Of a DNA stretch of 64,000 nucleotides, positions 1 to 64,000 are shown one piece after another. The notes beneath the pieces are model-generated. The model did no database searches. It had not been told where the DNA came from and saw only the letters and a program-made list of their open reading frames with translations. How positions within the stretch are numbered: the first letter of the stretch is position 1; the number at the start of each line of letters is the position of its first letter. The stretch is from a virus (Duplodnaviria; Heunggongvirae; Uroviricota; Caudoviricetes), in IMG/VR virus record IMGVR_UViG_3300005512_000002, positions 1 through 64,000 of that record. One strand, written 5' to 3'. The position numbers were made by a program, and so were the translations under genes.

Positions 1-60
1 GTGCCCCCGCCCCCGGAACCCCCGGAACCCCCGGAACCCCCGGAATCCCCGGAAGCCCCG
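1..60 (+). repeat. Tandem CCCCGGAAC/CCCCGGAAG nonamer array (5 units) at window edge
   Basis: Direct reading: cccccggaacccccggaacccccggaacccccggaatccccggaagcccc; same motif family recurs >30x in window. Confidence 0.7.
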
Positions 61-204
61 GGGGTCGCCGCCGAGCGGTCACCATCAAGTAGCACCCAAC
101 CCAACACTAAGGTACCCACCTGGAACAACCGATCACACACCATGGCTATCACCCTCGCACCCCGCACGCAGAAAAACACCCCCGTGAGCCCCGTCAACCC
201 CAAC

Positions 205-260
205 CCGCGTCACGGCAGCACCGCAGGTGCGCCTGGCGGCGCGACCGCTAAGCAGCCGCC
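205..260 (+). repeat. Composite upstream repeat copy R1 (CGCGTCACGGCAGCACCGCAGGTGCG...GCGACCGCTAAGCAGCCG)
   Basis: Near-identical copies at 4866-4960, 5688-5752, 14766-14840 (+) and 16335-16425, 39669-39723, 43570-43657 (-); degenerate copy 38866-38930. Confidence 0.7.
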
Positions 261-328
261 CCAGCCGCCCGCACACGCCATCCACCTGCCGGCGTTCGCC
301 AAGGACGGCAGCCGGCTGGCCAAGGACA

Positions 329-1278
329 TGCTCCTGGCCCGCCTGGTGGTCCGCTGCCCGGACTTCGCCTGCAAGATCCAGGGCGGCACCGTCTCGGCCG
401 CCGGCCACGAGATCAAGGGCAAGCACAGCATCGGTCGCTACCGCTACGACGTGGGCGCCGAGATCTTCGCGGACCTGACCACCAACAAGACCAGGATCGA
501 CGCCGTGCTGCACCAGTTCTCGGTGGTGGACGCCGAGGACGGCTTCCGCATGGTGCCCATGGAGAAGCGCGAGGACCTCTTGAAGGCCCTGGAGCCGCTG
601 ATCCAGAAGCGCATGGGCTACGGCCAGTGGCTCGATGAGCACTGGTTCAGCACCATCGTCCCGGCCATCCAGGCCGAGCATCCCGACCACTTCGAGTACA
701 TCCTGCAGCGGGCGGTCACCCCGCCGTTCGAGCCCCGGCTGGAAGTCGTGCTCAGCATGCGGCCCCTGGGCGTGCTGGGGCCCAACGACTTCGACTGGGA
801 CAAGCTCACCCCCAAGGAACGCGAACGCTGCATCCAGCGGATGCGCCAGCAGGCCGACGACCTGGCCCGCGAGCGGGTGCAGAAGATCTTCGACGGGTTG
901 CTCAACCCGATCGCCGATCTGGCCGTCGAGATCAACGGCCAGAAGCCCAATCCCAAGTTCAACCCCGACCAGCCCGAGGGCCCCAAGAACCGCAAGTTCC
1001 TGCCCGGCATCGGCGATGATGGCAAGAAGGCCACCGTGCTCGATCGCATGTTCCGCGAACTCGACCGGCTCTTGAACTTCAAGAGCTTCCTGACCCCGGA
1101 ACTGGTCAACCAGGTCGAGCAGGCCCGCACCAACGTCTCCCAGGCCGGCGGCAGCCTCGATCGGGTCAAGGCCAGCGCCACGATCAAACAGGCGATTCTC
1201 GCCAGCTTCAACTCCGTGGCGGCCACCATGCGCCAGCAGTCCGAGGCCGCCCAGCAGCACGCGCGACCCGTCTCGTGA
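329..1278 (+). CDS. Hypothetical protein (start uncertain; ORF frame open from nt 1 through the repeat)
   Basis: Long ORF 1-1278, 316 aa from ATG 329; no recognisable motif; N-terminal extension would be translation of repeat DNA. Confidence 0.4.
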
Positions 1279-1322
1279 AACACGAGACGGGATGCGAAGG
1301 CGCAAGCGTACTACCATCACCC

Positions 1323-1907
1323 ATGGGCAACGCAGACCATCCGACCTCGCCGAAGAAAAACTTCCGGGGGAGTCTGGGGTTCGAGCGCACGGTCTCCACC
1401 GCCTTCGAGGACGTGCTCTACTGCAAGTTCATGCCCGGGTTCCTGCTGGCCGAGGATATCGAGCCCCTGACGCTGCACCTGGGCTATACCAACCCCATCC
1501 AGATGGCCAAGGACCACCTGGTGGCCTCGCCCGGCTCGACGGTCGTGAAAGACGGCGCCATCCACCGCCTGGGGACCCTGGTACCGGCCCGTGCTCCCAT
1601 CGGGAGCACGGGCCAGCTTGCGTTTGGCGAGTCTTCACAGGGCCCGTGCAAGTTCCTGGACCGCAACGACCGCTGTATCATCCACGCGCAGGCGCCCTGG
1701 GCCTGCGCTTTCTGCGACTCGATCATGTCCAAGGCCGAAGGCGATCGCCGAACCCTGGCGGCCAACATCGAGTTGTGGAAGTCCTGGCACGGCCGGGCAG
1801 ACGGCTACGCCGACCTGTGGCAGATCCTGTGGACCATGGGCCGGCGCGGGATCGCCCCGCGACTGTCCCGGGCCCGCATCCTCGCCGCCCTCAAGCAACG
1901 GGGATAA
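1323..1907 (+). CDS. Hypothetical Cys/His-containing protein (start uncertain)
   Basis: ORF 1275-1907; CIIHAQAPWACAFCDS cysteine cluster; contains CTTCCGGGGG motif near 5' end. Confidence 0.35.
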   Translation: MGNADHPTSPKKNFRGSLGFERTVSTAFEDVLYCKFMPGFLLAEDIEPLTLHLGYTNPIQMAKDHLVASPGSTVVKDGAIHRLGTLVPARAPIGSTGQLAFGESSQGPCKFLDRNDRCIIHAQAPWACAFCDSIMSKAEGDRRTLAANIELWKSWHGRADGYADLWQILWTMGRRGIAPRLSRARILAALKQRG

Positions 1908-2001
1908 GCCCTAAGAACCCAACACCAAAAAAGTTTCCCGCCAAACCGCAAGCGTGGAAGATGGTCGCTTGCGCCTGCACATCATCTTGGTGAGATATCC
2001 C

Positions 2002-3147
2002 ATGAGCATCAGCTTCACCACCACCACACCCAGTGTAACGACTGCACCGTCAGGTTCGCCCTCGTCGCCACCGCCCAGCCCTGCGGCGCCCGCCCCCGGC
2101 GGGCTCACCGAGCAGGAACTGGAACAGCGCCGCCGCTACATCGGGGCCAGCGAGGTTCCGGTGATCGTTTTGGGCGACAGCTATCCGTGGCGCCGCTACT
2201 TCAACCAGCTAAGCCTCTACCGCCAGAAGCTGGGCCTGGAAACGCCCCGGCCCCGCACCGCCGCCACCGACGCGGGCCTGTGGCTGGAAGACTCGCTGAT
2301 CCGCTTCGCCTACCACACCGTGGGCAAGGGCAATCGCAAGCACCGCCGGGTCACCCATCCCAACGGGGTCATGCAGGCCACCCTCGATGCTAAAGTTCCA
2401 GCACAACGTCGGGTCCTGGAACTGAAAAGTGTCGGCGAGACTTCGGTGCGTTGGCCCCGCGAACGCTGGGGGCATCCCGACCAAGTCGTCACCGGGCCCG
2501 ACCAGTGCAGCCCGTGTCTGGGCTTCGACCCGCATGGCGGCCCAGTGTTCGGCGAAGGCGTTGTTCCCATCGAGTATTACTGGCAGGTCATCGCCCAGGT
2601 GGCCTGTATCAACGCACGCGGAGCGGTGCTGGCCCAGCAGCACGGCAAGCCGTTTATCCCTTATCTGGGCGGCTACCTCGCCGCCCACCTGCCCGGCACC
2701 CATCAGCCCTACCGCCTCTACACCATCGACGCACTGCCCGAACACGTCAGCTTCGTCGAGAACACGGTCTGCGACTGGTACGAGCAGCACCTGGTCAACC
2801 AGGTCGCCCCGGACATGGTGATGACCGTCGGTTCGTTCCTGAACAGTGTGCTCGCCGACGACACCGCCGAGGTGCCCGACGACCTGTTCGAGGCCGTGCT
2901 GCCGCTGCGACAGCAGCGCTCCGAGCACGAACGGCGTTCCCGCCAGTTGGAAAAGCAGATCAAGGAGCACGAAGCCGCCATCTGGCAGGCCGCCGGCAAC
3001 GTCAAGCGGGTCACCTGCCCCGCCGGCCACGTGGCCGAACGGGTTGCCCGCCACCGCAAGGCCATGGCCGCCAGCACCTACCAGCAGACCGTCTACTACG
3101 CCCCGCCCCTCGGGGATCAGCCAGACACCGACGACACGCAGGAGTAA
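2002..3147 (+). CDS. YqaJ-like viral recombinase-associated exonuclease (lambda Exo-like PD-(D/E)XK)
   Basis: YIGASEVPVIVLGDSYPWRRYFNQLSLYRQKLG matches the YqaJ N-terminal motif; ELK acidic/Lys motif; GGTGAG RBS before ATG 2002. Confidence 0.7.
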   Translation: MSISFTTTTPSVTTAPSGSPSSPPPSPAAPAPGGLTEQELEQRRRYIGASEVPVIVLGDSYPWRRYFNQLSLYRQKLGLETPRPRTAATDAGLWLEDSLIRFAYHTVGKGNRKHRRVTHPNGVMQATLDAKVPAQRRVLELKSVGETSVRWPRERWGHPDQVVTGPDQCSPCLGFDPHGGPVFGEGVVPIEYYWQVIAQVACINARGAVLAQQHGKPFIPYLGGYLAAHLPGTHQPYRLYTIDALPEHVSFVENTVCDWYEQHLVNQVAPDMVMTVGSFLNSVLADDTAEVPDDLFEAVLPLRQQRSEHERRSRQLEKQIKEHEAAIWQAAGNVKRVTCPAGHVAERVARHRKAMAASTYQQTVYYAPPLGDQPDTDDTQE

Positions 3148-3150
3148 ACC

Positions 3151-4101
3151 ATGAGCACCCCCGGAAATCAGCCCATCCAGTTCAACCGACCGAATCGCAC
3201 GCACAACACCCAGCCCCGCAGCTTCACCCCGGAGCGACCCGCCACCTCGCCGCCCGCCGCCAAACCGCAAGCGACGCCGCAAGCCTCGCCGCAAGAGCAG
3301 GTGCACGAAGGAACCGGGCGCGGCCCGGCCAAGTGGAAGCAGCGCCCCAACGAAAGCTGCACGCCGAAAGAAATCCTGGAACTGCTGGCCAGGTACCAGG
3401 CCCGCATCCAGGAACTGATCCCGCCGCAGGTCACCCTCACCGCCGCGCGGCTCATTCGGCGGATCGAGGTCCAACTTCGCCGCAATCGGGAACTGGGCCT
3501 GTGCACTCCGTCCAGCGTGGTGACCACCGTCGGGGCCGCCGCCGCCATGGGCCTGGATATCTGCGACGGCCAGGTGTCCGTGCGCATCAACTGCGCCCGC
3601 CATGAAAGCGAGATCGTGTTTCGCTACGCCAGTCCGATCGTGGCGTATCCCGGCCTTCTCCTGATCGCGGCACGCAACGGCTTTGCCATCTCCGCCCAGG
3701 CCGTGCACGAGCACGACCAGTTCGAGTTCGGACACGAGGGCGATCAGTACCACGTGCACTGGCGGCGGGCCCTCGACCAGAAAGGCAAGCTGATCGGGGC
3801 CTTCGCCAAGTTCTCCGACAAGGCCTCCGGGCACATGGTGCACGTGGAGTTCATGGACGCCCAGCAGATCGACCAGGTCGCCGGCGATCCCAAGTACCGC
3901 AGTGCCACCTGGAGTGCCTGGCCGACCGAGCTATGGAGAAAGTCACCCATTCGCAGGGGTTTCAAGATGCTGCCGGCATTGTCCGACAGTCTCAAGGTGG
4001 CCATCCAGGTCACCCAGCAGGATGAGACCGGCGAACCGCTGGACGACCTGCTGGACCTGTACCCGGAAGCTCACCCGGAAGATGGCGACGACTTGACTTG
4101 A
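3151..4101 (+). CDS. recT: RecT-family single-strand annealing protein
   Basis: CTPSSVVTTVGAAAAMGLDI, YPGLLLIAARNGF, AVHEHDQFEF, WSAWPTELWRKSPIRRGFKMLP match RecT (PF03837) blocks; immediately follows the YqaJ exonuclease. Confidence 0.65.
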   Translation: MSTPGNQPIQFNRPNRTHNTQPRSFTPERPATSPPAAKPQATPQASPQEQVHEGTGRGPAKWKQRPNESCTPKEILELLARYQARIQELIPPQVTLTAARLIRRIEVQLRRNRELGLCTPSSVVTTVGAAAAMGLDICDGQVSVRINCARHESEIVFRYASPIVAYPGLLLIAARNGFAISAQAVHEHDQFEFGHEGDQYHVHWRRALDQKGKLIGAFAKFSDKASGHMVHVEFMDAQQIDQVAGDPKYRSATWSAWPTELWRKSPIRRGFKMLPALSDSLKVAIQVTQQDETGEPLDDLLDLYPEAHPEDGDDLT

Positions 4102-4210
4102 TCCTGGTGCTGGCGCAGGATATGGCCGGGGCCCGGAGTTCTTTGGGAAGGTGCCGCCGGCACTGGCTCCGGACCCGGCTCGTATCCACTTCGCCAAGGA
4201 GTCTGCTCCC

Positions 4211-5194
4211 ATGACAGCGGACACTGTCGTAAGCCCCGACATACGACCCGAGCAGGAAGCTCAAGACGACCAGGACATCCACGTCATCGCTGACAGCAAG
4301 TCCGGGCGCTTCTGGAGTGCCCAGCGACAACGCTTCGTGCGTCAGCACTTTTACGCCACCGAGTACCGGGACCCCAGGCAGGCAGCCGGCACCGCCAAGC
4401 GACTCGCACAACACTGGGGTCACAACAGCAAGGGATACACACCGGGAGCAACCAAGTCACCCGACCTGGTCGTGCTGCATCGCAGACAGATCCAGAACTT
4501 CCTCGATCGCCAGCAACGCACGGACAAAGTCACCATGCAGAGCACACCGCAGCCCGGGCACGCCGGCTCGCCGTTCACCGCCCAGCAACTACACGAGATG
4601 GGCTACGTGGTGATCGACATCGACGACGGCACCTGCTACGGCGGGGCCCAGAACCCGCACTTCTACGCCGACTGGCAGCGGGCCCACGAATACAACCGGC
4701 TGGGCAACGCCACCAACGTACTGAGCAAGATCAACGACCCGACCCGCTTCGCCGTGGTCCGCACCGGCCACGCCCAACGCATCCGCCAGGCCCTGCTCGG
4801 GGCCAACGGCCGACGACCACAGATCCAGGTGCTCGACCCCGACCGCGTGCACATCCACACCCCACCCCCGCCCCCGGAAGCCCCGGAAACTCCCCGCGTA
4901 ACGGCAGCACCGCCAGATGCGCCTGCCGGCGCGACCACCAAGCCGCCCCCGGAAGCCCCACAAGCACGCCCGGACACCGCCAGGGCCCTGGAGAAACTCG
5001 CCGAAGCGGTCAACCAGTACGCCACCGCCCACCAGCAACTGGCCCAGGCCCGGGAACAACTCCAGCAATACGCCGAGTCCCTGCGGCACAACCTGCACAA
5101 ACTCGAAGACGAGACCCTGGCACTGGGCCTGCAAGTCGAAGAAGCCGACACAGCCCTGAAACAAAGCCTGATCAAGGTCCCGGACAAACCATGA
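4211..5194 (+). CDS. Hypothetical protein with repeat-derived Pro/Ala linker and C-terminal coiled coil
   Basis: AAGGAG RBS 9 nt before ATG 4211; repeat copy R2 read through in-frame (PPPPEAPETPRVTAAPPDAPAGATTKPPPEAP); C-terminal heptad-rich segment. Confidence 0.5.
   Translation: MTADTVVSPDIRPEQEAQDDQDIHVIADSKSGRFWSAQRQRFVRQHFYATEYRDPRQAAGTAKRLAQHWGHNSKGYTPGATKSPDLVVLHRRQIQNFLDRQQRTDKVTMQSTPQPGHAGSPFTAQQLHEMGYVVIDIDDGTCYGGAQNPHFYADWQRAHEYNRLGNATNVLSKINDPTRFAVVRTGHAQRIRQALLGANGRRPQIQVLDPDRVHIHTPPPPPEAPETPRVTAAPPDAPAGATTKPPPEAPQARPDTARALEKLAEAVNQYATAHQQLAQAREQLQQYAESLRHNLHKLEDETLALGLQVEEADTALKQSLIKVPDKP
4866..4960 (+). repeat. Composite repeat copy R2 embedded in-frame in a CDS
   Basis: cccgcccccggaagccccggaaactccccgcgtaacggcagcaccgccagatgcgcctgccggcgcgaccaccaagccgcccccggaagcccc. 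Confidence 0.65.
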
Positions 5195-5688
5195 GCCACG
5201 TCACCCGCATCAAGATGAAGATCAAGAGCCTCGACGCCCTCAAGGCCGCCGTCGCCCGCTTCGAGAACCTGGAATGGCGCGAGGGTAAGAAGACCCACAA
5301 CTGGTGGGGCAGATTTCAAGGCGACTACAACGACGGAACCATCCGTCCCGACCAGATGGGCAAGTGCGACCACGCCATCGCCCTGACGGGATCACCCTGG
5401 CTGGACCACGCCGACCGCAGCCAGCCCTACGAGGTCGGTGTCTGCGCCGAGCCCGACGGCACCTGGCGGCTGCAACTGGACTTCTACAGCGGCGGCCGGG
5501 GCCTGTGCTCCGTGGTGGGCGAGAAGTGCCAGAAGCTCAAGCACGCCTACGCCCTGGAGTATGCCAAGGAGAAGCTCAGCACGCAGATCGGGGCCGGCTG
5601 GCGGGTCACCGAGGTCCCCCAGGAAGACGGCAGTGTCAACCTGGAGGTCAGCGAGTCGGCCGGCAGTATCGCCGCCGGCTGGAGATAG
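5191..5688 (+). CDS. DUF1257 family protein (Ycf35-like)
   Basis: N-terminus MSHVTRIKMKIKSLDALKAAVARF matches the DUF1257 signature MSHF..IKTKIKD...L..AL; ATGA overlap with upstream gene. Confidence 0.6.
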   Translation: MSHVTRIKMKIKSLDALKAAVARFENLEWREGKKTHNWWGRFQGDYNDGTIRPDQMGKCDHAIALTGSPWLDHADRSQPYEVGVCAEPDGTWRLQLDFYSGGRGLCSVVGEKCQKLKHAYALEYAKEKLSTQIGAGWRVTEVPQEDGSVNLEVSESAGSIAAGWR

Positions 5689-5752
5689 CCCCGGCGTTGC
5701 CGCGTCACGGCAGCACCGACAGGTGCGACTGCCGATGCGACCGCTAAGCCAA
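5688..5752 (+). repeat. Composite repeat copy R3 immediately upstream of the DUF2997 gene
   Basis: ccgcgtcacggcagcaccgacaggtgcgactgccgatgcgaccgctaagcc followed by AAGGAG RBS and ATG 5766. Confidence 0.65.
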
Positions 5753-5765
5753 GGAGCAACCACAG

Positions 5766-5963
5766 ATGCGTAAAATCATCGTTCACGTCCCGGCCGACCC
5801 GGAAGAAGACACCGTCACCGTCACCACCGAGGGCTTCGACGGCCCGGCGTGCCTGGAGGCCACCGCCGAACTGGAACGGGCCCTGGGCGACACTGTCGCC
5901 GAGGAACGCACCCCCGAGTTCTACGAACGCCAGGACGACATCCGTCTGGCACAGGAAAGATAG
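5766..5963 (+). CDS. DUF2997 family small protein
   Basis: MRKIIVHVPADPEEDTVTVTTEGFDGPACLEATAELERALG...TPEFY matches the DUF2997 pattern (kveG..G..C.e....le..lG....e.TpEYY); partner of DUF1257. Confidence 0.6.
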   Translation: MRKIIVHVPADPEEDTVTVTTEGFDGPACLEATAELERALGDTVAEERTPEFYERQDDIRLAQER

Positions 5964-6024
5964 CCGCCAAACCGCAAGCGACACCCACAATCCACGCTTG
6001 CGCCTCCACATTCGGGAATCTCCC

Positions 6025-6297
6025 ATGATCGCACGTACCACCCTCAAGATCCATCCCGACGGCCAGATCGAGTTTATTCACGACGATGAGCTTGTCGAGA
6101 TGTTCCAGGACGCCATCGCCGACCAGCACACCACCCGTGCTTCCCACGTCGAGCCCAGCCAGACCAGCCCCGGCACCTGGGACGCGGACTTGTCGCCGGT
6201 GGGTGGTCCGCTGCTGTGCGGATTTGCCAAGCGGCAAGCCGCCCTCCAGGCGGAAGTCGCCTGGCTCAACGCCCATTACCTGCACATATCATCGTAA
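6025..6297 (+). CDS. Hypothetical protein
   Basis: ORF 5998-6297, ATG at 6025; preceded by GCCAAACCGCAAGCG 15-mer and CGCAAGCG/GCTTGCG hairpin. Confidence 0.35.
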   Translation: MIARTTLKIHPDGQIEFIHDDELVEMFQDAIADQHTTRASHVEPSQTSPGTWDADLSPVGGPLLCGFAKRQAALQAEVAWLNAHYLHISS

Positions 6298-6334
6298 CCG
6301 ACATCGCATCCAGCACCCTTCACAAGGAGACCCC

Positions 6335-6835
6335 ATGCCACGACCCAAGAACCTGATCCCCAAGATGCGTACCGCCCAGGACCTGGTCAAGTTCCTCCAG
6401 GACCTCAAGCACCGCCGCGAACAGGCCCTCCAGCAGGTCCACGAGATCGACCAGGTCTTCGCCAGCTTGCAGACGCTGGACCTGACGGACCACCAGCACC
6501 AGACCAGAACCAACGCCAAGCCGCAAGCGAGAACCCGCACCACCCGGGGGGATAAGGCCAAAGCCTACCGCGTGAAGAAAAAACGGGCGTTCAGCAAGGC
6601 CCAGGCCCGCAACACCCCCGGAAGCAACCGCACCACCGGCCGTGAGTTTGTGCTCACGTTCCTCAAGCGTTCGGGCCCGGCCAACACCAAGGCCATCACC
6701 GGTGCCTGGCGCAAGGCCCGCCGGTCCGCCCGGCCCGACCAGGCCATCAAGACCCTGGTGGACAGCGGCCTGGTCGCCAAGAAGAACGACCCCGAGACCA
6801 AGGGTTCGCTGTACACCCTGGCGGAAAAGAAATAA
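6335..6835 (+). CDS. Hypothetical basic protein, possible DNA-binding
   Basis: AAGGAG RBS 5 nt before ATG 6335; Lys/Arg-rich middle; contains GCCAAGCCGCAAGCG 15-mer variant. Confidence 0.45.
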   Translation: MPRPKNLIPKMRTAQDLVKFLQDLKHRREQALQQVHEIDQVFASLQTLDLTDHQHQTRTNAKPQARTRTTRGDKAKAYRVKKKRAFSKAQARNTPGSNRTTGREFVLTFLKRSGPANTKAITGAWRKARRSARPDQAIKTLVDSGLVAKKNDPETKGSLYTLAEKK

Positions 6836-6837
6836 CC

Positions 6838-7332
6838 ATGCAGCTACCCGAAGCATACATCTCCCCGCATCCGCAGGTGGACCGCCTGCTGCTCGATGTC
6901 AGCGACCACTTCACCACCGAGGGTCTGCTGCCCGGCCAGATGCTCTGCTTCTGGTGCGCCCGGCTGGACGATGGCAGCCTGGAAGTCCAGACCCGCAGCT
7001 ACGTGCTGCAAGATCAGGACGACAAGGGCAAGTCCGCCGACGCCATCCGGGAACTGGCTGCCAGGATCGAGCCGTTCGCCCTGGTGACCATGTCCGACGC
7101 GACACTCACCCTCGTCAGGCCCGACGGCACGCACGAGCAGACCGACGCGGTGATCTTCACCATCCAGGACTACCACCAGAACAAACCCCGCACCCAGCAG
7201 ATGATCGTGCCCTACCGCCAGGAGGTTCAGGACTCCAAGCTGACCCGGACCCTGGGCCAGCCGACGGTCGGACTGACCGGCGCGGGCATAGCGAGCCGCT
7301 GGCAGGACCTGCTGCCGCCCAAAGATAAGTGA
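6838..7332 (+). CDS. Hypothetical protein
   Basis: 164-aa ORF tightly packed after upstream stop. Confidence 0.45.
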   Translation: MQLPEAYISPHPQVDRLLLDVSDHFTTEGLLPGQMLCFWCARLDDGSLEVQTRSYVLQDQDDKGKSADAIRELAARIEPFALVTMSDATLTLVRPDGTHEQTDAVIFTIQDYHQNKPRTQQMIVPYRQEVQDSKLTRTLGQPTVGLTGAGIASRWQDLLPPKDK

Positions 7333-7955
7333 ACCCGCAGACCGCCCGGGTGCCGGGCCACTACGCGGCGGGGTGGAACTCCGCCGGCCCGGCCCCGGGC
7401 TTTTCACCCACCATCATGACCCGCAAAAAAGACACCTACCGCAAGCAGAAACCCATTGCCATGAGCCAGTGGGGCAAGGACCACTGGTCCACCCTGGCCT
7501 ACATCGAGTGCCGCTGCGTCGATCACGGCGGCGTGCCCGACCGCCGGCACATGAGGGCCAACCCCGAACTGCACCCGCAGTTCGCCCACATTGCCTGGGA
7601 AGACGACATCCCCACCCGGCGCAAGGGCGGCAAGCTCAAGCACAACCACGACGACTGGAGTTGCGTGGATGACATGGTCGCCGAGGGCCTGGTCCGCTGG
7701 TTGGGCACGGGCATGAACCCCGTGTTCAAGCTGACCGAGCGCGGCCTGGCCGTGTGCACCGCCATCCGCAAGCACAAGGCGTCCGGGGGTAACTTCGCCG
7801 GCTTCATCCCGCCCCCGGAAGACACCCTGCCGCCCCGGCCCGAGCCCCAGGATCAGGACGAGATCGACCTGCGCGAAGCCCTGCACCTGACCGCCGACGG
7901 CCATCCGGTGCACGGCTACGCAGGTCCCGCCGCACCACTGGGGCCCACGCCATGA
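7329..7955 (+). CDS. Hypothetical protein (GTG start overlapping the upstream stop; alternative ATG at 7416)
   Basis: ORF 7329-7955; Cys/His-containing (IECRCVDHGG). Confidence 0.4.
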   Translation: MNPQTARVPGHYAAGWNSAGPAPGFSPTIMTRKKDTYRKQKPIAMSQWGKDHWSTLAYIECRCVDHGGVPDRRHMRANPELHPQFAHIAWEDDIPTRRKGGKLKHNHDDWSCVDDMVAEGLVRWLGTGMNPVFKLTERGLAVCTAIRKHKASGGNFAGFIPPPEDTLPPRPEPQDQDEIDLREALHLTADGHPVHGYAGPAAPLGPTP

Positions 7956-8200
7956 AAATCTATAAGGTCAGCGTCCACGATCCCGACGAAGGAGCCTGTC
8001 TAAGCTGGCACGCCAGTCTGGCAGAGGCCAACAAGGCTCGCCGCAAGGCCAAGCACACCATCTACATGGCCACCCAAATCTGCAAGGACGCCCGGAGGGA
8101 CGCCGGTGAACCGTCCCACATCACCACCATGCAGATCCCCATGACCAAGCAGGGCCTGCTCGATTGGCTCAACAGCCACTTCACCCACGACAACGGTTAG
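7952..8200 (+). CDS. Hypothetical small protein
   Basis: ATGA overlap with the upstream gene; 82 aa. Confidence 0.4.
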   Translation: MKIYKVSVHDPDEGACLSWHASLAEANKARRKAKHTIYMATQICKDARRDAGEPSHITTMQIPMTKQGLLDWLNSHFTHDNG

Positions 8201-8202
8201 CC

Positions 8203-9723
8203 ATGAGCAAGACATCATCCTCCACCTGGTTCGAGGTAGACAAGGACGGCCTGGCCCGGCTGCTGGCCCGGCAAGGCAAGAGCTTCGTGGTCTTCGAGCT
8301 ACTGCAAAACGCCTGGGACGAGGACGGCGTGACCGAGGTCCGCGTCGAACTGACTCCCGTGGCGGGCCAGCCCCTGTGTCAACTCACGGTCACCGACTCG
8401 GCGCCCGAAGGCTGGAAACGACTCTCGGACGCCTGGACCCTGTTCGCCGACTCGACCAAGAAAGACAACCCCTTGAAACGCGGCCGGTTCGACATCGGCG
8501 AGAAGTTAGTATTGGCCATCTGCCGCGACGCCCGGATCGAGACCACCACCGGCACGGTCATCTTCAACGCCGACGGCACCCGCCAGCGCAGCAGTTGCAA
8601 GACCCAACGCGGCTCGTCCTTCACCGCCTACGTGAAAATGACCCGGGCCGAGTACGACACCGTCTGTCAGGACGTACAACGGCTCATCCCGCCCGAGGGC
8701 ATCAAGACCATCTTCAACCGCCAGGTGCTCCAGCGGCCCCACATGCCGACCCGGTTCGCGTGCACCCTGCCCACCGAGACCAGCGATGGCGACGGCAACC
8801 TCATCGAGACCAGCCGCAAGACCACCGTTGAGGTCTACATGCCCCGGGCGGGCGAACAGGCCTGGATCTACGAGATGGGCATCCCGGTGGTCACCTGGGA
8901 TGCACCTGGCAACTGTCACGCCAATGTCCTGCAGCGGGTGCCCTTGAACTGGAACCGCAACAACGTCACGCCCGGCTACCTCAAAGCCCTGCAGGTCGCG
9001 GTGCTCAACCACGTCTTCGAGCATCTGGATGCCGAGCAGGCGGCCAGCACGCCGGTGCGGGAAGCCTGCGGCGACCCCCGGGTTGATCCCCAGGCCATCC
9101 AGAAGGTGCTGGACCTGCGCTTCGGCAGCAAGCGGGCCAGCTACGACCCCAACGATCCGGAATCCGCCGGCAAGTTCCAGCACGCCGGTGGCCGGGTGAT
9201 CCACGGCGGCGATCTGTCCAGTGCCGAATGGCAGCAGGTCAAAGAGCACGGCCTGGTCAAGCCCGCTTCCCACTACACGCCCAGCCCCGACGCCTACAGT
9301 GCCGGGGGCCGGCCCGAGAAGGTCATCGCCGAGAAAGACTGGACGCCGGGCATGAAGAAGCTGTGCCTGTTCGCCTACGACCTGGCCCGCCAGATCCTGG
9401 GGCACTCCATCAGTGTGCGGGTAGCCAGCGAGCCCACCATCTGGTGGCGAGCCAACTACGGCCAGCGGCAACTGACCCTGAACCTGGGCAAGCTGGGGCA
9501 CCGGTTCTTCAACGACTTCCCCGACAACCTGGAAGACGCGCTCGATCTGCTGATCCACGAGTTCGGCCACGATTTCGAGGGTGGCGACGACCACCTGTCC
9601 GACCAGTACCATCGGGCCCTGACCCGCCTGGGTGCCCGAGGGGTCCTGCTGGCCCTCGACAACCCCCGCTTCTTCAAGCAGTTGAAAGTAAAAGCCGAGC
9701 CGGCCGCCCGGCCGACGGTATAA
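8203..9723 (+). CDS. GHKL-type (Bergerat fold) ATPase-like N-terminal domain protein with C-terminal HExxH motif
   Basis: FELLQNAWDEDG (N-box E..NA.D), LTVTDSAPEG, RGRFDIGEKL Gly motifs; C-terminal LLIHEFGHDFEGGDDH zincin-like HExxH. Confidence 0.5.
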   Translation: MSKTSSSTWFEVDKDGLARLLARQGKSFVVFELLQNAWDEDGVTEVRVELTPVAGQPLCQLTVTDSAPEGWKRLSDAWTLFADSTKKDNPLKRGRFDIGEKLVLAICRDARIETTTGTVIFNADGTRQRSSCKTQRGSSFTAYVKMTRAEYDTVCQDVQRLIPPEGIKTIFNRQVLQRPHMPTRFACTLPTETSDGDGNLIETSRKTTVEVYMPRAGEQAWIYEMGIPVVTWDAPGNCHANVLQRVPLNWNRNNVTPGYLKALQVAVLNHVFEHLDAEQAASTPVREACGDPRVDPQAIQKVLDLRFGSKRASYDPNDPESAGKFQHAGGRVIHGGDLSSAEWQQVKEHGLVKPASHYTPSPDAYSAGGRPEKVIAEKDWTPGMKKLCLFAYDLARQILGHSISVRVASEPTIWWRANYGQRQLTLNLGKLGHRFFNDFPDNLEDALDLLIHEFGHDFEGGDDHLSDQYHRALTRLGARGVLLALDNPRFFKQLKVKAEPAARPTV

Positions 9724-9734
9724 TTGACACGACC

Positions 9735-10109
9735 ATGAGCAACCAGATTCTCACCATCGCACCGTACCGCCAGCACGGCACCTGGGTCTTCGACGACGAC
9801 GCGGCGGACCTGCACCAGGAACCGTTCGTCGCCGGCGCCCCCGAGATGATCGACGTGCTGGTGGCCGACATCCCCCAGGCCGCCGCCGGCTTCCGCCTGT
9901 TGTTCTCGCCCGAGCCGTTCCCGGGCCACCAGCAGGTGCTGATCCACGACGGCGAAGAAGACGGGGGCAACTGGTACCGCACCCAACAGCCCGCCATGCG
10001 CGGCTGGCTGTGCCCGGCCCTGTTCAAGTATTTCCGCATGGCCCCGCAGCGCATCTACGTGAAAGCCGAGGCCCTCGCCCAGCACCAGGGGAACAACCGC
10101 CATGAGTGA
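9735..10109 (+). CDS. Hypothetical protein
   Basis: ORF in frame of 9228-10109 with ATG at 9735 just after the upstream stop. Confidence 0.4.
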   Translation: MSNQILTIAPYRQHGTWVFDDDAADLHQEPFVAGAPEMIDVLVADIPQAAAGFRLLFSPEPFPGHQQVLIHDGEEDGGNWYRTQQPAMRGWLCPALFKYFRMAPQRIYVKAEALAQHQGNNRHE

Positions 10110-10488
10110 AACCACCCTGCATCCCGTACTCTGCCAGCAGCTTGAAGAAACCGACCCGGGCCACGACCTGGGCTACCGTTACCAGGTCGTCCAGCCCGAC
10201 GGCGACTGCCACCGCTTCCGCACCCGCGAGCAGCTTGAGCAGTTCGTCGGTCGCCACGGCCTGCGGGCGGTCACCGAAAGCGAATGGTTTGACATCACCC
10301 ACGCCGGATCGCCGAGCCCCAAGTCGAAACTCCACGGCTTGTCCGGCCACGTCACGCACGACGAAATGGCCTACAACCCCGACGATCCGGACAACCAGCC
10401 GTTCGACCCCCGGAACCCCAACGGCCCGCCGGACGACACGGACCAAGACCCGGGGGAGCTTCCGGAGGCCGGGGCGGACCCTACCTGA
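10102..10488 (+). CDS. Hypothetical acidic protein
   Basis: ATGA-type overlap with the upstream gene; Asp/Pro-rich C-terminus. Confidence 0.4.
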   Translation: MSETTLHPVLCQQLEETDPGHDLGYRYQVVQPDGDCHRFRTREQLEQFVGRHGLRAVTESEWFDITHAGSPSPKSKLHGLSGHVTHDEMAYNPDDPDNQPFDPRNPNGPPDDTDQDPGELPEAGADPT

Positions 10489-10707
10489 CTGGCTTGCGGG
10501 GGCCGGGGCGGGGCCGGGGGCGGCCAAGCCCAGGCAAGCCACGTGACCCCGGCTTCTTCGCCGGCTGGCGGATGGGCCGCCGGGAGCGGTTCCGGGGTTC
10601 GACCCTGCCCTATCTGCCCGCCCACCACTGGTGGGACTGGCTCACCCCCTGGCTGGGCCTGTTCGTGTTCTACCTGCTGTTCATCCGGGGCTGCTCGGGC
10701 TGAACCC

Positions 10708-10736
10708 TTGCAACCAGAACCGGTGCGCGGTATGAT
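10708..10736 (+). promoter_or_regulatory. Sigma70-like promoter TTGCAA-N17-TATGAT
   Basis: TTGCAA 10708-10713, 17-nt spacer, TATGAT 10731-10736, in the intergenic gap upstream of the HNH-containing unit. Confidence 0.4.
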
Positions 10737-10786
10737 ACCCCGAGAAGTTATCTACTGGGCAGTTGTGTATTTGCCTTCATGCGGAT

Positions 10787-11077
10787 GTGGAGAGAGAAAC
10801 CCTGGCGATCACCTGGTCCAAGCGGTTCCCCGAGCCGGCCACGCTCGACGAGGCCGAGACCCGCCTGCGGGCCCTGCGGCGGGAGGTCGAGCGCATCGGC
10901 ATCCAGACGCTCACAAGCCGCCCGGGACGCGGCAGGATGGCGTACAAGGCGTGGGACTGGCGGGGGCGGGCCACCAGGGCCCTGGGCATCAAGCGGGCTC
11001 AGGCGGCCTGCCTGGCCGCCTGGATGCAAAGCCAGGCCCGTCCGACTCAAGTCGCACCTTCCGAGGGCCGACCATAG
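10787..11077 (+). CDS. Hypothetical protein (start very uncertain; track uses TTG at 10763)
   Basis: Open frame 10763-11077 downstream of promoter; no motif. Confidence 0.2.
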   Translation: MERETLAITWSKRFPEPATLDEAETRLRALRREVERIGIQTLTSRPGRGRMAYKAWDWRGRATRALGIKRAQAACLAAWMQSQARPTQVAPSEGRP

Positions 11078-11081
11078 GTCT

Positions 11082-11342
11082 ATGCCCCGATCGGCCAGGA
11101 ACATCCCAGGTTACCCAGGTTACCAGGTCGATCAGGCCGGCCGGGTCTTCACCGAATGGCAGCGGCGGGGACTGGGCAAGGGCCAGGGGTTCGCCTGGTA
11201 CCGCTCGGGACACTTCCGGCCCTTGAAGGTCCAGTCCGGACTCTGCGGCCGCCTGTACGTCCGCCTGCGCCGCCGCGAGGGTGTCTATGACAAGCGATCC
11301 CCCAGCACCCTGATCCGGCTGGCCTTTGCCCCCGAAAGCTAG
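11082..11342 (+). CDS. HNH homing-endonuclease-like protein (NUMOD4/HNH_3 type, short)
   Basis: IPGYPGYQVDQAGRVFTEWQRRG...GLCGRLYVRLRRREGVYDKRSPSTLIRLAF matches the IPGF.GY.VS..G.V.S...YL...L..NGK...HRLV.AF pattern. Confidence 0.65.
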   Translation: MPRSARNIPGYPGYQVDQAGRVFTEWQRRGLGKGQGFAWYRSGHFRPLKVQSGLCGRLYVRLRRREGVYDKRSPSTLIRLAFAPES

Positions 11343-11355
11343 AGGAGAATGAGCC

Positions 11356-12285
11356 GTGGCCCAATGGACCAAGCCCTACACCCAGACCAAGATCCGTCCA
11401 CCGATCAAGTGCCACGGCGGCAAGTTCTACCTGGCCCGGCGACTGCTGGACCTGGCCCCGCCCGATGAGATCGGTTACCTGGTCGAGCCGTTCGCCGGCG
11501 GGGCCAGCTTCATGCTCAACCAGAACCTCAAGGTCACCGGGGGCCGCATCCTCGCGGATCTCGACTGGTTCCGGGTCAACCTGCTGGCCTGCATCCGCGA
11601 CAAGGGCCCGCTGCTGGCCGAAGCTCTGCGCCAGGTCCAATACACCCAGGAGACTTTCGACTTAGGCAAGCTGCTGGTGGCCCACCGCGAGCAGCCCAGG
11701 ACCACCGACCCGGGCCCGGGCCGGCCCTGCTGCGTGGCCACGGCGGTGGCATATCTCGTTGCCAACCGCATGTCGCGCGGTGGCATGGGCAAGGCCTTCG
11801 CCTGGTCCACCCGCAAGCGAGGCGGCCAGCCCGGAGACCTGAATGCCTGGCAGACCATGATCGAGCAGATCCCGCTGGTCAGCCAGCGGCTGCAAGGCGT
11901 CAAGACCTACCACAGCGAATGCCTGCAGACGCTGCGCAATGTCCAGTGGCAGCCGTGGGATCTGATCTACGCGGACCCGACTTATTTGGCTTCCACCCGG
12001 AAGGCTCCCCGGGTGTACGCTTTCGAGATGGACCGCCAGCGGCACATGCTGCTGGCCACGGCCCTCAATGCCGTGCCCTGCCGCGTGATGCTCAGCGGCT
12101 ACGACAGCGACGACTACCAGGCCTGGTACGACGCCCAGGGCGGCTGGCAGCGGATCACCTTCGACATGCCCAACCACTCGGGCCAGAACAAGACCAAAGA
12201 GCGCCGCACGGAGGTGGTGTGGCTGAACTACTGCCTGACCACCGGCCAGCGCCTGCCCGGCGGCAATCGGAGACCCGCCGCATGA
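11356..12285 (+). CDS. dam: DNA N6-adenine methyltransferase, Dam/D12 class
   Basis: EPFAGGAS (motif I) and IYADPTY (DPPY-type motif IV); KCHGGKFYLARRLL N-terminus; GAGGAG RBS 8 nt before GTG 11356. Confidence 0.75.
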   Translation: MAQWTKPYTQTKIRPPIKCHGGKFYLARRLLDLAPPDEIGYLVEPFAGGASFMLNQNLKVTGGRILADLDWFRVNLLACIRDKGPLLAEALRQVQYTQETFDLGKLLVAHREQPRTTDPGPGRPCCVATAVAYLVANRMSRGGMGKAFAWSTRKRGGQPGDLNAWQTMIEQIPLVSQRLQGVKTYHSECLQTLRNVQWQPWDLIYADPTYLASTRKAPRVYAFEMDRQRHMLLATALNAVPCRVMLSGYDSDDYQAWYDAQGGWQRITFDMPNHSGQNKTKERRTEVVWLNYCLTTGQRLPGGNRRPAA

Positions 12286-12521
12286 GCAGCGTCAAACAAA
12301 TTGCCAGCCGGGAGATCTGCAAGCTCTGCTGGCACGTGAATGCCGTGGGCTTCCAGGTCCCGGACGCCGTCTGGGCCGAGGTGGCCCCGGCCCACCTGCT
12401 GTCCAGTGTCATCTGCCTGCAGTGCTTCACCCGTCTGGCCGATGAGAAACTTATTGCCTGGGACCGGGCCATCACCCTCTACCCGGTGAGCCTGGCCACC
12501 CACCTGGAGATCAACCCATGA
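12282..12521 (+). CDS. Hypothetical small Cys-containing protein
   Basis: ATGA overlap; CKLCWH...CLQC cysteine pairs suggest a zinc ribbon. Confidence 0.4.
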   Translation: MSSVKQIASREICKLCWHVNAVGFQVPDAVWAEVAPAHLLSSVICLQCFTRLADEKLIAWDRAITLYPVSLATHLEINP

Positions 12522-12826
12522 ACCCCATCCAGATCACCCACATCGACACCGGCCTGTACCCCCACGGCATCATCGTCCACGGCGAGGACCCGGCGGGCGC
12601 ATGCTGCCAGGCCCGGCTGAACTTCTACACCGTCAAGGGCAACCTGGCCTGTGATTTCCGCCAGATGCAGAGCATGGCCGGCGTAGACCAAAGCATTCAC
12701 ATCTGGCTGGACCTGGTCAGCAGCCCCAAGCCCCTGGTGGCCATGTTCGGCTCGACCTGGCGGGTCACCGGGATCTCCCCGGCCCCGGCCCCGGAAAAAG
12801 CCCCGCAGGCGGAGTGTGCCGCATGA
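12518..12826 (+). CDS. Hypothetical protein
   Basis: ATGA overlap chain; 102 aa. Confidence 0.4.
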   Translation: MNPIQITHIDTGLYPHGIIVHGEDPAGACCQARLNFYTVKGNLACDFRQMQSMAGVDQSIHIWLDLVSSPKPLVAMFGSTWRVTGISPAPAPEKAPQAECAA

Positions 12827-13089
12827 CCCGGCAACCCTTCGAGGATATACTCGGCGGCATGTTCGGCGCAGGCAATCCGTTCGGCCACCAGCCACCCTTC
12901 ACGCCCGACGAAGTTCGGGCCGGCGAATCCTGGCTGGCCGGCAGGTGCCGCAGCTTCGTGGCGGGGTTTACCCATGCCGCCCGGGCCGACACGCACCACA
13001 GCCAGGACCGGAAGCTGGCCGCCTTCCAGAAAGTCTTCGGGCCCCTGCCCGATCGCGTGGCTTTGTACATCCTGACCCAAGGGGGATAA
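12823..13089 (+). CDS. Hypothetical protein
   Basis: ATGA overlap chain; 88 aa; ends in the GGGGGATAAGCCCTATG junction motif. Confidence 0.4.
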   Translation: MTRQPFEDILGGMFGAGNPFGHQPPFTPDEVRAGESWLAGRCRSFVAGFTHAARADTHHSQDRKLAAFQKVFGPLPDRVALYILTQGG

Positions 13090-13094
13090 GCCCT

Positions 13095-13664
13095 ATGACC
13101 ATTCGCGTCGAAAATAAAAAGCACTTCCAGGGCCAGGGCATCTACATCGGGCGCCCCAGTGTGTTGGGCAACCCCTACACCCTGGAGATGTACTCGCGGG
13201 AGCAGAGCATCGCCCTCTACCGCGAGTGGCTGGCGATCGAGTACCCCAAGAGCCTGGCGGTCCGCCGCCAGATCAACGCCCTGCTGCAGCTTTACGAGCG
13301 CGGCGAGGACGTGGTGCTCATCTGCTGGTGCAAGCCCTTGCCCTGCCACGGCGACGTGATCGTCGAGTTTGTCCTGGACCTGAACGCCGGCACCCGCCCC
13401 CGGATACCCGACGTGGTCACCGGTTGCGTAGACCCAGCTTCCGGGGGTAAAACTTCCGGGGGCGGAAGCAAACCGCCCCGCCACGAGCGGCTGTGCGATT
13501 TCATCGACGAGTTGATCGAGAGTGACCAGTTCGACTGGTGCCTGCCCACCCTGGAGGGCATCCGCCAGACGGTGGCCGACAACGAACGGGCCAGCATGGG
13601 CCAGATCCAGGCCATCGTCAACATCGCCGAGACCCGCGAGTTTTCCGTGCCCGACCTGGAGTAG
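13095..13664 (+). CDS. DUF4326 domain protein with C-terminal extension
   Basis: YIGRPSVLGNPYTL...ALYREWL...GEDVVLICWCKPLPCHGDVI matches the DUF4326 pattern (yIGR...wGNPf....Y..wl...L.G..L.CwC.P..CH.dvl). Confidence 0.55.
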   Translation: MTIRVENKKHFQGQGIYIGRPSVLGNPYTLEMYSREQSIALYREWLAIEYPKSLAVRRQINALLQLYERGEDVVLICWCKPLPCHGDVIVEFVLDLNAGTRPRIPDVVTGCVDPASGGKTSGGGSKPPRHERLCDFIDELIESDQFDWCLPTLEGIRQTVADNERASMGQIQAIVNIAETREFSVPDLE

Positions 13665-13666
13665 CC

Positions 13667-13906
13667 ATGATCACGCACGACCCGTATCCAAGCATCATAA
13701 ACCCATGCAAGTACGAATGCGAGAATATGTATCGCGTCGCCACACTGCAGGACGGACCCGCCTTTCAGCAAGCCATCATGGCCCTTAACGACCTGATCAT
13801 GAAGCTGCACACCTTCACCGCCACGCCCAAACTGCTGGCCCGGAAGATCGACGAGGGCCTGCAACTGCTGCCGCCCGAGATCAACACCCAGCCCACCAAA
13901 CCATGA
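13667..13906 (+). CDS. Hypothetical small protein
   Basis: ATG 13667 directly after the upstream TAG; 79 aa. Confidence 0.35.
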   Translation: MITHDPYPSIINPCKYECENMYRVATLQDGPAFQQAIMALNDLIMKLHTFTATPKLLARKIDEGLQLLPPEINTQPTKP

Positions 13907-14598
13907 ACCTCCAACCCGCCAAGAACAACCCCCGATCCAAACGCAAGTTGACCCAGGGCTCGTGGACCGAGCACTTCACGTGCGTGCTGCCCGAGATGCA
14001 GCGCGGCCCCTGGACCATCGAACGCTTCGAGGTCCCCAAGTGCAGCATCGAGAACATCCGCCTGGCCTTCGACGGCCGAGCTTGCCAGCCGGGCGTCTAC
14101 ACCCGGCTGATGCACAAGAACCTCGGACACGACCCCGTAATGAGCGACACCACCGCCGAGATGTGCGATCAGATCGCCGTGTTCCGTCACGCCACCGGAC
14201 GGGTGCTGATCCATGGCCTTGGCCTGGGCTGCACCCTGCAGGCGGTGCTGGACAAGCCCAAGGTCACCCACGTGGACGTGGTGGAGATCGACCAGGACCT
14301 GCTCCTGCTGGTGGGCCCCTACTTCGTGGCCGACCAGCGTGTAAACTTCGTGCACGCCGACTGCCTTGCCCACAAGTGGCCGCCGGGCACCCGCTGGAAC
14401 ACCGTCTGGCACGACATCTGGCCCAGCTTGAGCGAAGACAACCTGCCCGAGATGCACCGGCTGCACCGCTCGTTCGGCTCGCGCTGCGACTGGCAGGGCT
14501 CCTGGGGCTCGGCGTACCTCAAGCAGCAAGCCCGCCAGTGGCGGCAGCGTGACCGGTTCTTCGAGTGCGCCGCCCGCCGCCGCCTGGGAGTCGGATAG
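13903..14598 (+). CDS. Spermidine-synthase-like / class I SAM-dependent methyltransferase-fold protein
   Basis: RVLIHGLGLGCTLQAVLDKPKVTHVDVVEIDQDLL...DQRVNFVHADCL resembles aminopropyltransferase motifs (VLIIGGGDGG...VEID...DPRV...GDG). Confidence 0.45.
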   Translation: MNLQPAKNNPRSKRKLTQGSWTEHFTCVLPEMQRGPWTIERFEVPKCSIENIRLAFDGRACQPGVYTRLMHKNLGHDPVMSDTTAEMCDQIAVFRHATGRVLIHGLGLGCTLQAVLDKPKVTHVDVVEIDQDLLLLVGPYFVADQRVNFVHADCLAHKWPPGTRWNTVWHDIWPSLSEDNLPEMHRLHRSFGSRCDWQGSWGSAYLKQQARQWRQRDRFFECAARRRLGVG

Positions 14599-14605
14599 CA
14601 CCTGC

Positions 14606-15007
14606 ATGTTCCGCGAGTTCACCCTGACCGAGACCGACTTTCCCTTGGGTTGCCGGGTCATCAAGCCGATGTTGGGCCTGGGGCGCGATCGCACCGGCAC
14701 CGTGGTCGGCCACGACGTGTACCCCTATGCCGGTTATCAGACGCTGGTGCTGCTGGTAACCTGGGACCCCCGGAACCCCCGGAACGCCGCCCCCCCGTGT
14801 AACGGCCGCGGCGCAGTCGCCGGTGCCGCCAACAGCAAGCCCGGGAAAATCACCCGGCACCCGCTGGTGCACGACTCGCGGATCACGAGACTCGACGATG
14901 GCAACCCCCCGGAAGAAAACCCCCCGGAAGAAAGCACGCAAGAAAAAGGGTCCCCACCCGCCGATCGAGCACCCGATCAAGCCGACCCCGATCACCTGGG
15001 TGTCTGA
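14606..15007 (+). CDS. Hypothetical protein; repeat copy R4 read through in-frame in C-terminal half
   Basis: ORF 14549-15007, ATG 14606; compact N-terminal domain then PRNPRNAAPPCNGRGAVAGAANSK from repeat DNA. Confidence 0.3.
   Translation: MFREFTLTETDFPLGCRVIKPMLGLGRDRTGTVVGHDVYPYAGYQTLVLLVTWDPRNPRNAAPPCNGRGAVAGAANSKPGKITRHPLVHDSRITRLDDGNPPEENPPEESTQEKGSPPADRAPDQADPDHLGV
14766..14840 (+). repeat. Composite repeat copy R4
   Basis: cccccggaaccccccggaacgccgcccccccgtgtaacggccgcggcgcagtcgccggtgccgcc. Confidence 0.55.
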
Positions 15008-15539
15008 CATCGGTCAGACCCGCAACGTCATCCAGGACACGCTCAACCGCGCCGACCCCGACGATCGCGCCGGCCATGTCCCGCTAAAGCACAGCCTCTC
15101 ACGACCCGATCAACAACGATGGAGAAAGTGGGTGGGCCGCACCCCCGAAGGGTACGACCGGCCCACCGAAAGCTACCAGCGACCCACCATCGGACCCCAC
15201 ACGCCGCCCGTCACCATGAGTGCCAAGACCGTCACCCAAGTCCGCCGGCCCCGCGAAGTGTTCGGGGTGAACCTGGGCATCGAGCCGATGGTCCTGGTCC
15301 GCAAGGGCCTGACCGAACTGTGGTGGCTGCCCGGACGGCAGATCGGCGGCCAGTACCACCAGCCGGAACTGCGGCTGGTCAACCTCGATAACCACACCCT
15401 GGTCAGCCGCACTCTGCAAACCGGCGGCAGCCTGACCCAACACACCCTGAGCCTGCGCAACCGCTTGCTCAGCGACAGTTTCGGCGTCGAGGATCTGGGC
15501 CTGTCGCTCGATCCGACCAAGACGACCGTCATCACGTAG
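14898..15539 (+). CDS. Hypothetical basic protein (overlaps the 3' part of the previous ORF in another frame; one of the two may be spurious)
   Basis: MATPRKKTPRKKARKKKGPHPP basic N-terminus; ORF 14823-15539. Confidence 0.3.
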   Translation: MATPRKKTPRKKARKKKGPHPPIEHPIKPTPITWVSDIGQTRNVIQDTLNRADPDDRAGHVPLKHSLSRPDQQRWRKWVGRTPEGYDRPTESYQRPTIGPHTPPVTMSAKTVTQVRRPREVFGVNLGIEPMVLVRKGLTELWWLPGRQIGGQYHQPELRLVNLDNHTLVSRTLQTGGSLTQHTLSLRNRLLSDSFGVEDLGLSLDPTKTTVIT

Positions 15540-15550
15540 GAGAGCTTCTG

Positions 15551-15796
15551 ATGAAACTGCTCGTCGTTCTTTGGACCCTGTTGTGCGATCTGCTGATGCT
15601 GGGAGCCTGCATCGCCGTGTTCCTGGTGGTCAAGCCCGTGCTGCTGGCCGTGGTGATGGTGGCCGCCATGGCCTACATCTGGCTCAGCAAGCACCCGTCA
15701 CCGTTCGTGACCTGGCAGCCATCCAACCTCAAGAATTACTGGACCCAGGCCCAGGGCACCTTCGACCTGTGGAAAGGCTCCTCCTCGGGCACCTGA
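15551..15796 (+). CDS. Small membrane protein (2 predicted TM helices)
   Basis: GGAGAG RBS 6 nt before ATG; LLVVLWTLLCDLLMLGACIAVFLVVKPVLLAVVMVAAMAYIW hydrophobic stretch. Confidence 0.45.
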   Translation: MKLLVVLWTLLCDLLMLGACIAVFLVVKPVLLAVVMVAAMAYIWLSKHPSPFVTWQPSNLKNYWTQAQGTFDLWKGSSSGT

Positions 15797-15798
15797 TG

Positions 15799-15827
15799 TT
15801 GCCAGGCCGGCCGCCGGCTGCTAGAAT
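15799..15827 (+). promoter_or_regulatory. Sigma70-like promoter TTGCCA-N17-TAGAAT
   Basis: TTGCCA 15799-15804, 17-nt spacer, TAGAAT 15822-15827; GGGAGG RBS and ATG 15850 downstream. Confidence 0.45.
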
Positions 15828-15849
15828 GCAGTCATCGGGAGGCCCATCC

Positions 15850-16101
15850 ATGAGCGATCCCTTTGTCAAAATCGGCGTGATCCTGGTGCTCATCTGTCTG
15901 GGCATCGTCGCCTGGGAAAAGCTGACCGGCCGATGGCCGCCAGACCAGCCCAAGCCGGTGGTCGTGTTCACCCCCGAGGAACTGGCCCGCGACCCGGCGT
16001 ACCAGGAAACCCGGCGCCTGCAGGCCGACGAGGAGGCCCGCGACGCCGAGAGCAAGCTCCTGGAGATCATGCGCCAGCATCAGGACAACCCCCGAGACTA
16101 A
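15850..16101 (+). CDS. Small membrane-anchored protein
   Basis: N-terminal TM helix IGVILVLICLGIVAW; charged C-terminus. Confidence 0.45.
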   Translation: MSDPFVKIGVILVLICLGIVAWEKLTGRWPPDQPKPVVVFTPEELARDPAYQETRRLQADEEARDAESKLLEIMRQHQDNPRD

Positions 16102-16436
16102 CCCCGGGCAATCAGGGCTAACTTCCGGGGGCGCTTCAGTTTCTTGATCTCGGCTTCCCGTCTTGCGGCGTCAGCCCTTGTGGCAACGGGCTGCCGCCAG
16201 ACAAGCAGGACGGGCAGCCGGGATCTTGTATAGCGGGACCCCCGGCCGGCCATGTGATCCATGAGCCGACGGTGCAGGCCACTGGTCATGCCGCAGTACA
16301 GCGACCCGTCCACGCACAGCAACAGATAGACCCACCAGGCGTTCCGGGGGCGGCTGCTTAGCGGTCGCGCCGCCAGTCGCACCTGCGGTGCTGCCGTTAC
16401 GCGGCGGGAGCGGCTGGCGTTGGTGCCCGCCCGCAT
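16098..16436 (-). CDS. GIY-YIG nuclease superfamily protein (YhbQ/UPF0213-like); N-terminus derived from repeat copy R5
   Basis: WWVYLLLCVDGSLYCGMTSGLHRRLMDHMAGRGSRYTRSRLPVLLVW...RREAEIKKLKR matches GIY-YIG/UPF0213; no canonical start next to the domain, upstream ATGs at 16436/16466 read through the repeat. Confidence 0.6.
   Translation of the reverse strand: MRAGTNASRSRRVTAAPQVRLAARPLSSRPRNAWWVYLLLCVDGSLYCGMTSGLHRRLMDHMAGRGSRYTRSRLPVLLVWRQPVATRADAARREAEIKKLKRPRKLALIARG
16335..16425 (-). repeat. Composite repeat copy R5 (minus orientation)
   Basis: Reverse complement reads ccgccgcgtaacggcagcaccgcaggtgcgactggcggcgcgaccgctaagcagccgcccccggaacgcc. Confidence 0.65.
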
Positions 16437-16466
16437 GGGCTTGACTGGTCCCTGCCGGGTCACCAT

Positions 16467-17147
16467 TCAGGAATCCTCGGGGAAGTTCTGGGTCAGCACG
16501 TTGGCCGGCGGTGCGGCGGTGACCAGGGCCACCATGGCCCCGAAGCTGTGATCGTGGGCCAGCTTGTCGGGGATCTTGGACAGGGCCGTGATCGAGGCCC
16601 GGATCGCCAGGGCATTGCGCACCGACAGGCTGAGCACCTCGTAGCTCTTGATCCGAAACAGCTTGATCTTGGCCCCGAAGCCCTGGCTGCGGCAGGCCTT
16701 CTGCAGGCCCGTGCAGATTTTCTTATCGAGATCGTCCGGCTTGCTGTGGAACTGGGCGAAGCTCAGCGTGCCCAGCACCTGGCGCAGCACCATCTCGCCA
16801 GCCTCGGAAATCAGGAAGTCCGTGTTCTCGCTGGCGGTCAGGAACTGACCCAGGTCCTCGACGGTGTAGGTCATCACGGCGTCCACCTCGATGGGCACAC
16901 CGTCGCGCAGGGTGATCTTGATCTTGTCCACCACGTTGTAACACAGCGTGGTATGCGTATCCTCCATGGTCTGGAACATGGTGGCCAGGTGCAGGCCGGG
17001 ATTCAGGTTCGAGCCCGGCCGACCGAACGTGAACCGCACACCCAGGTTGCCCTTGCGCACGATGATCGCCTTGATCGGCAGCATCAGGTAGATGACGCCC
17101 CAAAGCAGTTGGAACAGTTGGATGATGGCCTGAATGAGTTCCGCCAT
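16467..17147 (-). CDS. SPFH/band-7 (stomatin/prohibitin/HflK-like) domain protein
   Basis: N-terminal TM segment then IVRKGNLGVRFTFGR...GLH...TLRDGVPIEVDAVMTYTVEDL typical of SPFH cores. Confidence 0.65.
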   Translation of the reverse strand: MAELIQAIIQLFQLLWGVIYLMLPIKAIIVRKGNLGVRFTFGRPGSNLNPGLHLATMFQTMEDTHTTLCYNVVDKIKITLRDGVPIEVDAVMTYTVEDLGQFLTASENTDFLISEAGEMVLRQVLGTLSFAQFHSKPDDLDKKICTGLQKACRSQGFGAKIKLFRIKSYEVLSLSVRNALAIRASITALSKIPDKLAHDHSFGAMVALVTAAPPANVLTQNFPEDS

Positions 17148-17153
17148 GGCGAT

Positions 17154-17453
17154 CTAGCTCCTCTGCTGATAGTGGCGACTCTTGCCCCAGTACCGCTGCC
17201 AGCGGGTGGCCGTGCGCATGGCACGCCCCATGCGGCTGCTGCGCGGCTGGGGCCCGCTGACAGTCACCGCCCCGAACGCCTCCAGGGTCCGGGCCCGGCA
17301 CCCTGGACGCTGGCATTGAAAACCATGAATGCCCTGGGGCTGACCGTCGGCACCCAGGCCGCCCGGCCAGGTCTTCACCTGCTGCCAAGGGTGCAGGCCC
17401 AGCCGGCACTTCAAGTGGCCGAACCAGGTTGTCTTGACTTTCTGCTCCGCCAT
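17154..17453 (-). CDS. Hypothetical Cys-containing small protein (possible zinc ribbon)
   Basis: FGHLKCRLGLHPWQQ...FQCQRPGC; directly downstream of the SPFH gene. Confidence 0.35.
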   Translation of the reverse strand: MAEQKVKTTWFGHLKCRLGLHPWQQVKTWPGGLGADGQPQGIHGFQCQRPGCRARTLEAFGAVTVSGPQPRSSRMGRAMRTATRWQRYWGKSRHYQQRS

Positions 17454-17471
17454 CTGGATCTCCCCTAATGT

Positions 17472-18233
17472 CTAAGCGTCCCGGCTCTGCAGACCACCGC
17501 CAGCATGGTCCGGGGCGACCTGCAAATGGTCGTGCACGATCCGGTGGGTGTGGCTGATGATCGCCGCCGCCAGGCTTACCGGGACACACTTGAGGTCCTC
17601 GATGCGTAGCTGCTGCATCCAATGGGCCCGAGGCAAGGCACAATCCTTCTCCAGCACCTGGATCATCTGCTCGACCTGGAACGGTGCCGCCACTTGCGAG
17701 CCGGCCACCGGCGGCTGGGCCGCAGCCGCTGCGCGAGCATCACCCGGGGGCAGTTGCTGCATGCCCTGGAACGGGCTCTCGTCCTTCTCGTACAGGTGCA
17801 GTGAGAGGCCGAACTTGGTGGCCGCCTTGCGCAGCCCGTCGGTGTGGGCCGCCTTCAGGTCGTAGCCGAAATTGTCGCACCCCCCGGCCGGGTTGCGCGA
17901 CAGGTCCGCCTGACCCAAACCGTCCTTGTCAATGCTGACAGGGCTGCTTTCAGTCTGCACGTAGACCGTCAGCCGCACGTGTACCAGCACCTGGCCCTGG
18001 TCGGGGCTCAACCAGTGGCTCAAGACCCGGTCCGACCAGGCGTACCCGAACGCCTCGTTAAGCTGCCGGATCAGGGCCGCCGGCTTGGGGTACCACGGTG
18101 TGAAGCCGTCGCCCCCGGCCCGATAACAATCCTGACGAATGTCCGACGGTTGCACGTGCCGATCAAGCACCTCGGTCACCGTGACCGGGAGCCTGATCAC
18201 CATGCCAGACGTAGCCGCTTGCTTGTTCGTCAT
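17472..18233 (-). CDS. Rad52/Rad22-family single-strand annealing protein (Sak-like)
   Basis: AHTDGLRKAATKFGLSLHLYEKD matches the Rad52 AVTDGLKRALRSFGNALGN..LDKD block; LNEAFGYAWSDRV matches the N-terminal Rad52 region. Confidence 0.55.
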   Translation of the reverse strand: MTNKQAATSGMVIRLPVTVTEVLDRHVQPSDIRQDCYRAGGDGFTPWYPKPAALIRQLNEAFGYAWSDRVLSHWLSPDQGQVLVHVRLTVYVQTESSPVSIDKDGLGQADLSRNPAGGCDNFGYDLKAAHTDGLRKAATKFGLSLHLYEKDESPFQGMQQLPPGDARAAAAAQPPVAGSQVAAPFQVEQMIQVLEKDCALPRAHWMQQLRIEDLKCVPVSLAAAIISHTHRIVHDHLQVAPDHAGGGLQSRDA

Positions 18234-19069
18234 GCTGGGGGTCCACCTGGTTTTCTCGAATCGCCAGAACCCCCCGGGATTCCCACGGTCAAATGCTCGC
18301 GGCTGTAAGCCGCCCAGGCCCGCCGCAGGATCTCGGGGCCGTCCAGGGGCCGGTAGTCCCGCGCCGGCAGACTCACCGCCGGCCAGTAGTGCAGCATTCG
18401 CACCCCCGGAAGCCCCGGAAGCCCCGGAAGCCCTGCCGGGAGTTCCGGGCCGCCGGCCTTCGGCTCGTCCTGACCGAGGGTGTGGCGAATCGAACGCTCG
18501 GCCCGAAACGATGGATATGGCCCGATCGCCCCCGTGGTGATTTCAGGAGCAAGCTGCCAGCCCAGGTGAAAGTGGCTGACCAGGGTGGGCATCCAATCGT
18601 CCACGCGGGCGTAAGCGGGCAGCACCAGCAGCCGCAGCACACTCGGGTCCTTGAGCAGTTGCTCCTGCCGAATCGACTCGATGATCCGCCACTGCCAGGC
18701 CTGCTCCTGGGCCATCGGGAACCAGGCCCACACCGCCACCACCGGCACGCTGCCGTCGAGCACGCGCGGCCGGTAATGGAACGGAAGCTCGGTGTACTCC
18801 TCGCCCGGCAGCATCAGTTCGCTGTGCTTGTTCCACTGGTAGGCGTCACGCCCGCTGAAGGTGGTGTTGCACACCATCAGGGGGATCTGGCAGTTGGGGC
18901 ACAGCGTCTGGCCGATCTGGTAGCTGGCCGGCCACGGCTCGGCCAGGTGCACCACGTGCAGGCTCTTGAAGCCCGGCCGCCCCCGGAAGTTCCCCTTGCA
19001 GCACGGGCAGCGCAGCGGTGTCGGAAGCTGAGGCAGCAGATTGTTCGATCCGATCTGGCTCATGCTCAC
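18230..19069 (-). CDS. Hypothetical protein with N-terminal CxxC...CxxC zinc ribbon and GLPGLPGLPG from a CCCCGGAAG tandem
   Basis: LRCPCCKGN...CPNCQ; ccccggaagccccggaagccccggaagccc at 18403-18432 is read on the minus frame. Confidence 0.4.
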   Translation of the reverse strand: MSMSQIGSNNLLPQLPTPLRCPCCKGNFRGRPGFKSLHVVHLAEPWPASYQIGQTLCPNCQIPLMVCNTTFSGRDAYQWNKHSELMLPGEEYTELPFHYRPRVLDGSVPVVAVWAWFPMAQEQAWQWRIIESIRQEQLLKDPSVLRLLVLPAYARVDDWMPTLVSHFHLGWQLAPEITTGAIGPYPSFRAERSIRHTLGQDEPKAGGPELPAGLPGLPGLPGVRMLHYWPAVSLPARDYRPLDGPEILRRAWAAYSREHLTVGIPGGSGDSRKPGGPPA

Positions 19070-19560
19070 GCTTTCTGGGGCCCGCGTCGGGGGTCAGGCG
19101 CGGCTTTGCCGCTGCTGCTACGCATCTCCGGCTTGGCGGCTGCCGCACCAGCGGTGCCCGGCTTCCGGGGGGCCATCTGGGCGGTCATCTCGCGGATGGT
19201 CTGGTCATACTGCTCGTTGGTCTGCTTCAAGGCCGCCAGCAGTTCCTGCTCGGTGAGCAGGCCGCGACGCTGCAGGGCCAGTCGCAGGGCGGCAAGCTCC
19301 AGTTCCACCCGGGTCAGCATGTTCATCAGCATGATGAACGGGCCGGCCTGCTCGGGCAGCTTCTCCGGGTTCAGCATCGCCCGCTGCTGGGCGTCAAGCG
19401 TCAGCAGGTCCGCCACACGACCCTGGTCACCCACGAACACCTCGTCGCCGATCGCCGCCTGGTCCATCGGCGGCGGGATCGCCGCGCCGGGCCGGCGCAC
19501 GCGAAACCCCTTGCCGTCGAGGCTGGACATGCGATTGGGGTTGGGTGGTAGCTGGCTCAT
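19066..19560 (-). CDS. Hypothetical protein
   Basis: 4-nt overlaps with both neighbours; 164 aa. Confidence 0.4.
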   Translation of the reverse strand: MSQLPPNPNRMSSLDGKGFRVRRPGAAIPPPMDQAAIGDEVFVGDQGRVADLLTLDAQQRAMLNPEKLPEQAGPFIMLMNMLTRVELELAALRLALQRRGLLTEQELLAALKQTNEQYDQTIREMTAQMAPRKPGTAGAAAAKPEMRSSSGKAAPDPRRGPQKA

Positions 19561-20156
19561 CGGCTCTTGCCTTTGCGGACCTTCACCCCGCCGGGCTTGC
19601 GCTGGTGCTTGGGCCGGACCTTATAGCCCTGGTTGACCTTGCTGACCTTCTGGTCCCAGTCGCCCTTCTTCTTGGCCTCTTGCATCTTGCCCAACGGGTC
19701 GGGCACGTTGCTGACCACCTGCACGCAGGGCTTGCCGGTCTTGGCGTCGATGTAGGCCGAGCCCAGTCCCTGCCTGGGGATCTTGCCGCTCCTGGCCAGA
19801 CGGTTGAACTCCGTCTGGTAGTCCGGGGCCCGCTGGTGCGGATGGTCGATGAACCGGAAGTTGATTTGCTCACCGTTGATCCGGGTGGTCATCATGTCGC
19901 CGGAGCCCTGCGGGTCCACCTGGTGGGTGGTCCCCCGCACGATGACCTGCGGCAGACTCAGGATGCGCACCACGCGACCGGTGCAACCCTCCAGCGGGCA
20001 GGGCACGGTCGCCCCCAGGTCCGGGGCCTTGCCGATCGGGTAGTCGATCAGGAAATGACCGACCTTGCCCTCACGGGCCGCCTGGCATGCCCGCGAGGGC
20101 TCATCGCCCTGCTGCTGACCCGGGCAGGCACACTGGCACATGAACTCGTATTGCAT
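19557..20156 (-). CDS. Hypothetical Cys-rich protein
   Basis: MQYEFMCQCACPG N-terminus; basic C-terminus. Confidence 0.4.
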   Translation of the reverse strand: MQYEFMCQCACPGQQQGDEPSRACQAAREGKVGHFLIDYPIGKAPDLGATVPCPLEGCTGRVVRILSLPQVIVRGTTHQVDPQGSGDMMTTRINGEQINFRFIDHPHQRAPDYQTEFNRLARSGKIPRQGLGSAYIDAKTGKPCVQVVSNVPDPLGKMQEAKKKGDWDQKVSKVNQGYKVRPKHQRKPGGVKVRKGKSR

Positions 20157-20159
20157 CGG

Positions 20160-20420
20160 TCAACCCGCTCCCTTCCGCCGCTGACAGGCCTGCCCGTCTC
20201 GACGTTCCAACACGGTCCACCACCAGCAAGGCAGCAGCGCCAGGGCTTCACCGCCGACGAACCCCACGGCCGAGGGCCACCAGACCGACCAGGCTTCCTG
20301 CATCGGCCAGCCGCCGCCATGGATCGCCGCCGCCAGGCCGCCGAGCCCACCGGCAACGGCCAGAACGAACAGCCACAACACCGCACGGCTGGTGTACCAG
20401 TCCAGCGCACGTCTCAGCAT
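20160..20420 (-). CDS. Small membrane protein
   Basis: GAGGAG RBS 8 nt before ATG 20420 (minus); AVLWLFVLAVAGGLGGLAAAI and SVWWPSAVGFVGGEALALL hydrophobic segments. Confidence 0.4.
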   Translation of the reverse strand: MLRRALDWYTSRAVLWLFVLAVAGGLGGLAAAIHGGGWPMQEAWSVWWPSAVGFVGGEALALLPCWWWTVLERRDGQACQRRKGAG

Positions 20421-20442
20421 GAGTAGTTCTCCTCTCACGCTC

Positions 20443-20470
20443 ATTGTACATGAGATCATAGCAAATGCAA
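20443..20470 (-). promoter_or_regulatory. Sigma70-like promoter on minus strand, TTGCAT-N16-TACAAT
   Basis: Reverse complement of 20443-20470 = TTGCAT ttgctatgatctcatg TACAAT, about 20 nt upstream of the RBS of the 20420 gene. Confidence 0.35.
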
Positions 20471-20518
20471 GAAGAAAACTCAGGCAGTAGATGATAAGCC
20501 AGGCTGGCAGAGCGGTTT

Positions 20519-23074
20519 TTAACTTCTGGTGGGGATCTGGCTGGGGGCCTGGCAGTCCGAAAGCCGCGTCAACCCGGTGCAGAAGTACCCGGGCTTGCGC
20601 TGGTCCTTCGCCAGGTTCACCAGGTAGACCTTGGCCCGCTCAACCGGCATAACCCGACCGGCCTGCTCGTACGCCGCCGGGAAGATGGGCACCGTGATGT
20701 CGCCGGCCAGGCCGGCCAGGTCCAGGATGGCCATCGAGCGGCCCTTGGATTTGCCCTGCTTGACCACCTTGACCCTGACGTTGCGGGTCAGGGCCATGAT
20801 CACCGCCTTCTCGTAGGGCGGGTCCTGGTCTTCCAGGTCGGCGGGCGTGAGCAGTTGCTGCTGGTGGTGCAGGTGCACGAAGGAGGTAAACGGCGAGCAG
20901 GACAGGAAGCAGCCGGTAAGTTGGCGCTCTTTCTCCAGCAGCGTGTCCAGGGGAAGCTCGGGCAGCGCGTCCTCGTCGGGCTGGTAGCGGTGGATGAGGT
21001 CCAGCCACTCGTCGGGGGTGTGCCGGGGCTTGCCGCCGCTGGTGATCTTGGCGGTGGTGTTGTGGTACTTCTCGGTGAGCTTGAGCAGTTCGGGCAGCAT
21101 GGCCACCAGGTGCGGGCGGCGGCCCAGGTCACCGTCGAGGTAGCAGTCCATGGCCCCGCACCAGATCAGGGTCTCGATCTCCGCCCGCGAGACCAGAACG
21201 TAAGGCTTGTACTCGTCGTCCTGGGTCTCGATCTTCCGGCCCTGGCGCACCACGGTACGTTTCTGGCCGGTGGGCCGGACCTCGATGCAGGCCCGCACGA
21301 AATCCTTGAAGCCCCCGCCCCCGCAGGCCGCCGCCTGGCCCGCAGGGCTGGTGATCCAGCGGGCCGAGCTTTCCGACAGGCCCTTGACCAGAGACAGGCC
21401 GAACCGGATCTCGTTCTTCCGAGGGTCGAGCTTACAGATAGCTCGGGAACGCTGGACACATGGCTGAAGAACGTGAATCCCCAGTCGGCGAGCTTCTTCG
21501 ACATAATCGGCGACCTTGAAGTTGTAGCCGTCTTCCTTGCTGGTCTTGCCACTCTCGGAGTTGATCAGGCACGTGAGGTAGGGCAAGGGGTAATTGGCTT
21601 TGAGGTAGGCGGTCTGGTAGGCGACGACCATGCCGTAGGCCGAGGCGTGGCCGAGGCAGAATCCATACCGACCAAAGGTTTCCATCAGCGACCAGACGTA
21701 GTCGGCCTGGTCCCGCGTGGCCCCCTTGGCCACCGCGCCCTTGACGAACAGCGGCTTCATCTTGGCCAGGATCTTGGGCTTCTTCTTGCCCACACCCTTG
21801 CGGACCTCGTCAGCCTGGCTCATGGTGAACCCCGCCATGTCCCGGCAGGCACGCATCAGGTCCTCCTGAAAGACCATGACCCCGTAGGTTTTCTTGAGCG
21901 TGTCGGCCAGCAACGGGTGCGGCGGGTCCGGGGGCTCGTCGCCCGAGGCACGCTTCAGGAACACCTCGGTCATGCCGGCGTCGAGCATGCCGGGGCGGAT
22001 GATGGCCACCAGCACGGCCAGGTCCCAGGGCTCCATGCGCTTGAGGTCCATGCGCTGGGCGAAGGCCCGCACATAGGGCCGCTCGATCTGAAAAACGCCA
22101 GCCAACTCACCCCTGGCCAGCATGGACCAGGTCCCTGGGTCATCCAGGGGGATCTGGTCGATGTTGAAGTCCGGCTGGTACAGCCGTCGGATCAGAAACT
22201 GGGCCTGCTCGATCACCCGCAGGGTGGTCAGGGCCAGGTAGTCCATCTTCAAGAGCCCCCGCTTCTCGGCGTCGTACATATCCCACTGGGTGGCCGGGAA
22301 GTTCTCCTCCTCGGTACGCGAGTCGGGGCTCTTGCGGTAGTAGGCGGGCAGGTAATCGGTGATGGGTCCCGGGGCGATGATGGTGCCGGCGGCATGAACG
22401 CCGGCCTGGCGGGCCTTGCCTTCCAGCCGGCGGGCGATGGCGAAAAGCTGGGGGAACCGGGCCTGCATGGCACGCAGGTCCGCACTGGCAGCCAGGGCCT
22501 TGTCCAGGGTGACATTGGGCCCCGGCGGAATGTAGTTAGAGATCTCAGCACTGAGCTTCTGGTAGTCGGGCAGGTCCAGGGCCCGGGCGGTGTCGATGAT
22601 CGCCGCCTTGGGTTTGAGGGTGCCGAAGGTGCACAGTCGGGCCACATGATCGGCTCCGTACTTGTCCATGCTGTACTGCATGACAGCGCCCCGGCGCAGG
22701 TCGTCGATGTCCATGTCCAGGTCGGGGTTGGAAATCCGGTCGGGATTCAAAAAGCGCTCGAAGGGTAGCTGCCATTTCAAGGGGTCCAGCCAATGGTGGG
22801 AGATCGCCAGGGCCCAGACGCAGACGCTGGAACAGCCGCTGCCGCGCACCACGTAGCGGATGTTCTGGTCACGCATGAAGCGGCACAGATCAGCCACGAT
22901 CAGGAAGTAGGGCGCGAAGCCCATGCGGGCGATCACGCCAAGCTCGAACTTGGCCCGCTCGACGTAGGCCGGGTCCTGGTCTACCCCGTAGGCGGCCAGC
23001 CCCCGGAAGACCTTGAAGGCCAGCAGGTCGATCTGCTGGCGGGCCTGGCTATCGTTGGTGCTTGCCGCCGTCAT
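20519..23074 (-). CDS. dnaE: DNA polymerase III alpha (DnaE) polymerase core lacking the N-terminal PHP domain
   Basis: YVERAKFELGVIARMGFAPYFLIVADLCRFMRDQNIRYVVRGSGCSS matches the DnaE segment just after PHP (Y..RL..EL.VI..MGF.GYFLIV.DFI.WAK...I.VGPGRGSAAGS); long collinear pol-III alpha similarity; stop codon 11 codons upstream of ATG in-frame. Confidence 0.8.
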   Translation of the reverse strand: MTAASTNDSQARQQIDLLAFKVFRGLAAYGVDQDPAYVERAKFELGVIARMGFAPYFLIVADLCRFMRDQNIRYVVRGSGCSSVCVWALAISHHWLDPLKWQLPFERFLNPDRISNPDLDMDIDDLRRGAVMQYSMDKYGADHVARLCTFGTLKPKAAIIDTARALDLPDYQKLSAEISNYIPPGPNVTLDKALAASADLRAMQARFPQLFAIARRLEGKARQAGVHAAGTIIAPGPITDYLPAYYRKSPDSRTEEENFPATQWDMYDAEKRGLLKMDYLALTTLRVIEQAQFLIRRLYQPDFNIDQIPLDDPGTWSMLARGELAGVFQIERPYVRAFAQRMDLKRMEPWDLAVLVAIIRPGMLDAGMTEVFLKRASGDEPPDPPHPLLADTLKKTYGVMVFQEDLMRACRDMAGFTMSQADEVRKGVGKKKPKILAKMKPLFVKGAVAKGATRDQADYVWSLMETFGRYGFCLGHASAYGMVVAYQTAYLKANYPLPYLTCLINSESGKTSKEDGYNFKVADYVEEARRLGIHVLQPCVQRSRAICKLDPRKNEIRFGLSLVKGLSESSARWITSPAGQAAACGGGGFKDFVRACIEVRPTGQKRTVVRQGRKIETQDDEYKPYVLVSRAEIETLIWCGAMDCYLDGDLGRRPHLVAMLPELLKLTEKYHNTTAKITSGGKPRHTPDEWLDLIHRYQPDEDALPELPLDTLLEKERQLTGCFLSCSPFTSFVHLHHQQQLLTPADLEDQDPPYEKAVIMALTRNVRVKVVKQGKSKGRSMAILDLAGLAGDITVPIFPAAYEQAGRVMPVERAKVYLVNLAKDQRKPGYFCTGLTRLSDCQAPSQIPTRS

Positions 23075-23170
23075 GCGTTGCCCAATAGGAAAAGGCCCAC
23101 TGCATCAGGTCGATCTTCAGGCCGTACAGCTTGACCAGAGCCGTGGCCAGCAGCATGAGCATGCGATGTT

Positions 23171-24166
23171 TCATAGCGACGCTGCGGCCGGTTCGTCCGT
23201 GATCGCGTCCAGGTCGTGGTCCACCATCTCAGCCACCAGCCCCTGGAAGTCCACCTGCGGCTCCCAGCCCAGAACCTTTCGGGCCTTGCGGGGGTTGGCG
23301 ATCAGGACATCCACCTCGGCCGGCCGGTAGAAGCGCGGGTCCACGGTGACGTAATCGCAGTAATCGCCCAGGCCCGCGTGCTCGAAAGCACACTGGCAGA
23401 AGTCAGCCACGCTGTGCGTCTCCCCGGTACCGACCACGTAGTCGTCCGGGTAAGCCTGCTGCAGCATCAGCCACATGGCCTTGACATAGTCGCGGGCATG
23501 GCCCCAATCCCGCTTGGCGGCCAGGTTGCCCAGGGCCAGGGTCTGCTGCGTACCGTCCTTGATACGGGCCACGGCCCGGGTGATCTTGCGGGTCACGAAG
23601 TTCGGCCCCCGCCGGGGGCTCTCGTGGTTAAAGAGAATCCCGTTGCAGGCGAACATCTTGTAGGCCTCGCGGTAGTTGACCGTCACCGCGTAGCCGTACA
23701 GCTTGGCGCAGGCGTAGGGCGAGCGGGGGTGGAAGGGCGTACTCTCATCGCAGGCCACCTCGCCGTGCTGGCCGCCAAAGAGTTCGCTGGTCGAGGCCTG
23801 GTAGAACCGGGTGAAGAAGCCCGAGGCCCGAATGGCCTCCAGGCAATACAGGACCCCCAGGCCGCTGGCCTCCAGGGTGTAGGCCGGCTGGTCGAAGCTG
23901 GTCCCCACGTGGCTCTGGGCGGCCAGGTTGTAGAACTCGTCGGCCCGGGCCAGCCGGCACAGCTTCACCAGGCTGGGCAGGTCTCCCAGGTCGCCCTCGA
24001 CGACCTCCAACCTGGAGTGGCCGATCAGGTGCTCGGCGCAGCCCGGATCATCCCCCGAGCTTCGCCGCTTGAGGCCATAGACCTTGTAATTCATATCCAA
24101 CAGCAGGTCGGCCAGATAGCTGCCGTCCTGCCCGGTGATGCCGGTGATAATGGCGGTACGTTGCAT
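23171..24166 (-). CDS. gmd: GDP-mannose 4,6-dehydratase
   Basis: MQRTAIITGITGQDGSYLADLLLDMNYKVYGLKRRSS is a near-consensus GMD N-terminus; SDR YxxxK (YACAKLYGY); AGGAGA RBS. Confidence 0.8.
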   Translation of the reverse strand: MQRTAIITGITGQDGSYLADLLLDMNYKVYGLKRRSSGDDPGCAEHLIGHSRLEVVEGDLGDLPSLVKLCRLARADEFYNLAAQSHVGTSFDQPAYTLEASGLGVLYCLEAIRASGFFTRFYQASTSELFGGQHGEVACDESTPFHPRSPYACAKLYGYAVTVNYREAYKMFACNGILFNHESPRRGPNFVTRKITRAVARIKDGTQQTLALGNLAAKRDWGHARDYVKAMWLMLQQAYPDDYVVGTGETHSVADFCQCAFEHAGLGDYCDYVTVDPRFYRPAEVDVLIANPRKARKVLGWEPQVDFQGLVAEMVDHDLDAITDEPAAASL

Positions 24167-24185
24167 GCTTTCTCCTGCTCCGGGC

Positions 24186-25028
24186 TCAGCCCGGCAGTTG
24201 CCAATTCTCATCAATCTCATAGCCCAATTCGATCAGTTCCTGACCGACAACCTCCTTGAATACGGCGACTTCCTCGACGGTCCACCGATGCCACCTTTGG
24301 TTACAGCCGGCGACTTGGCCAAAGCTCGAATGCTGGTCGGCTTCCCGGCTGCCGGCTTCAATTTCGGCGGTCCGGATCAAGGCCCTGTCATCGGGCTGCA
24401 GGCCCAGACGCTGAATGAGCAAGCTGACCGTCAAGGCCGGGGCCGCCACCAGGTCCTCGAACTTCACCACCCGATAGTTGGGCAGGTAGTGCAGACAGTC
24501 GGCCACCACCCGCAGACGGTTGCGGGCACCCAGGCACTGCATACGGAAATAATCCAGCCGGTCCCGCTGCTGAAACTCACTGTCCCTCTCGCCCTTGGTC
24601 CACCGCACCGACTCAATGTGATTGCGGGGATCTCGCACCAGAGTCACAAACTGCCAGTCTTGTATATTGCCCGGGAGCCGGACCAATTCCTCGCGGCCCC
24701 AACGGTTGATGCTCTCGCCTTCGTAAGGAGCGGGCACCTGATCGCTGTCCGATCGTTCGCCCCACCAGTTCCACACGTAGTTGTAAAAGACCAGGCTGGG
24801 CGTCGTGGTAGTCGCCAGGCAGTCCCGGATCGCCGTCAGCGGATCAACCTCCTTCGCCAGGTGCACGGTGGGACAGACACGCGGCGGCATGGTGCACAGG
24901 TAACCGTCCTCGGCGTACGGGCAGCCGTCATTTTGGCCCGTGGGCGACAGGGGTCGGCCCTGCAGCATCTTCAGGAAGAAGCACGAGCCGCCCCGGGGAT
25001 AGACGAAGAAATAAATGGGATTGGTCAT
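24186..25028 (-). CDS. Sulfotransferase-family protein
   Basis: FVYPRGGSCFFLKML (5'-PSB-like PRSG[ST] motif) and VTLVRDPRNHIESV (3'-PB-like RDPR motif). Confidence 0.5.
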   Translation of the reverse strand: MTNPIYFFVYPRGGSCFFLKMLQGRPLSPTGQNDGCPYAEDGYLCTMPPRVCPTVHLAKEVDPLTAIRDCLATTTTPSLVFYNYVWNWWGERSDSDQVPAPYEGESINRWGREELVRLPGNIQDWQFVTLVRDPRNHIESVRWTKGERDSEFQQRDRLDYFRMQCLGARNRLRVVADCLHYLPNYRVVKFEDLVAAPALTVSLLIQRLGLQPDDRALIRTAEIEAGSREADQHSSFGQVAGCNQRWHRWTVEEVAVFKEVVGQELIELGYEIDENWQLPG

Positions 25029-25855
25029 GATTCATGGTCCTTCCAGTCACAGGTGCCACCCGGCGCCCGACCATTGATGCGGTCGGCATGCTCAACGACC
25101 CATCGGTACAGCCGCAGGTCCCATTGATTGCCCTCGGCGATGCGCCGGTGCAAGTCAGCATCCAGATCGACCACCTGCCGCTGGCGGGACCGACGGTTCA
25201 ACCAGGGTAAAGGCTCGGACTTCCAGCCCAGACGGGTGGCCAGAACCTCCGCGTCCTGCTGCAACTGCTCAAAACGGCCAATCCAAAAGAATCGCTGCAG
25301 GTTGGCGATGGCCCGCTCGTAATCGAGCATGGTGAGCCGTGGCAGGCAACCAGGTTCTGCCAGCCGCACGCCCGGCACCCGCTCGGTGATGGGTCCGTAT
25401 TGTTCCAGAAGCGGGCCGGCCGCCAACATCCGCGTCATGTGATTGTGTGCCCTGCCCCACTGCCAGGTTGCCGTCCCCGGTTCAAGACTTCCGTACCAGG
25501 CCTCGTCGAACCACCGCGACAAGTCCGCCCCGCGAATCTGAGCCACCACAGTGTCATCAGGAGCCTTGGAGACCTGCGTGTATTCGTACTCGCTGAGCAC
25601 CCGCTCCAGAGGGTCGCGCACGATGGTCAGGTAGCGTGGCGATCCGACCAGTACGCCGTGCAACCCGACGGGCATGTGTCCCCAAACCAGCTTCAAGCCG
25701 TTGATAGGGCCCTGGCCCGGCACTAATACCGTCCGGGTAGCGGCAGCATTCTGCACCCACAGGTGCTCGCCGGACCGCAAGTGACTGTACAACCACTGGC
25801 CAAGGCTGTTGCCGGCGGTCTTCACCAGGTGCACGAAGATCAAGGGCTGGCTCAC
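25025..25855 (-). CDS. Sulfotransferase family 2-like protein
   Basis: FVHLVKTAGNSL (HIPKTGGT-type 5'-PSB) and YLTIVRDPLERVLSEYEY (3'-PB RDP.ER..S.Y). Confidence 0.55.
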   Translation of the reverse strand: MSQPLIFVHLVKTAGNSLGQWLYSHLRSGEHLWVQNAAATRTVLVPGQGPINGLKLVWGHMPVGLHGVLVGSPRYLTIVRDPLERVLSEYEYTQVSKAPDDTVVAQIRGADLSRWFDEAWYGSLEPGTATWQWGRAHNHMTRMLAAGPLLEQYGPITERVPGVRLAEPGCLPRLTMLDYERAIANLQRFFWIGRFEQLQQDAEVLATRLGWKSEPLPWLNRRSRQRQVVDLDADLHRRIAEGNQWDLRLYRWVVEHADRINGRAPGGTCDWKDHES

Positions 25856-26913
25856 TGCAAGGTCTCCAAAAAGCCCTTGACCCGCTCGAACTCGGCGTCG
25901 AAATCCACCACCTCACGGAAGCGTTTGACCGTGCGTTCGGACCAGGCCGGCCAGTCGGCCGCCGCCCGCTCCAGTTGGCGCGCTACGCCCGCCACGCCGT
26001 GCCTGGCCAGGTCAATGCAGGTCTGCCCGTCCGTCATCAGGTGGCTGGCGATCTGGTCGCGGATCTCCTTGAGGCTGACCACCATGGGGCGTCCGCAGGC
26101 AAAGGCGTTGTGGATGTTGAACCCGTAGCCGTCACCCCCAGCCTTGACGTGCCAGACGAAGCCGTGCTCGCGCAGGGCGTCTTCGGGCCGATAGACCGCC
26201 CGGTCCGGATTGCCCGCCCCGTAATTATGGAAAACCCAACCCTTGGTCACCAGCCGGCCGAAAAGCTGTTTGAACTGATCCAGGTACGGAGGCCGTTGGT
26301 AGTGCATCAGGTTGCACAGGCTCTTGGGCTTGGCCACCGGCCAGGGCTGAAACTGATCGAGGCTAAACTCCTGGTGGTAGCGCACGTGCTGAACGCCTTC
26401 CGGGGGCTGGAAGCTGGTGGAGTTGAGCAGGTTCTTAACTCCGGGCGGCAGCGACCAGCCGACGTTGCCCATCTGGAACACGTGCTTGGCCTGCGGGCAG
26501 TATTGCTCGCAGAACTTTTCGTAACGAGCGAAATGGCCCGGGATACTGGACAGCACCAGGTCGAACCCCATCTGTTTGGCCAAGGGCAGAGTCACGCAAC
26601 GGTACACCCGCTCGCGGTAGACCGGGTCTTCGCACAGGTAGATGCCATCTCCGGTGGTGGTGAAATACTTGTTGATGCAATGGCGAGGCCCGTGCTCCTG
26701 CTCGACCGGCTGGCCCCAGATGTCCTGGGGCGTGGCCCGGCTGGTGTCCAGGTACTGCTGGGCGGTGTTGACGTGTGGGTAGACCGCCCAGTAGTCCTCG
26801 TGAAACCACTCCAGGCCGATGGGCCGGTAAAGCTCCCAACCCAGCCGGTCCTCAAAGAGGATTCGCAGGGACTCGTACAGGTCGGTGTGATGACAGTCGG
26901 CCAGAACTCGCAT
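25852..26913 (-). CDS. Putative glycosyltransferase (GT-B-like C-terminus), uncertain
   Basis: FVWHVKAGGDGYGFNIHNAFACGRPMV resembles GT-B donor-binding region; within the sugar cassette. Confidence 0.35.
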   Translation of the reverse strand: MRVLADCHHTDLYESLRILFEDRLGWELYRPIGLEWFHEDYWAVYPHVNTAQQYLDTSRATPQDIWGQPVEQEHGPRHCINKYFTTTGDGIYLCEDPVYRERVYRCVTLPLAKQMGFDLVLSSIPGHFARYEKFCEQYCPQAKHVFQMGNVGWSLPPGVKNLLNSTSFQPPEGVQHVRYHQEFSLDQFQPWPVAKPKSLCNLMHYQRPPYLDQFKQLFGRLVTKGWVFHNYGAGNPDRAVYRPEDALREHGFVWHVKAGGDGYGFNIHNAFACGRPMVVSLKEIRDQIASHLMTDGQTCIDLARHGVAGVARQLERAAADWPAWSERTVKRFREVVDFDAEFERVKGFLETLQ

Positions 26914-26920
26914 GACTTGC

Positions 26921-27691
26921 CTAACTCCCCCACCGCTTGGGTTCGCCGGCCGGCAGCCGCCATTGCGGATCGCCGACCAGCAGGTTGTTGAACGGCTCGC
27001 GGATCGACCAGTCGTTCACTCCCAGGGCCGGGTTGTCGAACGGACGATTGAAGCGGGCATTCAGGCCCGCTCCCCCCCACTTGGTCTGCAAGTAAACCGC
27101 CATGCGGTGGGCGTTATGCTGATAGAGTCGCAGCAGTCGCGGCTCTCGAAGATTCACGCTGGCCGCGTAGGAGTGGCAGAACTGGCCCTCAGCCAGCACC
27201 CGCTTCTCACCCACACCGTTGAAACCGCTACGACGGAAGTAGTCGGCGTCCTCGTGATAAGCAGGCCAGAAGTTCTCGTCGAAATACCCACCCATCTCGA
27301 CGCCCAGTCGGGTCAGGCCAAAGCAGTGCAGATTGCGGAACAGGTAAATGCTGTGAGACTGCTCGGCCTCGTGCTGTTCGATGAACGCCAACATCTCGGC
27401 CAGCGGCTTGTCCAGCACCGCCGACACCGACATGACCAGGGCCAGATCGCAGCCCTGCCCCATGGTGCGGCGGATACCCAGGTTCCAGCTTGCCGCCACC
27501 CCCAGGTTGTAAGGACAGTCATACACCTCGGCCCCGCCGGCATGGGCCTGCTGGCACAGGGCCCGCACCTCGGGGATATCGAGGTTGCAGACCATGATCA
27601 ATTTGGTCAGATCGCCCACGTCCTTGAGCTTCTGGGCCACAAGCTCGGGGGCGTTGGTCACGGGAATGACGACGCGGTAGTCCATGTTCAC
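26921..27691 (-). CDS. Glycosyltransferase family 2 (GT-A)
   Basis: YRVVIPVTNAPEL N-terminus, VAASWNLGI, YHEDADYFRR (ED motif) typical of GT2. Confidence 0.55.
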   Translation of the reverse strand: MNMDYRVVIPVTNAPELVAQKLKDVGDLTKLIMVCNLDIPEVRALCQQAHAGGAEVYDCPYNLGVAASWNLGIRRTMGQGCDLALVMSVSAVLDKPLAEMLAFIEQHEAEQSHSIYLFRNLHCFGLTRLGVEMGGYFDENFWPAYHEDADYFRRSGFNGVGEKRVLAEGQFCHSYAASVNLREPRLLRLYQHNAHRMAVYLQTKWGGAGLNARFNRPFDNPALGVNDWSIREPFNNLLVGDPQWRLPAGEPKRWGS

Positions 27692-27694
27692 GCC

Positions 27695-28186
27695 TCAGCG
27701 ATTGGTTACCCGCCAGCAGTCCCAGTAATCCCAGGGCAGGCGGTAGTCGTCGCCTTTGCTCTCGGCGAGCGTGCTGGTCGAGAAGAACATCACGATGCTG
27801 TCGCAGTCCAGGTCCTGCCAGCCGTTGAAGAACCCCGGTGGAATCCAGAGCAGTTGCGGTTTTGCACTACTCAACACCCAACGGGTTGCCCAAGGCAACT
27901 CGATCGCCACCCGGCGGCTGTCGCCACTGGCCATGTAGCTCTTGGCGTTCGCCAACATGGCCGGGGTCATGGACACCGTGCCCACCAGGATAGCCCCCTG
28001 GGCCACGTAAACATACTTGCCCTCGTGCTGGTGGCCATGCCAGGCCCGCACGCACTCGGGATTGTGGTTATGCACCTGGTAGAACCGCTTGACCGGAGTC
28101 ATGTCGAAATCGTTGGCGAAGGTAATCTGGCCGCGATCATCGACGGCCAGGCCGCCCTCAACGATGCAGGGGCAAGGGGAGTCCAT
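27695..28186 (-). CDS. RmlC-like cupin sugar epimerase/isomerase (dTDP-sugar 3,5-epimerase / FdtA-WxcM-like)
   Basis: FANDFDMTPVKRFYQVHNHNPECVRAWHGHQHEGKYVYVAQGAILVGTV cupin/epimerase-like. Confidence 0.5.
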   Translation of the reverse strand: MDSPCPCIVEGGLAVDDRGQITFANDFDMTPVKRFYQVHNHNPECVRAWHGHQHEGKYVYVAQGAILVGTVSMTPAMLANAKSYMASGDSRRVAIELPWATRWVLSSAKPQLLWIPPGFFNGWQDLDCDSIVMFFSTSTLAESKGDDYRLPWDYWDCWRVTNR

Positions 28187-29120
28187 CGTCGCTCCTTAGA
28201 AACTGGGCGTTGGAATAGTTCGGGTCCCGGTGATTGCGCACCCGGCCGCTCTGCACCAGATGGGCGATCTCCCGCACTCCATCGTCCAAACTGAAGGCTG
28301 GTTGCCAGCCGGTGGCCTGGATCTTGGCGGTGCTGACCTGGTAGTTGCGCAGGTCGTCCGGGCTGATATCGCTTTCGTCGATCAGGGCGTGGGGCACGTA
28401 GCGTCGGATCACCTCGGCGATCTGGCCAAGTCGCTTATTGGCCCAGGCCACGTTGTGCACACCTTGAAGATTTTGAGTGATCGCCCAGAACAGCACGCCG
28501 GCGGCGTCAGCCACGTGCATGAATGGCCGCCACTGCTGCGGACCGATGATGCTGACCGGCTCGCCAGCCGCCGCCCGGGCCGACAACAGGTTGACCACCA
28601 GGTCCAGGCGCAGGCGGGAGTAGGCGTCCCCGCTGCCGAAAAGAGTGCCAAATCGAGCCACGAAATGGTCCGCCACCCGTCCGGTGACGATCTGCTCGGC
28701 GGCGTACTTGCTCTTGGCATACAGCGAGATGGGTCCAGGTGTGCTGGTTTCGTCGAGCACCCCGTCCTGCCGGCCGTAGACCGAGCAGGTCGAGGCAAAG
28801 ATGATCCGCCCCCGGTAGTTCTGCACCAGCCATTCGACCGCTTGGGTGTTGATGGCCATGGTGTGCTCGGGGTCGCAGTCGCAGGCTCCGTCACCCACCA
28901 GGGCGGCCAGCCAGACCACCACGTCATAGTGGGGCAGAATCTGGGCCAGCCGGCGCCGGTCACGCACGTCGGCATGGATGAAGTGCACCGGCTTGAAGTA
29001 GCGGTGCTCGTAGGTCAGATTATCCAGGACGGTGACCGACAGGCCCGCCCGGGCCAGTTGGTCGGCAAGGTGACCGCCGATATAGCCGGCTCCGCCCACG
29101 ATGAGAATGCGGTTGCTCAT
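28158..29120 (-). CDS. NAD-dependent sugar epimerase/dehydratase (SDR family)
   Basis: ILIVGGAGYIGGHL (GxxGxxG) and YAKSKYAAE (YxxxK). Confidence 0.65.
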   Translation of the reverse strand: MSNRILIVGGAGYIGGHLADQLARAGLSVTVLDNLTYEHRYFKPVHFIHADVRDRRRLAQILPHYDVVVWLAALVGDGACDCDPEHTMAINTQAVEWLVQNYRGRIIFASTCSVYGRQDGVLDETSTPGPISLYAKSKYAAEQIVTGRVADHFVARFGTLFGSGDAYSRLRLDLVVNLLSARAAAGEPVSIIGPQQWRPFMHVADAAGVLFWAITQNLQGVHNVAWANKRLGQIAEVIRRYVPHALIDESDISPDDLRNYQVSTAKIQATGWQPAFSLDDGVREIAHLVQSGRVRNHRDPNYSNAQFLRSDDGLPLPLHR

Positions 29121-30007
29121 GATTCAGACAGTTCCCTGTAATCCTCGGTCTCCTCGGCCACCTGGGCGAGCATGTCGTCCCAGGACGGCTTGTCGATACC
29201 AGTCGCCTGGCGAAAACGGTCATCGACCATGGTGCGGTCGCAGAGCACGCTCTCGTCCGGCTTCACACGCAAGTCGAGATCGAAATGACGGGAGATCACG
29301 CCAAGCAAATGCCACTTGTTGATCTCAGGCCCGGCTACCTGGTACAGACCATGCAGGTCCGGGTGCTCCAGTATGACCAGCTTGATGATGCGGGCCAGTT
29401 CGTTGGTGGTCACACCGCTGTACAAGGCCCGCACGTAGCCATTGACCTGTTTACCCTTCTGGCTGAGAACCCATTCCAGCAGGCTGTAGCGATTGAACAC
29501 CTCCCGTCCGATGATGCTGGTGCGCAGGGTGAGTGTATTGTGCTGGTCCACCACCTCGCCCAGGGCCTTGCTCATGCCATAGTGATCCAGGGGATCGGTG
29601 GGCGAATCTTCGGTGTACTGCCCGTGGAGACCAGAGAACACGCAATCGGTACTGACGTGGATCAGCCGATTGCTGGCCTGACTCAGATCGTGCGGTAGGA
29701 TGCTGTTGACCCGCACCAACTCGCGGGGATCACCAGTGACACATCGCGGCTTGATGACCCCCGCACAATTGATCACGAACTCCGGCTCGCGCTCGAAGAT
29801 GATCGCATCGTAGTCGTGAGCATCGACTTCGTGTATCCAATAAACGTCGGTCACGGACATGCCAGGAAGATGTTGAACCGTATCGCACTGGTGGAACATC
29901 CGCACCAGAGCGGTGACCTCGAAGCGGCCGTCCTGAGCCAGCACCTGGGTTACCTTGTGTCCCAGCATCCCACTGGCGCCCGTCACCATAACGCGGATCT
30001 TGCTCAC
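29117..30007 (-). CDS. dTDP-4-dehydrorhamnose reductase (RmlD)-like NAD(P)-dependent reductase
   Basis: KIRVMVTGASGMLG and YGMSKALGE (YxxxK); GTGA overlap with the upstream methyltransferase stop; alternative ATG 29989. Confidence 0.55.
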   Translation of the reverse strand: MSKIRVMVTGASGMLGHKVTQVLAQDGRFEVTALVRMFHQCDTVQHLPGMSVTDVYWIHEVDAHDYDAIIFEREPEFVINCAGVIKPRCVTGDPRELVRVNSILPHDLSQASNRLIHVSTDCVFSGLHGQYTEDSPTDPLDHYGMSKALGEVVDQHNTLTLRTSIIGREVFNRYSLLEWVLSQKGKQVNGYVRALYSGVTTNELARIIKLVILEHPDLHGLYQVAGPEINKWHLLGVISRHFDLDLRVKPDESVLCDRTMVDDRFRQATGIDKPSWDDMLAQVAEETEDYRELSES

Positions 30008-30576
30008 AGCTTGCTCACTTTCTCGGCCATGGACTGGCAGGTCTCGCACGGTAGGCCGGCCAAAGCCACCCGCAATTCTTCGTAGGTCACCCGATCCATG
30101 CACGGCGGCGGGTCCAGGGGAACCGGCTGCGGGATGCAAGTGAACCCGCATAATCCGGGTTCCGGGGGCAGGAACCAGCAGGTCAGATCCCGCTGCGTGG
30201 TCAGGATGTAATGCAGCAGCTTGTAGGCATCCCCGCTGAACTGCGGGGCACACTGTGCTTCGCAGGTGGGGATCATGTCGTGCAGGAAGATCACGCCCCC
30301 GGAAGCAAGGTGCTCGACGCTGTGGTTGTAGTCCCGCACCACCTGGCGGAACTCATGGCAGGCGTCGATGTAGATCACATCGAAGACTTCATCACCCACC
30401 TCATGAGCAAAGAAGTCGTCGGTGGTCATCTGGAAGGTAGCCGGGTACTTGGCGTCCACCGAGAACTTCTCGTTGGCCCGCACCGTCCCGAAGGTGGCAC
30501 CCTGAAAGACGCCAAGCTCCAGGTACCGCTTGCGGTCCATGTCCGGCACAGCATTGATAATATCGGGAATGGCCAC
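30004..30576 (-). CDS. Class I SAM-dependent methyltransferase (small, O-MT-like)
   Basis: YLELGVFQGATF (motif I), VIYIDACH, GGVIFLHDM. Confidence 0.5.
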   Translation of the reverse strand: MAIPDIINAVPDMDRKRYLELGVFQGATFGTVRANEKFSVDAKYPATFQMTTDDFFAHEVGDEVFDVIYIDACHEFRQVVRDYNHSVEHLASGGVIFLHDMIPTCEAQCAPQFSGDAYKLLHYILTTQRDLTCWFLPPEPGLCGFTCIPQPVPLDPPPCMDRVTYEELRVALAGLPCETCQSMAEKVSKL

Positions 30577-30579
30577 GAC

Positions 30580-31308
30580 TTATTGCCCCTTGATCCAAAG
30601 GGTCTGTTGGAAATCCAGCACGCACTGCCAGCCGTGGTCGGCCAGGTAACACTTGGCCAGCCGGCTCTTGCCGCCGCCGGGGAAGTTGTTGTCGTCGATC
30701 AGGATCACCGTGCCGTCGTGCACCTGGGGCCAGGCGGCCTGCAGTTCGGCCAGACAATGGGCCTGACATGGGTTGATCAGATGGCCGAACTCGGCCAGGA
30801 TCTGCTCGTCGGTGCTTTGCCGGTACTCCTGGGGCAGGCCCTGAGCGGCCAGCCACCTGACGATGGGCACGATCGGATAGTCGTAACTGTCCAGGTACAG
30901 CAGGTCGATCCCGCCCCCACCCGAATGCACCTGGGGCATGCCATCCTGCTTGAAGTCCAGGGCCCCGGGCTGGCCCAGGCTCAGCAGGTAGGCCACCGAA
31001 TCCTGACAGGTGAGCGTGCGGACCGGGGCCCACGGGTCGGTGAGCCGGGCACACACGCTCAGGTTGTCGGCACTGATGTCCACCGTCCACAGGTGTCCGC
31101 CGTAGCGGCTCAGCACCTGGCAGAACAGGACGCTGGAGTACCCGGCCCCGTAATCGTCTTCCTGGCGGACACAGCCGGTCTCGACGATCCGGGTGCCGCC
31201 GCGTTGCAGGAACAGGTTCAAGGCCGCCCGCATGGTGGGCCAGCGGCTGTCCATCCGGGCCCGGTGGGTCTGATCGAACCAGTTATTCACCAAGGCGAAG
31301 TTGTGCAT
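30580..31308 (-). CDS. Putative class I SAM-dependent methyltransferase
   Basis: RIVETGCVRQEDDYGAGYSS, IDLLYLDSYDY, GTVILIDDNNF resemble Methyltransf_24-like cores. Confidence 0.4.
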   Translation of the reverse strand: MHNFALVNNWFDQTHRARMDSRWPTMRAALNLFLQRGGTRIVETGCVRQEDDYGAGYSSVLFCQVLSRYGGHLWTVDISADNLSVCARLTDPWAPVRTLTCQDSVAYLLSLGQPGALDFKQDGMPQVHSGGGGIDLLYLDSYDYPIVPIVRWLAAQGLPQEYRQSTDEQILAEFGHLINPCQAHCLAELQAAWPQVHDGTVILIDDNNFPGGGKSRLAKCYLADHGWQCVLDFQQTLWIKGQ

Positions 31309-31310
31309 GG

Positions 31311-32342
31311 CTACAAGGTCTCCAGAAAGTTCCGCCAGCCGGCCTTGGCAGCGTCCTTGGAAAACAACTCCACGGCCCGCTTGCGCCCAGCCCGGGAAAC
31401 AGCAGCCGCCAGATCGTCGTTCTCCATCAGGTGTCGAATGATGCCCTGGGCCTCGACCACGTCGTCGCAGGTAAAGCCGCTGATGCCCTCCTGGATCAGG
31501 TCCGGAACCTCGTACAGGTCGTGGCCCGGGAAGTAGTCGGCGTTGCCCAGCTTCGGACCCACCGCCACGATGGGAATGCCGGTCATCCAGGCCTCGATGA
31601 AGTTCAGCGTGTAGCTGGCCGGATGGGTGCCCACGTACAGGTACACCCGGTGGTCGCGCATGGCAGCTTTAAGCTCGTCGAAGCTCACCTTGCCCTGATT
31701 GGCACTGCCGGCCGCCTCGTTGCCCGGACCGTAGAGCTTGGTGGGAAAGCCGCTGGTCACCTGCTTCCAGAAGTCGTAGTTGCACTGCCGCACCCGGTCG
31801 GGCAGGGCCTGGTTGAACGTGATGACGGCTTTCTCGTGCCCGGTCCAGCCACCGAACTCCTCGGGGTCCTTGTAGAACCGGATCAGGGCGTCCTCGCCCA
31901 AGTACCCTGGGATGGTCCGCTCCCGGGGCGAGTAGCGCACCACCTTCAGGCCGTCCTGACGGTAGCGGGCCAGACCCATCTCGACCGGCTGAATGCTCTG
32001 GCCGATGGTCCGCCACACCACGGGTTTGTGCCGCATGGCGGGCCAGTTGCCGGCGATCCACTTGGGCAGGTGCATGACCACCACCGCGTCGAAGCGATCG
32101 ACAAACTTGCGGGTCAGGTGATCCTTGGCATCCTGACCAGGATACTGGGCGCACAGGGCGTGCCAGGCGGCCAGGTCCTCGGGGTCGTACTGAATGTTGG
32201 CCAGACCGGGGCGCATGCCATCGCCGGAGACCGCCGGGTCGATGTAGCAGCCAGGCGAAAAGACATAGTGGCCAAGCTCGCCGAGCAGGCTGACCTCGTC
32301 GTACTCCAGGATCGAATGGCAGGACAGGTACAAAATCCTCAT
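31311..32342 (-). CDS. Glycosyltransferase family 4 (GT-B)
   Basis: RVYLYVGTHPASYTLNFIEAWMTGIPIVAVG and GFTCDD...LAAAVSRAGRKRAVELFS match the GT4 C-terminal domain. Confidence 0.55.
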   Translation of the reverse strand: MRILYLSCHSILEYDEVSLLGELGHYVFSPGCYIDPAVSGDGMRPGLANIQYDPEDLAAWHALCAQYPGQDAKDHLTRKFVDRFDAVVVMHLPKWIAGNWPAMRHKPVVWRTIGQSIQPVEMGLARYRQDGLKVVRYSPRERTIPGYLGEDALIRFYKDPEEFGGWTGHEKAVITFNQALPDRVRQCNYDFWKQVTSGFPTKLYGPGNEAAGSANQGKVSFDELKAAMRDHRVYLYVGTHPASYTLNFIEAWMTGIPIVAVGPKLGNADYFPGHDLYEVPDLIQEGISGFTCDDVVEAQGIIRHLMENDDLAAAVSRAGRKRAVELFSKDAAKAGWRNFLETL

Positions 32343-33817
32343 GGCTGAGCGGCCCCTTCCCATTGACCGCTGAGCTTCAGCACGTTGAAGGCATCGCGGT
32401 CGGCTTGCTTCCTGGCGTTGAAATCGGCCCAATCGGCGTCCGCCTTCACGTCGTAGGCGGGAAAAAGGTACTTGAAATCGTCGTCGCCCTCGGCAGGGAT
32501 GTGCAGGTCCACCCGGTCAGCCACCTCGCAGGTCCGGTCGTACATATCGGACGTGAAAAGCTCGTGCTGCATCTCGCTGCGCTGCCGGATGCTGTAGACA
32601 CCCTGGTGTTCCTGGCCGGCGGCCAACCCGTCACCCACGGAGCCCTTGCCGATGCGTGAGCAGACCGCCTGCAGGACCGCATCTTCCGGCTTGGCGTAGT
32701 GGCAGTCACCGGCGACCACCACGGGCACGTCCAGTTGGCGGGCGACCTCCAGGATCTGCGGCACGGCCTGCATGTAGCGGTCGAAGTCGATCGGCTGCAC
32801 CTCGCAGTAGTACCGGTCGCCGAACACGTCGCGGCATCGCTTCATGACCTGGAAGCTGCGGGTCGGGTCGTAAAGATAGACGGGCACCTTCCGACCGTCC
32901 TCCAGCACCCGTAAGGTCTGCTGCTGGTTTTCCCGGGGCGGCTCGAACTGCTGCAGGTGCCAGGCCACGGCCCCCTTGAAGCAGCCCGAGAGCACGATCA
33001 GGCCCTGGTGGTGCTCGGCCAGCATCTGCCAGTCGATGCGCGGCACGTGGTAAAAGTGGTCCCGGCACGCGGCAGTCGCCAGCAGGCACAGGTTGTGGAA
33101 CCCGACCTGGTTCATGGCCAACACCGTCTGGTGATACTCGAAGCGCACCGGCTTGTCGGTCTCGTCCACGTAGGGCACACGCACGTCGTCCACCAGGTAG
33201 AACTCGCAGCCGATCAAGGGCTTGACACCCACCTCCCGGCAGGCCTGGTAGAACTTGAAGGCCGCGAACAGATAGCCGTGGTCGGTCAGGGCGATGGCCT
33301 GCTGGCCGTTAATCGCGGCCTGCTCGGCAATCTGCCGAGGGCTGGCCACACCATCCAGAAACGAATACATGCTGTGCACGTGCAGGTGGCAGAACCGGTC
33401 GTCGGTGGCCAGGGCCCTGCCGCGATACAGGGAGTAGCCGCCGTCAGCCGACAGGTCCAGAATCTTGCGGGCCAGGCGTCCCAAGTCCGGCACGGCCAGG
33501 GTGCTCACGCCGCCGAGGTCCTGACTGGCGATCAAGTAGGCCTTGCTGCGCACCCCGTCCAGCAGGACCGTCCAGAGCGACGCAAGGCCGGGGAACTGGC
33601 TTCCGGGGGCCCAGCTTCCGGGGGGGTCGATCTGCCCTTGCGGTCCCACGGCGATCGGCACCACGTGGTAGGTGGCCCCGGTGTCCGGGTTGGTGGCCAG
33701 ATACCCTTCGGCGTGCATGTTCACACCCAGCGCGTCCGCCCCGCGATCGGCAAAGAATGCCGTCGCCGTGCGGGCTTCAAGCTCGGATGCCGGGTTGTAG
33801 TCCGGTCCTCGGGGCAT
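32339..33817 (-). CDS. PHP-domain protein corresponding to the detached N-terminal PHP domain of DnaE, with a ~140-aa N-terminal extension
   Basis: CHLHVHSMYSFLDGVASPRQIAEQAAINGQQAIALTDHGYLFAAFKFYQACREVGVKPLIGCEFYLV matches the DnaE PHP opening; later LSGC, E, CHY motifs; ends where DnaE PHP would join the palm. Confidence 0.7.
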   Translation of the reverse strand: MPRGPDYNPASELEARTATAFFADRGADALGVNMHAEGYLATNPDTGATYHVVPIAVGPQGQIDPPGSWAPGSQFPGLASLWTVLLDGVRSKAYLIASQDLGGVSTLAVPDLGRLARKILDLSADGGYSLYRGRALATDDRFCHLHVHSMYSFLDGVASPRQIAEQAAINGQQAIALTDHGYLFAAFKFYQACREVGVKPLIGCEFYLVDDVRVPYVDETDKPVRFEYHQTVLAMNQVGFHNLCLLATAACRDHFYHVPRIDWQMLAEHHQGLIVLSGCFKGAVAWHLQQFEPPRENQQQTLRVLEDGRKVPVYLYDPTRSFQVMKRCRDVFGDRYYCEVQPIDFDRYMQAVPQILEVARQLDVPVVVAGDCHYAKPEDAVLQAVCSRIGKGSVGDGLAAGQEHQGVYSIRQRSEMQHELFTSDMYDRTCEVADRVDLHIPAEGDDDFKYLFPAYDVKADADWADFNARKQADRDAFNVLKLSGQWEGAAQP

Positions 33818-33891
33818 ACGGCACCCGACTCCTCACACAAGGGACATCTGTGACAAGTCCCCTATCGACTCATCACACAGCGAACCTAAGC

Positions 33892-35142
33892 TCAGGTCAG
33901 AGCCACCTCGTTGGCGATGGCCGTCAGCCGGTCACCGAGCTTCTGACAGGCGATCTTCCAGGAAAAGCGTGTGCTCATGTCGCGGCGGGCCTGCTGGCGG
34001 ATCTCGGCCATCCGATCACCCAGGCTCGCCTCGTAGGCCAGCCGCATGGTGGCGGCCAGTTCATCCAGGTCGCAGTCGGCCCAGTGCTGCTCCTCGTAGT
34101 GCCGGCACTCGCCCCGCTCTCCGCGATTGGCCGGCACCAGCTTGTAGTTCTTCAGCAGCAGCGAGTTGTCATCGGTCATGAACTCGGTGTTGCCGGACCA
34201 GTTCACCGCGATGGTGGCGCATCCCGAGGCCATGGCCTCACTGAAGGTCAGCCCCCACCCTTCACCGCGTGAGGGCAGCGCGTAGCAGTCCAGGGCCGAG
34301 TAGAAGCCCGGCATGGCGGCGGCGGGCAGAATGTCGGTGACCAGGGCCACGCGCGGGCAGGTGCTCTCGCTGTGACCGCAGGCCGCGCGCAGCTTCTGCA
34401 GCTTGCCGCGAATGTAAGCCACCGAGCGTTCGACGGGGTACTGGTAAAACACCTTGAGCACCAGGCAGACCGGGTCCTTGCGGGTGAACGTCCGGAAGTA
34501 CGCGGTCAGCAGGCCCTCGGGGTTCTTGCGCGGACTCCAGTCGAAGTTCGAGCCGAACAGAAAGTAGTCCTTCTTCAAGGCCGCCAGTTCCGGCATGGGC
34601 TCGGCCCCCGGATGATAAAACGCGGTGTCTACGCCGTGGGGTACGACCGTGATCCGCCGGCGAATGCCCTGTTTGCGGAAGACCTGCTTGTTGAACTGGG
34701 AGAAGACGATGATTTCGTCCATGCTCCGGAGCGGTGCCTGCCAGCCCTGCGGCAGACCGTCGGTCTCGAAGGTGGTCATCCCGATGTGGTAGCGGCACTG
34801 CGGCGGCCCCACCAGATAATTCTCGGGCGTCAGATGCTGCAAGAACAGGAACGGGGCCCCCACCGCCAGGGTGCGGTCCTGCATGCGCATGAGGGCGGGC
34901 AGGGCGTTGCCCACATCCAACTGTTCGCCCTGCCAGAAGTACCGGGGCTTGAGATACAAGTCGAAGCCGCCGGCCGCGTCCAGGCCCAGCAGGTATCGCC
35001 GCGAGGCCTCGCCGTAGCCCGAGGGGTCCATGACCGAGCCCGACCAGACCAGCGGCACCCCCGGAAGTTTCTCCACGGGGTCTGTCGCCACCGGGCCAAC
35101 ACGATCGAGTGCACGCGGTGTTGCTTCGGGTGATTGCAGCAT
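33892..35142 (-). CDS. Glycosyltransferase family 4 (GT-B)
   Basis: LPSRGEGWGLTFSEAMASGCATIAVN matches E..G.GL...EAMA.G.PVIA. Confidence 0.6.
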   Translation of the reverse strand: MLQSPEATPRALDRVGPVATDPVEKLPGVPLVWSGSVMDPSGYGEASRRYLLGLDAAGGFDLYLKPRYFWQGEQLDVGNALPALMRMQDRTLAVGAPFLFLQHLTPENYLVGPPQCRYHIGMTTFETDGLPQGWQAPLRSMDEIIVFSQFNKQVFRKQGIRRRITVVPHGVDTAFYHPGAEPMPELAALKKDYFLFGSNFDWSPRKNPEGLLTAYFRTFTRKDPVCLVLKVFYQYPVERSVAYIRGKLQKLRAACGHSESTCPRVALVTDILPAAAMPGFYSALDCYALPSRGEGWGLTFSEAMASGCATIAVNWSGNTEFMTDDNSLLLKNYKLVPANRGERGECRHYEEQHWADCDLDELAATMRLAYEASLGDRMAEIRQQARRDMSTRFSWKIACQKLGDRLTAIANEVALT

Positions 35143-35144
35143 AA

Positions 35145-36581
35145 CTACAGCACCTCCACCCGGCCGGTCTCGGTCGTCTGTTCGGGCAGGGTCACCGGGT
35201 CGTACTCCAGAACCTGGTTGATCAGGGTCTTCCAGGCCCCGGTCGCCTTCTCCCAGGTGTACTCGGTCATGCGGTTGCGTCCGGCCAGGGCCAACTCACC
35301 GCGCAGGCCGCGCCCGAAGGACAGCTTGCTGCGCACCAGGTCCATGTCGGCCCCGTGGTGCTGCAGGTAGGGCCCCCACTTGGTGAGAAACTGGTCCTTC
35401 TCGTAGTAGAACCGGTCCATCTTGAAGACCAGGTCCAGCAGGTCCACGATGGCGTGCTCGGCGCAGTTGTGGGCCTGGGTGACCATCTCCGAGACCTCGA
35501 TGAACTCGGCGGCCCCCTGGCAGAAGTCCACGTGACCCGAGTAGCAGGTGACCAGCACCGGCACGCCGCAGGCCATGGCCTCGGCGATGGGCAGGCCCCA
35601 TCCTTCCCCGCCGGTGGGCAGGACGAACAGGTCCATGCCGTTGTAGACGCGATTGAGCAGATCGTCGGGGCATCCCACGCCCTCCTGCATGCCCTGGGGC
35701 ATGCGCACCATGTCGTCCAGACCGAAGCGGCCGACCAGGGTGATCAGGTCATGCCCGCAGTGGTCGTCCCACTTGGTGTGCAGGTAGAGCATGGCGTTGG
35801 TCTTGGCCGGCGACGGCACCAGGGTCGCATGCTCGGCCTGGCACTGCCCGCAGGTGTGCTTGGTATTCGCCGGATCATCCAGGAACATGACGAAGCCGCA
35901 GGCCGGGCAGGTGAGCGTGGCCCGGGTGAACTGCCGGAAGCCCTTGAGCAAGCGCGGCAGCATCTTGCGCACGTTGTTGCGGGCCACGCAGCCGACGATG
36001 AATCGGTCCGGCGAGCCCACCAGGGTGCTGCGGCAGGCCATGACCTCCGATTCATCGGCGATCGGACGGAAGGTCTCGATATTGACGCCGTGGGCGATGG
36101 CCGCCGCGTCCAGGCCCGGAATCGCGGCCTCGATGGCCCGTTTGCCGAACGGGCCGTAGGCCACCACCTTGTCGAAGCTGGCGATGGTCTTGACCCACTT
36201 GCCCACGACGGGGATGCCGTCGATCGGCAGGTAGCCCACCATCTTGTGCTCACGCGGACGGGCGGCCAGGTGCCGGACCATCCACTCATCGCCGATGGTG
36301 ATGACCAGGTCGGGCTTGACCCTCTCGATCACACTGTCGTAGGAGACCTGGCCATAGGCGTCCCGGGCCTTGGCCTCGGGGCTGTGCCGCTCGGTGGAAT
36401 AGACCTTGAAGGGCACGAGCCGGTCGGTGGGCCGATGGAACCAGCCGTGCTGGACCACGTCGTACTGGCCACTGGTGGTCAGGGCGGTGCCGATCTCCCG
36501 GGCCACGCGGGCGAAGCCGGTGTCCAGGAACGCCGAGTCCGAGCAGATGAGAATCTTGGGTTTGCGGGTCCAGGTGGTCAT
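35145..36581 (-). CDS. Glycosyltransferase family 4 with an inserted zinc-ribbon (CPACG...CGQC)
   Basis: TGGEGWGLPIAEAMACGVPVLVT; AGGAG RBS 8 nt before ATG 36581 (minus). Confidence 0.55.
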   Translation of the reverse strand: MTTWTRKPKILICSDSAFLDTGFARVAREIGTALTTSGQYDVVQHGWFHRPTDRLVPFKVYSTERHSPEAKARDAYGQVSYDSVIERVKPDLVITIGDEWMVRHLAARPREHKMVGYLPIDGIPVVGKWVKTIASFDKVVAYGPFGKRAIEAAIPGLDAAAIAHGVNIETFRPIADESEVMACRSTLVGSPDRFIVGCVARNNVRKMLPRLLKGFRQFTRATLTCPACGFVMFLDDPANTKHTCGQCQAEHATLVPSPAKTNAMLYLHTKWDDHCGHDLITLVGRFGLDDMVRMPQGMQEGVGCPDDLLNRVYNGMDLFVLPTGGEGWGLPIAEAMACGVPVLVTCYSGHVDFCQGAAEFIEVSEMVTQAHNCAEHAIVDLLDLVFKMDRFYYEKDQFLTKWGPYLQHHGADMDLVRSKLSFGRGLRGELALAGRNRMTEYTWEKATGAWKTLINQVLEYDPVTLPEQTTETGRVEVL

Positions 36582-36805
36582 GACGCTTGCTCCTGTTGTC
36601 TGCCCCAGGCCCACCAGCCGTAGCAGTTGTTGGCGAAAAAGAACACGAACACCGCCGCCGCCGACCAGTTGCCCGTCGAGCAAGCCTGGGGCAGCAGCAT
36701 CAGGACGCTGCAATTGAGCAACGGCCAGCACCACCGGTTGCGCCGGGCGATCAGCACACAGCCGAACATCTGCAGGAAGGTGCCAATCCAGGCTACGATT
36801 TCCAT
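36578..36805 (-). CDS. Small membrane protein
   Basis: MEIVAWIGTFLQMFGCVLIARRNRWCWPLL...AAAVFVFFFANNCYGWWAW; start overlaps the upstream stop. Confidence 0.35.
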   Translation of the reverse strand: MEIVAWIGTFLQMFGCVLIARRNRWCWPLLNCSVLMLLPQACSTGNWSAAAVFVFFFANNCYGWWAWGRQQEQAS

Positions 36806-38142
36806 CACTTCTTCCCCTTCTTCGCCGGCTTGGGCGGTTTGGGCGGTTTGATGGCGTTGACTTCCAGCCACGGGTTGGTGGTGGTCTCGCGCATGGAACT
36901 GTTCAAGGCCGCCAGGGCCTGGGTCTGACCCTGGAAGGCTTCGAGCACCTGGTTCTTGGGTCGCGGCGAGAGCACCGCCGACAGGCCGATCTGGCAGCGA
37001 TTGGCCTGGTCGATCACCGCCTGGGTCTCGAAGCTGCGGATCTTGTTGCGACGGATCTTGGCCCGGTAGTGCTGGAGGTTCTCACCCTCGCCCGTCTGGG
37101 TTTCCAGCACGGCAAGCTGGTGCTGTTCCATCTCGCCGATCAGATGCTGCTTGAGGGTGCTCTCGGCCTTGTCGATAATTTTGAGGTGCTGGCCCAGCAT
37201 CTCGATCCGGGCCATCACGTCGCCGACGGTGAGCTTGGCAAGCTCCTCGGGCGTCAGGCCCTGGACCTGGCCGAAGGCCTCGGCGATATGGCTGCGGTAG
37301 GCGACGCACTTGGTGAGCCGGCGCGAGCAGCTTGAGCAGAAGCGGTTGGGTGTTTCCCGGGCCTTGTCCGGATCGAGGTCCCGCAAGCGCTGGAACTCCA
37401 TAGCGAGCCAGCACTCGTAATCGGAAAGCTGCTCGGCCGTGGGGGCGACCAGTTCACTGGCGTAGGGCCCGCGCACCCAGAAGAACTGAAAGTCCTTGGA
37501 CCGGTAGCTGGTGAGCATGGGGTCGTAATGCACGGCGATCAGGTTCATCAGCACCTGGTCGTCGGACCACATATCCGCCTCGTCGATCTGGATGTAGCCG
37601 GTCTTGAAGTCGATCAGGCCCAGCCGGCCGCCGCCGCGATCGACGCCCAGGTCGATGATCAGGTTCATCGGCAGTCCGGCGGCCGGGCCCTGGTTCAGGG
37701 TCCCTTTGTACTGCCGCTCGGCGAACAGCACGTTCATCTTCTCGCGGGGGTAGTAGTTCAGGATCTGCTCGAAGCAGCTTCGAGCATCGAGCACGCTGGC
37801 CGCCTCGCGGGGCAGTTCCTGGTCACCAGCCACCTCGACGATGGCGTTCTTGAACGCCACGTCCGGGTCGGTGATCGGATGTTTGGGCGTGCCTGCGCAC
37901 ATCTGCTGCCAGGCGGCCTGGCCCCGGGCCACCGGGTCAGCGATGGCATTGATGGCCTTGACCCATTCGGGGTTGGGCCGGTACCAGTGCTTGGCAGCGG
38001 CGTGGGCCAGGGTGCCGGCCAGCGTGGCCTCCATCTTGACCTCGTCGGCATACTCCTGGTCGGGGCTGGCCATGGCCACGGCCCGGGCCTCGCACAGGCG
38101 GATGCGTTTGACTTTGCTGGGACTGAGTCGTCCGATCTTCAT
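36805..38142 (-). CDS. PD-(D/E)XK nuclease of the Cas4/RecB family with likely Fe-S cysteine cluster
   Basis: LIIDLGVDRGGGRLGLIDFKTGY (motif II/III D...D.K), N-terminal C and C-terminal CSSCSRRLTKC...Y cysteine pattern as in Cas4/AddB. Confidence 0.5.
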   Translation of the reverse strand: MKIGRLSPSKVKRIRLCEARAVAMASPDQEYADEVKMEATLAGTLAHAAAKHWYRPNPEWVKAINAIADPVARGQAAWQQMCAGTPKHPITDPDVAFKNAIVEVAGDQELPREAASVLDARSCFEQILNYYPREKMNVLFAERQYKGTLNQGPAAGLPMNLIIDLGVDRGGGRLGLIDFKTGYIQIDEADMWSDDQVLMNLIAVHYDPMLTSYRSKDFQFFWVRGPYASELVAPTAEQLSDYECWLAMEFQRLRDLDPDKARETPNRFCSSCSRRLTKCVAYRSHIAEAFGQVQGLTPEELAKLTVGDVMARIEMLGQHLKIIDKAESTLKQHLIGEMEQHQLAVLETQTGEGENLQHYRAKIRRNKIRSFETQAVIDQANRCQIGLSAVLSPRPKNQVLEAFQGQTQALAALNSSMRETTTNPWLEVNAIKPPKPPKPAKKGKK

Positions 38143-38148
38143 GGTGCT

Positions 38149-38850
38149 TTAAGCTCCTGTCTCACCCAGTTCCGCCCGGGTATGCAAGGCCTGCTCGGAC
38201 CGCCCGGTGGATGCAGGCCGCTCGCGTTCGCCGTGGTTGATGATCCCCAGGATCTGGTCGAGATAATACTGGTTGATATTCTCGACCATGAGGTTGAGCC
38301 CAGCGACAATCCGCTCGGCCTGCTCGACGGGCATGTCATGGCCCTGGGCCCGCACGGTGCTCAGGAATCCCTCGACGGTATGGATGGGCTCGCAGTGACA
38401 GACAGGTTCGCCCTGCTCGATGGCGCGGTTCGCCGTGACCACCGTCTGGCCGGGCCCGGCCTGCGGCGGGGGTTTATCCGGGTCGAACGACTTGGCCAGG
38501 CCGTCGGCCAGTTCGGGGGGCAGAAAGCCAAGCTCGATCATGCGGCGGGTATGCAGGAAGCACATGATGTTCCAGGCCGCCGCCTCGGCGTGCGGCTCAT
38601 CGGTCCAGCCCTGGGCGGTCTTGGCCAGGTGCCTTGAGGCGGAACTGATGTACTCACGCAGGGGAATCCCCTGCTCCCAGTTGCGGTCGCCGTATTTCTT
38701 GCAGCCGGCCTCGAAGTGGCGGGCCAGCGCTTCCAGGGCGTAGTATGGCAGCAGGTCGAACCGGCCCTTGTTCTCGCCCATGTCACGCACGGCCCCGGTG
38801 CCGAAGTCGCGCCGGTTACCGGAATCCTTGATCACTGGACCGTTGGTCAT
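38149..38850 (-). CDS. Putative nucleotide pyrophosphohydrolase-like protein (dATP/dGTP diphosphohydrolase N-terminal-domain-like), uncertain
   Basis: KGRFDLLPYYALEALARHFEAGCKKYGDRNWEQGIP...RHLAK...DE.HAEAAAWNIM resembles the phage dNTP diphosphohydrolase N-domain. Confidence 0.35.
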   Translation of the reverse strand: MTNGPVIKDSGNRRDFGTGAVRDMGENKGRFDLLPYYALEALARHFEAGCKKYGDRNWEQGIPLREYISSASRHLAKTAQGWTDEPHAEAAAWNIMCFLHTRRMIELGFLPPELADGLAKSFDPDKPPPQAGPGQTVVTANRAIEQGEPVCHCEPIHTVEGFLSTVRAQGHDMPVEQAERIVAGLNLMVENINQYYLDQILGIINHGERERPASTGRSEQALHTRAELGETGA

Positions 38851-38930
38851 GGTCGTTGGCTCCATACAGGGGCGGCTTGGCCGCGCCCGTTACGCCTCCC
38901 CCGCGTGGCGGCTGCAGCACTAGCGGCGCC

Positions 38931-39668
38931 CTACAATTCCACCAGCTTCATCTTCTCGTCGTCGCTGAGCTTCAGGGCCTTGCGTTCGCTGAGGCCCTTG
39001 ACCTTCTTGAGTCGCTTGCGGATCAAGGCGATCTGCTGGAACTCCGGCAGGTCGCCGATGGGGGTGATCCCCCGGATGACGTTGATCACGATGCCGGCCA
39101 TCCAGGCGTGCATGTAGGCGTCGGCCTGGTCGTCGTCACGGAAAGCCTTGCCCAGGCGCTGGTGGACCTTCAGCAGGTACGCGGTGTCCTTGCTGGTGGA
39201 CCCGTCAGCCAGGCAGAAGGCCTTCATGGTCTTGACGTTCTGCACCACGAACAGTTGCTTGGCGAAGCGGGTGGTTTCCCAGGCCGCCGTCCGCTCCTCG
39301 ATGTTGTGGCCGGTGCCGTAGCCGAAGTGGTAGCCGTAGCCGTGGCACAGCCACTTGATCATGCCGCCAATCTCGGCCAGGCGGGTCAGGTTGTTGCTCT
39401 TGCCGCCGACCCCCACGGCGTAGTCCTCCATGACCACCACGTCCGGGTTGTGCTGCTCGATCACACTGGCGATGCGGGCCATAAGCTGCCCGGCCCGCTG
39501 CATACCCACAGCCTCACCATGGTCGAGGCTTTCGAGCACCACCGGCTCGGCCTGCTCGGCGAGGTCGTCGAGCAGGCAGAGGCCGGTGTGCCGGATGGAC
39601 TGGTCGATGGCGAAGATTCGCACGTTGAGGCTCCAGTACGGCGCGGCTTTGCCGCTGCCGCTGCGCAT
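38931..39668 (-). CDS. RuvC-like Holliday junction resolvase
   Basis: VRIFAIDQSIRHTGLCLLD, VVVMEDYAVGVGGKSNNLTRLAEIGGMI, DQADAYMHAWMAG match RuvC catalytic blocks; start set after the SSB stop. Confidence 0.6.
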   Translation of the reverse strand: MRSGSGKAAPYWSLNVRIFAIDQSIRHTGLCLLDDLAEQAEPVVLESLDHGEAVGMQRAGQLMARIASVIEQHNPDVVVMEDYAVGVGGKSNNLTRLAEIGGMIKWLCHGYGYHFGYGTGHNIEERTAAWETTRFAKQLFVVQNVKTMKAFCLADGSTSKDTAYLLKVHQRLGKAFRDDDQADAYMHAWMAGIVINVIRGITPIGDLPEFQQIALIRKRLKKVKGLSERKALKLSDDEKMKLVEL

Positions 39669-39723
39669 CACCGGCTTAGCGGCCGCACCGCAGGTGCGCC
39701 CTGTTTCCGGGGCGGGGGCGGGG
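39669..39723 (-). repeat. Composite repeat copy R7 between SSB stop and RuvC start
   Basis: Minus-strand reading ccccgcccccgccccggaaacagggcgcacctgcggtgcggccgctaagccggtg ATG. Confidence 0.6.
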
Positions 39724-40587
39724 TTAGAACGGGATCTCGTCCTGGGGCACCGGGCTGGAAGGCTGCGGTGCGTACCCGCCCTGTTGCTGCGGCGGCTGCT
39801 GGTAGCCGCCCTGGGGCTGCTGCTGTTGGGGCGGATAGCCACCGGGCTGACCAAAGGTCTGGCCCTGACCCTGCGGCGGGTAGCCGCCTTGCGGCTGCTG
39901 CGGCGGCTGGCCCTGGGGTGGATAACCACCCTGCGGCTGCTGGTAGCCGCCCTGGGGCTGCTGCTGGTAGCCGCCGCCCTGATGTCCGCCGCCCTGCTGC
40001 GGGGGCCGTTCGTCCACGTACTGCAGGTGCCCGATGACGGCGAACCCGGCCGGGTCCCGATCGTTGACCGAGATCTTGGGCAGGCGGATGATCTGGCCCT
40101 GCTGGTTCTTGAACGAGTCGATGCGCATCTCGCCCTTGACGGCGATCATGGTGCCCACCTGCAACTGGTTCATGATCTGCTGGCCGCGCTGGCCCCAGAT
40201 CACCACCCGCAGGTTGAAGGCCCGCACTTGCTCGGAGCCCTGGCTGGTGAAGGTCTTACGGACCTTGACGTTGATCTGCAGGTTGCCCTGGCCGCCGGTG
40301 CGGCTGGGCTGCCACTTCACGCCGTTGGGCACGCTCTGGGTGGGTGCGACCTGGCCGACCAGGGTGACCTCGTTGACATAGGGGAACTGGCCGGAGCCGA
40401 CGGCGGCAGCAGCCTGTCCCGCCCACGACGGAAGCTGTGCCTGGGGTGGCGCCTGCTGGCCCTGTGGCTGCTGGTACCCACCCTGTGGCTGCTGGTACCC
40501 ACCCTGCTGCGGCTGCTGGTAGCCGCCTTGTGGCTGCTGGAAATAACCCTGGGGCGGGGCTTGGTAGCCCGTGGGAGCTTGACTCAT
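39724..40587 (-). CDS. ssb: Single-stranded DNA-binding protein with Gln/Gly/Pro-rich tails
   Basis: OB-fold core [16 protein letters not shown]...[12 protein letters not shown]...[20 protein letters not shown] and canonical C-terminal tip DEIPF. Confidence 0.75.
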
Positions 40588-40645
40588 GGTGCTTTCTCCG
40601 TAAGTTGCTTAAAGCCGGCGACACGGGCCGGACAATGGGCGGTGG

Positions 40646-41746
40646 CTAAAGGGGCCTGGCTGCGGCCAGGGCCTGCTCGAAGACCGGGCGATCCACCAGG
40701 TCGCCGGGGTCCAGGGTCGGGGGTGGCGATGCAACAAAAACCGGGGCGCGTTGAGCCAAGGGCTTCGCATACGTCTCAACGCTCACTTCACCTGCCTTGT
40801 CGGCGTCCATGAACATGATGATCTTTTCCAAAGCGTACTGTCCTATGAGTCCCAATTGAATCTCACTCGGATTGGTACCCATGAAGCATAATACCTGAAA
40901 AACACCGTGTTGCCAACAGCGAAAGACATCTGTGAAACCTTCCACCACAATAAGTTCACGTTGTTCTCTTAGGGCAGTCTGGGTAAGCCCGCACCATAGT
41001 GGATAGAGTGTGAAACTCTTGCGAGTGCCGGGCAGGATCTTGTACTTCTGGTAGCGCAGGGCGTCATAGCGGCGACCGGAGAAGCCGATCAGCCGGCCGT
41101 CGGGCAGGCGCAGCGGCACCGACAGGCGATCCTCGAACCAGCCCTGGCGCTGAGCGGGGTTCTTGGGGTGGGCCCGGACCCAGGCCCCGGCCGGCACGTG
41201 ACCGATCTGCAGGGCCCGCAGGTCAGCCGGATCAAAGCCCCGCGCTTGCAGGTAGGCGTCGGCGACCGCCTGCTGCCGCAGCGAAAAGTCCACCATGGCC
41301 TCGTCGAAGAACTCGGGGACCTGGCGGTCGTCCAGTCCCAGCCGCTTGTTGAACGCGGCGATCTCATCGCGCTCCACCAGGGCCGGGTCCAGGCCCGGGC
41401 CCGAGCCCTGGTCCAGGCGAATGCCGGCGAACTGGGCCAGGAAGGCCAGGGCGCCCGGCTCGTCGATCTGGTAGTGCCGCATGGGCAGGGTGATCAGCGG
41501 GCCCGTACCACAACCGCGCGAGTAGCATTTCCAGATGGGGATCTCCCGGTCCACGAAGATCACGAAGTTCATCGGGCCGTCCCCGCGATGCAGCGGGCAG
41601 GTCGAACGGATCTCGTGCTGGTAATCGCAGACCTGGTCGGCCCCCAGGTATTGCAGCAGCCGCATCAGCAGATGCGGGTGCTGGCGGTACACCTCGTGGA
41701 CCTGGTCCACCTGGCGGTTGCGATAGGGGTCGGCCACCCGGCTCAC
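40646..41746 (-). CDS. dnaG: DnaG-type DNA primase (zinc-binding + TOPRIM)
   Basis: CPLHRGDGPMNFVIF...WKCYSRGCG zinc finger; LIVVEGFTDVFRCWQHG...LCFMGTNPS...IIMFMDADKAGE TOPRIM. Confidence 0.7.
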   Translation of the reverse strand: MSRVADPYRNRQVDQVHEVYRQHPHLLMRLLQYLGADQVCDYQHEIRSTCPLHRGDGPMNFVIFVDREIPIWKCYSRGCGTGPLITLPMRHYQIDEPGALAFLAQFAGIRLDQGSGPGLDPALVERDEIAAFNKRLGLDDRQVPEFFDEAMVDFSLRQQAVADAYLQARGFDPADLRALQIGHVPAGAWVRAHPKNPAQRQGWFEDRLSVPLRLPDGRLIGFSGRRYDALRYQKYKILPGTRKSFTLYPLWCGLTQTALREQRELIVVEGFTDVFRCWQHGVFQVLCFMGTNPSEIQLGLIGQYALEKIIMFMDADKAGEVSVETYAKPLAQRAPVFVASPPPTLDPGDLVDRPVFEQALAAARPL

Positions 41747-43569
41747 GGCGACCCCCCGCCCCCGGAAGCCGGCCCCTGGACACCGTCCGCGTACCCCTTG
41801 AGCATGGGGACGGCCGCCTCGGGCGGCGCGTCGAGCATGCCGTCGCCGCCATTAAGGGCCTGCTGATTCTGCACCCGGGCAGGCCCCTGGGCCATCATCC
41901 GCCCGCCGGATCGTCCGGGCGGGCCCTGGTGGCGCTGCAGTTGGCGCATGAAGCGCTCGACCTCGTCGTACTGGCCCCCGGCAGCCTGCCCGTCGGGCGA
42001 CCGTCGCCAATCGTGCACCTCCTCGTAGCGAAACAGACCACGATGGTTATACAGGGCGATGCCCACCGTGCCGGGCGGGCCGTGGCGGTTGACCCCTTCG
42101 TGCAGCACCTGATCGTAGAGCAGCTTGCCCCGGTCGTGGCCCTGGGGCCGGGCATTGGGCCAGTGCTCCTCGATGGCCTGCGCCTCGTCGTCGGTCACGT
42201 GGCGCAGGTCGAAGCGGGCGGTGCAGAACCAGTTCAGCCGGTCACTGGCGGCAGTGGCCAGGTCCCCCTGGCGGTTCCAGTTCTTGCGGTCGATCTTGAC
42301 CGCCTCCTTGTTGTGCTGGGCCCCGGCGACCACCGTCAGGTCCAGGTGCTTGGCCGCATCCTTGATGGCCGAGGCCTGGAAGCCCAGGGCCTGGAACTCG
42401 GCCTGCTGCTTGGTGATCGAGTCGCCACCCGGGAGTTTGAGCCAGTCGTAGATGGTCAACGAGGGGTTACTCACCCGGTAGGTCCGTCCACCCACGGCGA
42501 TATCCTGGTAGCCCACGTAACGGCTGCGGAACTGCCGCATGGCGGCGGTGATGAAACTCACCGGCCGACCGGCCACGTTCACGTAGTACAGCGGGATGTT
42601 GTTAAGCTGGCCGACCGCCTGTTGCACCGCCCTCTCGGCGGTCCCGTCGGCGAGCATGCGTCCGGCCAGGATCTCGTGCTCCTTGTACCCCGAGCAATGG
42701 GCCAGGGATCGTGAATAGATTTCCCCGCGCGACATCTCGTTGTCGATGTACAGCACGGGGATACCCTGGCTGGCGGTGTGCAGGGCCAGGCACATCAGCA
42801 GGGTGGTCTTACCGGTCTTGGGCCGGGCGGCCAGGATGGTCAATCCCTCGCGCCGGAACCCGCCCCCCAGGGCGTGCATCCACTGGGGGAACAGGTCGCA
42901 CTTGAGGTAGAACATATTCAAGTGCGGGTAGTTCTGGTTGATCCAGATCTTGGCCTGGGTCTCGGGCCCCTGGTCGCCCATGCGGGTGATACTGGCATCG
43001 CCCTCGCCGTACTGGAAGGCCATGCGGGCGAAGGTGCTTTCCGCCTCGACGGCCAGTTCCTGGGCCTTGGGGTTGCCCGCCAGGTTCAAAGCCGCTTCCT
43101 GCATGGTCCGGGCGTGGCGATAGATCTGCACCCGCATGGCCCGATCCTGCAGGGCATAGATCGCCTGCTCGAACTCACCGGGCTTGAGGTTGTAGCCCAG
43201 CCGCTGCAGTTCACGGACCTGGTCCAGCAGGTCGGTGCTGGCCAGCAGTCGCTGCTCGTAGGCCCTGCCTAGCCAGTGGGCCACGGTCAGCATGGCCGTC
43301 GGCTCGAAGCACAGGTCCCAGCCGTGCTCACCGGCCAGGTCGGCCATGAACAGCAGGATCTGGTAGATCCGCCGGTGCATCTGGCCGAACACGGCGTCCG
43401 CCGGCACGGCGTGGCGGGCCCGGTCCACCAGGTCCGGCTGGCGGATCAGGCAGGCCAGAAAGATACGCTCGGCGGCCAGGTGGTAGAGCCGGGCCTCCTC
43501 GTGGCGCAGCACCGTGGGGTCGATCAGGGTTCGGGTTGTCTGGGTCTGCGGGTCCAACGCTGGATGCAA
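41743..43569 (-). CDS. dnaB: DnaB-family replicative DNA helicase (true start uncertain; track start is TTG)
   Basis: GLTILAARPKTGKTTLLMCLALHTASQG Walker A in a RecA-like C-domain, IDNEMS, N-terminal DnaB-like helical domain. Confidence 0.75.
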   Translation of the reverse strand: MHPALDPQTQTTRTLIDPTVLRHEEARLYHLAAERIFLACLIRQPDLVDRARHAVPADAVFGQMHRRIYQILLFMADLAGEHGWDLCFEPTAMLTVAHWLGRAYEQRLLASTDLLDQVRELQRLGYNLKPGEFEQAIYALQDRAMRVQIYRHARTMQEAALNLAGNPKAQELAVEAESTFARMAFQYGEGDASITRMGDQGPETQAKIWINQNYPHLNMFYLKCDLFPQWMHALGGGFRREGLTILAARPKTGKTTLLMCLALHTASQGIPVLYIDNEMSRGEIYSRSLAHCSGYKEHEILAGRMLADGTAERAVQQAVGQLNNIPLYYVNVAGRPVSFITAAMRQFRSRYVGYQDIAVGGRTYRVSNPSLTIYDWLKLPGGDSITKQQAEFQALGFQASAIKDAAKHLDLTVVAGAQHNKEAVKIDRKNWNRQGDLATAASDRLNWFCTARFDLRHVTDDEAQAIEEHWPNARPQGHDRGKLLYDQVLHEGVNRHGPPGTVGIALYNHRGLFRYEEVHDWRRSPDGQAAGGQYDEVERFMRQLQRHQGPPGRSGGRMMAQGPARVQNQQALNGGDGMLDAPPEAAVPMLKGYADGVQGPASGGGGSP

Positions 43570-43657
43570 CTCCTGGCGGCTGCTTAGCGGGTGCGGCGTC
43601 AGCCGCCCCGTACAACGGCGTAAGGGGCACCTGCGGTGCGGCCGTTACGCGGGGGAA
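43570..43657 (-). repeat. Composite repeat copy R8 immediately upstream of dnaB
   Basis: Minus-strand reading ccccgcgtaacggccgcaccgcaggtgcccc...cgctaagcagccgccaggag then gene start. Confidence 0.6.
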
Positions 43658-44941
43658 CTACGGGGTATGGCGGGTGTTCATGCCCGCAGCCCGCATTTCC
43701 TCGACCCGCACCTCGATGGCGCGCTTGAGGCCCTGGGCCATGACCAGCACCGCCTTGCCCATGTCCGATAGCTGGGTATGCACGGCCTGGGCCAGGATGA
43801 AATCGTTGCGCAGCTTGCGCATGTCCGGGTCGGCGACCAGCAAGGCGTTTTCCTGATCGGTCTTGGTGGCCCCGCGATGGCTCTGCCGGCGGATCTGCAT
43901 GACCCGGGAAAGTTCGCGGCCCAGGTGGTCGTAGCGGCCGTGCCAGCGATTCTCCAGGTCCTGCACGAAGGCGTGGTGGGCCGAGAGCACGGCCTCGAAC
44001 TGGCAAAGCTGGCCGGGTGCCATGTCCATGAGCCGGTGCGGCTCGTACTTCATCAGGTGCATGGCGTGCTGGGCCGGATCGTTGGGGTTGTAGCGTTCGC
44101 GCTGCTTGAGCGCGATCAGGCCGGTCTCGCTGTCGAGCCGGGCCAGGTACTGGTCGATGGCCTGGCGCTGCAGGTTCACGGCCGCCAGTTCGTCCTTCTC
44201 CCGGGCCAGCTTCTCGGCGAGGTTGGCCGCAGCGGCCGGGTCGGGGGCCGCAGGTTGCGGTGTGGTGACCGCAGCCGGCTGGGGCTGGGCCAGATCCCAG
44301 GGCTGGCCGGCCTGTTCACGTTCGGGCGGCAGACCGCTGGGTCCCGGTGCCGCCCCGGCGATCGGCGGCTCGTCCTCGGGCCAGGCATCGACCAGGGCGT
44401 TGTCGTCCCAGCCCTCCTCGGCCCCGTCATCGGCCTCGCTCACCGGGGTGGCCGGGGCGTCCGGGGTGGCCGGGGTGGCCGGGGGATCGAAGTTGGTAAA
44501 ATCGGGCACCCGGGTCGTACCGGCAAGCTGTCCCTGGCCGCCGGCCACCGGCGCCTGATACGGCGGCAGGGCCGCCGCCGGGTTCGGCGACGAGGGTGCG
44601 GCCAGATCGCCGACGGCCTGCAGGTCCTGACCGGCATCCGCCGGATCACACACCGAACTCAGGTGTCGGGGCGTGAAATCCACGGGCGGATCGGGCACGG
44701 CCTGCGGGCCCTCGTCCGCCTGTTTCTTGCCCTTACCTTTGCCTTGTGATTTGGGTTTGGCCGGCTCACTGGCGGCCTGCGGGGCCTCCGAAACCACCGG
44801 CGGCTGGGCCGCGGCCGTTACACGAGGAGAGTCCGGGGGCGAGGTGGCGGCTTTCGGGGCAACTTCCGGATCAACAGCTTCCGGGGGCTGGTCGTACATC
44901 TGGTCCAGATCGGCGATGGTGGGATTGGTCTGAGCGGTCAT
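43658..44941 (-). CDS. Hypothetical protein, long Pro/Ala-rich N-terminus and structured C-terminal domain
   Basis: GAGGAA RBS 6 nt before ATG 44941 (minus); sits between DUF559 and dnaB so may be replication-associated. Confidence 0.4.
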   Translation of the reverse strand: MTAQTNPTIADLDQMYDQPPEAVDPEVAPKAATSPPDSPRVTAAAQPPVVSEAPQAASEPAKPKSQGKGKGKKQADEGPQAVPDPPVDFTPRHLSSVCDPADAGQDLQAVGDLAAPSSPNPAAALPPYQAPVAGGQGQLAGTTRVPDFTNFDPPATPATPDAPATPVSEADDGAEEGWDDNALVDAWPEDEPPIAGAAPGPSGLPPEREQAGQPWDLAQPQPAAVTTPQPAAPDPAAAANLAEKLAREKDELAAVNLQRQAIDQYLARLDSETGLIALKQRERYNPNDPAQHAMHLMKYEPHRLMDMAPGQLCQFEAVLSAHHAFVQDLENRWHGRYDHLGRELSRVMQIRRQSHRGATKTDQENALLVADPDMRKLRNDFILAQAVHTQLSDMGKAVLVMAQGLKRAIEVRVEEMRAAGMNTRHTP

Positions 44942-45333
44942 CTGGGTTCCTCGCGGTTGATGAGCTTGAGCAATTGGGGCCCGGTGATACGGCTGACAGT
45001 CTTGCTGTCCAGGGTGATCAGGCGGTAGCCGATCCGGCCCAGGGCGGCCTGTTTGGCCCTGTCCCGCTGCTGCTGGCTGGCGAACTGCTCGGGCGAGCCG
45101 TGAAAGTGCGGGGTGTAGGCGTAATGCTGGGCCCCATGCACCTCGAAGGCCAGCTTCAGGCGCGGGATGCACAGGTCCACGAACAACGTGCTGTGCCGGC
45201 CATTGACCACGGTCTGGATCGAGGCTTCCTCCTCGATGCGAAAGCCGGCGAACAACCTGGTCAACAGGTCCAGCAGTCGCTGGTGTCCCTGCGATCGGGT
45301 GCCCTTGCCAGGTTGGATCTTCTTGCGGGCCAT
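44938..45333 (-). CDS. DUF559/Vsr-like endonuclease-domain protein
   Basis: TLFVDLCIPRLKLAFEVHGAQHY...RDRAKQAALGRIGYRLITL resembles the DUF559 core (D....kl.iEvDG..H......D..R...L...G..v.R). Confidence 0.5.
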   Translation of the reverse strand: MARKKIQPGKGTRSQGHQRLLDLLTRLFAGFRIEEEASIQTVVNGRHSTLFVDLCIPRLKLAFEVHGAQHYAYTPHFHGSPEQFASQQQRDRAKQAALGRIGYRLITLDSKTVSRITGPQLLKLINREEPR

Positions 45334-45340
45334 GGGGGTG

Positions 45341-45603
45341 TCAGAAAACCAACGGATAGAACCATCGGCGCCAGGCCACCGACACAAACAGGCAGGCGAC
45401 GGCGGCCAGCAGCAGGGGCACGACCGCCAGCAGCAGTGCGACCAGGGCCACCAGCACCAGGCCGATGACCAGGAGCGACACCGCCAGCAGCACGGGCAAT
45501 GCGGTGACCACCTGGGCCAGGCTCACGATCCAGGCGAGCAGCCGCAACGGACGATCACTCACGACTATCAACCAGTCTCCCACGGTCATGTTGGTACCCA
45601 TCA
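45341..45603 (-). CDS. Small membrane protein (2-3 TM helices)
   Basis: AGGAGG RBS 7 nt before ATG 45603 (minus); LAWIVSLAQVVTALPVLLAVSLLVIGLVLVALVALLLAVVPLLLAAVACLFV. Confidence 0.4.
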
Positions 45604-46815
45604 GATCACCTCCTGCAGGCCCGGCTGGTCCATCTGGTCCTCGACACTGTGATCGACCGGCGGCACGTAATCGGGCAGTAGCTGGCAGTCGGGCGTCAGG
45701 CCCCGGCTGGCCAGCACCGCCGTCAGCAGCCGGTCGCGCAACGGTGCGGCGACCTGGCCCACCCGCTCGCGCATCTCGGCCACCAGGTTGGCCAGGCCCT
45801 GGGTTCGCAGGCCCAGGTCCGGGCACGCATACCAGGCCCCGCTCTGCTCGATGATGCCCCACTGCACGCACAGGCGGGCCAGTTCCAGCAGCCGTTCGAT
45901 GCCGTAGCCGTAGTACAGCGGGATGGTGGCGGTGCGGAACGGAGCGGCCACCTTGTTCTTGATGATGTTCACGATCATGTCGTGGCCGGCCGGCGGCGCC
46001 CCGGCCGCGTCGGCGGCGATCGACTCACCCCGCCGCACGTCGAAGCGCAGGTTCGAGTAGAACCGCAGGGCCCGGCCCCCGGGCGTGGTTCGCCCGCCAC
46101 CGTAGCGGTTGATCTTCTCGCGGATCTGGTTGATGAACACCAGCACGGTGGGGTTGTCGGGTCCCAGCTTGCCGCAGTAATCGCGCAGCGACTGGCTCAT
46201 CATGCGGGCCTGGGTCCCCACGTGGGTGTCGGTCACCTCGCCGTCCAGTTCGCTTTCCGGTGCCAGGGCGGCCACCGAATCCACCACGATCATGCCGAAC
46301 AGGCGGCTGCTGAGCAGGCGATCGACCACCTTCAGGGCCTGGTCGCCGGACTGCGGCTGGGTAAACTCCATCTCCCCGGTGCGGACCCCCAGGTTCTGGG
46401 CGTAGCTCTTATCCACGGCGTGCTCGACATCCACGTAGGCGGTCGAGAGCGGCAGCTTCAACCCCTTGAACAGCCGCTGGGCCCGGGCGATCAGGTGCAG
46501 GGCCAGGGTGGTCTTGCCGGTCGATTCGTCCCCGAAAATCTCGATCATCTTGGCCGGCGGAATCCCCGTCATCCACAGGCCCTCGGGCGTGCGGCGCAAC
46601 GGGCCGATGGCGATGTCCAGCCCCAGCGAGCCGGTGGGGATCTGGTACGGGTGCAGGTCCCCGGCCTGCGAGCAATCGAGATTGACCAGGGTCCCCTCGC
46701 CGAACTCCTTGTTGATGTTCTTGCGCACGGTTTCCAGCATGGCCGCCCGTTCCTGGTCGCTCAGCGACGGCTCGGCGGCGGTATCGGTCTTTTTGCTGCT
46801 CTTGCGTTTGGCCAC
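45601..46815 (-). CDS. recA: RecA-family recombinase
   Basis: IPTGSLGLDIAIG...IEIFGDESTGKTTLALHLIARAQ nearly identical in pattern to RecA ISTGSLSLDIALG...IVEIYGPESSGKTTL (Walker A). Confidence 0.8.
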   Translation of the reverse strand: MAKRKSSKKTDTAAEPSLSDQERAAMLETVRKNINKEFGEGTLVNLDCSQAGDLHPYQIPTGSLGLDIAIGPLRRTPEGLWMTGIPPAKMIEIFGDESTGKTTLALHLIARAQRLFKGLKLPLSTAYVDVEHAVDKSYAQNLGVRTGEMEFTQPQSGDQALKVVDRLLSSRLFGMIVVDSVAALAPESELDGEVTDTHVGTQARMMSQSLRDYCGKLGPDNPTVLVFINQIREKINRYGGGRTTPGGRALRFYSNLRFDVRRGESIAADAAGAPPAGHDMIVNIIKNKVAAPFRTATIPLYYGYGIERLLELARLCVQWGIIEQSGAWYACPDLGLRTQGLANLVAEMRERVGQVAAPLRDRLLTAVLASRGLTPDCQLLPDYVPPVDHSVEDQMDQPGLQEVI

Positions 46816-46818
46816 GGT

Positions 46819-47793
46819 TTACTCCTGGTTTTGCGGGGAATCGGCGGCTTCGGCGGCGGCCTGGGCCTGGGCGATAAGCTGCTTGCGCTCGACCGGACCC
46901 ATGGCCTGCAGGGCCATGCACTTTTCCTGGACCAGGGTGTTGGCCAGGGTGATTTCGTTGAGTTCCAGGGTCAGCCCCCGGGTCATGAACTTGATGACGC
47001 TGAAGTAGGTGACCGTCCAGCGGATGGTGTTGTAAAGCTGGGTGCTGGAATCCGGCAGGCCGCTGATGACCCCGATGATCTTGCCCCAGTTCGGGTACGG
47101 CAGCTTGATGGGCAGCCCGCGTTTGTCGCGGTGCCAGGAGAGCAGGTACCAGTAATACCCGGCGAAATGCGGCACCCGCCACTGGTTCGGATCGGGCACC
47201 CACTGGCCGGCGGGACTGCGCTGCCAGCCGGGCGCTCGTTCCCAGTCCATCTCCCCGCCGGCCCCGGCGGCGATCAGCTTGGCGTCATCCGGCTCGGCCA
47301 GGGCGGCCTTGCCGAACTTGATCCAGCGCTTGATGCTGGCCAGGTCGCGGCAGACGACCTCGCGCTGGGCGGGGGTCAGCCCGTGCGGCAGTCGCGGCGG
47401 CTTGTTAGCGGTGGTGGACGCGGCCGGTGGTTGGACCGACGGGTCCTGGACCCCCACGACGCTGGGGGCATGGGCCCCGGGCGGCGTCAATCGCATCGGA
47501 TTGGGCAACTCGATGACGCAGCCGTCGTACAGACGGCTGGCCTGGCGGCGGATGAGCTTCTGGGTCCGCAGTTCCGCCACGGCCCGGCAGATACTGCCGC
47601 GCTTGGCCACCCCCAATTGGTGCATGAACACCTGCGGGCCATGCCAGACGACCTGGTCACGATCGCCGTTGACCGAGGCGTGGATGACCATGAGGCGGAA
47701 GATCCAGGAAGCCAGGTCCTTGCGCCCGGCGACCAGTTCGAGCCGGCGCAGCAGCTTGTTGGGCGCGGTTTGCAGCAGTTCGATGGGGATCAT
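46819..47793 (-). CDS. Hypothetical protein with N-terminal winged-helix-like DNA-binding region
   Basis: GPQVFMHQLGVAKRGSICRAVAELRTQKLIRR resembles a MarR/GntR-type recognition helix; first gene of the minus block next to the non-coding hub. Confidence 0.4.
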   Translation of the reverse strand: MIPIELLQTAPNKLLRRLELVAGRKDLASWIFRLMVIHASVNGDRDQVVWHGPQVFMHQLGVAKRGSICRAVAELRTQKLIRRQASRLYDGCVIELPNPMRLTPPGAHAPSVVGVQDPSVQPPAASTTANKPPRLPHGLTPAQREVVCRDLASIKRWIKFGKAALAEPDDAKLIAAGAGGEMDWERAPGWQRSPAGQWVPDPNQWRVPHFAGYYWYLLSWHRDKRGLPIKLPYPNWGKIIGVISGLPDSSTQLYNTIRWTVTYFSVIKFMTRGLTLELNEITLANTLVQEKCMALQAMGPVERKQLIAQAQAAAEAADSPQNQE

Positions 47794-48004
47794 GGGAGGT
47801 GCCGATCGGGCCCACGATCGGCCCGCAGGGGAGTGGTCATGCGTCTTTCATCCTCTCGCGCCGCCGTCGCAGGGTTCGGCTCGGCAGGCGTCAGAGTCTA
47901 CCCGACGTTGGTGTGATCGGCAAGGTGGTATGGTGCATTTTCCAAAACTTTCATGAGTATGTCCATCGTCACAGACGTTCAGCTTTGACGACTTTAACAT
48001 TCAT

Positions 48005-48204
48005 GGGTCTGCAGGGGTCTGCAGGCACCACTTCTTCTTAGCCAGCTTAACCAGGCTAAATCCAATTGGACTATGAATAGGCTTATAGGGGCTCGGTTCA
48101 CCCTGGGGCGCTGCTTTTTTCACCCTGGGGCGCTCAGGACGGCCGACCGGGGGTCTGCCCAGTTCACCCTGCGGCGCTCCTTTTTTCACCCCGTGGTGAA
48201 ACGG
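48005..48204. other. Iteron/palindrome cluster in a ~585-bp non-coding divergent region; candidate replication origin and regulatory hub
   Basis: GGGTCTGCAG x2 (48005-48024); TTCACCCTGGGGCGCT at 48097 and 48119, TTCACCCTGCGGCGCT at 48163, TTTCACCCCGTGGTGAAA palindrome at 48185, with 22/44/22-bp spacing and T-runs. Confidence 0.4.
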
Positions 48205-48295
48205 CCCGCGCGCCAATGGCTGGTTACCACGGGCGCCATGTCCGTCTGTGCCGGCAAGATGGTGACGGAGATTGATTAAATAGACACACGTGTGC

Positions 48296-48324
48296 TTGCC
48301 AGTCGTACCATTATGGAGTAAGCT
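48296..48324 (+). promoter_or_regulatory. Sigma70-like promoter TTGCCA-N17-TAAGCT; CACACGTGTG palindrome just upstream
   Basis: TTGCCA 48296-48301, 17-nt spacer, TAAGCT 48319-48324; RBS AAAGAG and ATG 48379 downstream. Confidence 0.35.
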
Positions 48325-48378
48325 ACGTGCTCACTCTATGACTTGGATCACGCCTGATTCCTTAAAGAGAACAGCACC

Positions 48379-48915
48379 ATGAGCACCGACCCGTCTGCCG
48401 CCAGCAACCAGCCCGATCCCCAGGCCGCCGCCGAGCCCACCGACGTGGTCCCCGCCGGTGACGCGCCGCAGGCCAGCAACCAGCCCGAACCGGCGGCCCG
48501 TCCCGCCGCCCGCACCGGCCCGCGCTTCGTGCAGGTGCCCGTGCCGCCGGGACTGTCCGAGCACGCCATCCTGGCCGCGACCCAGCTTGGCCTGCAAATC
48601 TTCGGCACCGTCCATGCCAGCGGCATGGTGCTGGCCTTCCCGCGCATGAATCAGGACGCCGGCGGCCAGGCCCGCCCCGGGGTGGGACTGTTCAGCGTGC
48701 TGCTCTTAGAGCCCAAGGACGGTAAGCGGATCTTCGACCTGGCCACCCGGATCAACCAGGCCAACGTCAAGGTCGCCCGGCAGCGGGCCCAGCGGGCGAC
48801 CGACAAGGCCGCCCACCAGACCGCCAACGCCATCGCCGACCGGCTGCTGGCCAACCAGGAAAAGGACCAGGCCGAGCAGGCCGCCAACAACCCCGGAGGC
48901 ATCGTCGTCCCGTGA
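48379..48915 (+). CDS. Hypothetical protein
   Basis: First gene of the rightward block; 178 aa. Confidence 0.45.
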   Translation: MSTDPSAASNQPDPQAAAEPTDVVPAGDAPQASNQPEPAARPAARTGPRFVQVPVPPGLSEHAILAATQLGLQIFGTVHASGMVLAFPRMNQDAGGQARPGVGLFSVLLLEPKDGKRIFDLATRINQANVKVARQRAQRATDKAAHQTANAIADRLLANQEKDQAEQAANNPGGIVVP

Positions 48916-49149
48916 CCCCCGGAAGCTGTCCATCACGTGAACAGCATCGCCTCGACCTGTGGATGCGATTGTATCCGCACCAGTCCTGGAGATGGCTCGA
49001 ATGGCTGCTGTGGCAGGGTATGGGCAGTCAGAGTGACACCTGGTGGCGATTCAGGTGCTGGCGCATCCGTCGGGCTCGCCTGCACCGTTACGGTCAGGTC
49101 AATCCCCACCGGCCCGTTCACCGCTTCACCCCCATGGGGGAACCGATCT

Positions 49150-49782
49150 ATGACCACGACTGATCCGCAATCACTTGGCCCCGAACAGGAAGTCGCGGCC
49201 ATGACCGTGCCGTCCTGGCACACCTGGTTCATGGCCATGACCTTCCTCTACGCCATGCGCAGTCCCGACCGCCAGACCAAGCAGGGCTGTGTGATCGTGG
49301 ACTGGCCCAGCAAGATCCCCATTGGCTTTGGCTACAACGGCCACCCGCGCGGGGCGGTAGGCCTGCCCGTGGACCGACCCGACAAGTACCCCTACATGGT
49401 CCACGCCGACAGCAACGCCGCCGTCAACTGCATGGGCCGCTCCGAGCACGCGGTGGTCTACCTGCCCATGCCGCCCTGCGAGCGCTGCCTGGGCCTGCTG
49501 GTCAACATGCCCTTCGTGCAGGTCAGGCAGATCATCTACTACGAAGACCGCGATCTGCCCAACACCCGCCTGCTGGTGGAAGCTCTGGAACGCGGGCCCA
49601 CACAATCACCCCAACTGGTGCCTTTCGCCATGGTCACCGAACCCGGCGACCTGCAGCGACTGCTCAAGCAACTGACCCGCTACGTCCATCTGCGCACCGC
49701 CTTCAGCGACGCGCTCAGCACCCGGTCCTGCCGGGATTACGGGGCCGAAGGAAACTCGCATCATGATGCAACACCTGCGTGA
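49150..49782 (+). CDS. dCMP/CMP deaminase-fold protein (zinc-binding), catalytic Glu replaced by Asp
   Basis: YPYMVHADSNAAVNCMG versus consensus YPY.CHAE.NAI.N and PCERCLGLL (PCxxC). Confidence 0.5.
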   Translation: MTTTDPQSLGPEQEVAAMTVPSWHTWFMAMTFLYAMRSPDRQTKQGCVIVDWPSKIPIGFGYNGHPRGAVGLPVDRPDKYPYMVHADSNAAVNCMGRSEHAVVYLPMPPCERCLGLLVNMPFVQVRQIIYYEDRDLPNTRLLVEALERGPTQSPQLVPFAMVTEPGDLQRLLKQLTRYVHLRTAFSDALSTRSCRDYGAEGNSHHDATPA

Positions 49783-50716
49783 GACGTGGCTGCTGTACCT
49801 GCTGGCGGCCATCACCCTGACCATGCTGGTCTTCGCCTGCGGCTGTCAAAGCCCGGGCCTGGATGCGGTCCAGGCGGTGCAGATTCCCCCGGCCCCGCCG
49901 CCGCCGGAGGTGATCGCCCCCAAGCTCGATCAGGCCGCCGACGATCAGCAGGCGGTGATTGATGCCACCCGCTCGGAGACCGGCAAGCAGCGGCAGGCCG
50001 TCGTCGAGATCCGCACCGAGGACCCCAATGCCCCCCAGGTCCCGCTCAAGCAGATCGAGGACAGTTCCCAGCGGATCGACCGGCACATGGAGATTCTGGA
50101 GCTTCAGGTCCAGCCGGCCATCACCGGGGCCGCCGCCGGGGCCCGAACCTGGGAAACCAGCTACCAGAAGCTGGTCAAGCAATATGAGAAACTCTCCCGG
50201 CTGCTCTTGCGCCGCGACCAGGAACTGGCCCGCCTTAACAACGAGCACGCGGCTGCCGTACGCGACCGGCTCACCTGGCTGGCGGTGATCGGCTTCGCCG
50301 CCACGGCCGGCTTCCTGGCCTTCGGGGTGTTTTCGGGCAACCCCCGCCTGTTCATCATCGCCGCCGCCTGCGCCGTGTTCGCCGGTACCATGACCGGCCT
50401 GGCCATCTGGTTCAAGGCCATCGCCCTGATCAGCCTGATCGGGATCGGTGTGCTCATGCTCGGCGGAGTGATCTGGATGGCCTGGCTCTACCGCTCGCGC
50501 AGCCGCCAGTTCGGCGAGGTGGTGCAGTTGACCGAACACGTCAAGGAAGCTCTGGGCAAGGCCAACGGCGAGGGCAAGGCGGCCCGCAAACAAATCTTCG
50601 GCGGCCCCCGCGACAAGGGCGAGGCCGGCAAGCTGCTCAGCTACGACACCCAGAAGGCCGTCGCCCGGCAACGGGCCAGCAAGAAGACCTGGCTGGCCGA
50701 CAGTATCCACCTGTAA
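49763..50716 (+). CDS. Putative lipoprotein/membrane protein with coiled-coil and C-terminal TM helices
   Basis: LLAAITLTMLVFACGC lipobox-like signal; heptad-rich middle; two C-terminal hydrophobic helices. Confidence 0.45.
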   Translation: MMQHLRETWLLYLLAAITLTMLVFACGCQSPGLDAVQAVQIPPAPPPPEVIAPKLDQAADDQQAVIDATRSETGKQRQAVVEIRTEDPNAPQVPLKQIEDSSQRIDRHMEILELQVQPAITGAAAGARTWETSYQKLVKQYEKLSRLLLRRDQELARLNNEHAAAVRDRLTWLAVIGFAATAGFLAFGVFSGNPRLFIIAAACAVFAGTMTGLAIWFKAIALISLIGIGVLMLGGVIWMAWLYRSRSRQFGEVVQLTEHVKEALGKANGEGKAARKQIFGGPRDKGEAGKLLSYDTQKAVARQRASKKTWLADSIHL

Positions 50717-50718
50717 CC

Positions 50719-50760
50719 CCCCGGAAGTTAGCCCACGGAAGTTGGCCCACGGAAGTTCCC
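50719..50760 (+). repeat. Three 14-bp tandem copies of (C)CACGGAAGTT directly upstream of the RNR start codon
   Basis: ccccggaagttagc ccacggaagttggc ccacggaagttccc ggagtgaccc ATG. Confidence 0.6.
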
Positions 50761-50770
50761 GGAGTGACCC

Positions 50771-53700
50771 ATGCAGATTGATCGACACTACACCCGGCCC
50801 GGCGAAGATGCTTTCGACCGCTTCGAGTACGAGCAGCGCGACGTGCGCGTGCTCGACCACCGCACCGGTGAGATCAGCTTTGAGATGAACGGGATCGAAC
50901 TGCCCCGGCACTGGTCCAAGACCGCCGGGCAGATCGCGGTGGCTAAGTATTTCCGCAAGGCCGGCGTGCCCGCCGCCACCTGCGAGCGATCGACCAGGGT
51001 CATTCTGGCCGACGGTACGGAGCACGTCACCCCCAACTGGCTGTGCCCCAGGAAAGCTGCCCCGGACACCACCTTCGGGGCCGAGACTTCCATCAGGCAG
51101 GTGGTCCACCGCATCGTGGGGCACTGGGCTTACACCGGGCTGCTCAACGACTATTTCGAGCCCACGGAGGACCAGGTCACCCAGCTTCTGCAGGGGCACG
51201 AGAACTTCAACCGCGAGGACGCGGCACGGCAAGCCCGCTCGGACAATGCCGAGGCGTTCTACGACGAGATGGTCCACATGCTGGTGGCCCAGGTCGGGGC
51301 CCCCAACAGCCCGCAGTGGTTCAACACCGGGCTCTGGTGGGCCTACGGCATCGAGGGCCCGGCCCAGGGTCACTGGTACGTGGACCTGCCGGCCAACACC
51401 CAGCACATGGATATCCTCCCCGATACCATCGGGGACATCGCCGTTGAAGTGAGCGACCTGCGCCGCTGGCTAAGCAGAGAACGCTGCCTGCCCAGCCGCA
51501 ACGCCTACCAGTCGGTGCAGGCCCACGCCTGCTTCATTCTGGACGTGAATGATTCACTGCTGGAAGAAGGCGGGATTCTCGACTGGTACCAGCGCGAGGC
51601 CCGGATCTTCAAGTACGGCTCGGGGGCCGGGGCCAATGTCTCGAATCTGCGCGGCCGGGGTGAGAAACTCTCCGGCGGTGGCACCAGTTCCGGGGTCCTG
51701 TCCTGGATCGAGGTCGCCGACCGTTCGGCCGGAGCCATCAAATCCGGCGGCACGACCCGCCGGGCGGCCAAGATGGTGGTGCTGGACGTGGATCATCCGG
51801 ACATCGGCGAGTTTATCTCCTGCAAGATGCAGGCCGAGCAGCGGGTGGCCGACCTGATCACCGGCAGCAAGCTGAATCTGGAATGTGCCCAGGCGATCAT
51901 GGCCCATCCGGGCATTCCCCAGCCGGTGGCCGACGCCCAGAGGCTGGGCATCCCCGACCACGTCATCGAGCGGGCCCGGCTGGCCCGCCGCGAATACGGG
52001 GTCGAGCAGATCGGCTGGGAGGACTACCAACTGGATGCCGACTTCGAGGGCGAAGCGTACCAGACGGTCCCCTTCCAGAACGCCAACCATTCGGTGCGGG
52101 TACCGGCCGGCTTCTTTGACCGGGGCGAAATGCCGCTGCTGTCGCGGACCGATGCGTCGGTGATGAAAGTCGTCAGCACCCGCGACCTGCTGCGTGACAT
52201 GGCCTGGGCGGCCTGGAGTTGCGGCGATCCGGGTATCCAGTACCAGACCAACATCAACGACTGGAACACCACGCCGGAAGATGGTGAGATCCGGGCCAGC
52301 AACCCGTGCTCCGAACACCTGCGCCTGGACAATTCGGCGTGCAACCTGGCCAGCCTGCGCTTGACGGCCTTTCTCCAGGACGACGACGACGACTCCGAGC
52401 CGCAGATCGACCTCAACGGCCTGGAGCACGCGGTGTGGATGTGGGTGCTGGCCCTGGATATCACCAACACCCTGGCCCACTTCCCCGATCGCAAGATCGC
52501 GGTCAACAGCTACCTGTACCGCGACATCGGCCTGGGCTTCGCCGACCTCGGGGCCCTGCTGATGAGCCTGGGCATCCCTTATGACTCGGACGACGGCCGC
52601 GAACTGGCCGGGGCCCTGAGCGCCCTGATCCAGGGTCAAGCCTACCTGGCCAGTGCCGACCTGGCCCAGGGCCTGGGCCCCTACCCCCGATTTGGCGCCA
52701 ACCGCGAGCACCACCTGCGGGTGCTGCGCAACCACCTGCGGGCGACCGGCATTCTGCCGCACCCGGAGATCGCCGTCCCGGAGGCTTACGAGAAGCTGAC
52801 GGTCACACCCCGGGAACTGGACGCTGACCACCTGCCGGGCTTCCACGGTCAGAGCCTCAAGGCGGCGATCGCGGCCGTCTGGCAGCAGGCCGAACGCCAT
52901 GCCCGCCAGCACGGCCTGCGCAATGCCGAGATGACGGTCATCGCCCCCACCGGCACCATCGGCATGGTCATGGACTGCCAGACCACGGGCGTGGAGCCGG
53001 TGCTCAGCCTGACCGTCACCAAGCAGCTTGTCGGCGGCGGCACCGTCGAGCAGACGCCCACGCGGGCCCTGATGCGTGGCCTGCAGACCATGGGGTACGC
53101 CCGCCCGGGAGACCTGGTCTTCGTCAAGCAGATCATCGAGGACCTGGGCCGGCAGCACAACACGGTGTTCGCCACCGCCCTGGGCAGTGAGGGCATCGAC
53201 CCGATCCGGTGGGAGGCCCACCTGGGGATGATGGCCGCCGTGCAACCCTTTGTCTCCGGCGGGATCTCCAAAACGGTGAACATGCTGCACGACGCCACCG
53301 TCCAGGACGTGGCCCGGGCGTTTGCCATGGGTCACGAACTTGGCCTCAAGAGCATCGCCATCTACCGCGACGGCTCCAAGCTCAGCCAGCCGCTGACGAT
53401 CACCGCCGGCAAGCAGGGTCAGACCCCCAGTCCGCCCCCGGCCCTGGCCCCGGCCCCGGCCGAATCAGTCCTGGAACGCACCGAGCGCATGACGCAGGCC
53501 ATGGGTCAACTCATGGAGCAGGCCAAGACCCAAGGGGTCTGTTCACCGCCCCTGCATCCGTTCCGGGTGCGCCTGCCCAACGTGCGCGAGAGCGGCATCG
53601 ACGTGTGTGCCCAGCTTGGCCCGGGCAAGCTGTACGTGCATACCACCCGCTATCCCGACGGCAAGCTGGGCGAGATGTGGCTGACCTACTCGGCCGACCA

Positions 53701-54130
53701 GGGCCTGTTCCAGGCCATGCTCAGCCAGTTGTGCAAGCTGGCCAACGTCGCCCTGCAGTACGGCGTGCCGCCCGAGGCCATGCTCAGCACCATGATCGAC
53801 TCGAACTTCGAGCCCAAGGGGATGGTCACCGGCCACGTCGGCATCAAGACCGCTCCCAGCGTGGTGAACCTGGCGGCCCGCCTGATCGCCTACCACGAGT
53901 TCGGCGACACCAGCGTGCTCAACATTCAGCCGGACGCCAAATTGTCCGAGGCCGACACCCAGGCGATCGACAGTGTGCTGCAGTCGGGTGAAGGCGGCCT
54001 GATGAATGACCGGACCTCGGTCACCGTGGGCAACGAGCCCTGCCCGGCCTGCGGCTCGCACCGGTACGTCACCTCCGGCGCCGGCTGCAAGAAGTGCATG
54101 GACTGCGGATTCTCCGGCGGCTGCGGTTAG
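50771..54130 (+). CDS. nrdJ: Ribonucleotide reductase large subunit (likely class II adenosylcobalamin-dependent NrdJ-like; class not certain)
   Basis: ASNPCSEHLRLDNSACNLASL active-site block (NPC.E..L.....CNL.S.N); 1119 aa; C-terminal CPACG...CKKCMDCG cysteine tail; no adjacent NrdB-like small subunit seen. Confidence 0.65.
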   Translation: MQIDRHYTRPGEDAFDRFEYEQRDVRVLDHRTGEISFEMNGIELPRHWSKTAGQIAVAKYFRKAGVPAATCERSTRVILADGTEHVTPNWLCPRKAAPDTTFGAETSIRQVVHRIVGHWAYTGLLNDYFEPTEDQVTQLLQGHENFNREDAARQARSDNAEAFYDEMVHMLVAQVGAPNSPQWFNTGLWWAYGIEGPAQGHWYVDLPANTQHMDILPDTIGDIAVEVSDLRRWLSRERCLPSRNAYQSVQAHACFILDVNDSLLEEGGILDWYQREARIFKYGSGAGANVSNLRGRGEKLSGGGTSSGVLSWIEVADRSAGAIKSGGTTRRAAKMVVLDVDHPDIGEFISCKMQAEQRVADLITGSKLNLECAQAIMAHPGIPQPVADAQRLGIPDHVIERARLARREYGVEQIGWEDYQLDADFEGEAYQTVPFQNANHSVRVPAGFFDRGEMPLLSRTDASVMKVVSTRDLLRDMAWAAWSCGDPGIQYQTNINDWNTTPEDGEIRASNPCSEHLRLDNSACNLASLRLTAFLQDDDDDSEPQIDLNGLEHAVWMWVLALDITNTLAHFPDRKIAVNSYLYRDIGLGFADLGALLMSLGIPYDSDDGRELAGALSALIQGQAYLASADLAQGLGPYPRFGANREHHLRVLRNHLRATGILPHPEIAVPEAYEKLTVTPRELDADHLPGFHGQSLKAAIAAVWQQAERHARQHGLRNAEMTVIAPTGTIGMVMDCQTTGVEPVLSLTVTKQLVGGGTVEQTPTRALMRGLQTMGYARPGDLVFVKQIIEDLGRQHNTVFATALGSEGIDPIRWEAHLGMMAAVQPFVSGGISKTVNMLHDATVQDVARAFAMGHELGLKSIAIYRDGSKLSQPLTITAGKQGQTPSPPPALAPAPAESVLERTERMTQAMGQLMEQAKTQGVCSPPLHPFRVRLPNVRESGIDVCAQLGPGKLYVHTTRYPDGKLGEMWLTYSADQGLFQAMLSQLCKLANVALQYGVPPEAMLSTMIDSNFEPKGMVTGHVGIKTAPSVVNLAARLIAYHEFGDTSVLNIQPDAKLSEADTQAIDSVLQSGEGGLMNDRTSVTVGNEPCPACGSHRYVTSGAGCKKCMDCGFSGGCG

Positions 54131-54132
54131 CC

Positions 54133-54177
54133 ACCGCCGTGCGGCGGTGCATCTGAGATTTGAGATTTGAGATCGCC
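54133..54177 (+). terminator. Putative rho-independent terminator: GC hairpin followed by the conserved 26-mer ATCTGAGATTTGAGATTTGAGATCGC
   Basis: CACCGCC-gtgc-GGCGGTG stem-loop 3 nt after the RNR stop, then T-containing tract; same 26-mer in reverse orientation at 62198-62223. Confidence 0.5.
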
Positions 54178-54209
54178 CGCCGGACGGCGGGCGGGAAGGA
54201 GCAAGTGTC

Positions 54210-54467
54210 ATGGCGAGTGGATCTGGCAGTCACTACTACGGCGGAATTGGCTTTTTCGGCCTGTTTTTCCTGGTGCTGTTTGTGCTCAAGGTGCTGGGCA
54301 AGCTCACCTGGTCCTGGTGGTGGGTCACCGCCCCGGTGTGGGGGCCGTTCGTCCTGATCGTCGGCATCACGATGCTGATCGTCGCGGTCGTACTCCTGGC
54401 CAAGGGTCTGGTCCGGTTCCTGGAGCGCAGGAACAAGAAGCAGAAAAAGACGCTGCCCCGCCACTGA
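54210..54467 (+). CDS. Small membrane protein
   Basis: AAGGAG RBS 7 nt before ATG; GIGFFGLFFLVLFVLKVLG and FVLIVGITMLIVAVVLLA helices. Confidence 0.45.
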   Translation: MASGSGSHYYGGIGFFGLFFLVLFVLKVLGKLTWSWWWVTAPVWGPFVLIVGITMLIVAVVLLAKGLVRFLERRNKKQKKTLPRH

Positions 54468-54553
54468 ACATCACCATTTACCACGCCTTGCCCCGGGGAC
54501 AACTTCCGGGGGCGAGGGCTAACTTCCGGGGGTCCCTGGGAGGGGAAAGAAAC

Positions 54554-55930
54554 ATGGCAGAGAACAGCACCCACACGTGGACGGTCGATGAGGACAGCTT
54601 CATCATCCAGCACGCCCCCAACACCGGGCAGATGAGCTTCGTGCAGATCGGCGACAAGCTGGGCAAGCTCACCAAGAACCAGGTCCGGGGCCGATACCTG
54701 CGACTGCGTGAGAACTTCCTCAAGTGGCTGCACGACGGCAGCAACGAGCAGGCCGGCGGTGACCAGGGCCCGGCGGCCAAGGTCACCAAGGACACCCCGG
54801 GGGTCGAGTGGGACCAGGGCACGGACAGCCAGGTGGTGACCGTGGTCTCGGACACCGTGCGCACGCTGGAGGACGCCCTGAAAACCGCCCGGGTGGACCT
54901 GACGGTCTGGGACGTGGAACGCAAGGTCATCAACAAGTGGGACTGCGCCGCCAAACGCAAGCAAGGCTTCGAGGTCGTGGAACTCTGGCAGGTCAAGGTG
55001 TGGCTCCAGCGCAAGACGCCCAGCCGCGACGAGAACGTGGTCCAGGCCCTGGTCCAGAAGCTCAAGGCCTTCACGCCGGCGATTCCGCCGGTCAACCACC
55101 GCCGCCTGCCGGTCCGGGCCGAGCACTTCATGCTGGAGGTCTCGCCCATGGACCTGCACGTGGGCAAATACTGCTGGGCGGCCGAGACCGGCACGGACTA
55201 CGACCTGAAAATCGCCGGCGAGGACTTCATGCACGCCCTGGAGACCGCCCTCAGTTACGTGCATGCGTTCCCCATCGGCCAGGTCCTGTTTCCGGTGGGC
55301 AACGACCTGATCCACGTGGACACGCCCGAGGGGACCACGGCCGCCGGCACCCGCCAGGACGTGGACACCCGCTGGCAGAAGCTGTACATGAAGACCTACG
55401 ACCTGATGACCCTGGCCATCAACCGCCTGCGGCTGCTGGCCCCGGTCAAGGTGCTGGTCATTCCCGGCAACCACGACACGCAACTGTGCTTCACCATGGG
55501 CCACAGCCTGGAGTGTACCTATCGCAACGCCCGGGACGTGGACGTGGACAACCGGCCGACCCGCCGCAAATACTTCCGCTACGGCGTGAACCTGCTGGGT
55601 TTCACCCATGGCCACAAGGAGAAGAAGGCCAGCCTGCCCCTGATCATGGCCCAGGAGTGCCCGGCCGACTGGGCCGCCGCCACCACCAAGGAATGGCACG
55701 TCGGGCACCTGCACAAGCGGGCCCTGGACAAGTACACCGCCGGTGATTCGCACCAGGGGGTGGGCGTGCGCATCCTGCCCAGCCTGTCGGGCACCGACGC
55801 CTGGCACGCGGAGATGGGCTACGTCAAGGGCCCCAGGGCCCTGGAGGCTTACCTCTGGGGTCTGACCTCGGGCTACGCCGGGCACTTCTCGGCCAACGTG
55901 CCGCCCGAGGCCCATACCCAGGTCGCCTGA
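54554..55930 (+). CDS. Calcineurin-like metallophosphoesterase with extra N-terminal domain
   Basis: DLH (motif I), VGNDLIHVD (GD..D), VIPGNHD (GNHD), GFTHGH, GHLHKR (GH.H) in canonical order. Confidence 0.55.
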   Translation: MAENSTHTWTVDEDSFIIQHAPNTGQMSFVQIGDKLGKLTKNQVRGRYLRLRENFLKWLHDGSNEQAGGDQGPAAKVTKDTPGVEWDQGTDSQVVTVVSDTVRTLEDALKTARVDLTVWDVERKVINKWDCAAKRKQGFEVVELWQVKVWLQRKTPSRDENVVQALVQKLKAFTPAIPPVNHRRLPVRAEHFMLEVSPMDLHVGKYCWAAETGTDYDLKIAGEDFMHALETALSYVHAFPIGQVLFPVGNDLIHVDTPEGTTAAGTRQDVDTRWQKLYMKTYDLMTLAINRLRLLAPVKVLVIPGNHDTQLCFTMGHSLECTYRNARDVDVDNRPTRRKYFRYGVNLLGFTHGHKEKKASLPLIMAQECPADWAAATTKEWHVGHLHKRALDKYTAGDSHQGVGVRILPSLSGTDAWHAEMGYVKGPRALEAYLWGLTSGYAGHFSANVPPEAHTQVA

Positions 55931-56021
55931 CCCGCGTCATCGCTACCGGCGGACGGCTCCACGAGCATGTTTTCAACTACCAGCTTGTGTGATGCCAACC
56001 GCACGATATACTGGTTGAGCA

Positions 56022-58280
56022 ATGACTGCCGTTATGACCAAAAAAACACTCTCAGGTGATCGCATTCAGTTCGCAGGTATCATCGAGAGCATCACCTTCA
56101 CAGATGAGGAGTCTGGCTATGCTGTAGTCCGGATCAGGGCCGACAAGGTCAGCCGCGAGCAACTGCCGGCCAGCCTGCTCAACAAGGCGGGCTGGGTCAC
56201 CTGCCTGGGCCCCGGCCTGGCCGGCCTGCCGGTGGGCGAGAAGCTGCGGATCGACGGCAGCCTCAAGCGCCATCCGCAGTACGGCGACCAGGTGGCGGTC
56301 GAGGACTTCGAGATGGTCGAGCCCAGCGAGCGGGTCGAGATCCAGAAGTTCCTGGCCAGCCACGTCCACCAGATCGACACGCACTTCGCCCGCCTGATCG
56401 TCGAGCGCTTCGGCACCGACACGCTCAAGGTGGTCGCCGAGGAGCCCGAGCGGCTGGCCCAGATCAAGGGGATCGGCAAGGTGCGGGTGGCGGCCATCAA
56501 GGACGCCTGGGGCCTGATCGCCGCCGAGCGCGACCTGCTGGCCATGCTCACCCGGTGCGGGCTCTCGGCCCGCTTCAAGGGTGCCATCCAGAAGGCCTAC
56601 GGCGACCAGGCCCTGGCCAAGATCCAGGAGAACCCCTACGCCCTGATCCACGACATCGACGGGATCGGCTTCAAGACCGCCGACGCGGTCGCCCGCAAGC
56701 TGGGGGTTCCCGAGACCAGCATCTTCCGGGTCCAGGCCGCCATCTGCCACGTGCTGGAGAACGGCTCGACCCAGGGCCACAGCTTTGCTTACCGCGAGGA
56801 ACTGCTGCCCACGGTGCTGGAGTTCCTGGGCCGTGGCGACCCGATGATGAACCTGGACCTGGTCGCCGAGGCCCTGGACCAGGCCCGGGACCAGGACCTG
56901 GTGACCGTCGAGGATAACCGCATCTACCACCCCAAGCTGGCGGTGGTCGAGAACCGGGCGGCCGACCTGCTGCGGGGCATGGTCCGCTGCGGCCCGGTGC
57001 TGGACACCGAGCGCCAAAAGCGGGCTTTCGACGCCGCCGTCAAGGCCGCCGGCGTGGATCTGCACCCGGTCCAGCGCGAGGCCCTGGCCGCCAGCCTGCG
57101 CGGGCCGGTCAGCATCCTGACCGGCGGCCCGGGCACCGGCAAGACCACCATCACCCGGGGCCTGGTGGCCGGCTTCCAGGCCGTGGGTCTGTCCGTGCAC
57201 CTGATGGCCCCCACCGGGCGGGCCGCCAAGCGGATGACCGAGGTGATCGGCGAGCAGGCTTTCACCATCCACCGTCGGCTGCTGCCGATCGCCCGGGGCG
57301 AGCCGGCCCTGGAGGGGGCGGTCGTGGTGGACGAGGTCTCCATGGTGGATATCCGCCTGCTGGCCTGGGTGCTCGATTCGATCACTCCCAGCACCATGCT
57401 GGTGTTCGTCGGGGACCAGGACCAGTTGCCCAGCGTCGGACCCGGGGCGGTGATGCGCGACCTGATCGACTCGGGGGCCATCGCCGTCACCCGCTTGACG
57501 CACATCTTCCGCCAGGCGGCCCAAAGCGACATCGTGGTCAATGCCCACGCCATCAATGAAGGCCGCATTGACCGCCTGCACCGCATCGGCCGCCACTGCG
57601 GCCTGCCCACCGGCACGGACATGATGTTCGCCATGGTCGAGGGGCCCGAGCAGCAGGCCTCGGCGGCCTTGTGGCTGGCCAGCGACCTGGCCCGCCGCTA
57701 CGGCTTCGATCCGACCAGCGACGTGCAGGTGATCAGTGCCGGGCATCGCGGCCTGACCGGCGTGACCGAACTCAATGCCCAGTTGCAGCGGCGCTTGAAC
57801 CCCGACCCGGCCGACGCCCTGGAGCGGCGGCCCGGCGTGATCTGGGGCCTGGGCGATCGCCTGATGAACCTGGCCAACAACTACAAGCTGGGCATCTTCA
57901 ACGGCGACGTGGGCCGGCTGGCCGCCATTCACCGCCAGGACCCGGACAAGGCCGACCGGGTCACCGGGATCACGGTTGATTTCGAGGGCGAGAGCGTGCT
58001 GGTCGAGCCGGACTGGTTCAACTGCCTGCGGCTGTGCTACTGCACCACGGTGCACAAGTGCCAGGGCTCGGAGTTTCCCTGCGTGGTCATGGTGCTCTCG
58101 GGCAGCCACCACATGCTGCTGCAGCGGAACCTGGTCTACACCGGGGCCACCCGGGCCAGCAAGCTGCTGTTCGTGGTCACCGATCACGGCGCCCTGTCGC
58201 GGGCCCTGGCCAACAACCAGGTCGCCCGGCGCAACAGCTTCCTGGCCGAGAAGATCCGGATGGAGGCCTCCGCCGCATGA
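56022..58280 (+). CDS. RecD-like (RecD2/helicase superfamily 1) ATP-dependent DNA helicase
   Basis: IKGIGKVRVAAI HhH; GGPGTGKTT Walker A; VVVDEVSMVD; FVGDQDQLPSVGPG; CTTVHKCQGSEFPCVVMVL motif VI. Confidence 0.7.
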   Translation: MTAVMTKKTLSGDRIQFAGIIESITFTDEESGYAVVRIRADKVSREQLPASLLNKAGWVTCLGPGLAGLPVGEKLRIDGSLKRHPQYGDQVAVEDFEMVEPSERVEIQKFLASHVHQIDTHFARLIVERFGTDTLKVVAEEPERLAQIKGIGKVRVAAIKDAWGLIAAERDLLAMLTRCGLSARFKGAIQKAYGDQALAKIQENPYALIHDIDGIGFKTADAVARKLGVPETSIFRVQAAICHVLENGSTQGHSFAYREELLPTVLEFLGRGDPMMNLDLVAEALDQARDQDLVTVEDNRIYHPKLAVVENRAADLLRGMVRCGPVLDTERQKRAFDAAVKAAGVDLHPVQREALAASLRGPVSILTGGPGTGKTTITRGLVAGFQAVGLSVHLMAPTGRAAKRMTEVIGEQAFTIHRRLLPIARGEPALEGAVVVDEVSMVDIRLLAWVLDSITPSTMLVFVGDQDQLPSVGPGAVMRDLIDSGAIAVTRLTHIFRQAAQSDIVVNAHAINEGRIDRLHRIGRHCGLPTGTDMMFAMVEGPEQQASAALWLASDLARRYGFDPTSDVQVISAGHRGLTGVTELNAQLQRRLNPDPADALERRPGVIWGLGDRLMNLANNYKLGIFNGDVGRLAAIHRQDPDKADRVTGITVDFEGESVLVEPDWFNCLRLCYCTTVHKCQGSEFPCVVMVLSGSHHMLLQRNLVYTGATRASKLLFVVTDHGALSRALANNQVARRNSFLAEKIRMEASAA

Positions 58281-58594
58281 AAAGCCAGAACAAGTACACC
58301 ATCTTCAAGGTCGAGGACATCAAGGCGGCCCTCTCGGCCGAGGAGCTTGGACAGCTTCACCGCCTGCTGCAGAAGGTTCACGCCACCCGCGTGGCCCAGA
58401 ACCGTCCGACCAACCGCTACTTCGTCCTGAACCTCACCGACCCGTTCGCCCGGGCGGCCCTGGATGCCTATGTCCAGGCCGCCGAAACCGATCCGCAGGT
58501 CAAGGGCAACCCATGCGTGCAGGAGATCCTCCTGTTGCTGCGCGACATGCTGTTCGGCAGCCGCCTGGAGTGCGACGAACGCCTGCCCGACTGA
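58277..58594 (+). CDS. Hypothetical protein
   Basis: ATGA overlap with the helicase stop; 105 aa. Confidence 0.4.
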   Translation: MKSQNKYTIFKVEDIKAALSAEELGQLHRLLQKVHATRVAQNRPTNRYFVLNLTDPFARAALDAYVQAAETDPQVKGNPCVQEILLLLRDMLFGSRLECDERLPD

Positions 58595-58632
58595 CCCGTG
58601 CACGAAGGGTCACAGCCCAAGGAGAAAGCACC

Positions 58633-58878
58633 ATGCTGATCAGTCTCAAGCCCAAGCGTCACGTGAACCTCAATGTCCTGTACGACGAGGTGACCCGTCT
58701 GGAGGCCGGCGTCAAGCAAGTCAGCCGGGCCCAGGCCGGCGAGGTTTCGTCGTGTCTGCTGGACCTTCTGGCGGCCCAGTGGGAAACCAATCCCAGGGGC
58801 GTGGTGGACCTGTTCAAACAAAGGCACAGCCGCCCGGTGGTGCAGAATCTGATCCGCCACCTGCGGCACAGGAGATAG
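58633..58878 (+). CDS. Hypothetical small protein
   Basis: AAGGAG RBS 7 nt before ATG 58633. Confidence 0.4.
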   Translation: MLISLKPKRHVNLNVLYDEVTRLEAGVKQVSRAQAGEVSSCLLDLLAAQWETNPRGVVDLFKQRHSRPVVQNLIRHLRHRR

Positions 58879-58885
58879 TCCCGTC

Positions 58886-59644
58886 ATGCCCAGCTACAAG
58901 CAACACATGGCCCTGGTCCGCGACTGCCCGGACACCGACGAACTGACCCCCCTGCTGACCGCCCACGGCATGCCCGAGGACCAGGCCGCCGGGGTCGGCG
59001 ACGTGGACCAGGAGCCCGACAGCGTGGTGGGACTGCTGGCCGTGGCCTCCACCGCCACCATCAAGCGGCTCAACCGCCAGGACATGACCACCGACAAGGT
59101 GGAAGTGCCCAAGGACGACACATTCCTGTTCCGGGTGTTGCCGGTCCGCGACCCGGCCAATCCGCAACTGGCCTTCCTGGAGGTCTACGACGGCGGCCAG
59201 AAATCAGCCCAGACCGTCAGTGAGTTTCTGGCCGGCGATCTGGCGGCGGGCCTGGCTCCCGAGCCGATCGAGGTGGACCTGCAGGCGGTGTACGCCAGAC
59301 TGCGGACCTTGCATCCGGACGTGAGGATCGCCGCCGCCCAGATCGGCGGCTACAAGCTCAACGACCAGGTGGCAGGCCCCTACGCGCCCCGCTTCAGCGA
59401 GACCGCCACGGCTCTTGATTTCTTGAGCAGCCTGCCCAAGGGCGAGGATTGCAAAACCGTCGTCAAGAGCGTGAAGCTCGTCTGGCGGATGGGCAAGAAG
59501 AAGGTGACCCTGACCGCCCGGCCCAACGCCGCTTTCGGCTTCGCCTGCGCCGAGGAACTCGAAGACCGGGTCCGCGACGTGGTCCGTCAGCTTGTCGGGG
59601 CCCCCCGCCGGCACGCGGGCTCGGCTCTGGCCGGAGCGTCCTGA
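58886..59644 (+). CDS. Hypothetical protein
   Basis: 252-aa ORF; no motif recognised. Confidence 0.4.
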   Translation: MPSYKQHMALVRDCPDTDELTPLLTAHGMPEDQAAGVGDVDQEPDSVVGLLAVASTATIKRLNRQDMTTDKVEVPKDDTFLFRVLPVRDPANPQLAFLEVYDGGQKSAQTVSEFLAGDLAAGLAPEPIEVDLQAVYARLRTLHPDVRIAAAQIGGYKLNDQVAGPYAPRFSETATALDFLSSLPKGEDCKTVVKSVKLVWRMGKKKVTLTARPNAAFGFACAEELEDRVRDVVRQLVGAPRRHAGSALAGAS

Positions 59645-59646
59645 AC

Positions 59647-59919
59647 ATGAGCGTGCGACAGTGGCTCGACGAGCAACTGGAAGACGGCCTGCTGGCCGAC
59701 GGTTTTGACCAGGCCCTGATCGGCTACGTCGAGCAGTTCGGCCGGCCGCCGGTGGCCCTGTACGACCGCGCGGCGTGCATCCGGATTCTCATGGACCGCG
59801 ACGACATGGGCCGCGAGGAGGCCGAGGAGTTTTTCGAGTTCAACGTGGCCGGGGCCTGTGTCGGAGAGCACACCCCTGCCTTTGCCGTGCTGGCACCCGA
59901 AAACGAGACCGTACCATGA
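59647..59919 (+). CDS. Hypothetical small acidic protein
   Basis: ATG 3 nt after the upstream stop. Confidence 0.4.
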   Translation: MSVRQWLDEQLEDGLLADGFDQALIGYVEQFGRPPVALYDRAACIRILMDRDDMGREEAEEFFEFNVAGACVGEHTPAFAVLAPENETVP

Positions 59920-60191
59920 GCGAACCCGAACACCTGTTCCCGTGCCAGGTCGCCCACGAGCATGAGATCGAGGTGACCGTCAATCTCGACCTGCTCCGGC
60001 AGCGACGCTACGCCGCCGTGCGTATGGCCTTCCGCCTGCTGTGCCGCAAGATGCGCGACACCATGCAGGAGCACCCCAAGAAACTCATCGTGCCCCACCG
60101 CGTGGGCCACCAGTTCACCGATCAGCACCTGCGCCTGTACGCCAAGCTGCACACCCTGACCCCCCTTGTCCCGGAGGAGACCGAACCGTGA
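59916..60191 (+). CDS. Hypothetical small protein
   Basis: ATGA overlap. Confidence 0.4.
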   Translation: MSEPEHLFPCQVAHEHEIEVTVNLDLLRQRRYAAVRMAFRLLCRKMRDTMQEHPKKLIVPHRVGHQFTDQHLRLYAKLHTLTPLVPEETEP

Positions 60192-60598
60192 TCGACGAGC
60201 AACTCAGAGTCTACCTGGCCGCCAGCTACGTGCGGCGGGCCGAGGCCCGCAAGATCAAGGAGCAACTGGAGCGGATGGCCGAGGTCCGGATCGTCAGCGA
60301 CTGGATGGTCCGCGATCCCGAACCGTCCGACCAGTGCGCGCCCAAGGACTACCAGCAACTGCACGATCAGGCCCAGGTCCTGGTGGTCCTGACCGGCGAC
60401 ACGCTCTCCAAGGGTGGCCGGCACACGGAACTGGGTATCGCCCTGGCCGAAGGCAAGCCCGTCTTGCTGCTGGGCCCGCGCGAGCGGAATGTCTTTCACC
60501 ACCTGGCCCAGGTTACCCAGTGCGACACGGTCGAGGACGTGGCCAGCAAGCTGATCATGATGGCCAACGACTGCCCGCAGGTGGTGGTCGCCTCCTAA
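60188..60598 (+). CDS. Nucleoside 2-deoxyribosyltransferase-like (NDT/SLOG-fold) protein
   Basis: GTGA overlap start; LRVYLAASYV...QVLVVLTGDTLSKGGRHTELGIALAEGKPVLLLG matches the NDT pattern (iYlAGpf...aD.vval.....DsGTafElGyA.A.gKPvi). Confidence 0.45.
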   Translation: MIDEQLRVYLAASYVRRAEARKIKEQLERMAEVRIVSDWMVRDPEPSDQCAPKDYQQLHDQAQVLVVLTGDTLSKGGRHTELGIALAEGKPVLLLGPRERNVFHHLAQVTQCDTVEDVASKLIMMANDCPQVVVAS

Positions 60599-60659
60599 AG
60601 TCGCCGCCGGAAGCGGCCGACAAAGTCGCAGGATCAAACACTAACCCCGGAGACCCATC

Positions 60660-61247
60660 ATGGAACTGCTGCCCGGCGTCCGCAAGAGCATGACCGCGAA
60701 CCTGGAGAGGCTGTGCCAGGAGATCGACCAGAGTTTGGCGCATTACGAGAACGAGGGCCAGGACGGTACGTTCCACCTGGCCGACTACCTGCTGCACGCC
60801 CGCTATCACCTGCAGTTGCTGCTGGGGAACAACCACGGCCTGGACCCGGTGCGAGGTGTCATCGCGTTCCGGGAGATCGCCAAGTGGGCCATGGCGGGCT
60901 TGAAGAACTGCGGGCTGACCCGCATCACTCACGGCATCACCACGAGCACCCACGAGATCGTCGAGCACCCGACGACCGACGACGTGTGGCTCGTTGTGCT
61001 CGATGCCCTTGCCGATTCTGAGCGGCTGATCCGCGATGCAGACGGTTGCGGGCTGCGATCGCTGGGTGAACACGTGTCCGTGTTGCTCTGGATGTTCGAT
61101 AAGGCCAACCTCGATATGGTCAGGACCGTAACCGGGTCGGGCCGTAGGGTGACCAATGTGGGCCTGGATCAGATCGCGGCCGTCTGTGCTCACTACTTGA
61201 ATCTGTGTGAGGCCCGCGAGACCGCCGTCCGCACCAAGGCGGTCTGA
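60660..61247 (+). CDS. Hypothetical protein
   Basis: GGAGAC RBS-like 6 nt before ATG; 195 aa. Confidence 0.4.
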   Translation: MELLPGVRKSMTANLERLCQEIDQSLAHYENEGQDGTFHLADYLLHARYHLQLLLGNNHGLDPVRGVIAFREIAKWAMAGLKNCGLTRITHGITTSTHEIVEHPTTDDVWLVVLDALADSERLIRDADGCGLRSLGEHVSVLLWMFDKANLDMVRTVTGSGRRVTNVGLDQIAAVCAHYLNLCEARETAVRTKAV

Positions 61248-61298
61248 ATTACTGATCTGACACAAATTGGTTCTTCGTTGACATAGAGGAACACCGCC

Positions 61299-61382
61299 AT
61301 GGGCCGCTGCCTGGACATGCTGGGCATCCTGTGGATCGTGATGATCGTCGTGGCCATCATTCTGACCAAGGTATACCCGTAA
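61299..61382 (+). CDS. Possible 27-aa hydrophobic peptide (MGRCLDMLGILWIVMIVVAIILTKVYP)
   Basis: AGAGGA RBS 9 nt before ATG; single TM-like helix; very short so speculative. Confidence 0.2.
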   Translation: MGRCLDMLGILWIVMIVVAIILTKVYP

Positions 61383-61399
61383 CGGGGCGGCGTGGGAGA

Positions 61400-61460
61400 A
61401 AGGGCACGACTCAGCCCGGGCACGCGGCTACCCCTCGCCGCTGTCCGGGCTTCTTCTTGC
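61400..61460. terminator. Candidate bidirectional terminator between convergent genes
   Basis: Imperfect long hairpin GCCCGGGCACGCGGC-tacccctc-GCCGCTGTCCGGGC followed by ttcttcttg; lies between plus-strand stop 61382 and minus-strand stop 61479. Confidence 0.35.
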
Positions 61461-61478
61461 GCGAAGTACCCAGCTTGC

Positions 61479-62207
61479 CTAGCTTGTCAATTGCTCGATA
61501 AAAGAGCGACGGTCGATCGACCGGTTGTAGCTCTTGGCACAGGCTGCCAGGCCGGCCACCAGCGCCGCTGCCACGCTCGTGCCCCTGAAGGGCCGCTGAC
61601 GGGCGTCGGCCCAGTCGGGCGACGTTCCGACCGGGGCCGTCAGATCCACGCCCTGCGGGCTGTCAGGGCCGCCTACGGCCACCACGCCGGGATGCGAGTG
61701 GGGCCACTGCCACAGCGGACTGTGGGCGGCCACCACGATGACCCCGCGCCGATCCAGGTCCGCCAGCCGATCGTCGAACAGGCGGCTGTGCTCGGTGAAG
61801 GCCAGGGCCATCAGGACCACGTCGGCCCCGATCTGCACCGCCCAATCGAGCGGTCGGCACAGGTTCTGCCAGGCCATGCGGGTGCCGGGGACCTCGGTGA
61901 TCACCTTGGCCACGTACAACGTGCAGGCTGGAGCGATCCCCAGCCGGACGGGGTCCTGGGACGCCACGATCTGACAGACCCGGCTGCCATGGGCATCACC
62001 GCCGCCCCCGGAAGCTCCGCAACTTCCAGGGCTGCTTGCAGGGGAGCTTTCGGGGTGGTTTCCGGAGGTCGGGGTCTCGGATAGAAAGCTGCGCACCTCC
62101 TCGGGGTAGACGAACGGCGTGCGGGCGTCCAGTCCCGAGTCCATGACCAGCACCCGGGCCCCTTGACCCAGGGTGTCCAACCACGCTTTGGGTGCTTGCG
62201 ATCTCAA
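61479..62207 (-). CDS. Subtilisin-like serine protease (peptidase S8), compact (start uncertain; track start is TTG)
   Basis: VLVMDSGLD (Asp), HGSRVCQIVAS (His), GTSVAAALVAG (Ser) catalytic triad blocks in S8 order. Confidence 0.6.
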   Translation of the reverse strand: MRSQAPKAWLDTLGQGARVLVMDSGLDARTPFVYPEEVRSFLSETPTSGNHPESSPASSPGSCGASGGGGDAHGSRVCQIVASQDPVRLGIAPACTLYVAKVITEVPGTRMAWQNLCRPLDWAVQIGADVVLMALAFTEHSRLFDDRLADLDRRGVIVVAAHSPLWQWPHSHPGVVAVGGPDSPQGVDLTAPVGTSPDWADARQRPFRGTSVAAALVAGLAACAKSYNRSIDRRSFIEQLTS

Positions 62208-62253
62208 ATCTCAAATCTCAGATATCACATCCGGCGGCTTCAGCCGCCGCCGG
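62198..62253 (-). terminator. Putative terminator for the 62240-63505 gene: GC hairpin spanning the stop codon plus the conserved 26-mer in reverse orientation
   Basis: On minus strand: ccggcggcggc-tgaa-gccgccgg then ATCTGAGATTTGAGATTTGAGATCGC, identical to 54151-54176. Confidence 0.5.
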
Positions 62254-63505
62254 GGGCCTGGTCCGATCCGGCAAAAGGCGCCGCCGGCAGGTACTGCGTG
62301 CCGTGGACCCAGACCGTCTCGGTGCCGCCCAGCTTGTGCTGGAGGGTCACCTGGCACTTGGCCTGCACGATGCCCCCCAGGCACTGCTGCACCCAGCGGC
62401 CGTCCGCACCCCCGGAAGCCTCGCCGTAGGGGTTGTGCCAGGTGATAAGCTCGCCGGACAATTCCGGGGGCAGCTTGGCCGGCGAATCGTAGTAATACGG
62501 GTGGTCCGGCGGGCTGGCCGGGTCGTCGTAGTTCACGGTGCGATACCGGGACTTGTGGTCGTCGGTCACCAGGCTGTTGTGGTAGATCCCGATCGGGTCC
62601 ACGGTGCTCGTGCCCCGGGCACAGAACGGCGAGAGGTAGGTGCCGGTTTGCACGTCGGTGAACGGCAGGCTCACCGTCACGGAAAAGCCGTCCCCCTGGC
62701 CGGGGTCGGCGCCAGGCAGGCGGGCCCAGTCAAGCTGGGTGACCGCCTGGTACTCGATCAGCGGCCAGATGTACAGGTTGTCCGAGAACGGCGGCGCGGC
62801 CGCCGGTTCCGGGGGCAGGTCCAGGTCCCCGCCCGCGTAGAGCATCGTCCCATGCTGCAGGTCATACTTCCTCGGGTCGTAGCTGTTCGGGTCGTAAGCC
62901 GGGTTGGTGCCCGCGCAGGGGCCGCCAAACAGGGCGTCGGCCCGGTCCTTGAGCCAGTGGGTCCGGTGCCGTTCCGTGTCGCTTATCACCTGGCTTTGCG
63001 TCGGGTCCAGGTAGTAGTCGATGGGCAGCGTCCGGGCGTTCTCCAGAAACGCCGGGGTGTGGTCGCGCCCTTCGCGGTACGGCCCGGCCACCATGCCGCT
63101 TTGCGAGCAGTCGTAGCGCAGCCCGCGCTGGGCCGCCGTCTCGGCGCTGGCCACCTTCAGGTCCCAGGGCTGCACGTACACCCGCCGCCACAGTTCCTGG
63201 ACGTGGAAATACCACTTGGGCGTGCCCACCAGGGTGTACTGGTGCTGCTGGTTGCCGTCCCGGGATCTCGGGCCCCACAGGTCGGTGAGCGTGAAGGTGT
63301 AGTCCTGGCTGCCGGAGAACGCATCCTGGCGGTCGGGGTCCGCCCAGTCGAAGCCCATCAGGAACAGGTGGCAGTGCCCGAAGTGGTCGTACTCGACCCG
63401 GGTGTTGGGCCCCGTGGGATGGGTGTACTCGTAATAGTATCGCCACTGGTCGTGCCAGACCCAGAACAGCGGGTAGAACTGGATGCCTTCGGCCTCGATC
63501 GCCAT
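62240..63505 (-). CDS. Hypothetical Trp/Tyr-rich protein
   Basis: 421-aa ORF; weak His-containing motifs (FWVWHDQWRYYYEY; HFGHCH) insufficient for assignment. Confidence 0.4.
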   Translation of the reverse strand: MAIEAEGIQFYPLFWVWHDQWRYYYEYTHPTGPNTRVEYDHFGHCHLFLMGFDWADPDRQDAFSGSQDYTFTLTDLWGPRSRDGNQQHQYTLVGTPKWYFHVQELWRRVYVQPWDLKVASAETAAQRGLRYDCSQSGMVAGPYREGRDHTPAFLENARTLPIDYYLDPTQSQVISDTERHRTHWLKDRADALFGGPCAGTNPAYDPNSYDPRKYDLQHGTMLYAGGDLDLPPEPAAAPPFSDNLYIWPLIEYQAVTQLDWARLPGADPGQGDGFSVTVSLPFTDVQTGTYLSPFCARGTSTVDPIGIYHNSLVTDDHKSRYRTVNYDDPASPPDHPYYYDSPAKLPPELSGELITWHNPYGEASGGADGRWVQQCLGGIVQAKCQVTLQHKLGGTETVWVHGTQYLPAAPFAGSDQAPGGG

Positions 63506-63532
63506 GCCGCCACCTCGCGCCGGACCCCGGGG

Positions 63533-64000
63533 TTACCCTTCCGCGATCGTCGCCTCCAGGCGCACCATCAGCAGGGCCTCGATCCGCTGGACGAACTGGC
63601 CGACCAGGACATCGGTCCCTTCGCAGATGCGGTCCAGGTCCATCCAGTGGAACTCGACGAAGCCCACCGTCTTGTACTCGCCCTGCCGCAGGGGCACGTG
63701 GGCCACGGCCATGACGTTCAGGTTCATCAGCACACTCTTGATGTGGCTGTCGGCCAGGTCGTCGATCTGCCGCACCTCGATCGGCTCGCCGGACTTGTGC
63801 GCCAGCATCGGCTCGATGATCGGGGCCAGCATGCTGGCCGGCACGTTACTCTGCAGGTGCTGGCTCAAGCCCACGCCGCCGATGACCGACTCGTGGGTGC
63901 AACTGACCCGCTGGATGCTGGAGCCCGAGTAGAAGTGCTCGCCGTTGTGGAACTGGAACACGGCGGCCCGGGCGGCCCCGGAGATCACCCGCAACTCGGT
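63533..64000 (-). CDS. Hypothetical protein, N-terminally truncated by window end
   Basis: Frame open to nt 64000 on the minus strand; C-terminal 153 aa visible. Confidence 0.35.
   Translation of the reverse strand, partial: TELRVISGAARAAVFQFHNGEHFYSGSSIQRVSCTHESVIGGVGLSQHLQSNVPASMLAPIIEPMLAHKSGEPIEVRQIDDLADSHIKSVLMNLNVMAVAHVPLRQGEYKTVGFVEFHWMDLDRICEGTDVLVGQFVQRIEALLMVRLEATIAEG

Follow-up and report, generated by a model that had tools for sequence, protein, structure and literature searches.

A DnaE polymerase probably encoded as two genes in a clade of uncultured tailed phages, with the PHP gene of some members inside a probable glycan-biosynthesis cassette

We consider it likely that the phage studied here encodes DnaE as two genes, with the PHP domain proofreading in trans, that the split is ancient and shared by a whole clade, and that a portable cassette for glycan biosynthesis surrounds the PHP gene. 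The DNA analysed (the window, 64,000 nucleotides) comes from a large, high-GC tailed phage that is uncultured and whose relatives are found as contigs of 90–190 kb. The original prediction had placed both halves of DnaE on the minus strand in N-to-C order with 11 co-directional genes between them, which was confirmed (Table 1). Of the two explanations it offered, a natural two-subunit arrangement of PHP exonuclease and polymerase with a captured glycan module is supported, because about 35 family members are split at one and the same residue and the nine PHP metal ligands are invariant.

Table 1. Features of the split DnaE and the surrounding cassette
Feature	Position	Strand	Evidence or content
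PHP-less DnaE polymerase core	20519..23074	-	palm, thumb, fingers, HhH, C-terminal region
Spacer between GMD and pol, downstream cassette end	23075..23170	-	96 nt; holds ~40-codon hydrophobic ORF
GDP-mannose 4,6-dehydratase (GMD)	23171..24220	-	Pfam GDP_Man_Dehyd E 1e-121
Putative sulfotransferase 1	24186..25028	-	Sulfotransfer_3 E 3e-4, NoeE E 1.4e-3, both below cut-off
Putative sulfotransferase 2, window-specific	25025..25855	-	phrog_3347 galactose-3-O-sulfotransferase E 2.4e-6
Conserved cassette protein, probably GT-B-type glycosyltransferase	25852..26913	-	motif GYGFNIHNAFACGRPMVV
GT-A/GT2-like glycosyltransferase	26921..27691	-	phrog_29879 galactosyl transferase E 2.9e-17; ortholog in L002
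RmlC-like cupin, putative sugar 3,5-epimerase, window-specific	27695..28186	-	dTDP_sugar_isom E 1.4e-5, below cut-off
NAD-dependent sugar epimerase/reductase, SDR family, window-specific	28158..29120	-	Pfam Epimerase E 2.9e-36
RmlD-like 4-ketoreductase, window-specific	29117..30013	-	RmlD_sub_bind E 2e-19; TIGR01214 E 3e-19
Methyltransf_24 SAM methyltransferase, window-specific paralog	30004..30576	-	Pfam E 8.5e-10
Methyltransf_24-like methyltransferase, conserved	30580..31308	-	Pfam E 2.9e-5; orthologs in L002, L087
Glyco_trans_1_2 glycosyltransferase, first gene after PHP	31311..32342	-	Pfam E 2.7e-6
PHP subunit of split DnaE	32339..33817	-	N-domain, then DnaE-type PHP, then short C-terminal helix
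DnaE-type PHP domain	residues ~139-463 of 32339..33817	-	HHDHEHCDH metal site
Clade-specific PD-(D/E)XK-fold domain	residues 1-138, 33404..33817	-	N-terminus of PHP ORF
Spacer upstream of PHP	33818..33891	-	74 nt; two TGTGTGA(G/T)GAGTCG copies around small hairpin
GT4 glycosyltransferase, upstream half of cassette	33892..35142	-	phrog_2170 E 2e-24
GT4 glycosyltransferase, first cassette gene	35145..36734	-	phrog_2170 E 5.6e-25; orthologs present

The PHP and polymerase-core genes

The sole Pfam match of the PHP ORF (492 aa) was the PHP domain (residues 144–341, E 1.4e-40). The core ORF (851 aa) matched DNA_pol3_alpha (profile positions 15–260 of 260), DNA_pol3_finger and HHH_6, and the Pfam scan gave neither a PHP nor an OB-fold match in it. 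The two products aligned to complementary parts of intact DnaE references: PHP ORF and core ORF, respectively, to residues 4–325 and 332–1107 of the DnaE of Streptomyces phage Maneekul, to 3–315 and 328–862 of M. tuberculosis DnaE1 (5lew), and to 39–320 and 359–1049 of the phrog_405 profile. This bears out the predicted DnaE type of the PHP ORF and the predicted start of the core where DnaE continues past PHP. The match of the PHP ORF extends over the whole DnaE-specific PHP domain, to its FPxYD...DxDW end, and its structural model gave E values of 1e-20 to 1e-17 against DnaE PHP domains versus 1e-6 or weaker against stand-alone PHP enzymes; membership of a non-DnaE PHP family was thus disfavoured by at least 11 orders of magnitude.

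All nine PHP metal ligands are kept in the window subunit and are invariant in 22 homologs. Published work uses the HHDHEHCDH motif as the criterion by which a PHP is judged active (PMC12926913). Since all nine are retained, the subunit is probably an active proofreader, a predicted 3'-5' exonuclease. In the core, the catalytic PDLDMD (residues 117–122) and D278 are both present.

The first 140 or so residues of the PHP ORF form an additional domain that does not belong to DnaE, a correction to the original prediction. Among 1.84 billion representative proteins, this domain was restricted to the N-terminus of these PHP proteins. It has no conserved D/ExK triad, and any role given to it is therefore a guess; catalysis is improbable, and docking or binding to DNA are candidate functions.

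Distribution of the split among related phages

Matching families of stand-alone PHP proteins (about 35) and PHP-less cores (36) were found on phage-like metagenome contigs of 90–190 kb, with ten pairs located on the same contig. The 36 PHP-less homologs of the core scored 652–887 bits, full-length bacterial DnaE at most 427 bits. The break point is common to the roughly 35 PHP family members, divergent as they are (35–54% identity); most of these proteins end 7–29 residues past the DxDW motif, and the FERFLN palm motif is found at median residue 102 in split cores versus 395 in full-length DnaE. The order DnaB-primase-SSB-RuvC-PDDEXK-...-PHP-gap-pol was kept in eight independent assemblies. 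Elsewhere DnaE is fused in one frame, at 75 other viral loci and in the individually inspected DnaEs of isolated phages, the one exception seen being Clostridium phage CS266P1, where an HNH endonuclease gene interrupts DnaE at a different site. No family of complete PHP-less polymerases was found outside the clade, and the DnaEs of PB1-like phages, Bixzunavirus and Stanwilliamsviridae are full length.

The gap between PHP and pol measures 9.3 kb in the window and 6.4 kb in L087, reaches 9.6 kb in L002, exceeds 10 kb in L003 and is shorter in L005 (3.2 kb), L088 (2.5 kb), L089 (1.6 kb) and L007 (about 1.2 kb). Its content differs among clade members (sigma factor, MazG, integrase, HNH, or sugar genes). 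In L007, L088 and L089 the same split is present without any sugar genes, and the proposal that a cargo cassette caused it is not supported. L089 formed the basal branch of a rough, unbootstrapped NJ tree. Selfish elements at this locus in relatives include an HNH gene that follows PHP, an intein within pol, an integrase located in the gap and, beside pol, GIY-YIG or TnpB genes.

The pattern suggests that the split is old and was inherited across the whole phage clade from a single ancient fission. It would predate the cassette, an order drawn from the unbootstrapped NJ tree and from a patchy distribution; alternatively, the cassette may be ancestral and have been lost three times.

The glycan-biosynthesis cassette

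Sugar genes lie on both sides of PHP: with the two GT4 genes upstream of it, which the original prediction had left out, the cassette occupies 23171–36734 (about 13.5 kb). Adjacent genes overlap or are at most 7 nt apart; longer spacers (70, 74 and 96 nt) are confined to the ends of the cassette and to the position upstream of PHP. Judging from this packing, the cassette is probably co-transcribed with the replisome genes. The repeat count in the 74-nt spacer is not above chance, being reached by 18 of 100 shuffles, and no att-like or flanking direct repeats, for which a search of the cassette ends had been suggested, were found. GC in the cassette (0.59–0.64) is slightly under that of the flanks (0.65–0.67), and GC3 is 0.75–0.82 in the window-specific genes versus 0.87–0.88 in PHP, pol and GMD, with the RmlD-like gene lowest in the cassette (0.75). 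L171 (40% GC) and L172 (35% GC) have this module as one contiguous run of genes in unchanged order, with neither PHP nor pol in it. Since the uninterrupted module occurs in these unrelated low-GC large phages, the PHP gene here lies within a portable cassette.

GMD reached the equivalog-level NCBIfam model TIGR01472 (417.5 bits, cut-off 415), and its translation probably begins about 20 codons into the ORF. Orthologs in L002, L003, L087, L171 and L172 were found for GMD (64–69% identity), for the glycosyltransferase directly after PHP (55–64%) and for the conserved protein at 25852–26913 (37–49%). The last had no HMM match; its GYGFNIHNAFACGRPMVV motif, which we take to resemble the GT1/GT4 nucleotide-sugar-binding motif, suggests that it is probably a GT-B-type glycosyltransferase. 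The GT4 gene nearest PHP has orthologs in L002, L003, L005 and L087, and counterparts at 28–29% identity in L171 and L172; the other gave a weak PDB match to the chlorovirus glycosyltransferase B736L. The two predicted sulfotransferases stand as putative, their motifs being present and their HMM matches weak. One carries VRDPRNHIES and is window-specific within the clade (its ortholog in L171, a Sulfotransfer_3 gene, is 31% identical), and the other has the PAPS-binding-like motifs HLVKTAGNS and VRDPLERVLS. Two gene limits were revised: ORF 29117–30253 is over-extended (the gene is about 29117–30013), and the glycosyltransferase after PHP starts not at 32432 but at an ATG at 32342, which overlaps the PHP stop as ATGA. 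By this overlap, its translation is coupled to that of PHP.

Alternative explanations and known systems

A recent insertion of sugar-gene cargo into an intact dnaE, leaving halves still functional or decaying, would account for their exact complementarity and N-to-C order, for the slightly lower GC of the cassette and for the clustering of selfish elements at this locus in relatives. It is very improbable given an identical break point in about 35 divergent members, three of them without sugar genes, conserved active-site residues in both halves, the lack of flanking direct repeats, a cassette that runs on upstream of PHP beyond the gap, and a unique N-terminal domain that co-occurs with the split. 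The module that is contiguous without a PHP gene in L171 and L172 argues against this reading and equally against another, that the PHP protein is no polymerase subunit but a phosphoesterase in sugar metabolism or sulfation, such as a CpsB-like phosphatase or a pAp phosphatase that would remove the sulfotransferase by-product. Its place within the cassette would in that case be functional. The gene does lie within the cassette, coupled in translation to a glycosyltransferase, and PHP-family pAp phosphatases and RNase AM are among the weak structural matches (ranks 24–28), but no stand-alone PHP enzyme comes within 11 orders of magnitude of the DnaE PHP fit and the PHP protein and a PHP-less pol co-occur one-to-one also in members that lack sugar genes, and we find this role scarcely credible.

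It is also unlikely that the core is self-sufficient and that the PD-(D/E)XK-fold plus PHP protein is a separate nuclease, acting in repair, in recombination or in the breakdown of host DNA, with no more than a common descent linking it to the DnaE N-terminus. The PHP domain of E. coli alpha contributes to polymerase stability, no other candidate proofreader (DnaQ) was seen among the window ORFs scanned, and strict co-occurrence on the same strand in conserved order points to a joint role; although the nuclease-fold N-domain and the neighbouring PDDEXK_1, RuvC and UDG genes suggest a nuclease context, and PHP and pol lie up to 10 kb apart with unrelated genes between, the canonical PD-(D/E)XK catalytic residues are not conserved. 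Rejoining after expression, by split-intein trans-splicing or by splicing of an intron, has almost no chance of being correct. Inteins are known in the pol core and primase genes of relatives, and what interrupts the Clostridium phage DnaE is a gene for an I-HmuI-like endonuclease; however, neither window ORF has a Hint or intein domain, the PHP ORF ends just 29 residues past its last conserved PHP motif, pol begins MTAAS with no intein C-half, the window holds no Rfam intron or other RNA family, and the interval carries 11 functional-looking genes.

Intact bacterial and phage DnaEs, C-family alpha subunits whose PHP proofreader is active (among them T. aquaticus Pol III alpha, M. tuberculosis DnaE1 and the DnaE-like polymerases of actinophages), have the same domains in the same order as the window pair and share its nine PHP metal ligands and catalytic aspartates, and Bixzunavirus and Stanwilliamsviridae have a similar neighbourhood (helicase, primase, SSB, DnaE, RecA, resolvase). 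Unlike them, the clade has two polypeptides broken at the PHP/palm linker and encoded 1–10 kb apart, an extra PD-(D/E)XK-fold domain on the window PHP subunit, and a core without a Pfam OB-fold match. E. coli Pol III alpha-epsilon, a complex of separately encoded polymerase and exonuclease, offers a possible analogy. There, alpha keeps an inactive PHP domain as the docking site of epsilon, a DnaQ/DEDDh protein, whereas the window exonuclease would be the ancestral PHP domain itself. Cyanobacterial DnaE is likewise encoded by two distant genes (dnaE-n, dnaE-c), split far downstream in the polymerase and healed by protein trans-splicing via a split intein; the window split lies at the PHP/palm boundary without intein halves. 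Selfish elements target the locus in window relatives as they do interrupted polymerase genes such as the CS266P1 DnaE, but homing-endonuclease, intron and intein interruptions hit conserved catalytic motifs and bring an endonuclease with them, and the window gap has no endonuclease and a break at a domain linker. T4-like jumbo phages encode a minimal, phage-specific Pol III (C-family) catalytic module as two stand-alone proteins; it has neither PHP nor any accessory domain, its split falls within the nucleotidyltransferase module, and it accompanies a family-B replicase (Iyer et al. 2021, PMC7824862). The window has instead a full-size DnaE, apparently the replicase, split between PHP and palm.

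In the arrangement that we favour, an ancestral DnaE would have been broken once, anciently, at the structural PHP/palm boundary, and the PHP subunit would have gained its clade-specific N-terminal domain. The two products would assemble non-covalently into a DnaE-like enzyme in which PHP proofreads in trans, much like epsilon on alpha in E. coli. The interval between the genes would have become a plasticity hot spot gathering accessory and selfish genes. Here and in some relatives the PHP gene would have come to lie inside the cassette of GT4 pair, GT, GT-B and GT2 glycosyltransferases, O-methyltransferases and GMD, which in the window appears enlarged by two sulfotransferases, a cupin and two reductases. 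GMD and capsid glycosylation are known in chloroviruses and virion glycosylation in mycobacteriophages, and rhizobial NoeL/NolK/NoeI/NoeE form a route to methylated, sulfated fucose. Like viral GDP-6-deoxyhexose pathways, the window operon combines GMD, epimerase/reductases, O-methyltransferases, putative sulfotransferases and several glycosyltransferases, but unlike known viral glycan pathways it sits in the replication module and wraps a polymerase-subunit gene. Its product is probably methylated or sulfated 6-deoxyhexose glycans made from GDP-mannose, for which virion proteins or the host envelope would be the likeliest acceptors.

The two halves of a DnaE polymerase

The sole Pfam match of the PHP ORF is the PHP domain (residues 144–341, E 1.4e-40), whereas the pol ORF matches DNA_pol3_alpha (from profile position 15), DNA_pol3_finger and HHH_6, with no PHP match in Pfam. 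Residues 142–474 of the PHP ORF correspond to residues 4–325 of the intact 1,161-aa DnaE of Streptomyces phage Maneekul, and residues 34–844 of the pol ORF to its residues 332–1107. For M. tuberculosis DnaE1 the two ORFs cover residues 3–315 and 328–862, respectively, and for the phrog_405 profile positions 39–320 and 359–1049. The pol ORF retains the catalytic PDLDMD motif and D278, and it matches DnaE proteins in the PDB with E 1e-108. The AF2 model of the PHP ORF is confident (pLDDT 88.3, pTM 0.83); a Foldseek search with it returned DnaE structures as the top 18 matches (E 1e-20 to 1e-17), and stand-alone PHP phosphoesterases (RNase AM, the Cv1693 pAp phosphatase, HisK) reached only E 1e-6 or weaker. 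Since their coverage of intact DnaEs is complementary, the two ORFs together make up a DnaE that is divided at the PHP/palm linker. The DnaE domains lie on two polypeptides rather than one, in ORFs separated by 9,264 nt and 11 genes, and the same two-polypeptide arrangement occurs in every clade member examined. The original prediction of complementary DnaE parts is borne out by HMM comparison, and for the PHP ORF by structural modelling too: the PHP ORF is not closer to a non-DnaE PHP family, and no complete PHP-less polymerase family was found outside the clade. The prediction was right in assigning a DnaE-type PHP domain, but it missed an additional N-terminal domain of that protein.

Nine metal ligands (H144, H146, D155, H180, E205, H229, C279, D371 and H373) are invariant in 22 aligned PHP subunits. 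The nine-residue signature HHDHEH[C/H]DH is the published criterion of an active PHP proofreader (PMC12926913). Judged by its sequence, the PHP subunit of the window carries this signature and would resemble the active proofreading exonuclease of M. tuberculosis DnaE1. The break point is constant across the split family. Most PHP proteins end 7–29 residues beyond a conserved FPxYD...DxDW motif, and the FERFLN palm motif lies at median residue 102 in 36 split cores versus 395 in 77 full-length DnaEs. Neither ORF contains an intein or Hint domain by Pfam, and the tail after the last PHP motif is 29 residues long.

The additional domain (N-domain, residues 1–138 of the PHP subunit) has the alpha-beta-beta-beta-alpha-beta core fold of the PD-(D/E)XK superfamily. 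A semi-conserved D/E stands at the end of one strand, with nothing more of the canonical site, and no invariant acidic or lysine column was found in residues 1–138 of the PHP subunits. Lacking conservation of the canonical D...(D/E)xK residues, the domain probably has no catalytic activity. When 1.84 billion representative proteins were searched with its profile, it turned up solely as the N-terminal part of the split-family PHP proteins or of fragments of them; a few other low-scoring matches were long and multi-stretch and were judged spurious. Being exclusive to these proteins, the N-domain counts as a synapomorphy of the split family.

Features of the window and of loci compared with it (transcription of the minus-strand block runs from high to low positions)
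Feature	Positions	Strand	Remarks
RecE/RecT	1954-4101	+	flanking block
DNA methyltransferase, dCMP deaminase, SbcD-like nuclease, RecD-like helicase		+	flanking blocks
Ribonucleotide reductase, large subunit	50771-54130	+	flanking block; 1,119 aa
DUF4326 protein	12816-13664	+
UvsX/RecA-like recombinase	45601-46815	-	first of the minus-strand genes named here
DnaB-like helicase, DnaG-like primase, SSB		-
RuvC-like resolvase	38931-39929	-
DUF5664 dNTP pyrophosphohydrolase	38149-38865	-
PDDEXK_1 nuclease		-
Two GT4 glycosyltransferases		-	upstream of PHP ORF
Direct repeat, two copies	33826-33839; 33866-33879	-	spacer upstream of PHP ORF
PHP ORF	32339-33817	-	492 aa
Gap genes 1–3		-	Glyco_trans_1_2 glycosyltransferase, two Methyltransf_24 methyltransferases
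Gap genes 4–6		-	RmlD-like reductase, SDR epimerase/reductase, RmlC-like cupin
Gap genes 7–8		-	GT2-like transferase (phrog_29879, E 3e-17), probable GT-B protein
Gap genes 9–11		-	two putative sulfotransferases, GDP-mannose 4,6-dehydratase (GMD)
GMD/pol spacer	23075-23170	-	96 nt; about 40-codon hydrophobic ORF (MKHRMLMLLATALVKLYGLKIDLMQWAFSYWATH...) running into pol start
pol ORF (DnaE core)	20519-23074	-	851 aa
Small genes		-	after pol ORF
Rad52-like protein	17472-18233	-
SPFH protein		-
GIY-YIG endonuclease	16098-16466	-	end of minus-strand block
Portable glycan cassette	23171-36734
L005, DUF4326 protein	11467-12288		first gene of PHP-pol gap
L171, cassette module	1-10963		207 kb contig, locus 40% GC
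L172, cassette module	932-9739		193 kb contig, locus 35% GC
L177, interrupted DnaE-like gene	5983-9551		Clostridium phage CS266P1, OP172775.1

Extent and age of the split family

A search of 5.8 billion proteins returned about 35 PHP-only proteins of 445–583 aa, 35–54% identical to the PHP ORF. Most of them align over their full length, N-terminal extension included, several lie on contigs of 90–190 kb, and fused ordinary DnaEs score far lower. The corresponding search with the pol ORF gave 36 PHP-less cores at 652–887 bits, followed by full-length bacterial DnaEs at 427 bits or less; for ten PHP/pol pairs, both members were found on contigs of equal size. Two clade members are present in IMG/VR (loci L007 and L079), and PHP and pol are fused in one frame at 75 other IMG/VR loci. 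No clade member was found in 185,579 GTDB species genomes, where all matches were ordinary bacterial DnaEs aligning from query residue ~130–142. In the INPHARED phage collection, too, no clade member was found; isolated phages gave no relative above 33% identity and no PHP protein standing alone with the N-domain. Three phages considered as PHP-less candidates (PB1-like JG024, Bixzunavirus Bread and Streptomyces phage Circinus) all have a full-length DnaE, and faecal 'Bacteriophage sp.' records, considered likewise, proved to be fused. Among the profiles, phrog_7513 (461 positions) has the length and coverage of a PHP-only protein and phrog_11165 (782 positions) those of a PHP-less DnaE core, so that among catalogued phages some may have a split of independent origin, or else DnaE genes that are interrupted or wrongly annotated.

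The DnaEs of isolated phages that were inspected individually are fused, with the exception of Clostridium phage CS266P1, which is of a different kind. Its DnaE-like gene is annotated as two hypothetical proteins with an I-HmuI-like HNH endonuclease gene between them. The site of the break, the catalytic PDxD motif, points to a probable interruption by an intron or homing endonuclease.

The split is old and extends through the whole clade. Eight independent assemblies have DnaB, primase, SSB, RuvC, PDDEXK, PHP, gap and pol in this order, with the gap as a hot spot of variation. In the window it spans 9.26 kb and holds the sugar genes listed in the table. On other contigs of the clade it measures 9.6 kb in L002 (HNH, NUDIX, sugar genes, UDP-galactopyranose mutase), over 10 kb in L003, where the locus covers part of it (including NUDIX, DUF2130 and sugar genes), 6.4 kb in L087 (sugar genes), 3.2 kb in L005 and L006 (DUF4326, methyltransferase, NT5C, tyrosine integrase), 2.5 kb in L088 (five small genes of no known function), 1.6 kb in L089 (MazG), and about 1.2 kb in L007 and L079 (a sigma-70-like gene and one gene of no known function). 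It had been proposed that a cargo cassette inserted into dnaE caused the split. L007, L088 and L089 have neither the sugar genes nor the upstream GT4 pair and so show the split without the cassette, for which a comparison with related phages had been suggested. In a rough neighbour-joining tree of the cores, made with no bootstrap, the clade forms a monophyletic group with a long stem, and L089 is basal. From these two observations the split is probably older than the sugar genes. A search of the cassette ends for the att-like direct repeats of an insertion gave only low-identity, chance-level matches, and no recombinase lies in the gap of the window (its relative L005 has the tyrosine integrase there). 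The sugar cassette as the cause of the polymerase split is thus not supported.

Selfish or regulatory genes cluster round the split polymerase across the clade (the window, L002, L005, L007, L087 and L088). The L002 core carries an intein with LAGLIDADG in addition to the HNH gene of its gap, an IS605 TnpB adjoins pol, after it, in L088, and a GIY-YIG endonuclease adjoins pol in L087 and lies near it in the window. No HNH, GIY-YIG or LAGLIDADG gene is among the 11 gap genes of the window, and no Rfam family (group I and II intron RNAs included) and no tRNA was found in the window. The family of the gap gene DUF4326 of L005 also has a member in the window, outside the gap.

The sugar cassette and its surroundings

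The window, at 65% GC, represents the part of a large phage genome that serves replication and recombination; an unbroken run of minus-strand genes extends between about 47.8 kb and 16.1 kb. Three distinct recombination systems are present (RecE/RecT-like, Rad52-like and UvsX/RecA-like). In the ribonucleotide reductase large subunit the profile match begins only at residue 248, which leaves some 250 aa at the N-terminus unassigned. A scan of 19.5–38.5 kb for promoters and terminators gave counts equal to those of shuffled sequence.

Eleven sugar-related genes lie between PHP and pol, as had been described, but the sugar genes are not confined to that interval, some being upstream of PHP. Two gene models were corrected: the glycosyltransferase gene that follows PHP begins at 32342, so that its ATG and the PHP stop share the sequence ATGA, and ORF 29117-30253 had been over-extended. 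GMD matches the NCBIfam equivalog TIGR01472 (417.5 bits against a cut-off of 415), and the two SDR proteins and the cupin match RmlD, RmlC and Epimerase models far below equivalog cut-offs. The putative sulfotransferases have PAPS-motif-like strings (5'-PSB / 3'-PB) and weak HMM matches below cut-off (Sulfotransfer_3, 21.4 against 27 bits; NoeE, E 1.4e-3; phrog_3347, E 2.4e-6). PDB sequence searches with two unannotated cassette proteins gave no match. Cassette genes overlap by 4 nt or sit at most 7 nt apart, and spacers are confined to the PDDEXK/GT4 (70 nt), GT4/PHP (74 nt) and GMD/pol junctions. The GT4/PHP spacer holds a 14-nt direct repeat, TGTGTGA(G/T)GAGTCG, flanking a small hairpin; these are its only two copies in the window, a number reached in 18 of 100 shuffles and so not clearly above chance.

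Orthology mapping defines a conserved core in L002, L003 and L087, comprising the upstream GT4 pair, the glycosyltransferase GT343, the methyltransferase MT242, the probable GT-B protein GTB353 and GMD; the GT2-like gene also has an ortholog in L002. Within the clade, the two sulfotransferases, the cupin, both reductases and the second methyltransferase, MT190, are specific to the window. In GC3, an aspect of the codon usage for which a comparison of cassette and flanks had been proposed, the window-specific genes are lower (0.75–0.82) than PHP, pol and GMD (0.87–0.88). The lower values suggest that the window-specific genes are later additions.

The same module occurs contiguously and in the same gene order in two unrelated low-GC large phages (L171 and L172): GT4, GT4, GT343 (56–57% identity), further genes including a methyltransferase, GTB353 (37–40%) and then GMD (65–68%). 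A sulfotransferase precedes GMD in L171 only (31% identity). A Volactin-like actin homolog lies before this module and a trypsin-like protease after it. As the module contains neither PHP nor pol in either phage, the cassette is a portable unit, and it seems to be a glycosylation system widespread among phages. In the split clade, the PHP gene lies inside the cassette, between the second GT4 and GT343; it is possible that PHP moved into the cassette, that acquisition took two steps, or that a later rearrangement produced the layout. Close homologs of GMD, about 75 in number, occur on other large contigs, L171 and L172 among them. Its nearest relatives are such phage-like proteins, and the cellular matches (at most 61% identity) come from mixed phyla, so no host is called.

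Proposed working and significance

PHP and pol are complementary, retain their active-site residues, are strictly co-inherited and co-oriented, and are tightly packed with replisome genes. We propose that the two proteins would assemble as a non-covalent DnaE in which PHP proofreads in trans; the scanned ORFs of the window showed no DnaQ homolog. The N-domain may help assembly or DNA binding, its docking on the core or DNA replacing the lost covalent link, and the whole block would be co-transcribed. The cassette, in turn, would convert GDP-mannose via GDP-4-keto-6-deoxymannose into 6-deoxyhexoses, to be transferred to some acceptor, O-methylated and perhaps sulfated.

The most plausible acceptor would be virion proteins or the host envelope, for which the glycosylation of chloroviruses and mycobacteriophages offers known analogues. 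One could also suppose that the cassette sits in the replisome operon, round the proofreader gene, because its product decorates phage DNA as a methylated or sulfated 6-deoxyhexose hypermodification to which the PHP subunit is adapted; we consider this very improbable. A free PHP with a DNA-binding-like PD-(D/E)XK-fold domain would suit the proofreading or handling of modified DNA, and in a milder version the detachable proofreader would allow replication fidelity to be tuned, but as parts of the same proposal these are given equally little credence. No thymidylate-synthase-like base hydroxymethylase, the enzyme that supplies the acceptor in DNA glycosylation of the T4 type (hmC glucosylation and relatives), and no PurZ was found among about 60 window ORFs scanned. 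The DUF5664 (PF18909) protein has a dNTP (dATP/dGTP/dUTP) pyrophosphohydrolase domain of a family characterised in 2-aminoadenine (Z-genome) phages; since canonical-genome phages have it too, it is not diagnostic of hypermodification. Among the window ORFs, DNA as the glycan acceptor has no support, and virion proteins or the host envelope are preferred.

Several known systems are akin in kind. Intact DnaEs with an active PHP domain lack the fission at the PHP/palm boundary, and the cyanobacterial split DnaE uses an intein, unlike the split described here. Neither E. coli alpha-epsilon nor polymerase genes interrupted by endonucleases, introns or inteins, such as the DnaE gene of Clostridium phage CS266P1, show the combination seen in this clade. 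The minimal split Pol III module of T4-like jumbo phages (PMC7824862) is a further relative in kind. None of these unites PHP/palm fission without an intein, a novel N-terminal domain of the PHP subunit and a gap that is both long and variable, and literature searches gave no description of fission, N-domain and variable gap combined. The split DnaE is not new in category; as a natural experiment on the PHP domain it is clear and well supported.

In DnaE, the PHP domain is regarded as the ancestral proofreader and, at the same time, as structural support for the polymerase. A lineage with PHP as its own subunit across about 35 divergent genomes is a ready system for asking whether PHP can work in trans as a proofreader, in what way it binds the palm and what role falls to the PD-(D/E)XK-fold domain. 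The cassette, with GMD, methyltransferases and possible sulfotransferases and a gene order kept between large phages of 35% and 65% GC, is a candidate for a widespread phage glycosylation system. For the polymerase family, the split indicates that C-family replicases can evolve toward an alpha-plus-epsilon organisation via fission, without recruiting DnaQ.

Follow-up and report, generated by a model that had tools for sequence, protein, structure and literature searches.

A tightly packed phage operon that may build a sulfated, methylated deoxyhexose glycan on virion proteins

What would a phage build with a sugar cassette that carries two sulfotransferase genes, and on which acceptor would the product be placed? 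The question arises from the first-pass annotation of a 64,000-nt stretch (hereafter the window) of the virus record IMGVR_UViG_3300005512_000002, positions 1 to 64,000, which is only part of the genome. The cassette occupies about 13 kb of a single strand, the minus strand (23171-36581), and consists of 13 glycan genes and one embedded DnaE fragment, which abut or overlap one another. The glycan genes encode Gmd, an RmlC-like cupin, two SDR reductases/epimerases, two methyltransferase-like proteins, five glycosyltransferases and the candidate sulfotransferases ST-A and ST-B. All the ORFs lie at the coordinates given by the annotation, and its description of the neighbouring genes agrees with their Pfam, NCBIfam and PHROG matches. 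ST-A overlaps ST-B by 4 nt, as ST-B does the gene named unk353, and the PHP (DnaE fragment)/GTB373 junction reads ATGA; the remaining intergenic gaps are shorter than 100 nt, and no terminator or promoter signal in the cassette rose above shuffled controls. No transmembrane segment was predicted in any cassette protein, and flippase, polymerase and phosphoglycosyl transferase genes are absent from the cassette. It is a tightly packed phage operon of soluble enzymes, which are presumably cytoplasmic.

The locus is almost certainly of phage origin. That it belongs instead to a host chromosome, as a polysaccharide island of bacterial origin or as what is left of a degenerate prophage, is scarcely credible, even though the 64-kb window lacks genes for capsid, tail, terminase and lysis, and its end turned up just one long public contig, of 22.6 kb and from a metagenome. 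The window encodes RecE/RecT, a Dam-like methyltransferase, a primase, DnaB, SSB, RecA, RNR, an exonuclease V/Dda-like helicase and a GIY-YIG endonuclease, along with many orphan ORFs; most ORFs have no Pfam match, no tRNA or housekeeping gene was found in the window, and exact matches in 185,579 species-representative genomes numbered 0. Its split DnaE-like polymerase is closest to actinophage enzymes (about 32% identity). The PHP-domain N-terminal half (32339..33817, minus strand; Pfam PHP, 1.4e-40), a non-glycan gene that lies within the operon, with its translation coupled to that of GTB373, aligns through residues 142-474 with residues 4-325 of the DnaE of Streptomyces phage Maneekul. The C-terminal polymerase core (20519..23074, minus strand), which flanks the cassette downstream, covers positions 359-1049 of the 1190 in the PHROG 405 DNA polymerase profile (9e-168), and its residues 34-844 align with residues 332-1107 of the Maneekul protein. 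Homologous cassettes, moreover, are present on IMG/VR contigs that also encode terminase, portal and HK97 capsid proteins. Together, the replication and recombination genes, the orphan ORFs and these structural-gene contigs indicate a viral locus, not a host chromosome, which the annotation had named as the alternative.

ST-A (24186..25028, minus strand; 280 aa) is predicted from its profile and AlphaFold (AF2) model to be a very divergent PAPS-type sulfotransferase of the Sulfotransfer_1/3 clan. Alone, it matches Pfam Sulfotransfer_3 at 3.2e-4 with 21.4 bits, below the cut-off of 27. A profile built from ST-A and P0002 retrieved 198 relatives, and in the family alignment 79 of the 104 sequences, which include the ST-A query itself, match Sulfotransfer_3 (best 4e-27) and 65 match Sulfotransfer_1. 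When compared with the PDB, the family profile matched CurM ST (3e-15), SULT2A1 (1e-14) and TPST1 (1e-12), and its matches comprise sulfotransferases and the sulfotransferase-fold enzyme retinol dehydratase, and nothing else. The AF2 model (pLDDT 92.2, pTM 0.90) found the sulfotransferase fold in all 50 of its best Foldseek matches in the PDB. The 5'-PSB loop is R12-G-G-S15, within Y-P-R-G-G-S at residues 10-15, and the 3'-PB is R132-D-P-R-N-H-I-E-S140; G14, R132, D133, R135 and S140 are invariant or nearly invariant columns of the family alignment.

ST-B (25025..25855, minus strand; 276 aa) is likewise predicted from profile and AF2 model to be a carbohydrate-type sulfotransferase of the Sulfotransfer_2 / Gal-3-O-sulfotransferase family (HS6ST/HS2ST-like). 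It matches Pfam Sulfotransfer_2 at 1.3e-3 (19.3 bits, below the cut-off of 22) and PHROG 3347, 'Galactose-3-O-sulfotransferase', at 2.4e-6, and the profile of ST-B with P0004 matched HS6ST3 (5t03) over its full length at 5.5e-4 and HS2ST at 0.08. About half of the 80 ST-B profile matches carry PF03567 and/or PF06990, with no other Pfam family recorded among the 80, and judging from these matches and the model the family would consist exclusively of carbohydrate sulfotransferases. The model (pLDDT 82, pTM 0.83) gave HS6ST (5.7e-7) and HS2ST as top Foldseek matches, and the best 50 of 50 were sulfotransferases. The 5'-PSB reads H9-L-V-K-T-A-G-N-S17 (V-K-T-A-G-N-S at residues 11-17) and the 3'-PB R80-D-P-L-E-R-V-L-S88, and G59-H60 is also conserved; H9, K12, G15, H60, R80 and S88 are invariant or nearly invariant in the family alignment.

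The R-x7-S spacing of the 3'-phosphate-binding motif is common to both proteins, and since the motif positions are invariant or nearly invariant family columns, the match goes beyond chance. Despite the sub-cut-off Pfam scores, the family profiles, the conserved PAPS-binding residues and the 50/50 sulfotransferase matches of the models argue that ST-A and ST-B are very probably two real sulfotransferases, from two different families. The identification made in the first-pass annotation for these two overlapping minus-strand ORFs thus holds, neither of them falling into another P-loop NTPase family by profile or by AF2/Foldseek; it had also reported both PAPS-binding motifs, which are present in each protein, although not with the exact letters that it spelled. 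Its remark that sulfotransferases are unusual in phages was overstated, as PHROGs holds a Gal-3-O-sulfotransferase family, UniProt has sulfotransferase entries from cyanophages, uncultured Caudovirales and giant viruses, and sulfotransferases are listed as viral auxiliary genes of unknown role (PMC10580990, PMC8290583). Viral sulfotransferases are therefore already known as annotations, and none is characterised. The PAPS-synthesis genes that it had proposed to look for were not found in the 64-kb window, so the activity of both enzymes would depend on a host that makes PAPS.

The sugar to be sulfated could be supplied by the deoxysugar genes. The last gene of the cassette (23171..24220, minus strand) appears from sequence to encode a bona fide GDP-mannose 4,6-dehydratase, as had been claimed: it matches Pfam GDP_Man_Dehyd at 1.2e-121, scores 417.5 bits against the NCBIfam equivalog TIGR01472 (above the cut-off of 415) and shares 52-69% identity with its counterparts in related viral islands. 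The RmlC likeness of the cupin (27695..28186, minus strand) was recovered as well, but it is weak (Pfam dTDP_sugar_isom 1.4e-5, 25.3 bits, below the cut-off of 27; FdtA 4e-3), and we tentatively regard the protein as a putative 3- or 3,5-epimerase acting on GDP-4-keto-6-deoxyhexose. Both the SDR epimerase and the RmlD-like reductase are as annotated. The former (28158..29120, minus strand), an extended SDR of the NAD-dependent epimerase/reductase type, matches Pfam Epimerase (2.9e-36), GDP_Man_Dehyd (3e-21) and RmlD_sub_bind (1e-19) and reached no NCBIfam equivalog. The latter, a 4-ketoreductase (29117..30007, minus strand; RmlD_sub_bind 2.3e-19), probably starts at GTG 30007 and not at 30253: in the long ORF the match begins at residue 87, and translation from GTG 30007 yields VSKIRVMVTGASG, the start of a Rossmann fold, and places the gene right against the upstream stop codon. 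Of the two SAM methyltransferases that had been annotated, the class I enzyme at 30004..30576 (minus strand) passes the Methyltransf_24 cut-off (8.5e-10; 39.9 bits against 26.3) and is a putative sugar O-methyltransferase, whereas MT242 (30580..31308, minus strand) is borderline, just below it (2.9e-5; 25.3 against 26.3 bits). MT242, a conserved part of the island frame described below, matches PHROG 24975 at 6e-25 and has orthologues, 35-44% identical, in the loci L003, L008, L010, L012, L013 and L019.

Five glycosyltransferases were recognised, in line with the earlier count: two clear GT4 enzymes, one GT2-like enzyme and two GT-B enzymes visible by family profiles alone. GT4b (35145..36581, minus strand; Glyco_trans_1_4 9e-10, PHROG 2170 6e-25), the first gene of the cassette, likely starts at ATG 36581, with AGGAG upstream, and has orthologues in 9 viral loci. 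GT4a (33892..35142, minus strand; Glyco_trans_1_4 2e-9, Glycos_transf_1 5e-9, PHROG 2170 2e-24) has orthologues in 6. GTB373 (31311..32342, minus strand; GT4-like GT-B, Pfam Glyco_trans_1_2 2.7e-6), whose start was revised to ATG 32342, overlapping the PHP stop, is the most conserved frame gene, with orthologues 33-54% identical in 13 viral loci, and its family profile matches PglA (8dvz) at 1.6e-5 and also Alr3699 and TarM. The GT-A (GT2-like) protein (26921..27691, minus strand) matches PHROG 29879 'galactosyl transferase' at 2.9e-17 and Pfam Glycos_transf_2 at 2.3e-3, below the cut-off, and shares 27-29% identity with glycosyltransferases from Pontimonas phage phiPsal1 and Synechococcus phage S-CBS4. 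The GT-B-like unk353 (25852..26913, minus strand) has no Pfam, NCBIfam or PHROG match; its 14-sequence family profile matches the C-terminal Rossmann domain of the GT4 enzyme Alr3699 (4xso) at 1.2e-3.

Homologues of unk353, which serves as the island marker gene, occur on 14 further IMG/VR contigs, and the cassette belongs to a glycan island, newly described here, that is seen only in metagenomic viruses. Its frame is conserved (GT4b, GT4a, MT, GT-B, GT-B-like and Gmd) and its tailoring genes vary; the frame glycosyltransferases are 33-54% identical across viral contigs of 34-71% GC. Sulfotransferases are found in 6 of about 16 island loci. The gene most consistently adjoining them is unk353, which has a sulfotransferase gene within about 1.5 kb in L001, L003, L012, L013, L019 and the window; these are six independent loci where ST-A- or ST-B-family genes accompany otherwise differing sugar pathways, such as formyltransferase and DegT genes in L001, and PIG-L, three hexapeptide acyltransferase, GFO/IDH/MocA and two DegT genes in L013. 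The island is mobile, mosaic and common to very different uncultured phages, and the sulfotransferases form one tailoring module among several that can replace one another.

This distribution also bears on what is sulfated. TPST and RaxST sulfate protein tyrosine, the clan of ST-A spans tyrosylprotein, steroid and polyketide sulfotransferases (compare the TPST1 and CurM ST matches above), and the sulfotransferase fold does not reveal acceptor specificity. ST-A might hence act on protein tyrosine or a small molecule, with the sugar genes around it incidental, but there is only a slim chance of this, given that ST-A-family genes recur next to unk353 (two copies in L001; L003, L012 and L013), that the ST-B family appears to be carbohydrate-sulfating throughout, and that 4-nt overlaps tie the genes into a sugar operon. 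The sulfate is probably placed onto a sugar of the cassette's own glycan.

As the window holds no structural gene, the acceptor of that glycan is unseen here, and its nature has to be judged from related loci. In six high-GC IMG/VR contigs (L014-L018 and L020) the core GTB373-unk353-GT4b lies inside the head module, in the order portal, a protein of about 315 aa, HK97-type major capsid protein, core, and connector/tape-measure-like genes, the last called by eye; the portal profile matched the RcGTA portal at 1.5e-3 and the capsid profile HK97 gp5 at 8e-7. In L010 a terminase and a portal gene follow the island within 5 kb. Because the core directly follows the major capsid gene in the six contigs, we favour glycosylation of the virion, giving a virion protein about an even chance of being the acceptor, over remodelling of the host envelope, which we think unlikely, and over modification of DNA, which we think very unlikely. 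The adjacency is suggestive only, since morons also insert in structural modules. According to Freeman et al. 2023, as relayed in PMC12619734, phage-encoded glycosyltransferases glycosylate capsid and tail-tube subunits.

Were the host envelope the target, a sulfated, methylated side chain or cap would be set on O-antigen, glycolipid, capsule or cell-wall glycan during infection, and superinfection would be blocked or progeny kept from re-adsorbing to lysed cells. Envelope remodelling has long been proposed for cyanophage 'LPS' gene clusters and is shown for seroconverting phages. Such GT4/GT2 enzymes normally make envelope polysaccharide (PglA, TarM and Alr3699 are the closest relatives of known structure), and PAPS sulfotransferases make bacterial sulfated surface glycans, among them rhizobial LPS, K-antigen and Nod factor and mycobacterial sulfoglycolipids. 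The closest ST-B clade, moreover, is a lone gene just downstream of the tail genes in the siphophage contigs L002, L021 and L022, the classic 'moron' position of lysogenic conversion. Against this, the cassette has no membrane protein of the kind expected (Gtr-type, Wzx, Wzy, ligase or initiating phosphoglycosyl transferase); yet peripheral GT4/GT2 enzymes without membrane segments commonly act on undecaprenyl-linked intermediates with host flippases, so this lack is compatible with an envelope product. The conservation of the frame glycosyltransferases over 34-71% GC argues that the acceptor is not a host-specific envelope polymer, as such hosts are unlikely to share one, and the place of the core after the capsid gene points the same way. 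Also, the phage looks lytic as far as the window goes, which yielded neither an integrase nor a repressor gene.

The window phage, like L003 and L019, carries the island amid replication genes and not head genes: it lies between the DnaE halves, beside a PD-(D/E)XK nuclease, a MazZ-like dATP/dGTP diphosphohydrolase, SSB, primase and helicase. This position, together with weak Pfam 'GT4-conflict' matches, would suit a glycan built on a modified base and then methylated or sulfated, which would evade restriction and CRISPR. Phage glycosyltransferases are known to place mono- to trisaccharides on 5hmC, in systems defined by an MT next to 5mYOX (bioRxiv 10.1101/2023.12.21.572611). But the window (part of the genome) yielded neither a C5-cytosine methyltransferase nor TET/5mYOX nor a pyrimidine hydroxymethylase, and its sole DNA methyltransferase shows, on inspection by eye, a Dam-like D-P-T-Y motif; five glycosyltransferases with deoxyhexose synthesis, methylation and two sulfations far exceed any known DNA glycan, and in other viruses this core is part of the head module.

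On the favoured reading, that of a virion glycan, an oligosaccharide would be assembled and tailored during infection. Gmd would convert host GDP-mannose to GDP-4-keto-6-deoxy-D-mannose, which the cupin and the two SDRs would epimerise and reduce to one or two GDP-6-deoxyhexoses of the fucose, rhamnose or talose type. The five glycosyltransferases would build a short glycan on the acceptor, the methyltransferases would O-methylate it with host SAM, and ST-A and ST-B would use host PAPS to place one sulfate ester each, on different positions or different sugars. The product, we infer, is a sulfated, methylated 6-deoxyhexose glycan, and its targets would be virion proteins, the capsid first.

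The proposal as a whole, a phage operon that builds a sulfated, methylated deoxyhexose glycan on virion proteins, is in our judgement evenly balanced between true and false. The glycosylated capsids of mycobacteriophages and chloroviruses offer an analogy for such a coat, while no homologue of the core glycosyltransferases could be detected in isolated phages, including the glycosylated mycobacteriophages that have been studied by experiment. If the proposal is true, the phage particle would bear a strongly anionic, methyl-capped glycan coat.

The window has a G+C content of 65%, and from about 16 kb to 48 kb nearly all of its coding sequence lies on the minus strand. Fourteen genes, abutting or overlapping one another, are located on this strand between 36581 and 23171. 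In the order of transcription, they encode the glycosyltransferases GT4b (35145-36581) and GT4a (33892-35142), a PHP-domain protein (32339-33817), the GT4-like GT-B enzyme GTB373 (31311-32342), the methyltransferase-like protein MT242 (30580-31308), the methyltransferase MT190 (30004-30576), an RmlD-like reductase, an SDR, a cupin, a GT2-like enzyme, the GT-B-like protein unk353 (25852-26913), the two candidate sulfotransferases ST-B (25025-25855) and ST-A (24186-25028), and Gmd (23171-24220). The overlaps between ST-A and ST-B and between ST-B and unk353 are both 4 nt in length, the PHP-domain gene and GTB373 share an ATGA overlap, and the remaining gaps in the cassette are all shorter than 100 nt. 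A scan with promoter and terminator consensus sequences around the cassette gave sites no commoner than in shuffled sequence. Because the junctions are tight and there is no excess of promoter- or terminator-like sites, we read the cassette as one operon. A repeat search around it returned nothing above chance and no insertion scars. The starts of the RmlD-like gene and GTB373 were revised to GTG 30007 and ATG 32342, respectively, and the start analysis placed that of GT4b at ATG 36581, as the first-pass annotation had done. An 81-nt direct repeat with 72% identity (34227-34307 and 35570-35650) is explained by the two neighbouring GT4 genes being paralogues; it falls in their conserved C-terminal nucleotide-sugar-binding region.

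Gmd is a GDP-mannose 4,6-dehydratase at the equivalog level (TIGR01472, 417.5 bits against a cut-off of 415), the cupin gave a weak RmlC-like match, and the two SDRs are an epimerase/reductase and the RmlD-like 4-reductase. Two SAM methyltransferases had been proposed for the locus; the Methyltransf_24 profile was clear for one of them and borderline for the other, MT242. The proposal of at least five glycosyltransferases agrees with our count of five, which includes GTB373 and unk353, two proteins whose library annotation is scant or absent, by virtue of their family profiles. The profile built from viral homologues of GTB373 matches GT4 enzymes (PglA at 1.6e-5, and also TarM and Alr3699), and that built from viral homologues of unk353 matches the GT4 enzyme Alr3699 at 1.2e-3. 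None of the cassette proteins contains a transmembrane segment in a Kyte-Doolittle scan, and the cassette encodes no flippase, polymerase or initiating phosphoglycosyl transferase and no polytopic membrane protein of the seroconversion or Und-P-dependent (Gtr, Wzx/Wzy) type, a GtrC-type transferase included. ManC was not detected in the window, and the PAPS-synthesis genes cysC and cysN, for which a search had been proposed, and also cysD and cysH, gave no Pfam or PHROG match among the 57 window ORFs scanned. GDP-mannose, SAM and PAPS would therefore be supplied by the host or by the rest of the viral genome.

As single sequences, ST-A and ST-B gave no useful match in the PDB, and their close relatives are very rare, with one for each found among 5.8 billion clustered proteins by a word-indexed single-sequence search. 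Detection of their homologues required profiles. The Pfam score of ST-A itself is below threshold (Sulfotransfer_3, 21.4 bits against a cut-off of 27). When 1.84 billion representatives were searched exhaustively by HMMER with a profile of ST-A and its one relative, 198 proteins were recovered, including 83 at E<=1e-10. In the ST-A alignment, Sulfotransfer_3 is matched by 79 of the 104 sequences (best 4e-27) and Sulfotransfer_1 by 65, and the sole further family matched among the 104 is Sulfotransfer_4. Searched against the PDB, the family profile found 73 sequences at E<=1; the 60 listed of these 73 are sulfotransferases, sulfotransferase-fold proteins and two unnamed proteins, headed by CurM ST (3e-15), SULT2A1 (1e-14) and TPST1 (1e-12). 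By this transitive evidence, from the Pfam matches of its relatives and from the family profile, ST-A is placed at the sequence level in the Sulfotransfer_1/3 clan.

The PAPS-binding elements of this clan are present in ST-A. The 5'-phosphosulfate-binding loop (5'-PSB; K/R-x-G-S/T after strand 1) is found as P-R12-G-G-S15 behind the first predicted strand (residues 5-9), with R12 and G14 nearly invariant in close relatives, and the 3'-phosphate-binding motif (3'-PB; Arg, seven residues and Ser at a strand-helix junction) as R132-D-P-R-N-H-I-E-S140, which aligns with the same motif in CurM ST and SULT2A1. Across the 104 sequences R132 never varies, and D133, R135 and S140 reach at least 90% conservation; these four and G14 of the R-x-G-S loop are conserved columns that coincide with PAPS-binding residues. 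The AlphaFold/AF2 model of ST-A (pLDDT 92.2, pTM 0.90) has the sulfotransferase alpha/beta fold: Foldseek gave 76 PDB matches at E<=1e-3, of which the best 50 are all of that fold, the first being SULT2A1 (1.5e-6, TM 0.54). E191 is nearly invariant, and the alignments single out no one His or Glu as the catalytic base. ST-A thus resembles bacterial and eukaryotic Sulfotransfer_1/3 enzymes (CurM ST, SULT2A1, TPST, StaL, Teg12) in fold and in the PAPS-binding R-x-G-S and R...S elements, but differs from them in its sub-cut-off Pfam score and in conserved motifs peculiar to its subfamily (N-W-W-G, V-P-x-P-Y, H-S-S-F and E-L-G-Y). A narrow pattern scan did not find the ST-A family in species-representative bacterial genomes.

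ST-B likewise scores below its Pfam threshold (Sulfotransfer_2, 19.3 bits against a cut-off of 22). A two-sequence ST-B profile matched heparan-sulfate 6-O-sulfotransferase over its full length (5.5e-4) and the 2-O-sulfotransferase at 0.08. The same profile collected 80 proteins, some of them named HS6ST; about half carry PF03567 and/or PF06990, the sole Pfam families recorded. PHROG 3347, 'Galactose-3-O-sulfotransferase', matches ST-B at 2.4e-6. The 5'-PSB H-x-x-K-T-(G/A)-G-(T/S) is present as H9-L-V-K12-T-A-G15-N-S17, in which H9, K12 and G15 are conserved in at least 90% of 50 sequences, and the 3'-PB R-D-P-x-x-R-x-x-S-x-Y as R80-D-P-L-E-R-V-L-S88-E-Y, in which R80 and S88 are invariant and which aligns with R-D-P-V-S-R-Y-L-S of HS6ST3 and R-D-P-I-E-R-L-V-S of HS2ST. 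G59-H60 is conserved to at least 90%; in the alignment with HS6ST it lies within the part opposite the segment ahead of the catalytic His. The AF2 model (pLDDT 82.2, pTM 0.83) has HS6ST (5.7e-7, TM 0.55) and HS2ST as its nearest PDB structures, and its best 50 matches are all sulfotransferases. ST-B is therefore like the heparan-sulfate 6-O-/2-O- and galactose-3-O-sulfotransferases (PF03567/PF06990) in fold, 5'-PSB and 3'-PB, and may also share their conserved His. Even the nearest solved structures, HS6ST and HS2ST, are only 13-18% identical to it, however, and ST-B is much shorter than these enzymes and has no Golgi membrane anchor; heparan sulfate is certainly not its acceptor. A pattern scan of viral contigs for ST-B gave no match.

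Taken together, the family profiles, the PAPS-binding columns and the PDB neighbours of the models bear out the initial reading of both ORFs as sulfotransferases and not members of other P-loop NTPase families. The possibility that the two are recent duplicates was rejected, as BLASTP detected no similarity between them; a profile-profile comparison (hhalign) gave only marginal similarity, E 0.012, with the 3'-PB motifs in register.

The gene content of the window is that of a phage. It includes RecE/RecT, a DNA methyltransferase with a Dam-type D-P-T-Y motif, a PD-(D/E)XK nuclease, a MazZ-like dATP/dGTP diphosphohydrolase, SSB, primase, DnaB, RecA, a Rad52-like protein, a class-I-type RNR, an exonuclease, an exonuclease V/Dda-like helicase and a GIY-YIG endonuclease, together with a DnaE-like polymerase whose identity to Streptomyces-phage DnaE is about 32%. 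Most window ORFs have no Pfam match, no tRNA or housekeeping gene was found in the window, and 185,579 species-representative genomes contain no exact match to the window end. The window end was not found in IMG/VR either, but it occurs on a 22.6-kb JGI metagenome contig, and a 3.4-kb JGI contig carries the sulfotransferase genes. This phage gene set, and the occurrence of homologous cassettes on IMG/VR contigs with terminase, portal and HK97 capsid genes, identify the locus as viral rather than host chromosome, as first proposed. Since there is no structural gene in the 64 kb, the full genome is probably large. Isolated phages show no nucleotide similarity to the window, and a distant nucleotide search with it matched only gmd genes.

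The DnaE-like polymerase is encoded by two ORFs, the PHP-domain ORF, which is the N-terminal half, and a core ORF (20519-23074, minus strand). In Streptomyces phage Maneekul, whose DnaE is intact and 1161 aa long, they correspond to residues 4-325 and 332-1107, respectively. Exactly between the two halves lie the 11 glycan genes from GTB373 to Gmd (9.26 kb). A split intein was rejected as the explanation for the divided gene, because the halves align end to end with the intact phage DnaE and leave no space for intein fragments. Both halves have a GC3 of about 0.87-0.88, and the PHP ORF carries a 140-aa N-terminal extension.

Several other features of the window were recorded. Three recombination systems are present, RecE/RecT-like (1954-4101, plus strand), Rad52/22-like (17472-18233, minus strand) and a full RecA (45601-46815, minus strand; Pfam RecA 5.6e-76). 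The MazZ-like gene (38149-38865, minus strand; dGTP_diPhyd_N 2e-19) adjoins a 332-aa ORF with no Pfam match (38931-39929, minus strand), and no Pfam match to a PurZ-like adenylosuccinate-synthetase homologue was found in the window. At 16098-17147 (minus strand) the GIY-YIG endonuclease adjoins an SPFH/Band-7 protein with a hydrophobic N-terminal segment; this protein and one with four transmembrane segments directly upstream of the ribonucleotide reductase (49763-50716, plus strand) are the sole predicted membrane proteins of the window. The ORF cut by the window start (1-1278, plus strand) contains a tandem Pro/Glu-rich repeat of the P-E-P type (ccggaaccc repeated; 1-60) and has no Pfam or PHROG match, and near the window end lies a fragment-like 242-aa subtilase (Peptidase_S8) ORF (61479-62207, minus strand).

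A search of IMG/VR with unk353 recovered 14 further viral contigs, ranging from 34 to 71% G+C. When the window proteins were mapped on these contigs, a conserved frame with a variable interior was observed, in the order GT4b, GT4a, MT242, GTB373, a variable stretch, unk353, a second variable stretch and Gmd. The interior of one such island (L013) encodes a PIG-L deacetylase, three hexapeptide acyltransferases, a GFO/IDH/MocA oxidoreductase and two DegT aminotransferases, and that of another (L001) a formyltransferase and an aminotransferase. Members of the ST-A family occur in L001 (two tandem copies), L003, L012 and L013, and one of the ST-B family in L019, directly upstream of unk353; the window is the sole locus with both. 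The sulfotransferases are thus one among the interchangeable tailoring modules of the island. An acceptor of ST-A other than a glycan, such as tyrosine or a small molecule, is unlikely, as genes of its family are repeatedly linked to unk353.

The tandem copies in L001 (5510-7191) are 41% and 33% identical to ST-A. Their sugar context differs from that of the window: they keep company with genes for an N-formyltransferase, a DegT aminotransferase and a Methyltransf_24 protein, and an unk353 homologue comes next. A 295-aa gene of L003 in the position of ST-B was considered as its relative and discarded, comparison showing no likeness to ST-B. In L012, a 1103-aa ORF (14901-18212) is similar to Gmd over about 144 residues only, and may be a fusion or a gmd gene interrupted by an intein or intron. 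The closest clade of ST-B consists of lone sulfotransferase genes of 214-233 aa (L002, 4903-5574; L021, 10001-10702; L022, 2865-3509). In L002 and L021, siphophage tail genes (a Rax2-like protein and Sipho_Gp37 in each, with Phage_tail_T as well in L021) precede the sulfotransferase by a few genes, which gives it a moron-like position; in L022 no tail genes are recognisable. These lone genes suggest a second, separate phage use of sulfotransferases.

GTB373 of the window is 51-54% identical to its counterparts in low-GC contigs, and the frame genes are closest to those of viral contigs with 35-48% GC. The cassette interior (24000-30300) has a lower G+C (0.615-0.625 versus 0.65-0.67), and the GC3 of ST-A and ST-B is 0.77 versus 0.87-0.89 in the flanking replication genes; these compositional differences are consistent with a more recent, horizontal acquisition of the cassette. 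Against 50,697 isolated-phage records, tblastn with ST-A, ST-B, unk353 and GTB373 gave no match, and the island-specific genes have no homologue there. The matches listed for GT4a in isolated phages are all glycosyltransferases, from phages of Streptomyces, Rhodococcus, Microbacterium and Microcystis, at about 23-28% identity. The island family is seen only in metagenomic viruses.

The most informative clue to the acceptor came from six contigs of 66-71% GC (L014-L018 and L020), in which a core of GTB373, unk353 and GT4b lies within the head module, directly after the capsid gene. The order there (for example L017, 2989-12781) is portal, a protein of about 315 aa, HK97-type major capsid protein, a methyltransferase-like gene, GTB373, unk353, GT4b and connector-like genes. 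The portal profile matches the RcGTA portal at 1.5e-3, and that of the major capsid protein, which has a delta domain, matches HK97 gp5 at 8e-7. By eye, the genes downstream of the core look like connector, tail and tape-measure genes, and the gene before it carries a SAM-methyltransferase-like motif. A comparison of the latter gene with MT242 gave no secure link (hhalign E 0.12). The protease/scaffold candidate of these contigs has no PDB match, and tblastn of their flanking proteins against isolated phages gave nothing informative. A further contig (L010) carries terminase and portal genes no more than 5 kb after the island.

Given the core in the head module, the soluble enzymes, the retention of the frame across dissimilar hosts and the experimental precedent, the virion, and the capsid first, is in our view the best-supported candidate target of the glycan. 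The hosts of the frame-bearing viruses must differ greatly. In the window itself, the island is situated among replication genes and no acceptor is visible. Remodelling of the host envelope would be compatible with the normal action of GT4 and GT2 enzymes on envelope glycans and their ability to use host carriers, and the nearest clade of ST-B, a lone gene right after siphophage tail genes, occupies a typical conversion-gene position; set against the location and solubility of the core enzymes, we consider this reading less likely than a virion target. Hypermodification of DNA would suit the position of the island in the replication module, and the window is only part of the genome. It is unlikely nonetheless, since a Pfam and PHROG scan of the window ORFs revealed no C5-cytosine methyltransferase or TET-like dioxygenase, the single DNA methyltransferase of the window is Dam-like (D-P-T-Y), and the encoded chemistry far exceeds in complexity that of the DNA glycans known so far.

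Decoration of the virion by cytoplasmic enzymes is known from other viruses. In chlorovirus PBCV-1 and the Mimiviridae, virus-encoded Gmd-type nucleotide-sugar synthesis, cytoplasmic glycosyltransferases and sugar methyltransferases decorate the particle, and their glycosylation clusters vary between lineages. These are, however, giant viruses of eukaryotes with glycosyltransferases unrelated to those of the window, and we know of no description of sulfated capsid glycans in them. Methyltransferases are also present in some glycosylated mycobacteriophages, and to our knowledge sulfation has not been reported for any phage glycan. In the mycobacteriophages Che8, Corndog and Myrna, phage-encoded soluble glycosyltransferases modify capsid and tail-tube subunits in the host cytoplasm, and the genes for virion glycosylation can lie outside the structural module (Freeman et al. 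2023, as cited in PMC12619734 and PMC11256854). There is no detectable homology with that system, the core proteins GTB373 and unk353 and both sulfotransferases of the window being without a tblastn match in isolated phages, so that the likeness would at most be a functional analogy; in contrast to the mycobacteriophages, the window cassette is also predicted to make its own deoxyhexose donor (Gmd, cupin, reductases) and to add sulfation. The MT/5mYOX/GT clusters of metagenomic phages contain, like the island, several glycosyltransferases, related to LPS and teichoic-acid enzymes and sometimes beside structural genes, with no mention of sulfotransferases or GDP-mannose (Pyle et al., bioRxiv 10.1101/2023.12.21.572611), but the C5-methyltransferase and 5-methylpyrimidine dioxygenase that define them have no counterpart in the window.

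Sulfotransferase entries in UniProt include those of Synechococcus phages S-SCSM1 and S-T4, Prochlorococcus phage P-SSM7, uncultured Caudovirales and giant viruses. The enzymes of cyanophages and marine phages (S-SCSM1, S-T4, P-SSM7, S-SRM01; PHROG 3347) are likewise phage-borne and PAPS-type, and have been listed as auxiliary genes whose function 'remains unclear' (PMC10580990; PMC8290583). Whereas these are reported as isolated auxiliary genes in the literature consulted, the two of the window sit inside a complete operon for sugar synthesis and transfer, and this context allows a substrate to be proposed. Viral sulfotransferases as annotations and phage glycosylation cassettes are already known. 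What is new is the integration of two sulfotransferases of different families in a self-contained deoxyhexose glycan operon, and the membership of this operon in a family of metagenomic virus islands with a conserved frame and a variable interior, whose core is linked to the capsid gene.

We tentatively propose, as a reading that is possible rather than probable when taken as a whole, that the window belongs to an undescribed, widespread and mobile family of phage 'glycan islands', in which a frame of four glycosyltransferases would glycosylate the capsid and hypervariable tailoring (sulfation here; amination, acylation and formylation elsewhere) would create a serotype-like, diversifying sugar coat on the virion, equivalent to an O-antigen; this phage would be the first bacterial virus to make a sulfated glycoconjugate. 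For phage sulfotransferases, long listed as genes of no known role, the operon context and the capsid-adjacent core yield a testable hypothesis, namely that some phage particles bear a sulfated, methylated glycan coat. If true, virion glycosylation, shown so far for a few mycobacteriophages, would extend to a broad set of uncultured phages, and two small, soluble and very divergent carbohydrate sulfotransferases, possibly useful for glyco-engineering, would become available. Sulfation would also join the chemistry of the phage surface, with a bearing on charge, adhesion to mucus and polysaccharides, shielding from antibodies and receptors, and the pharmacology of therapeutic phages. The architecture of a conserved frame and a variable interior suggests diversifying selection on phage surface glycans.
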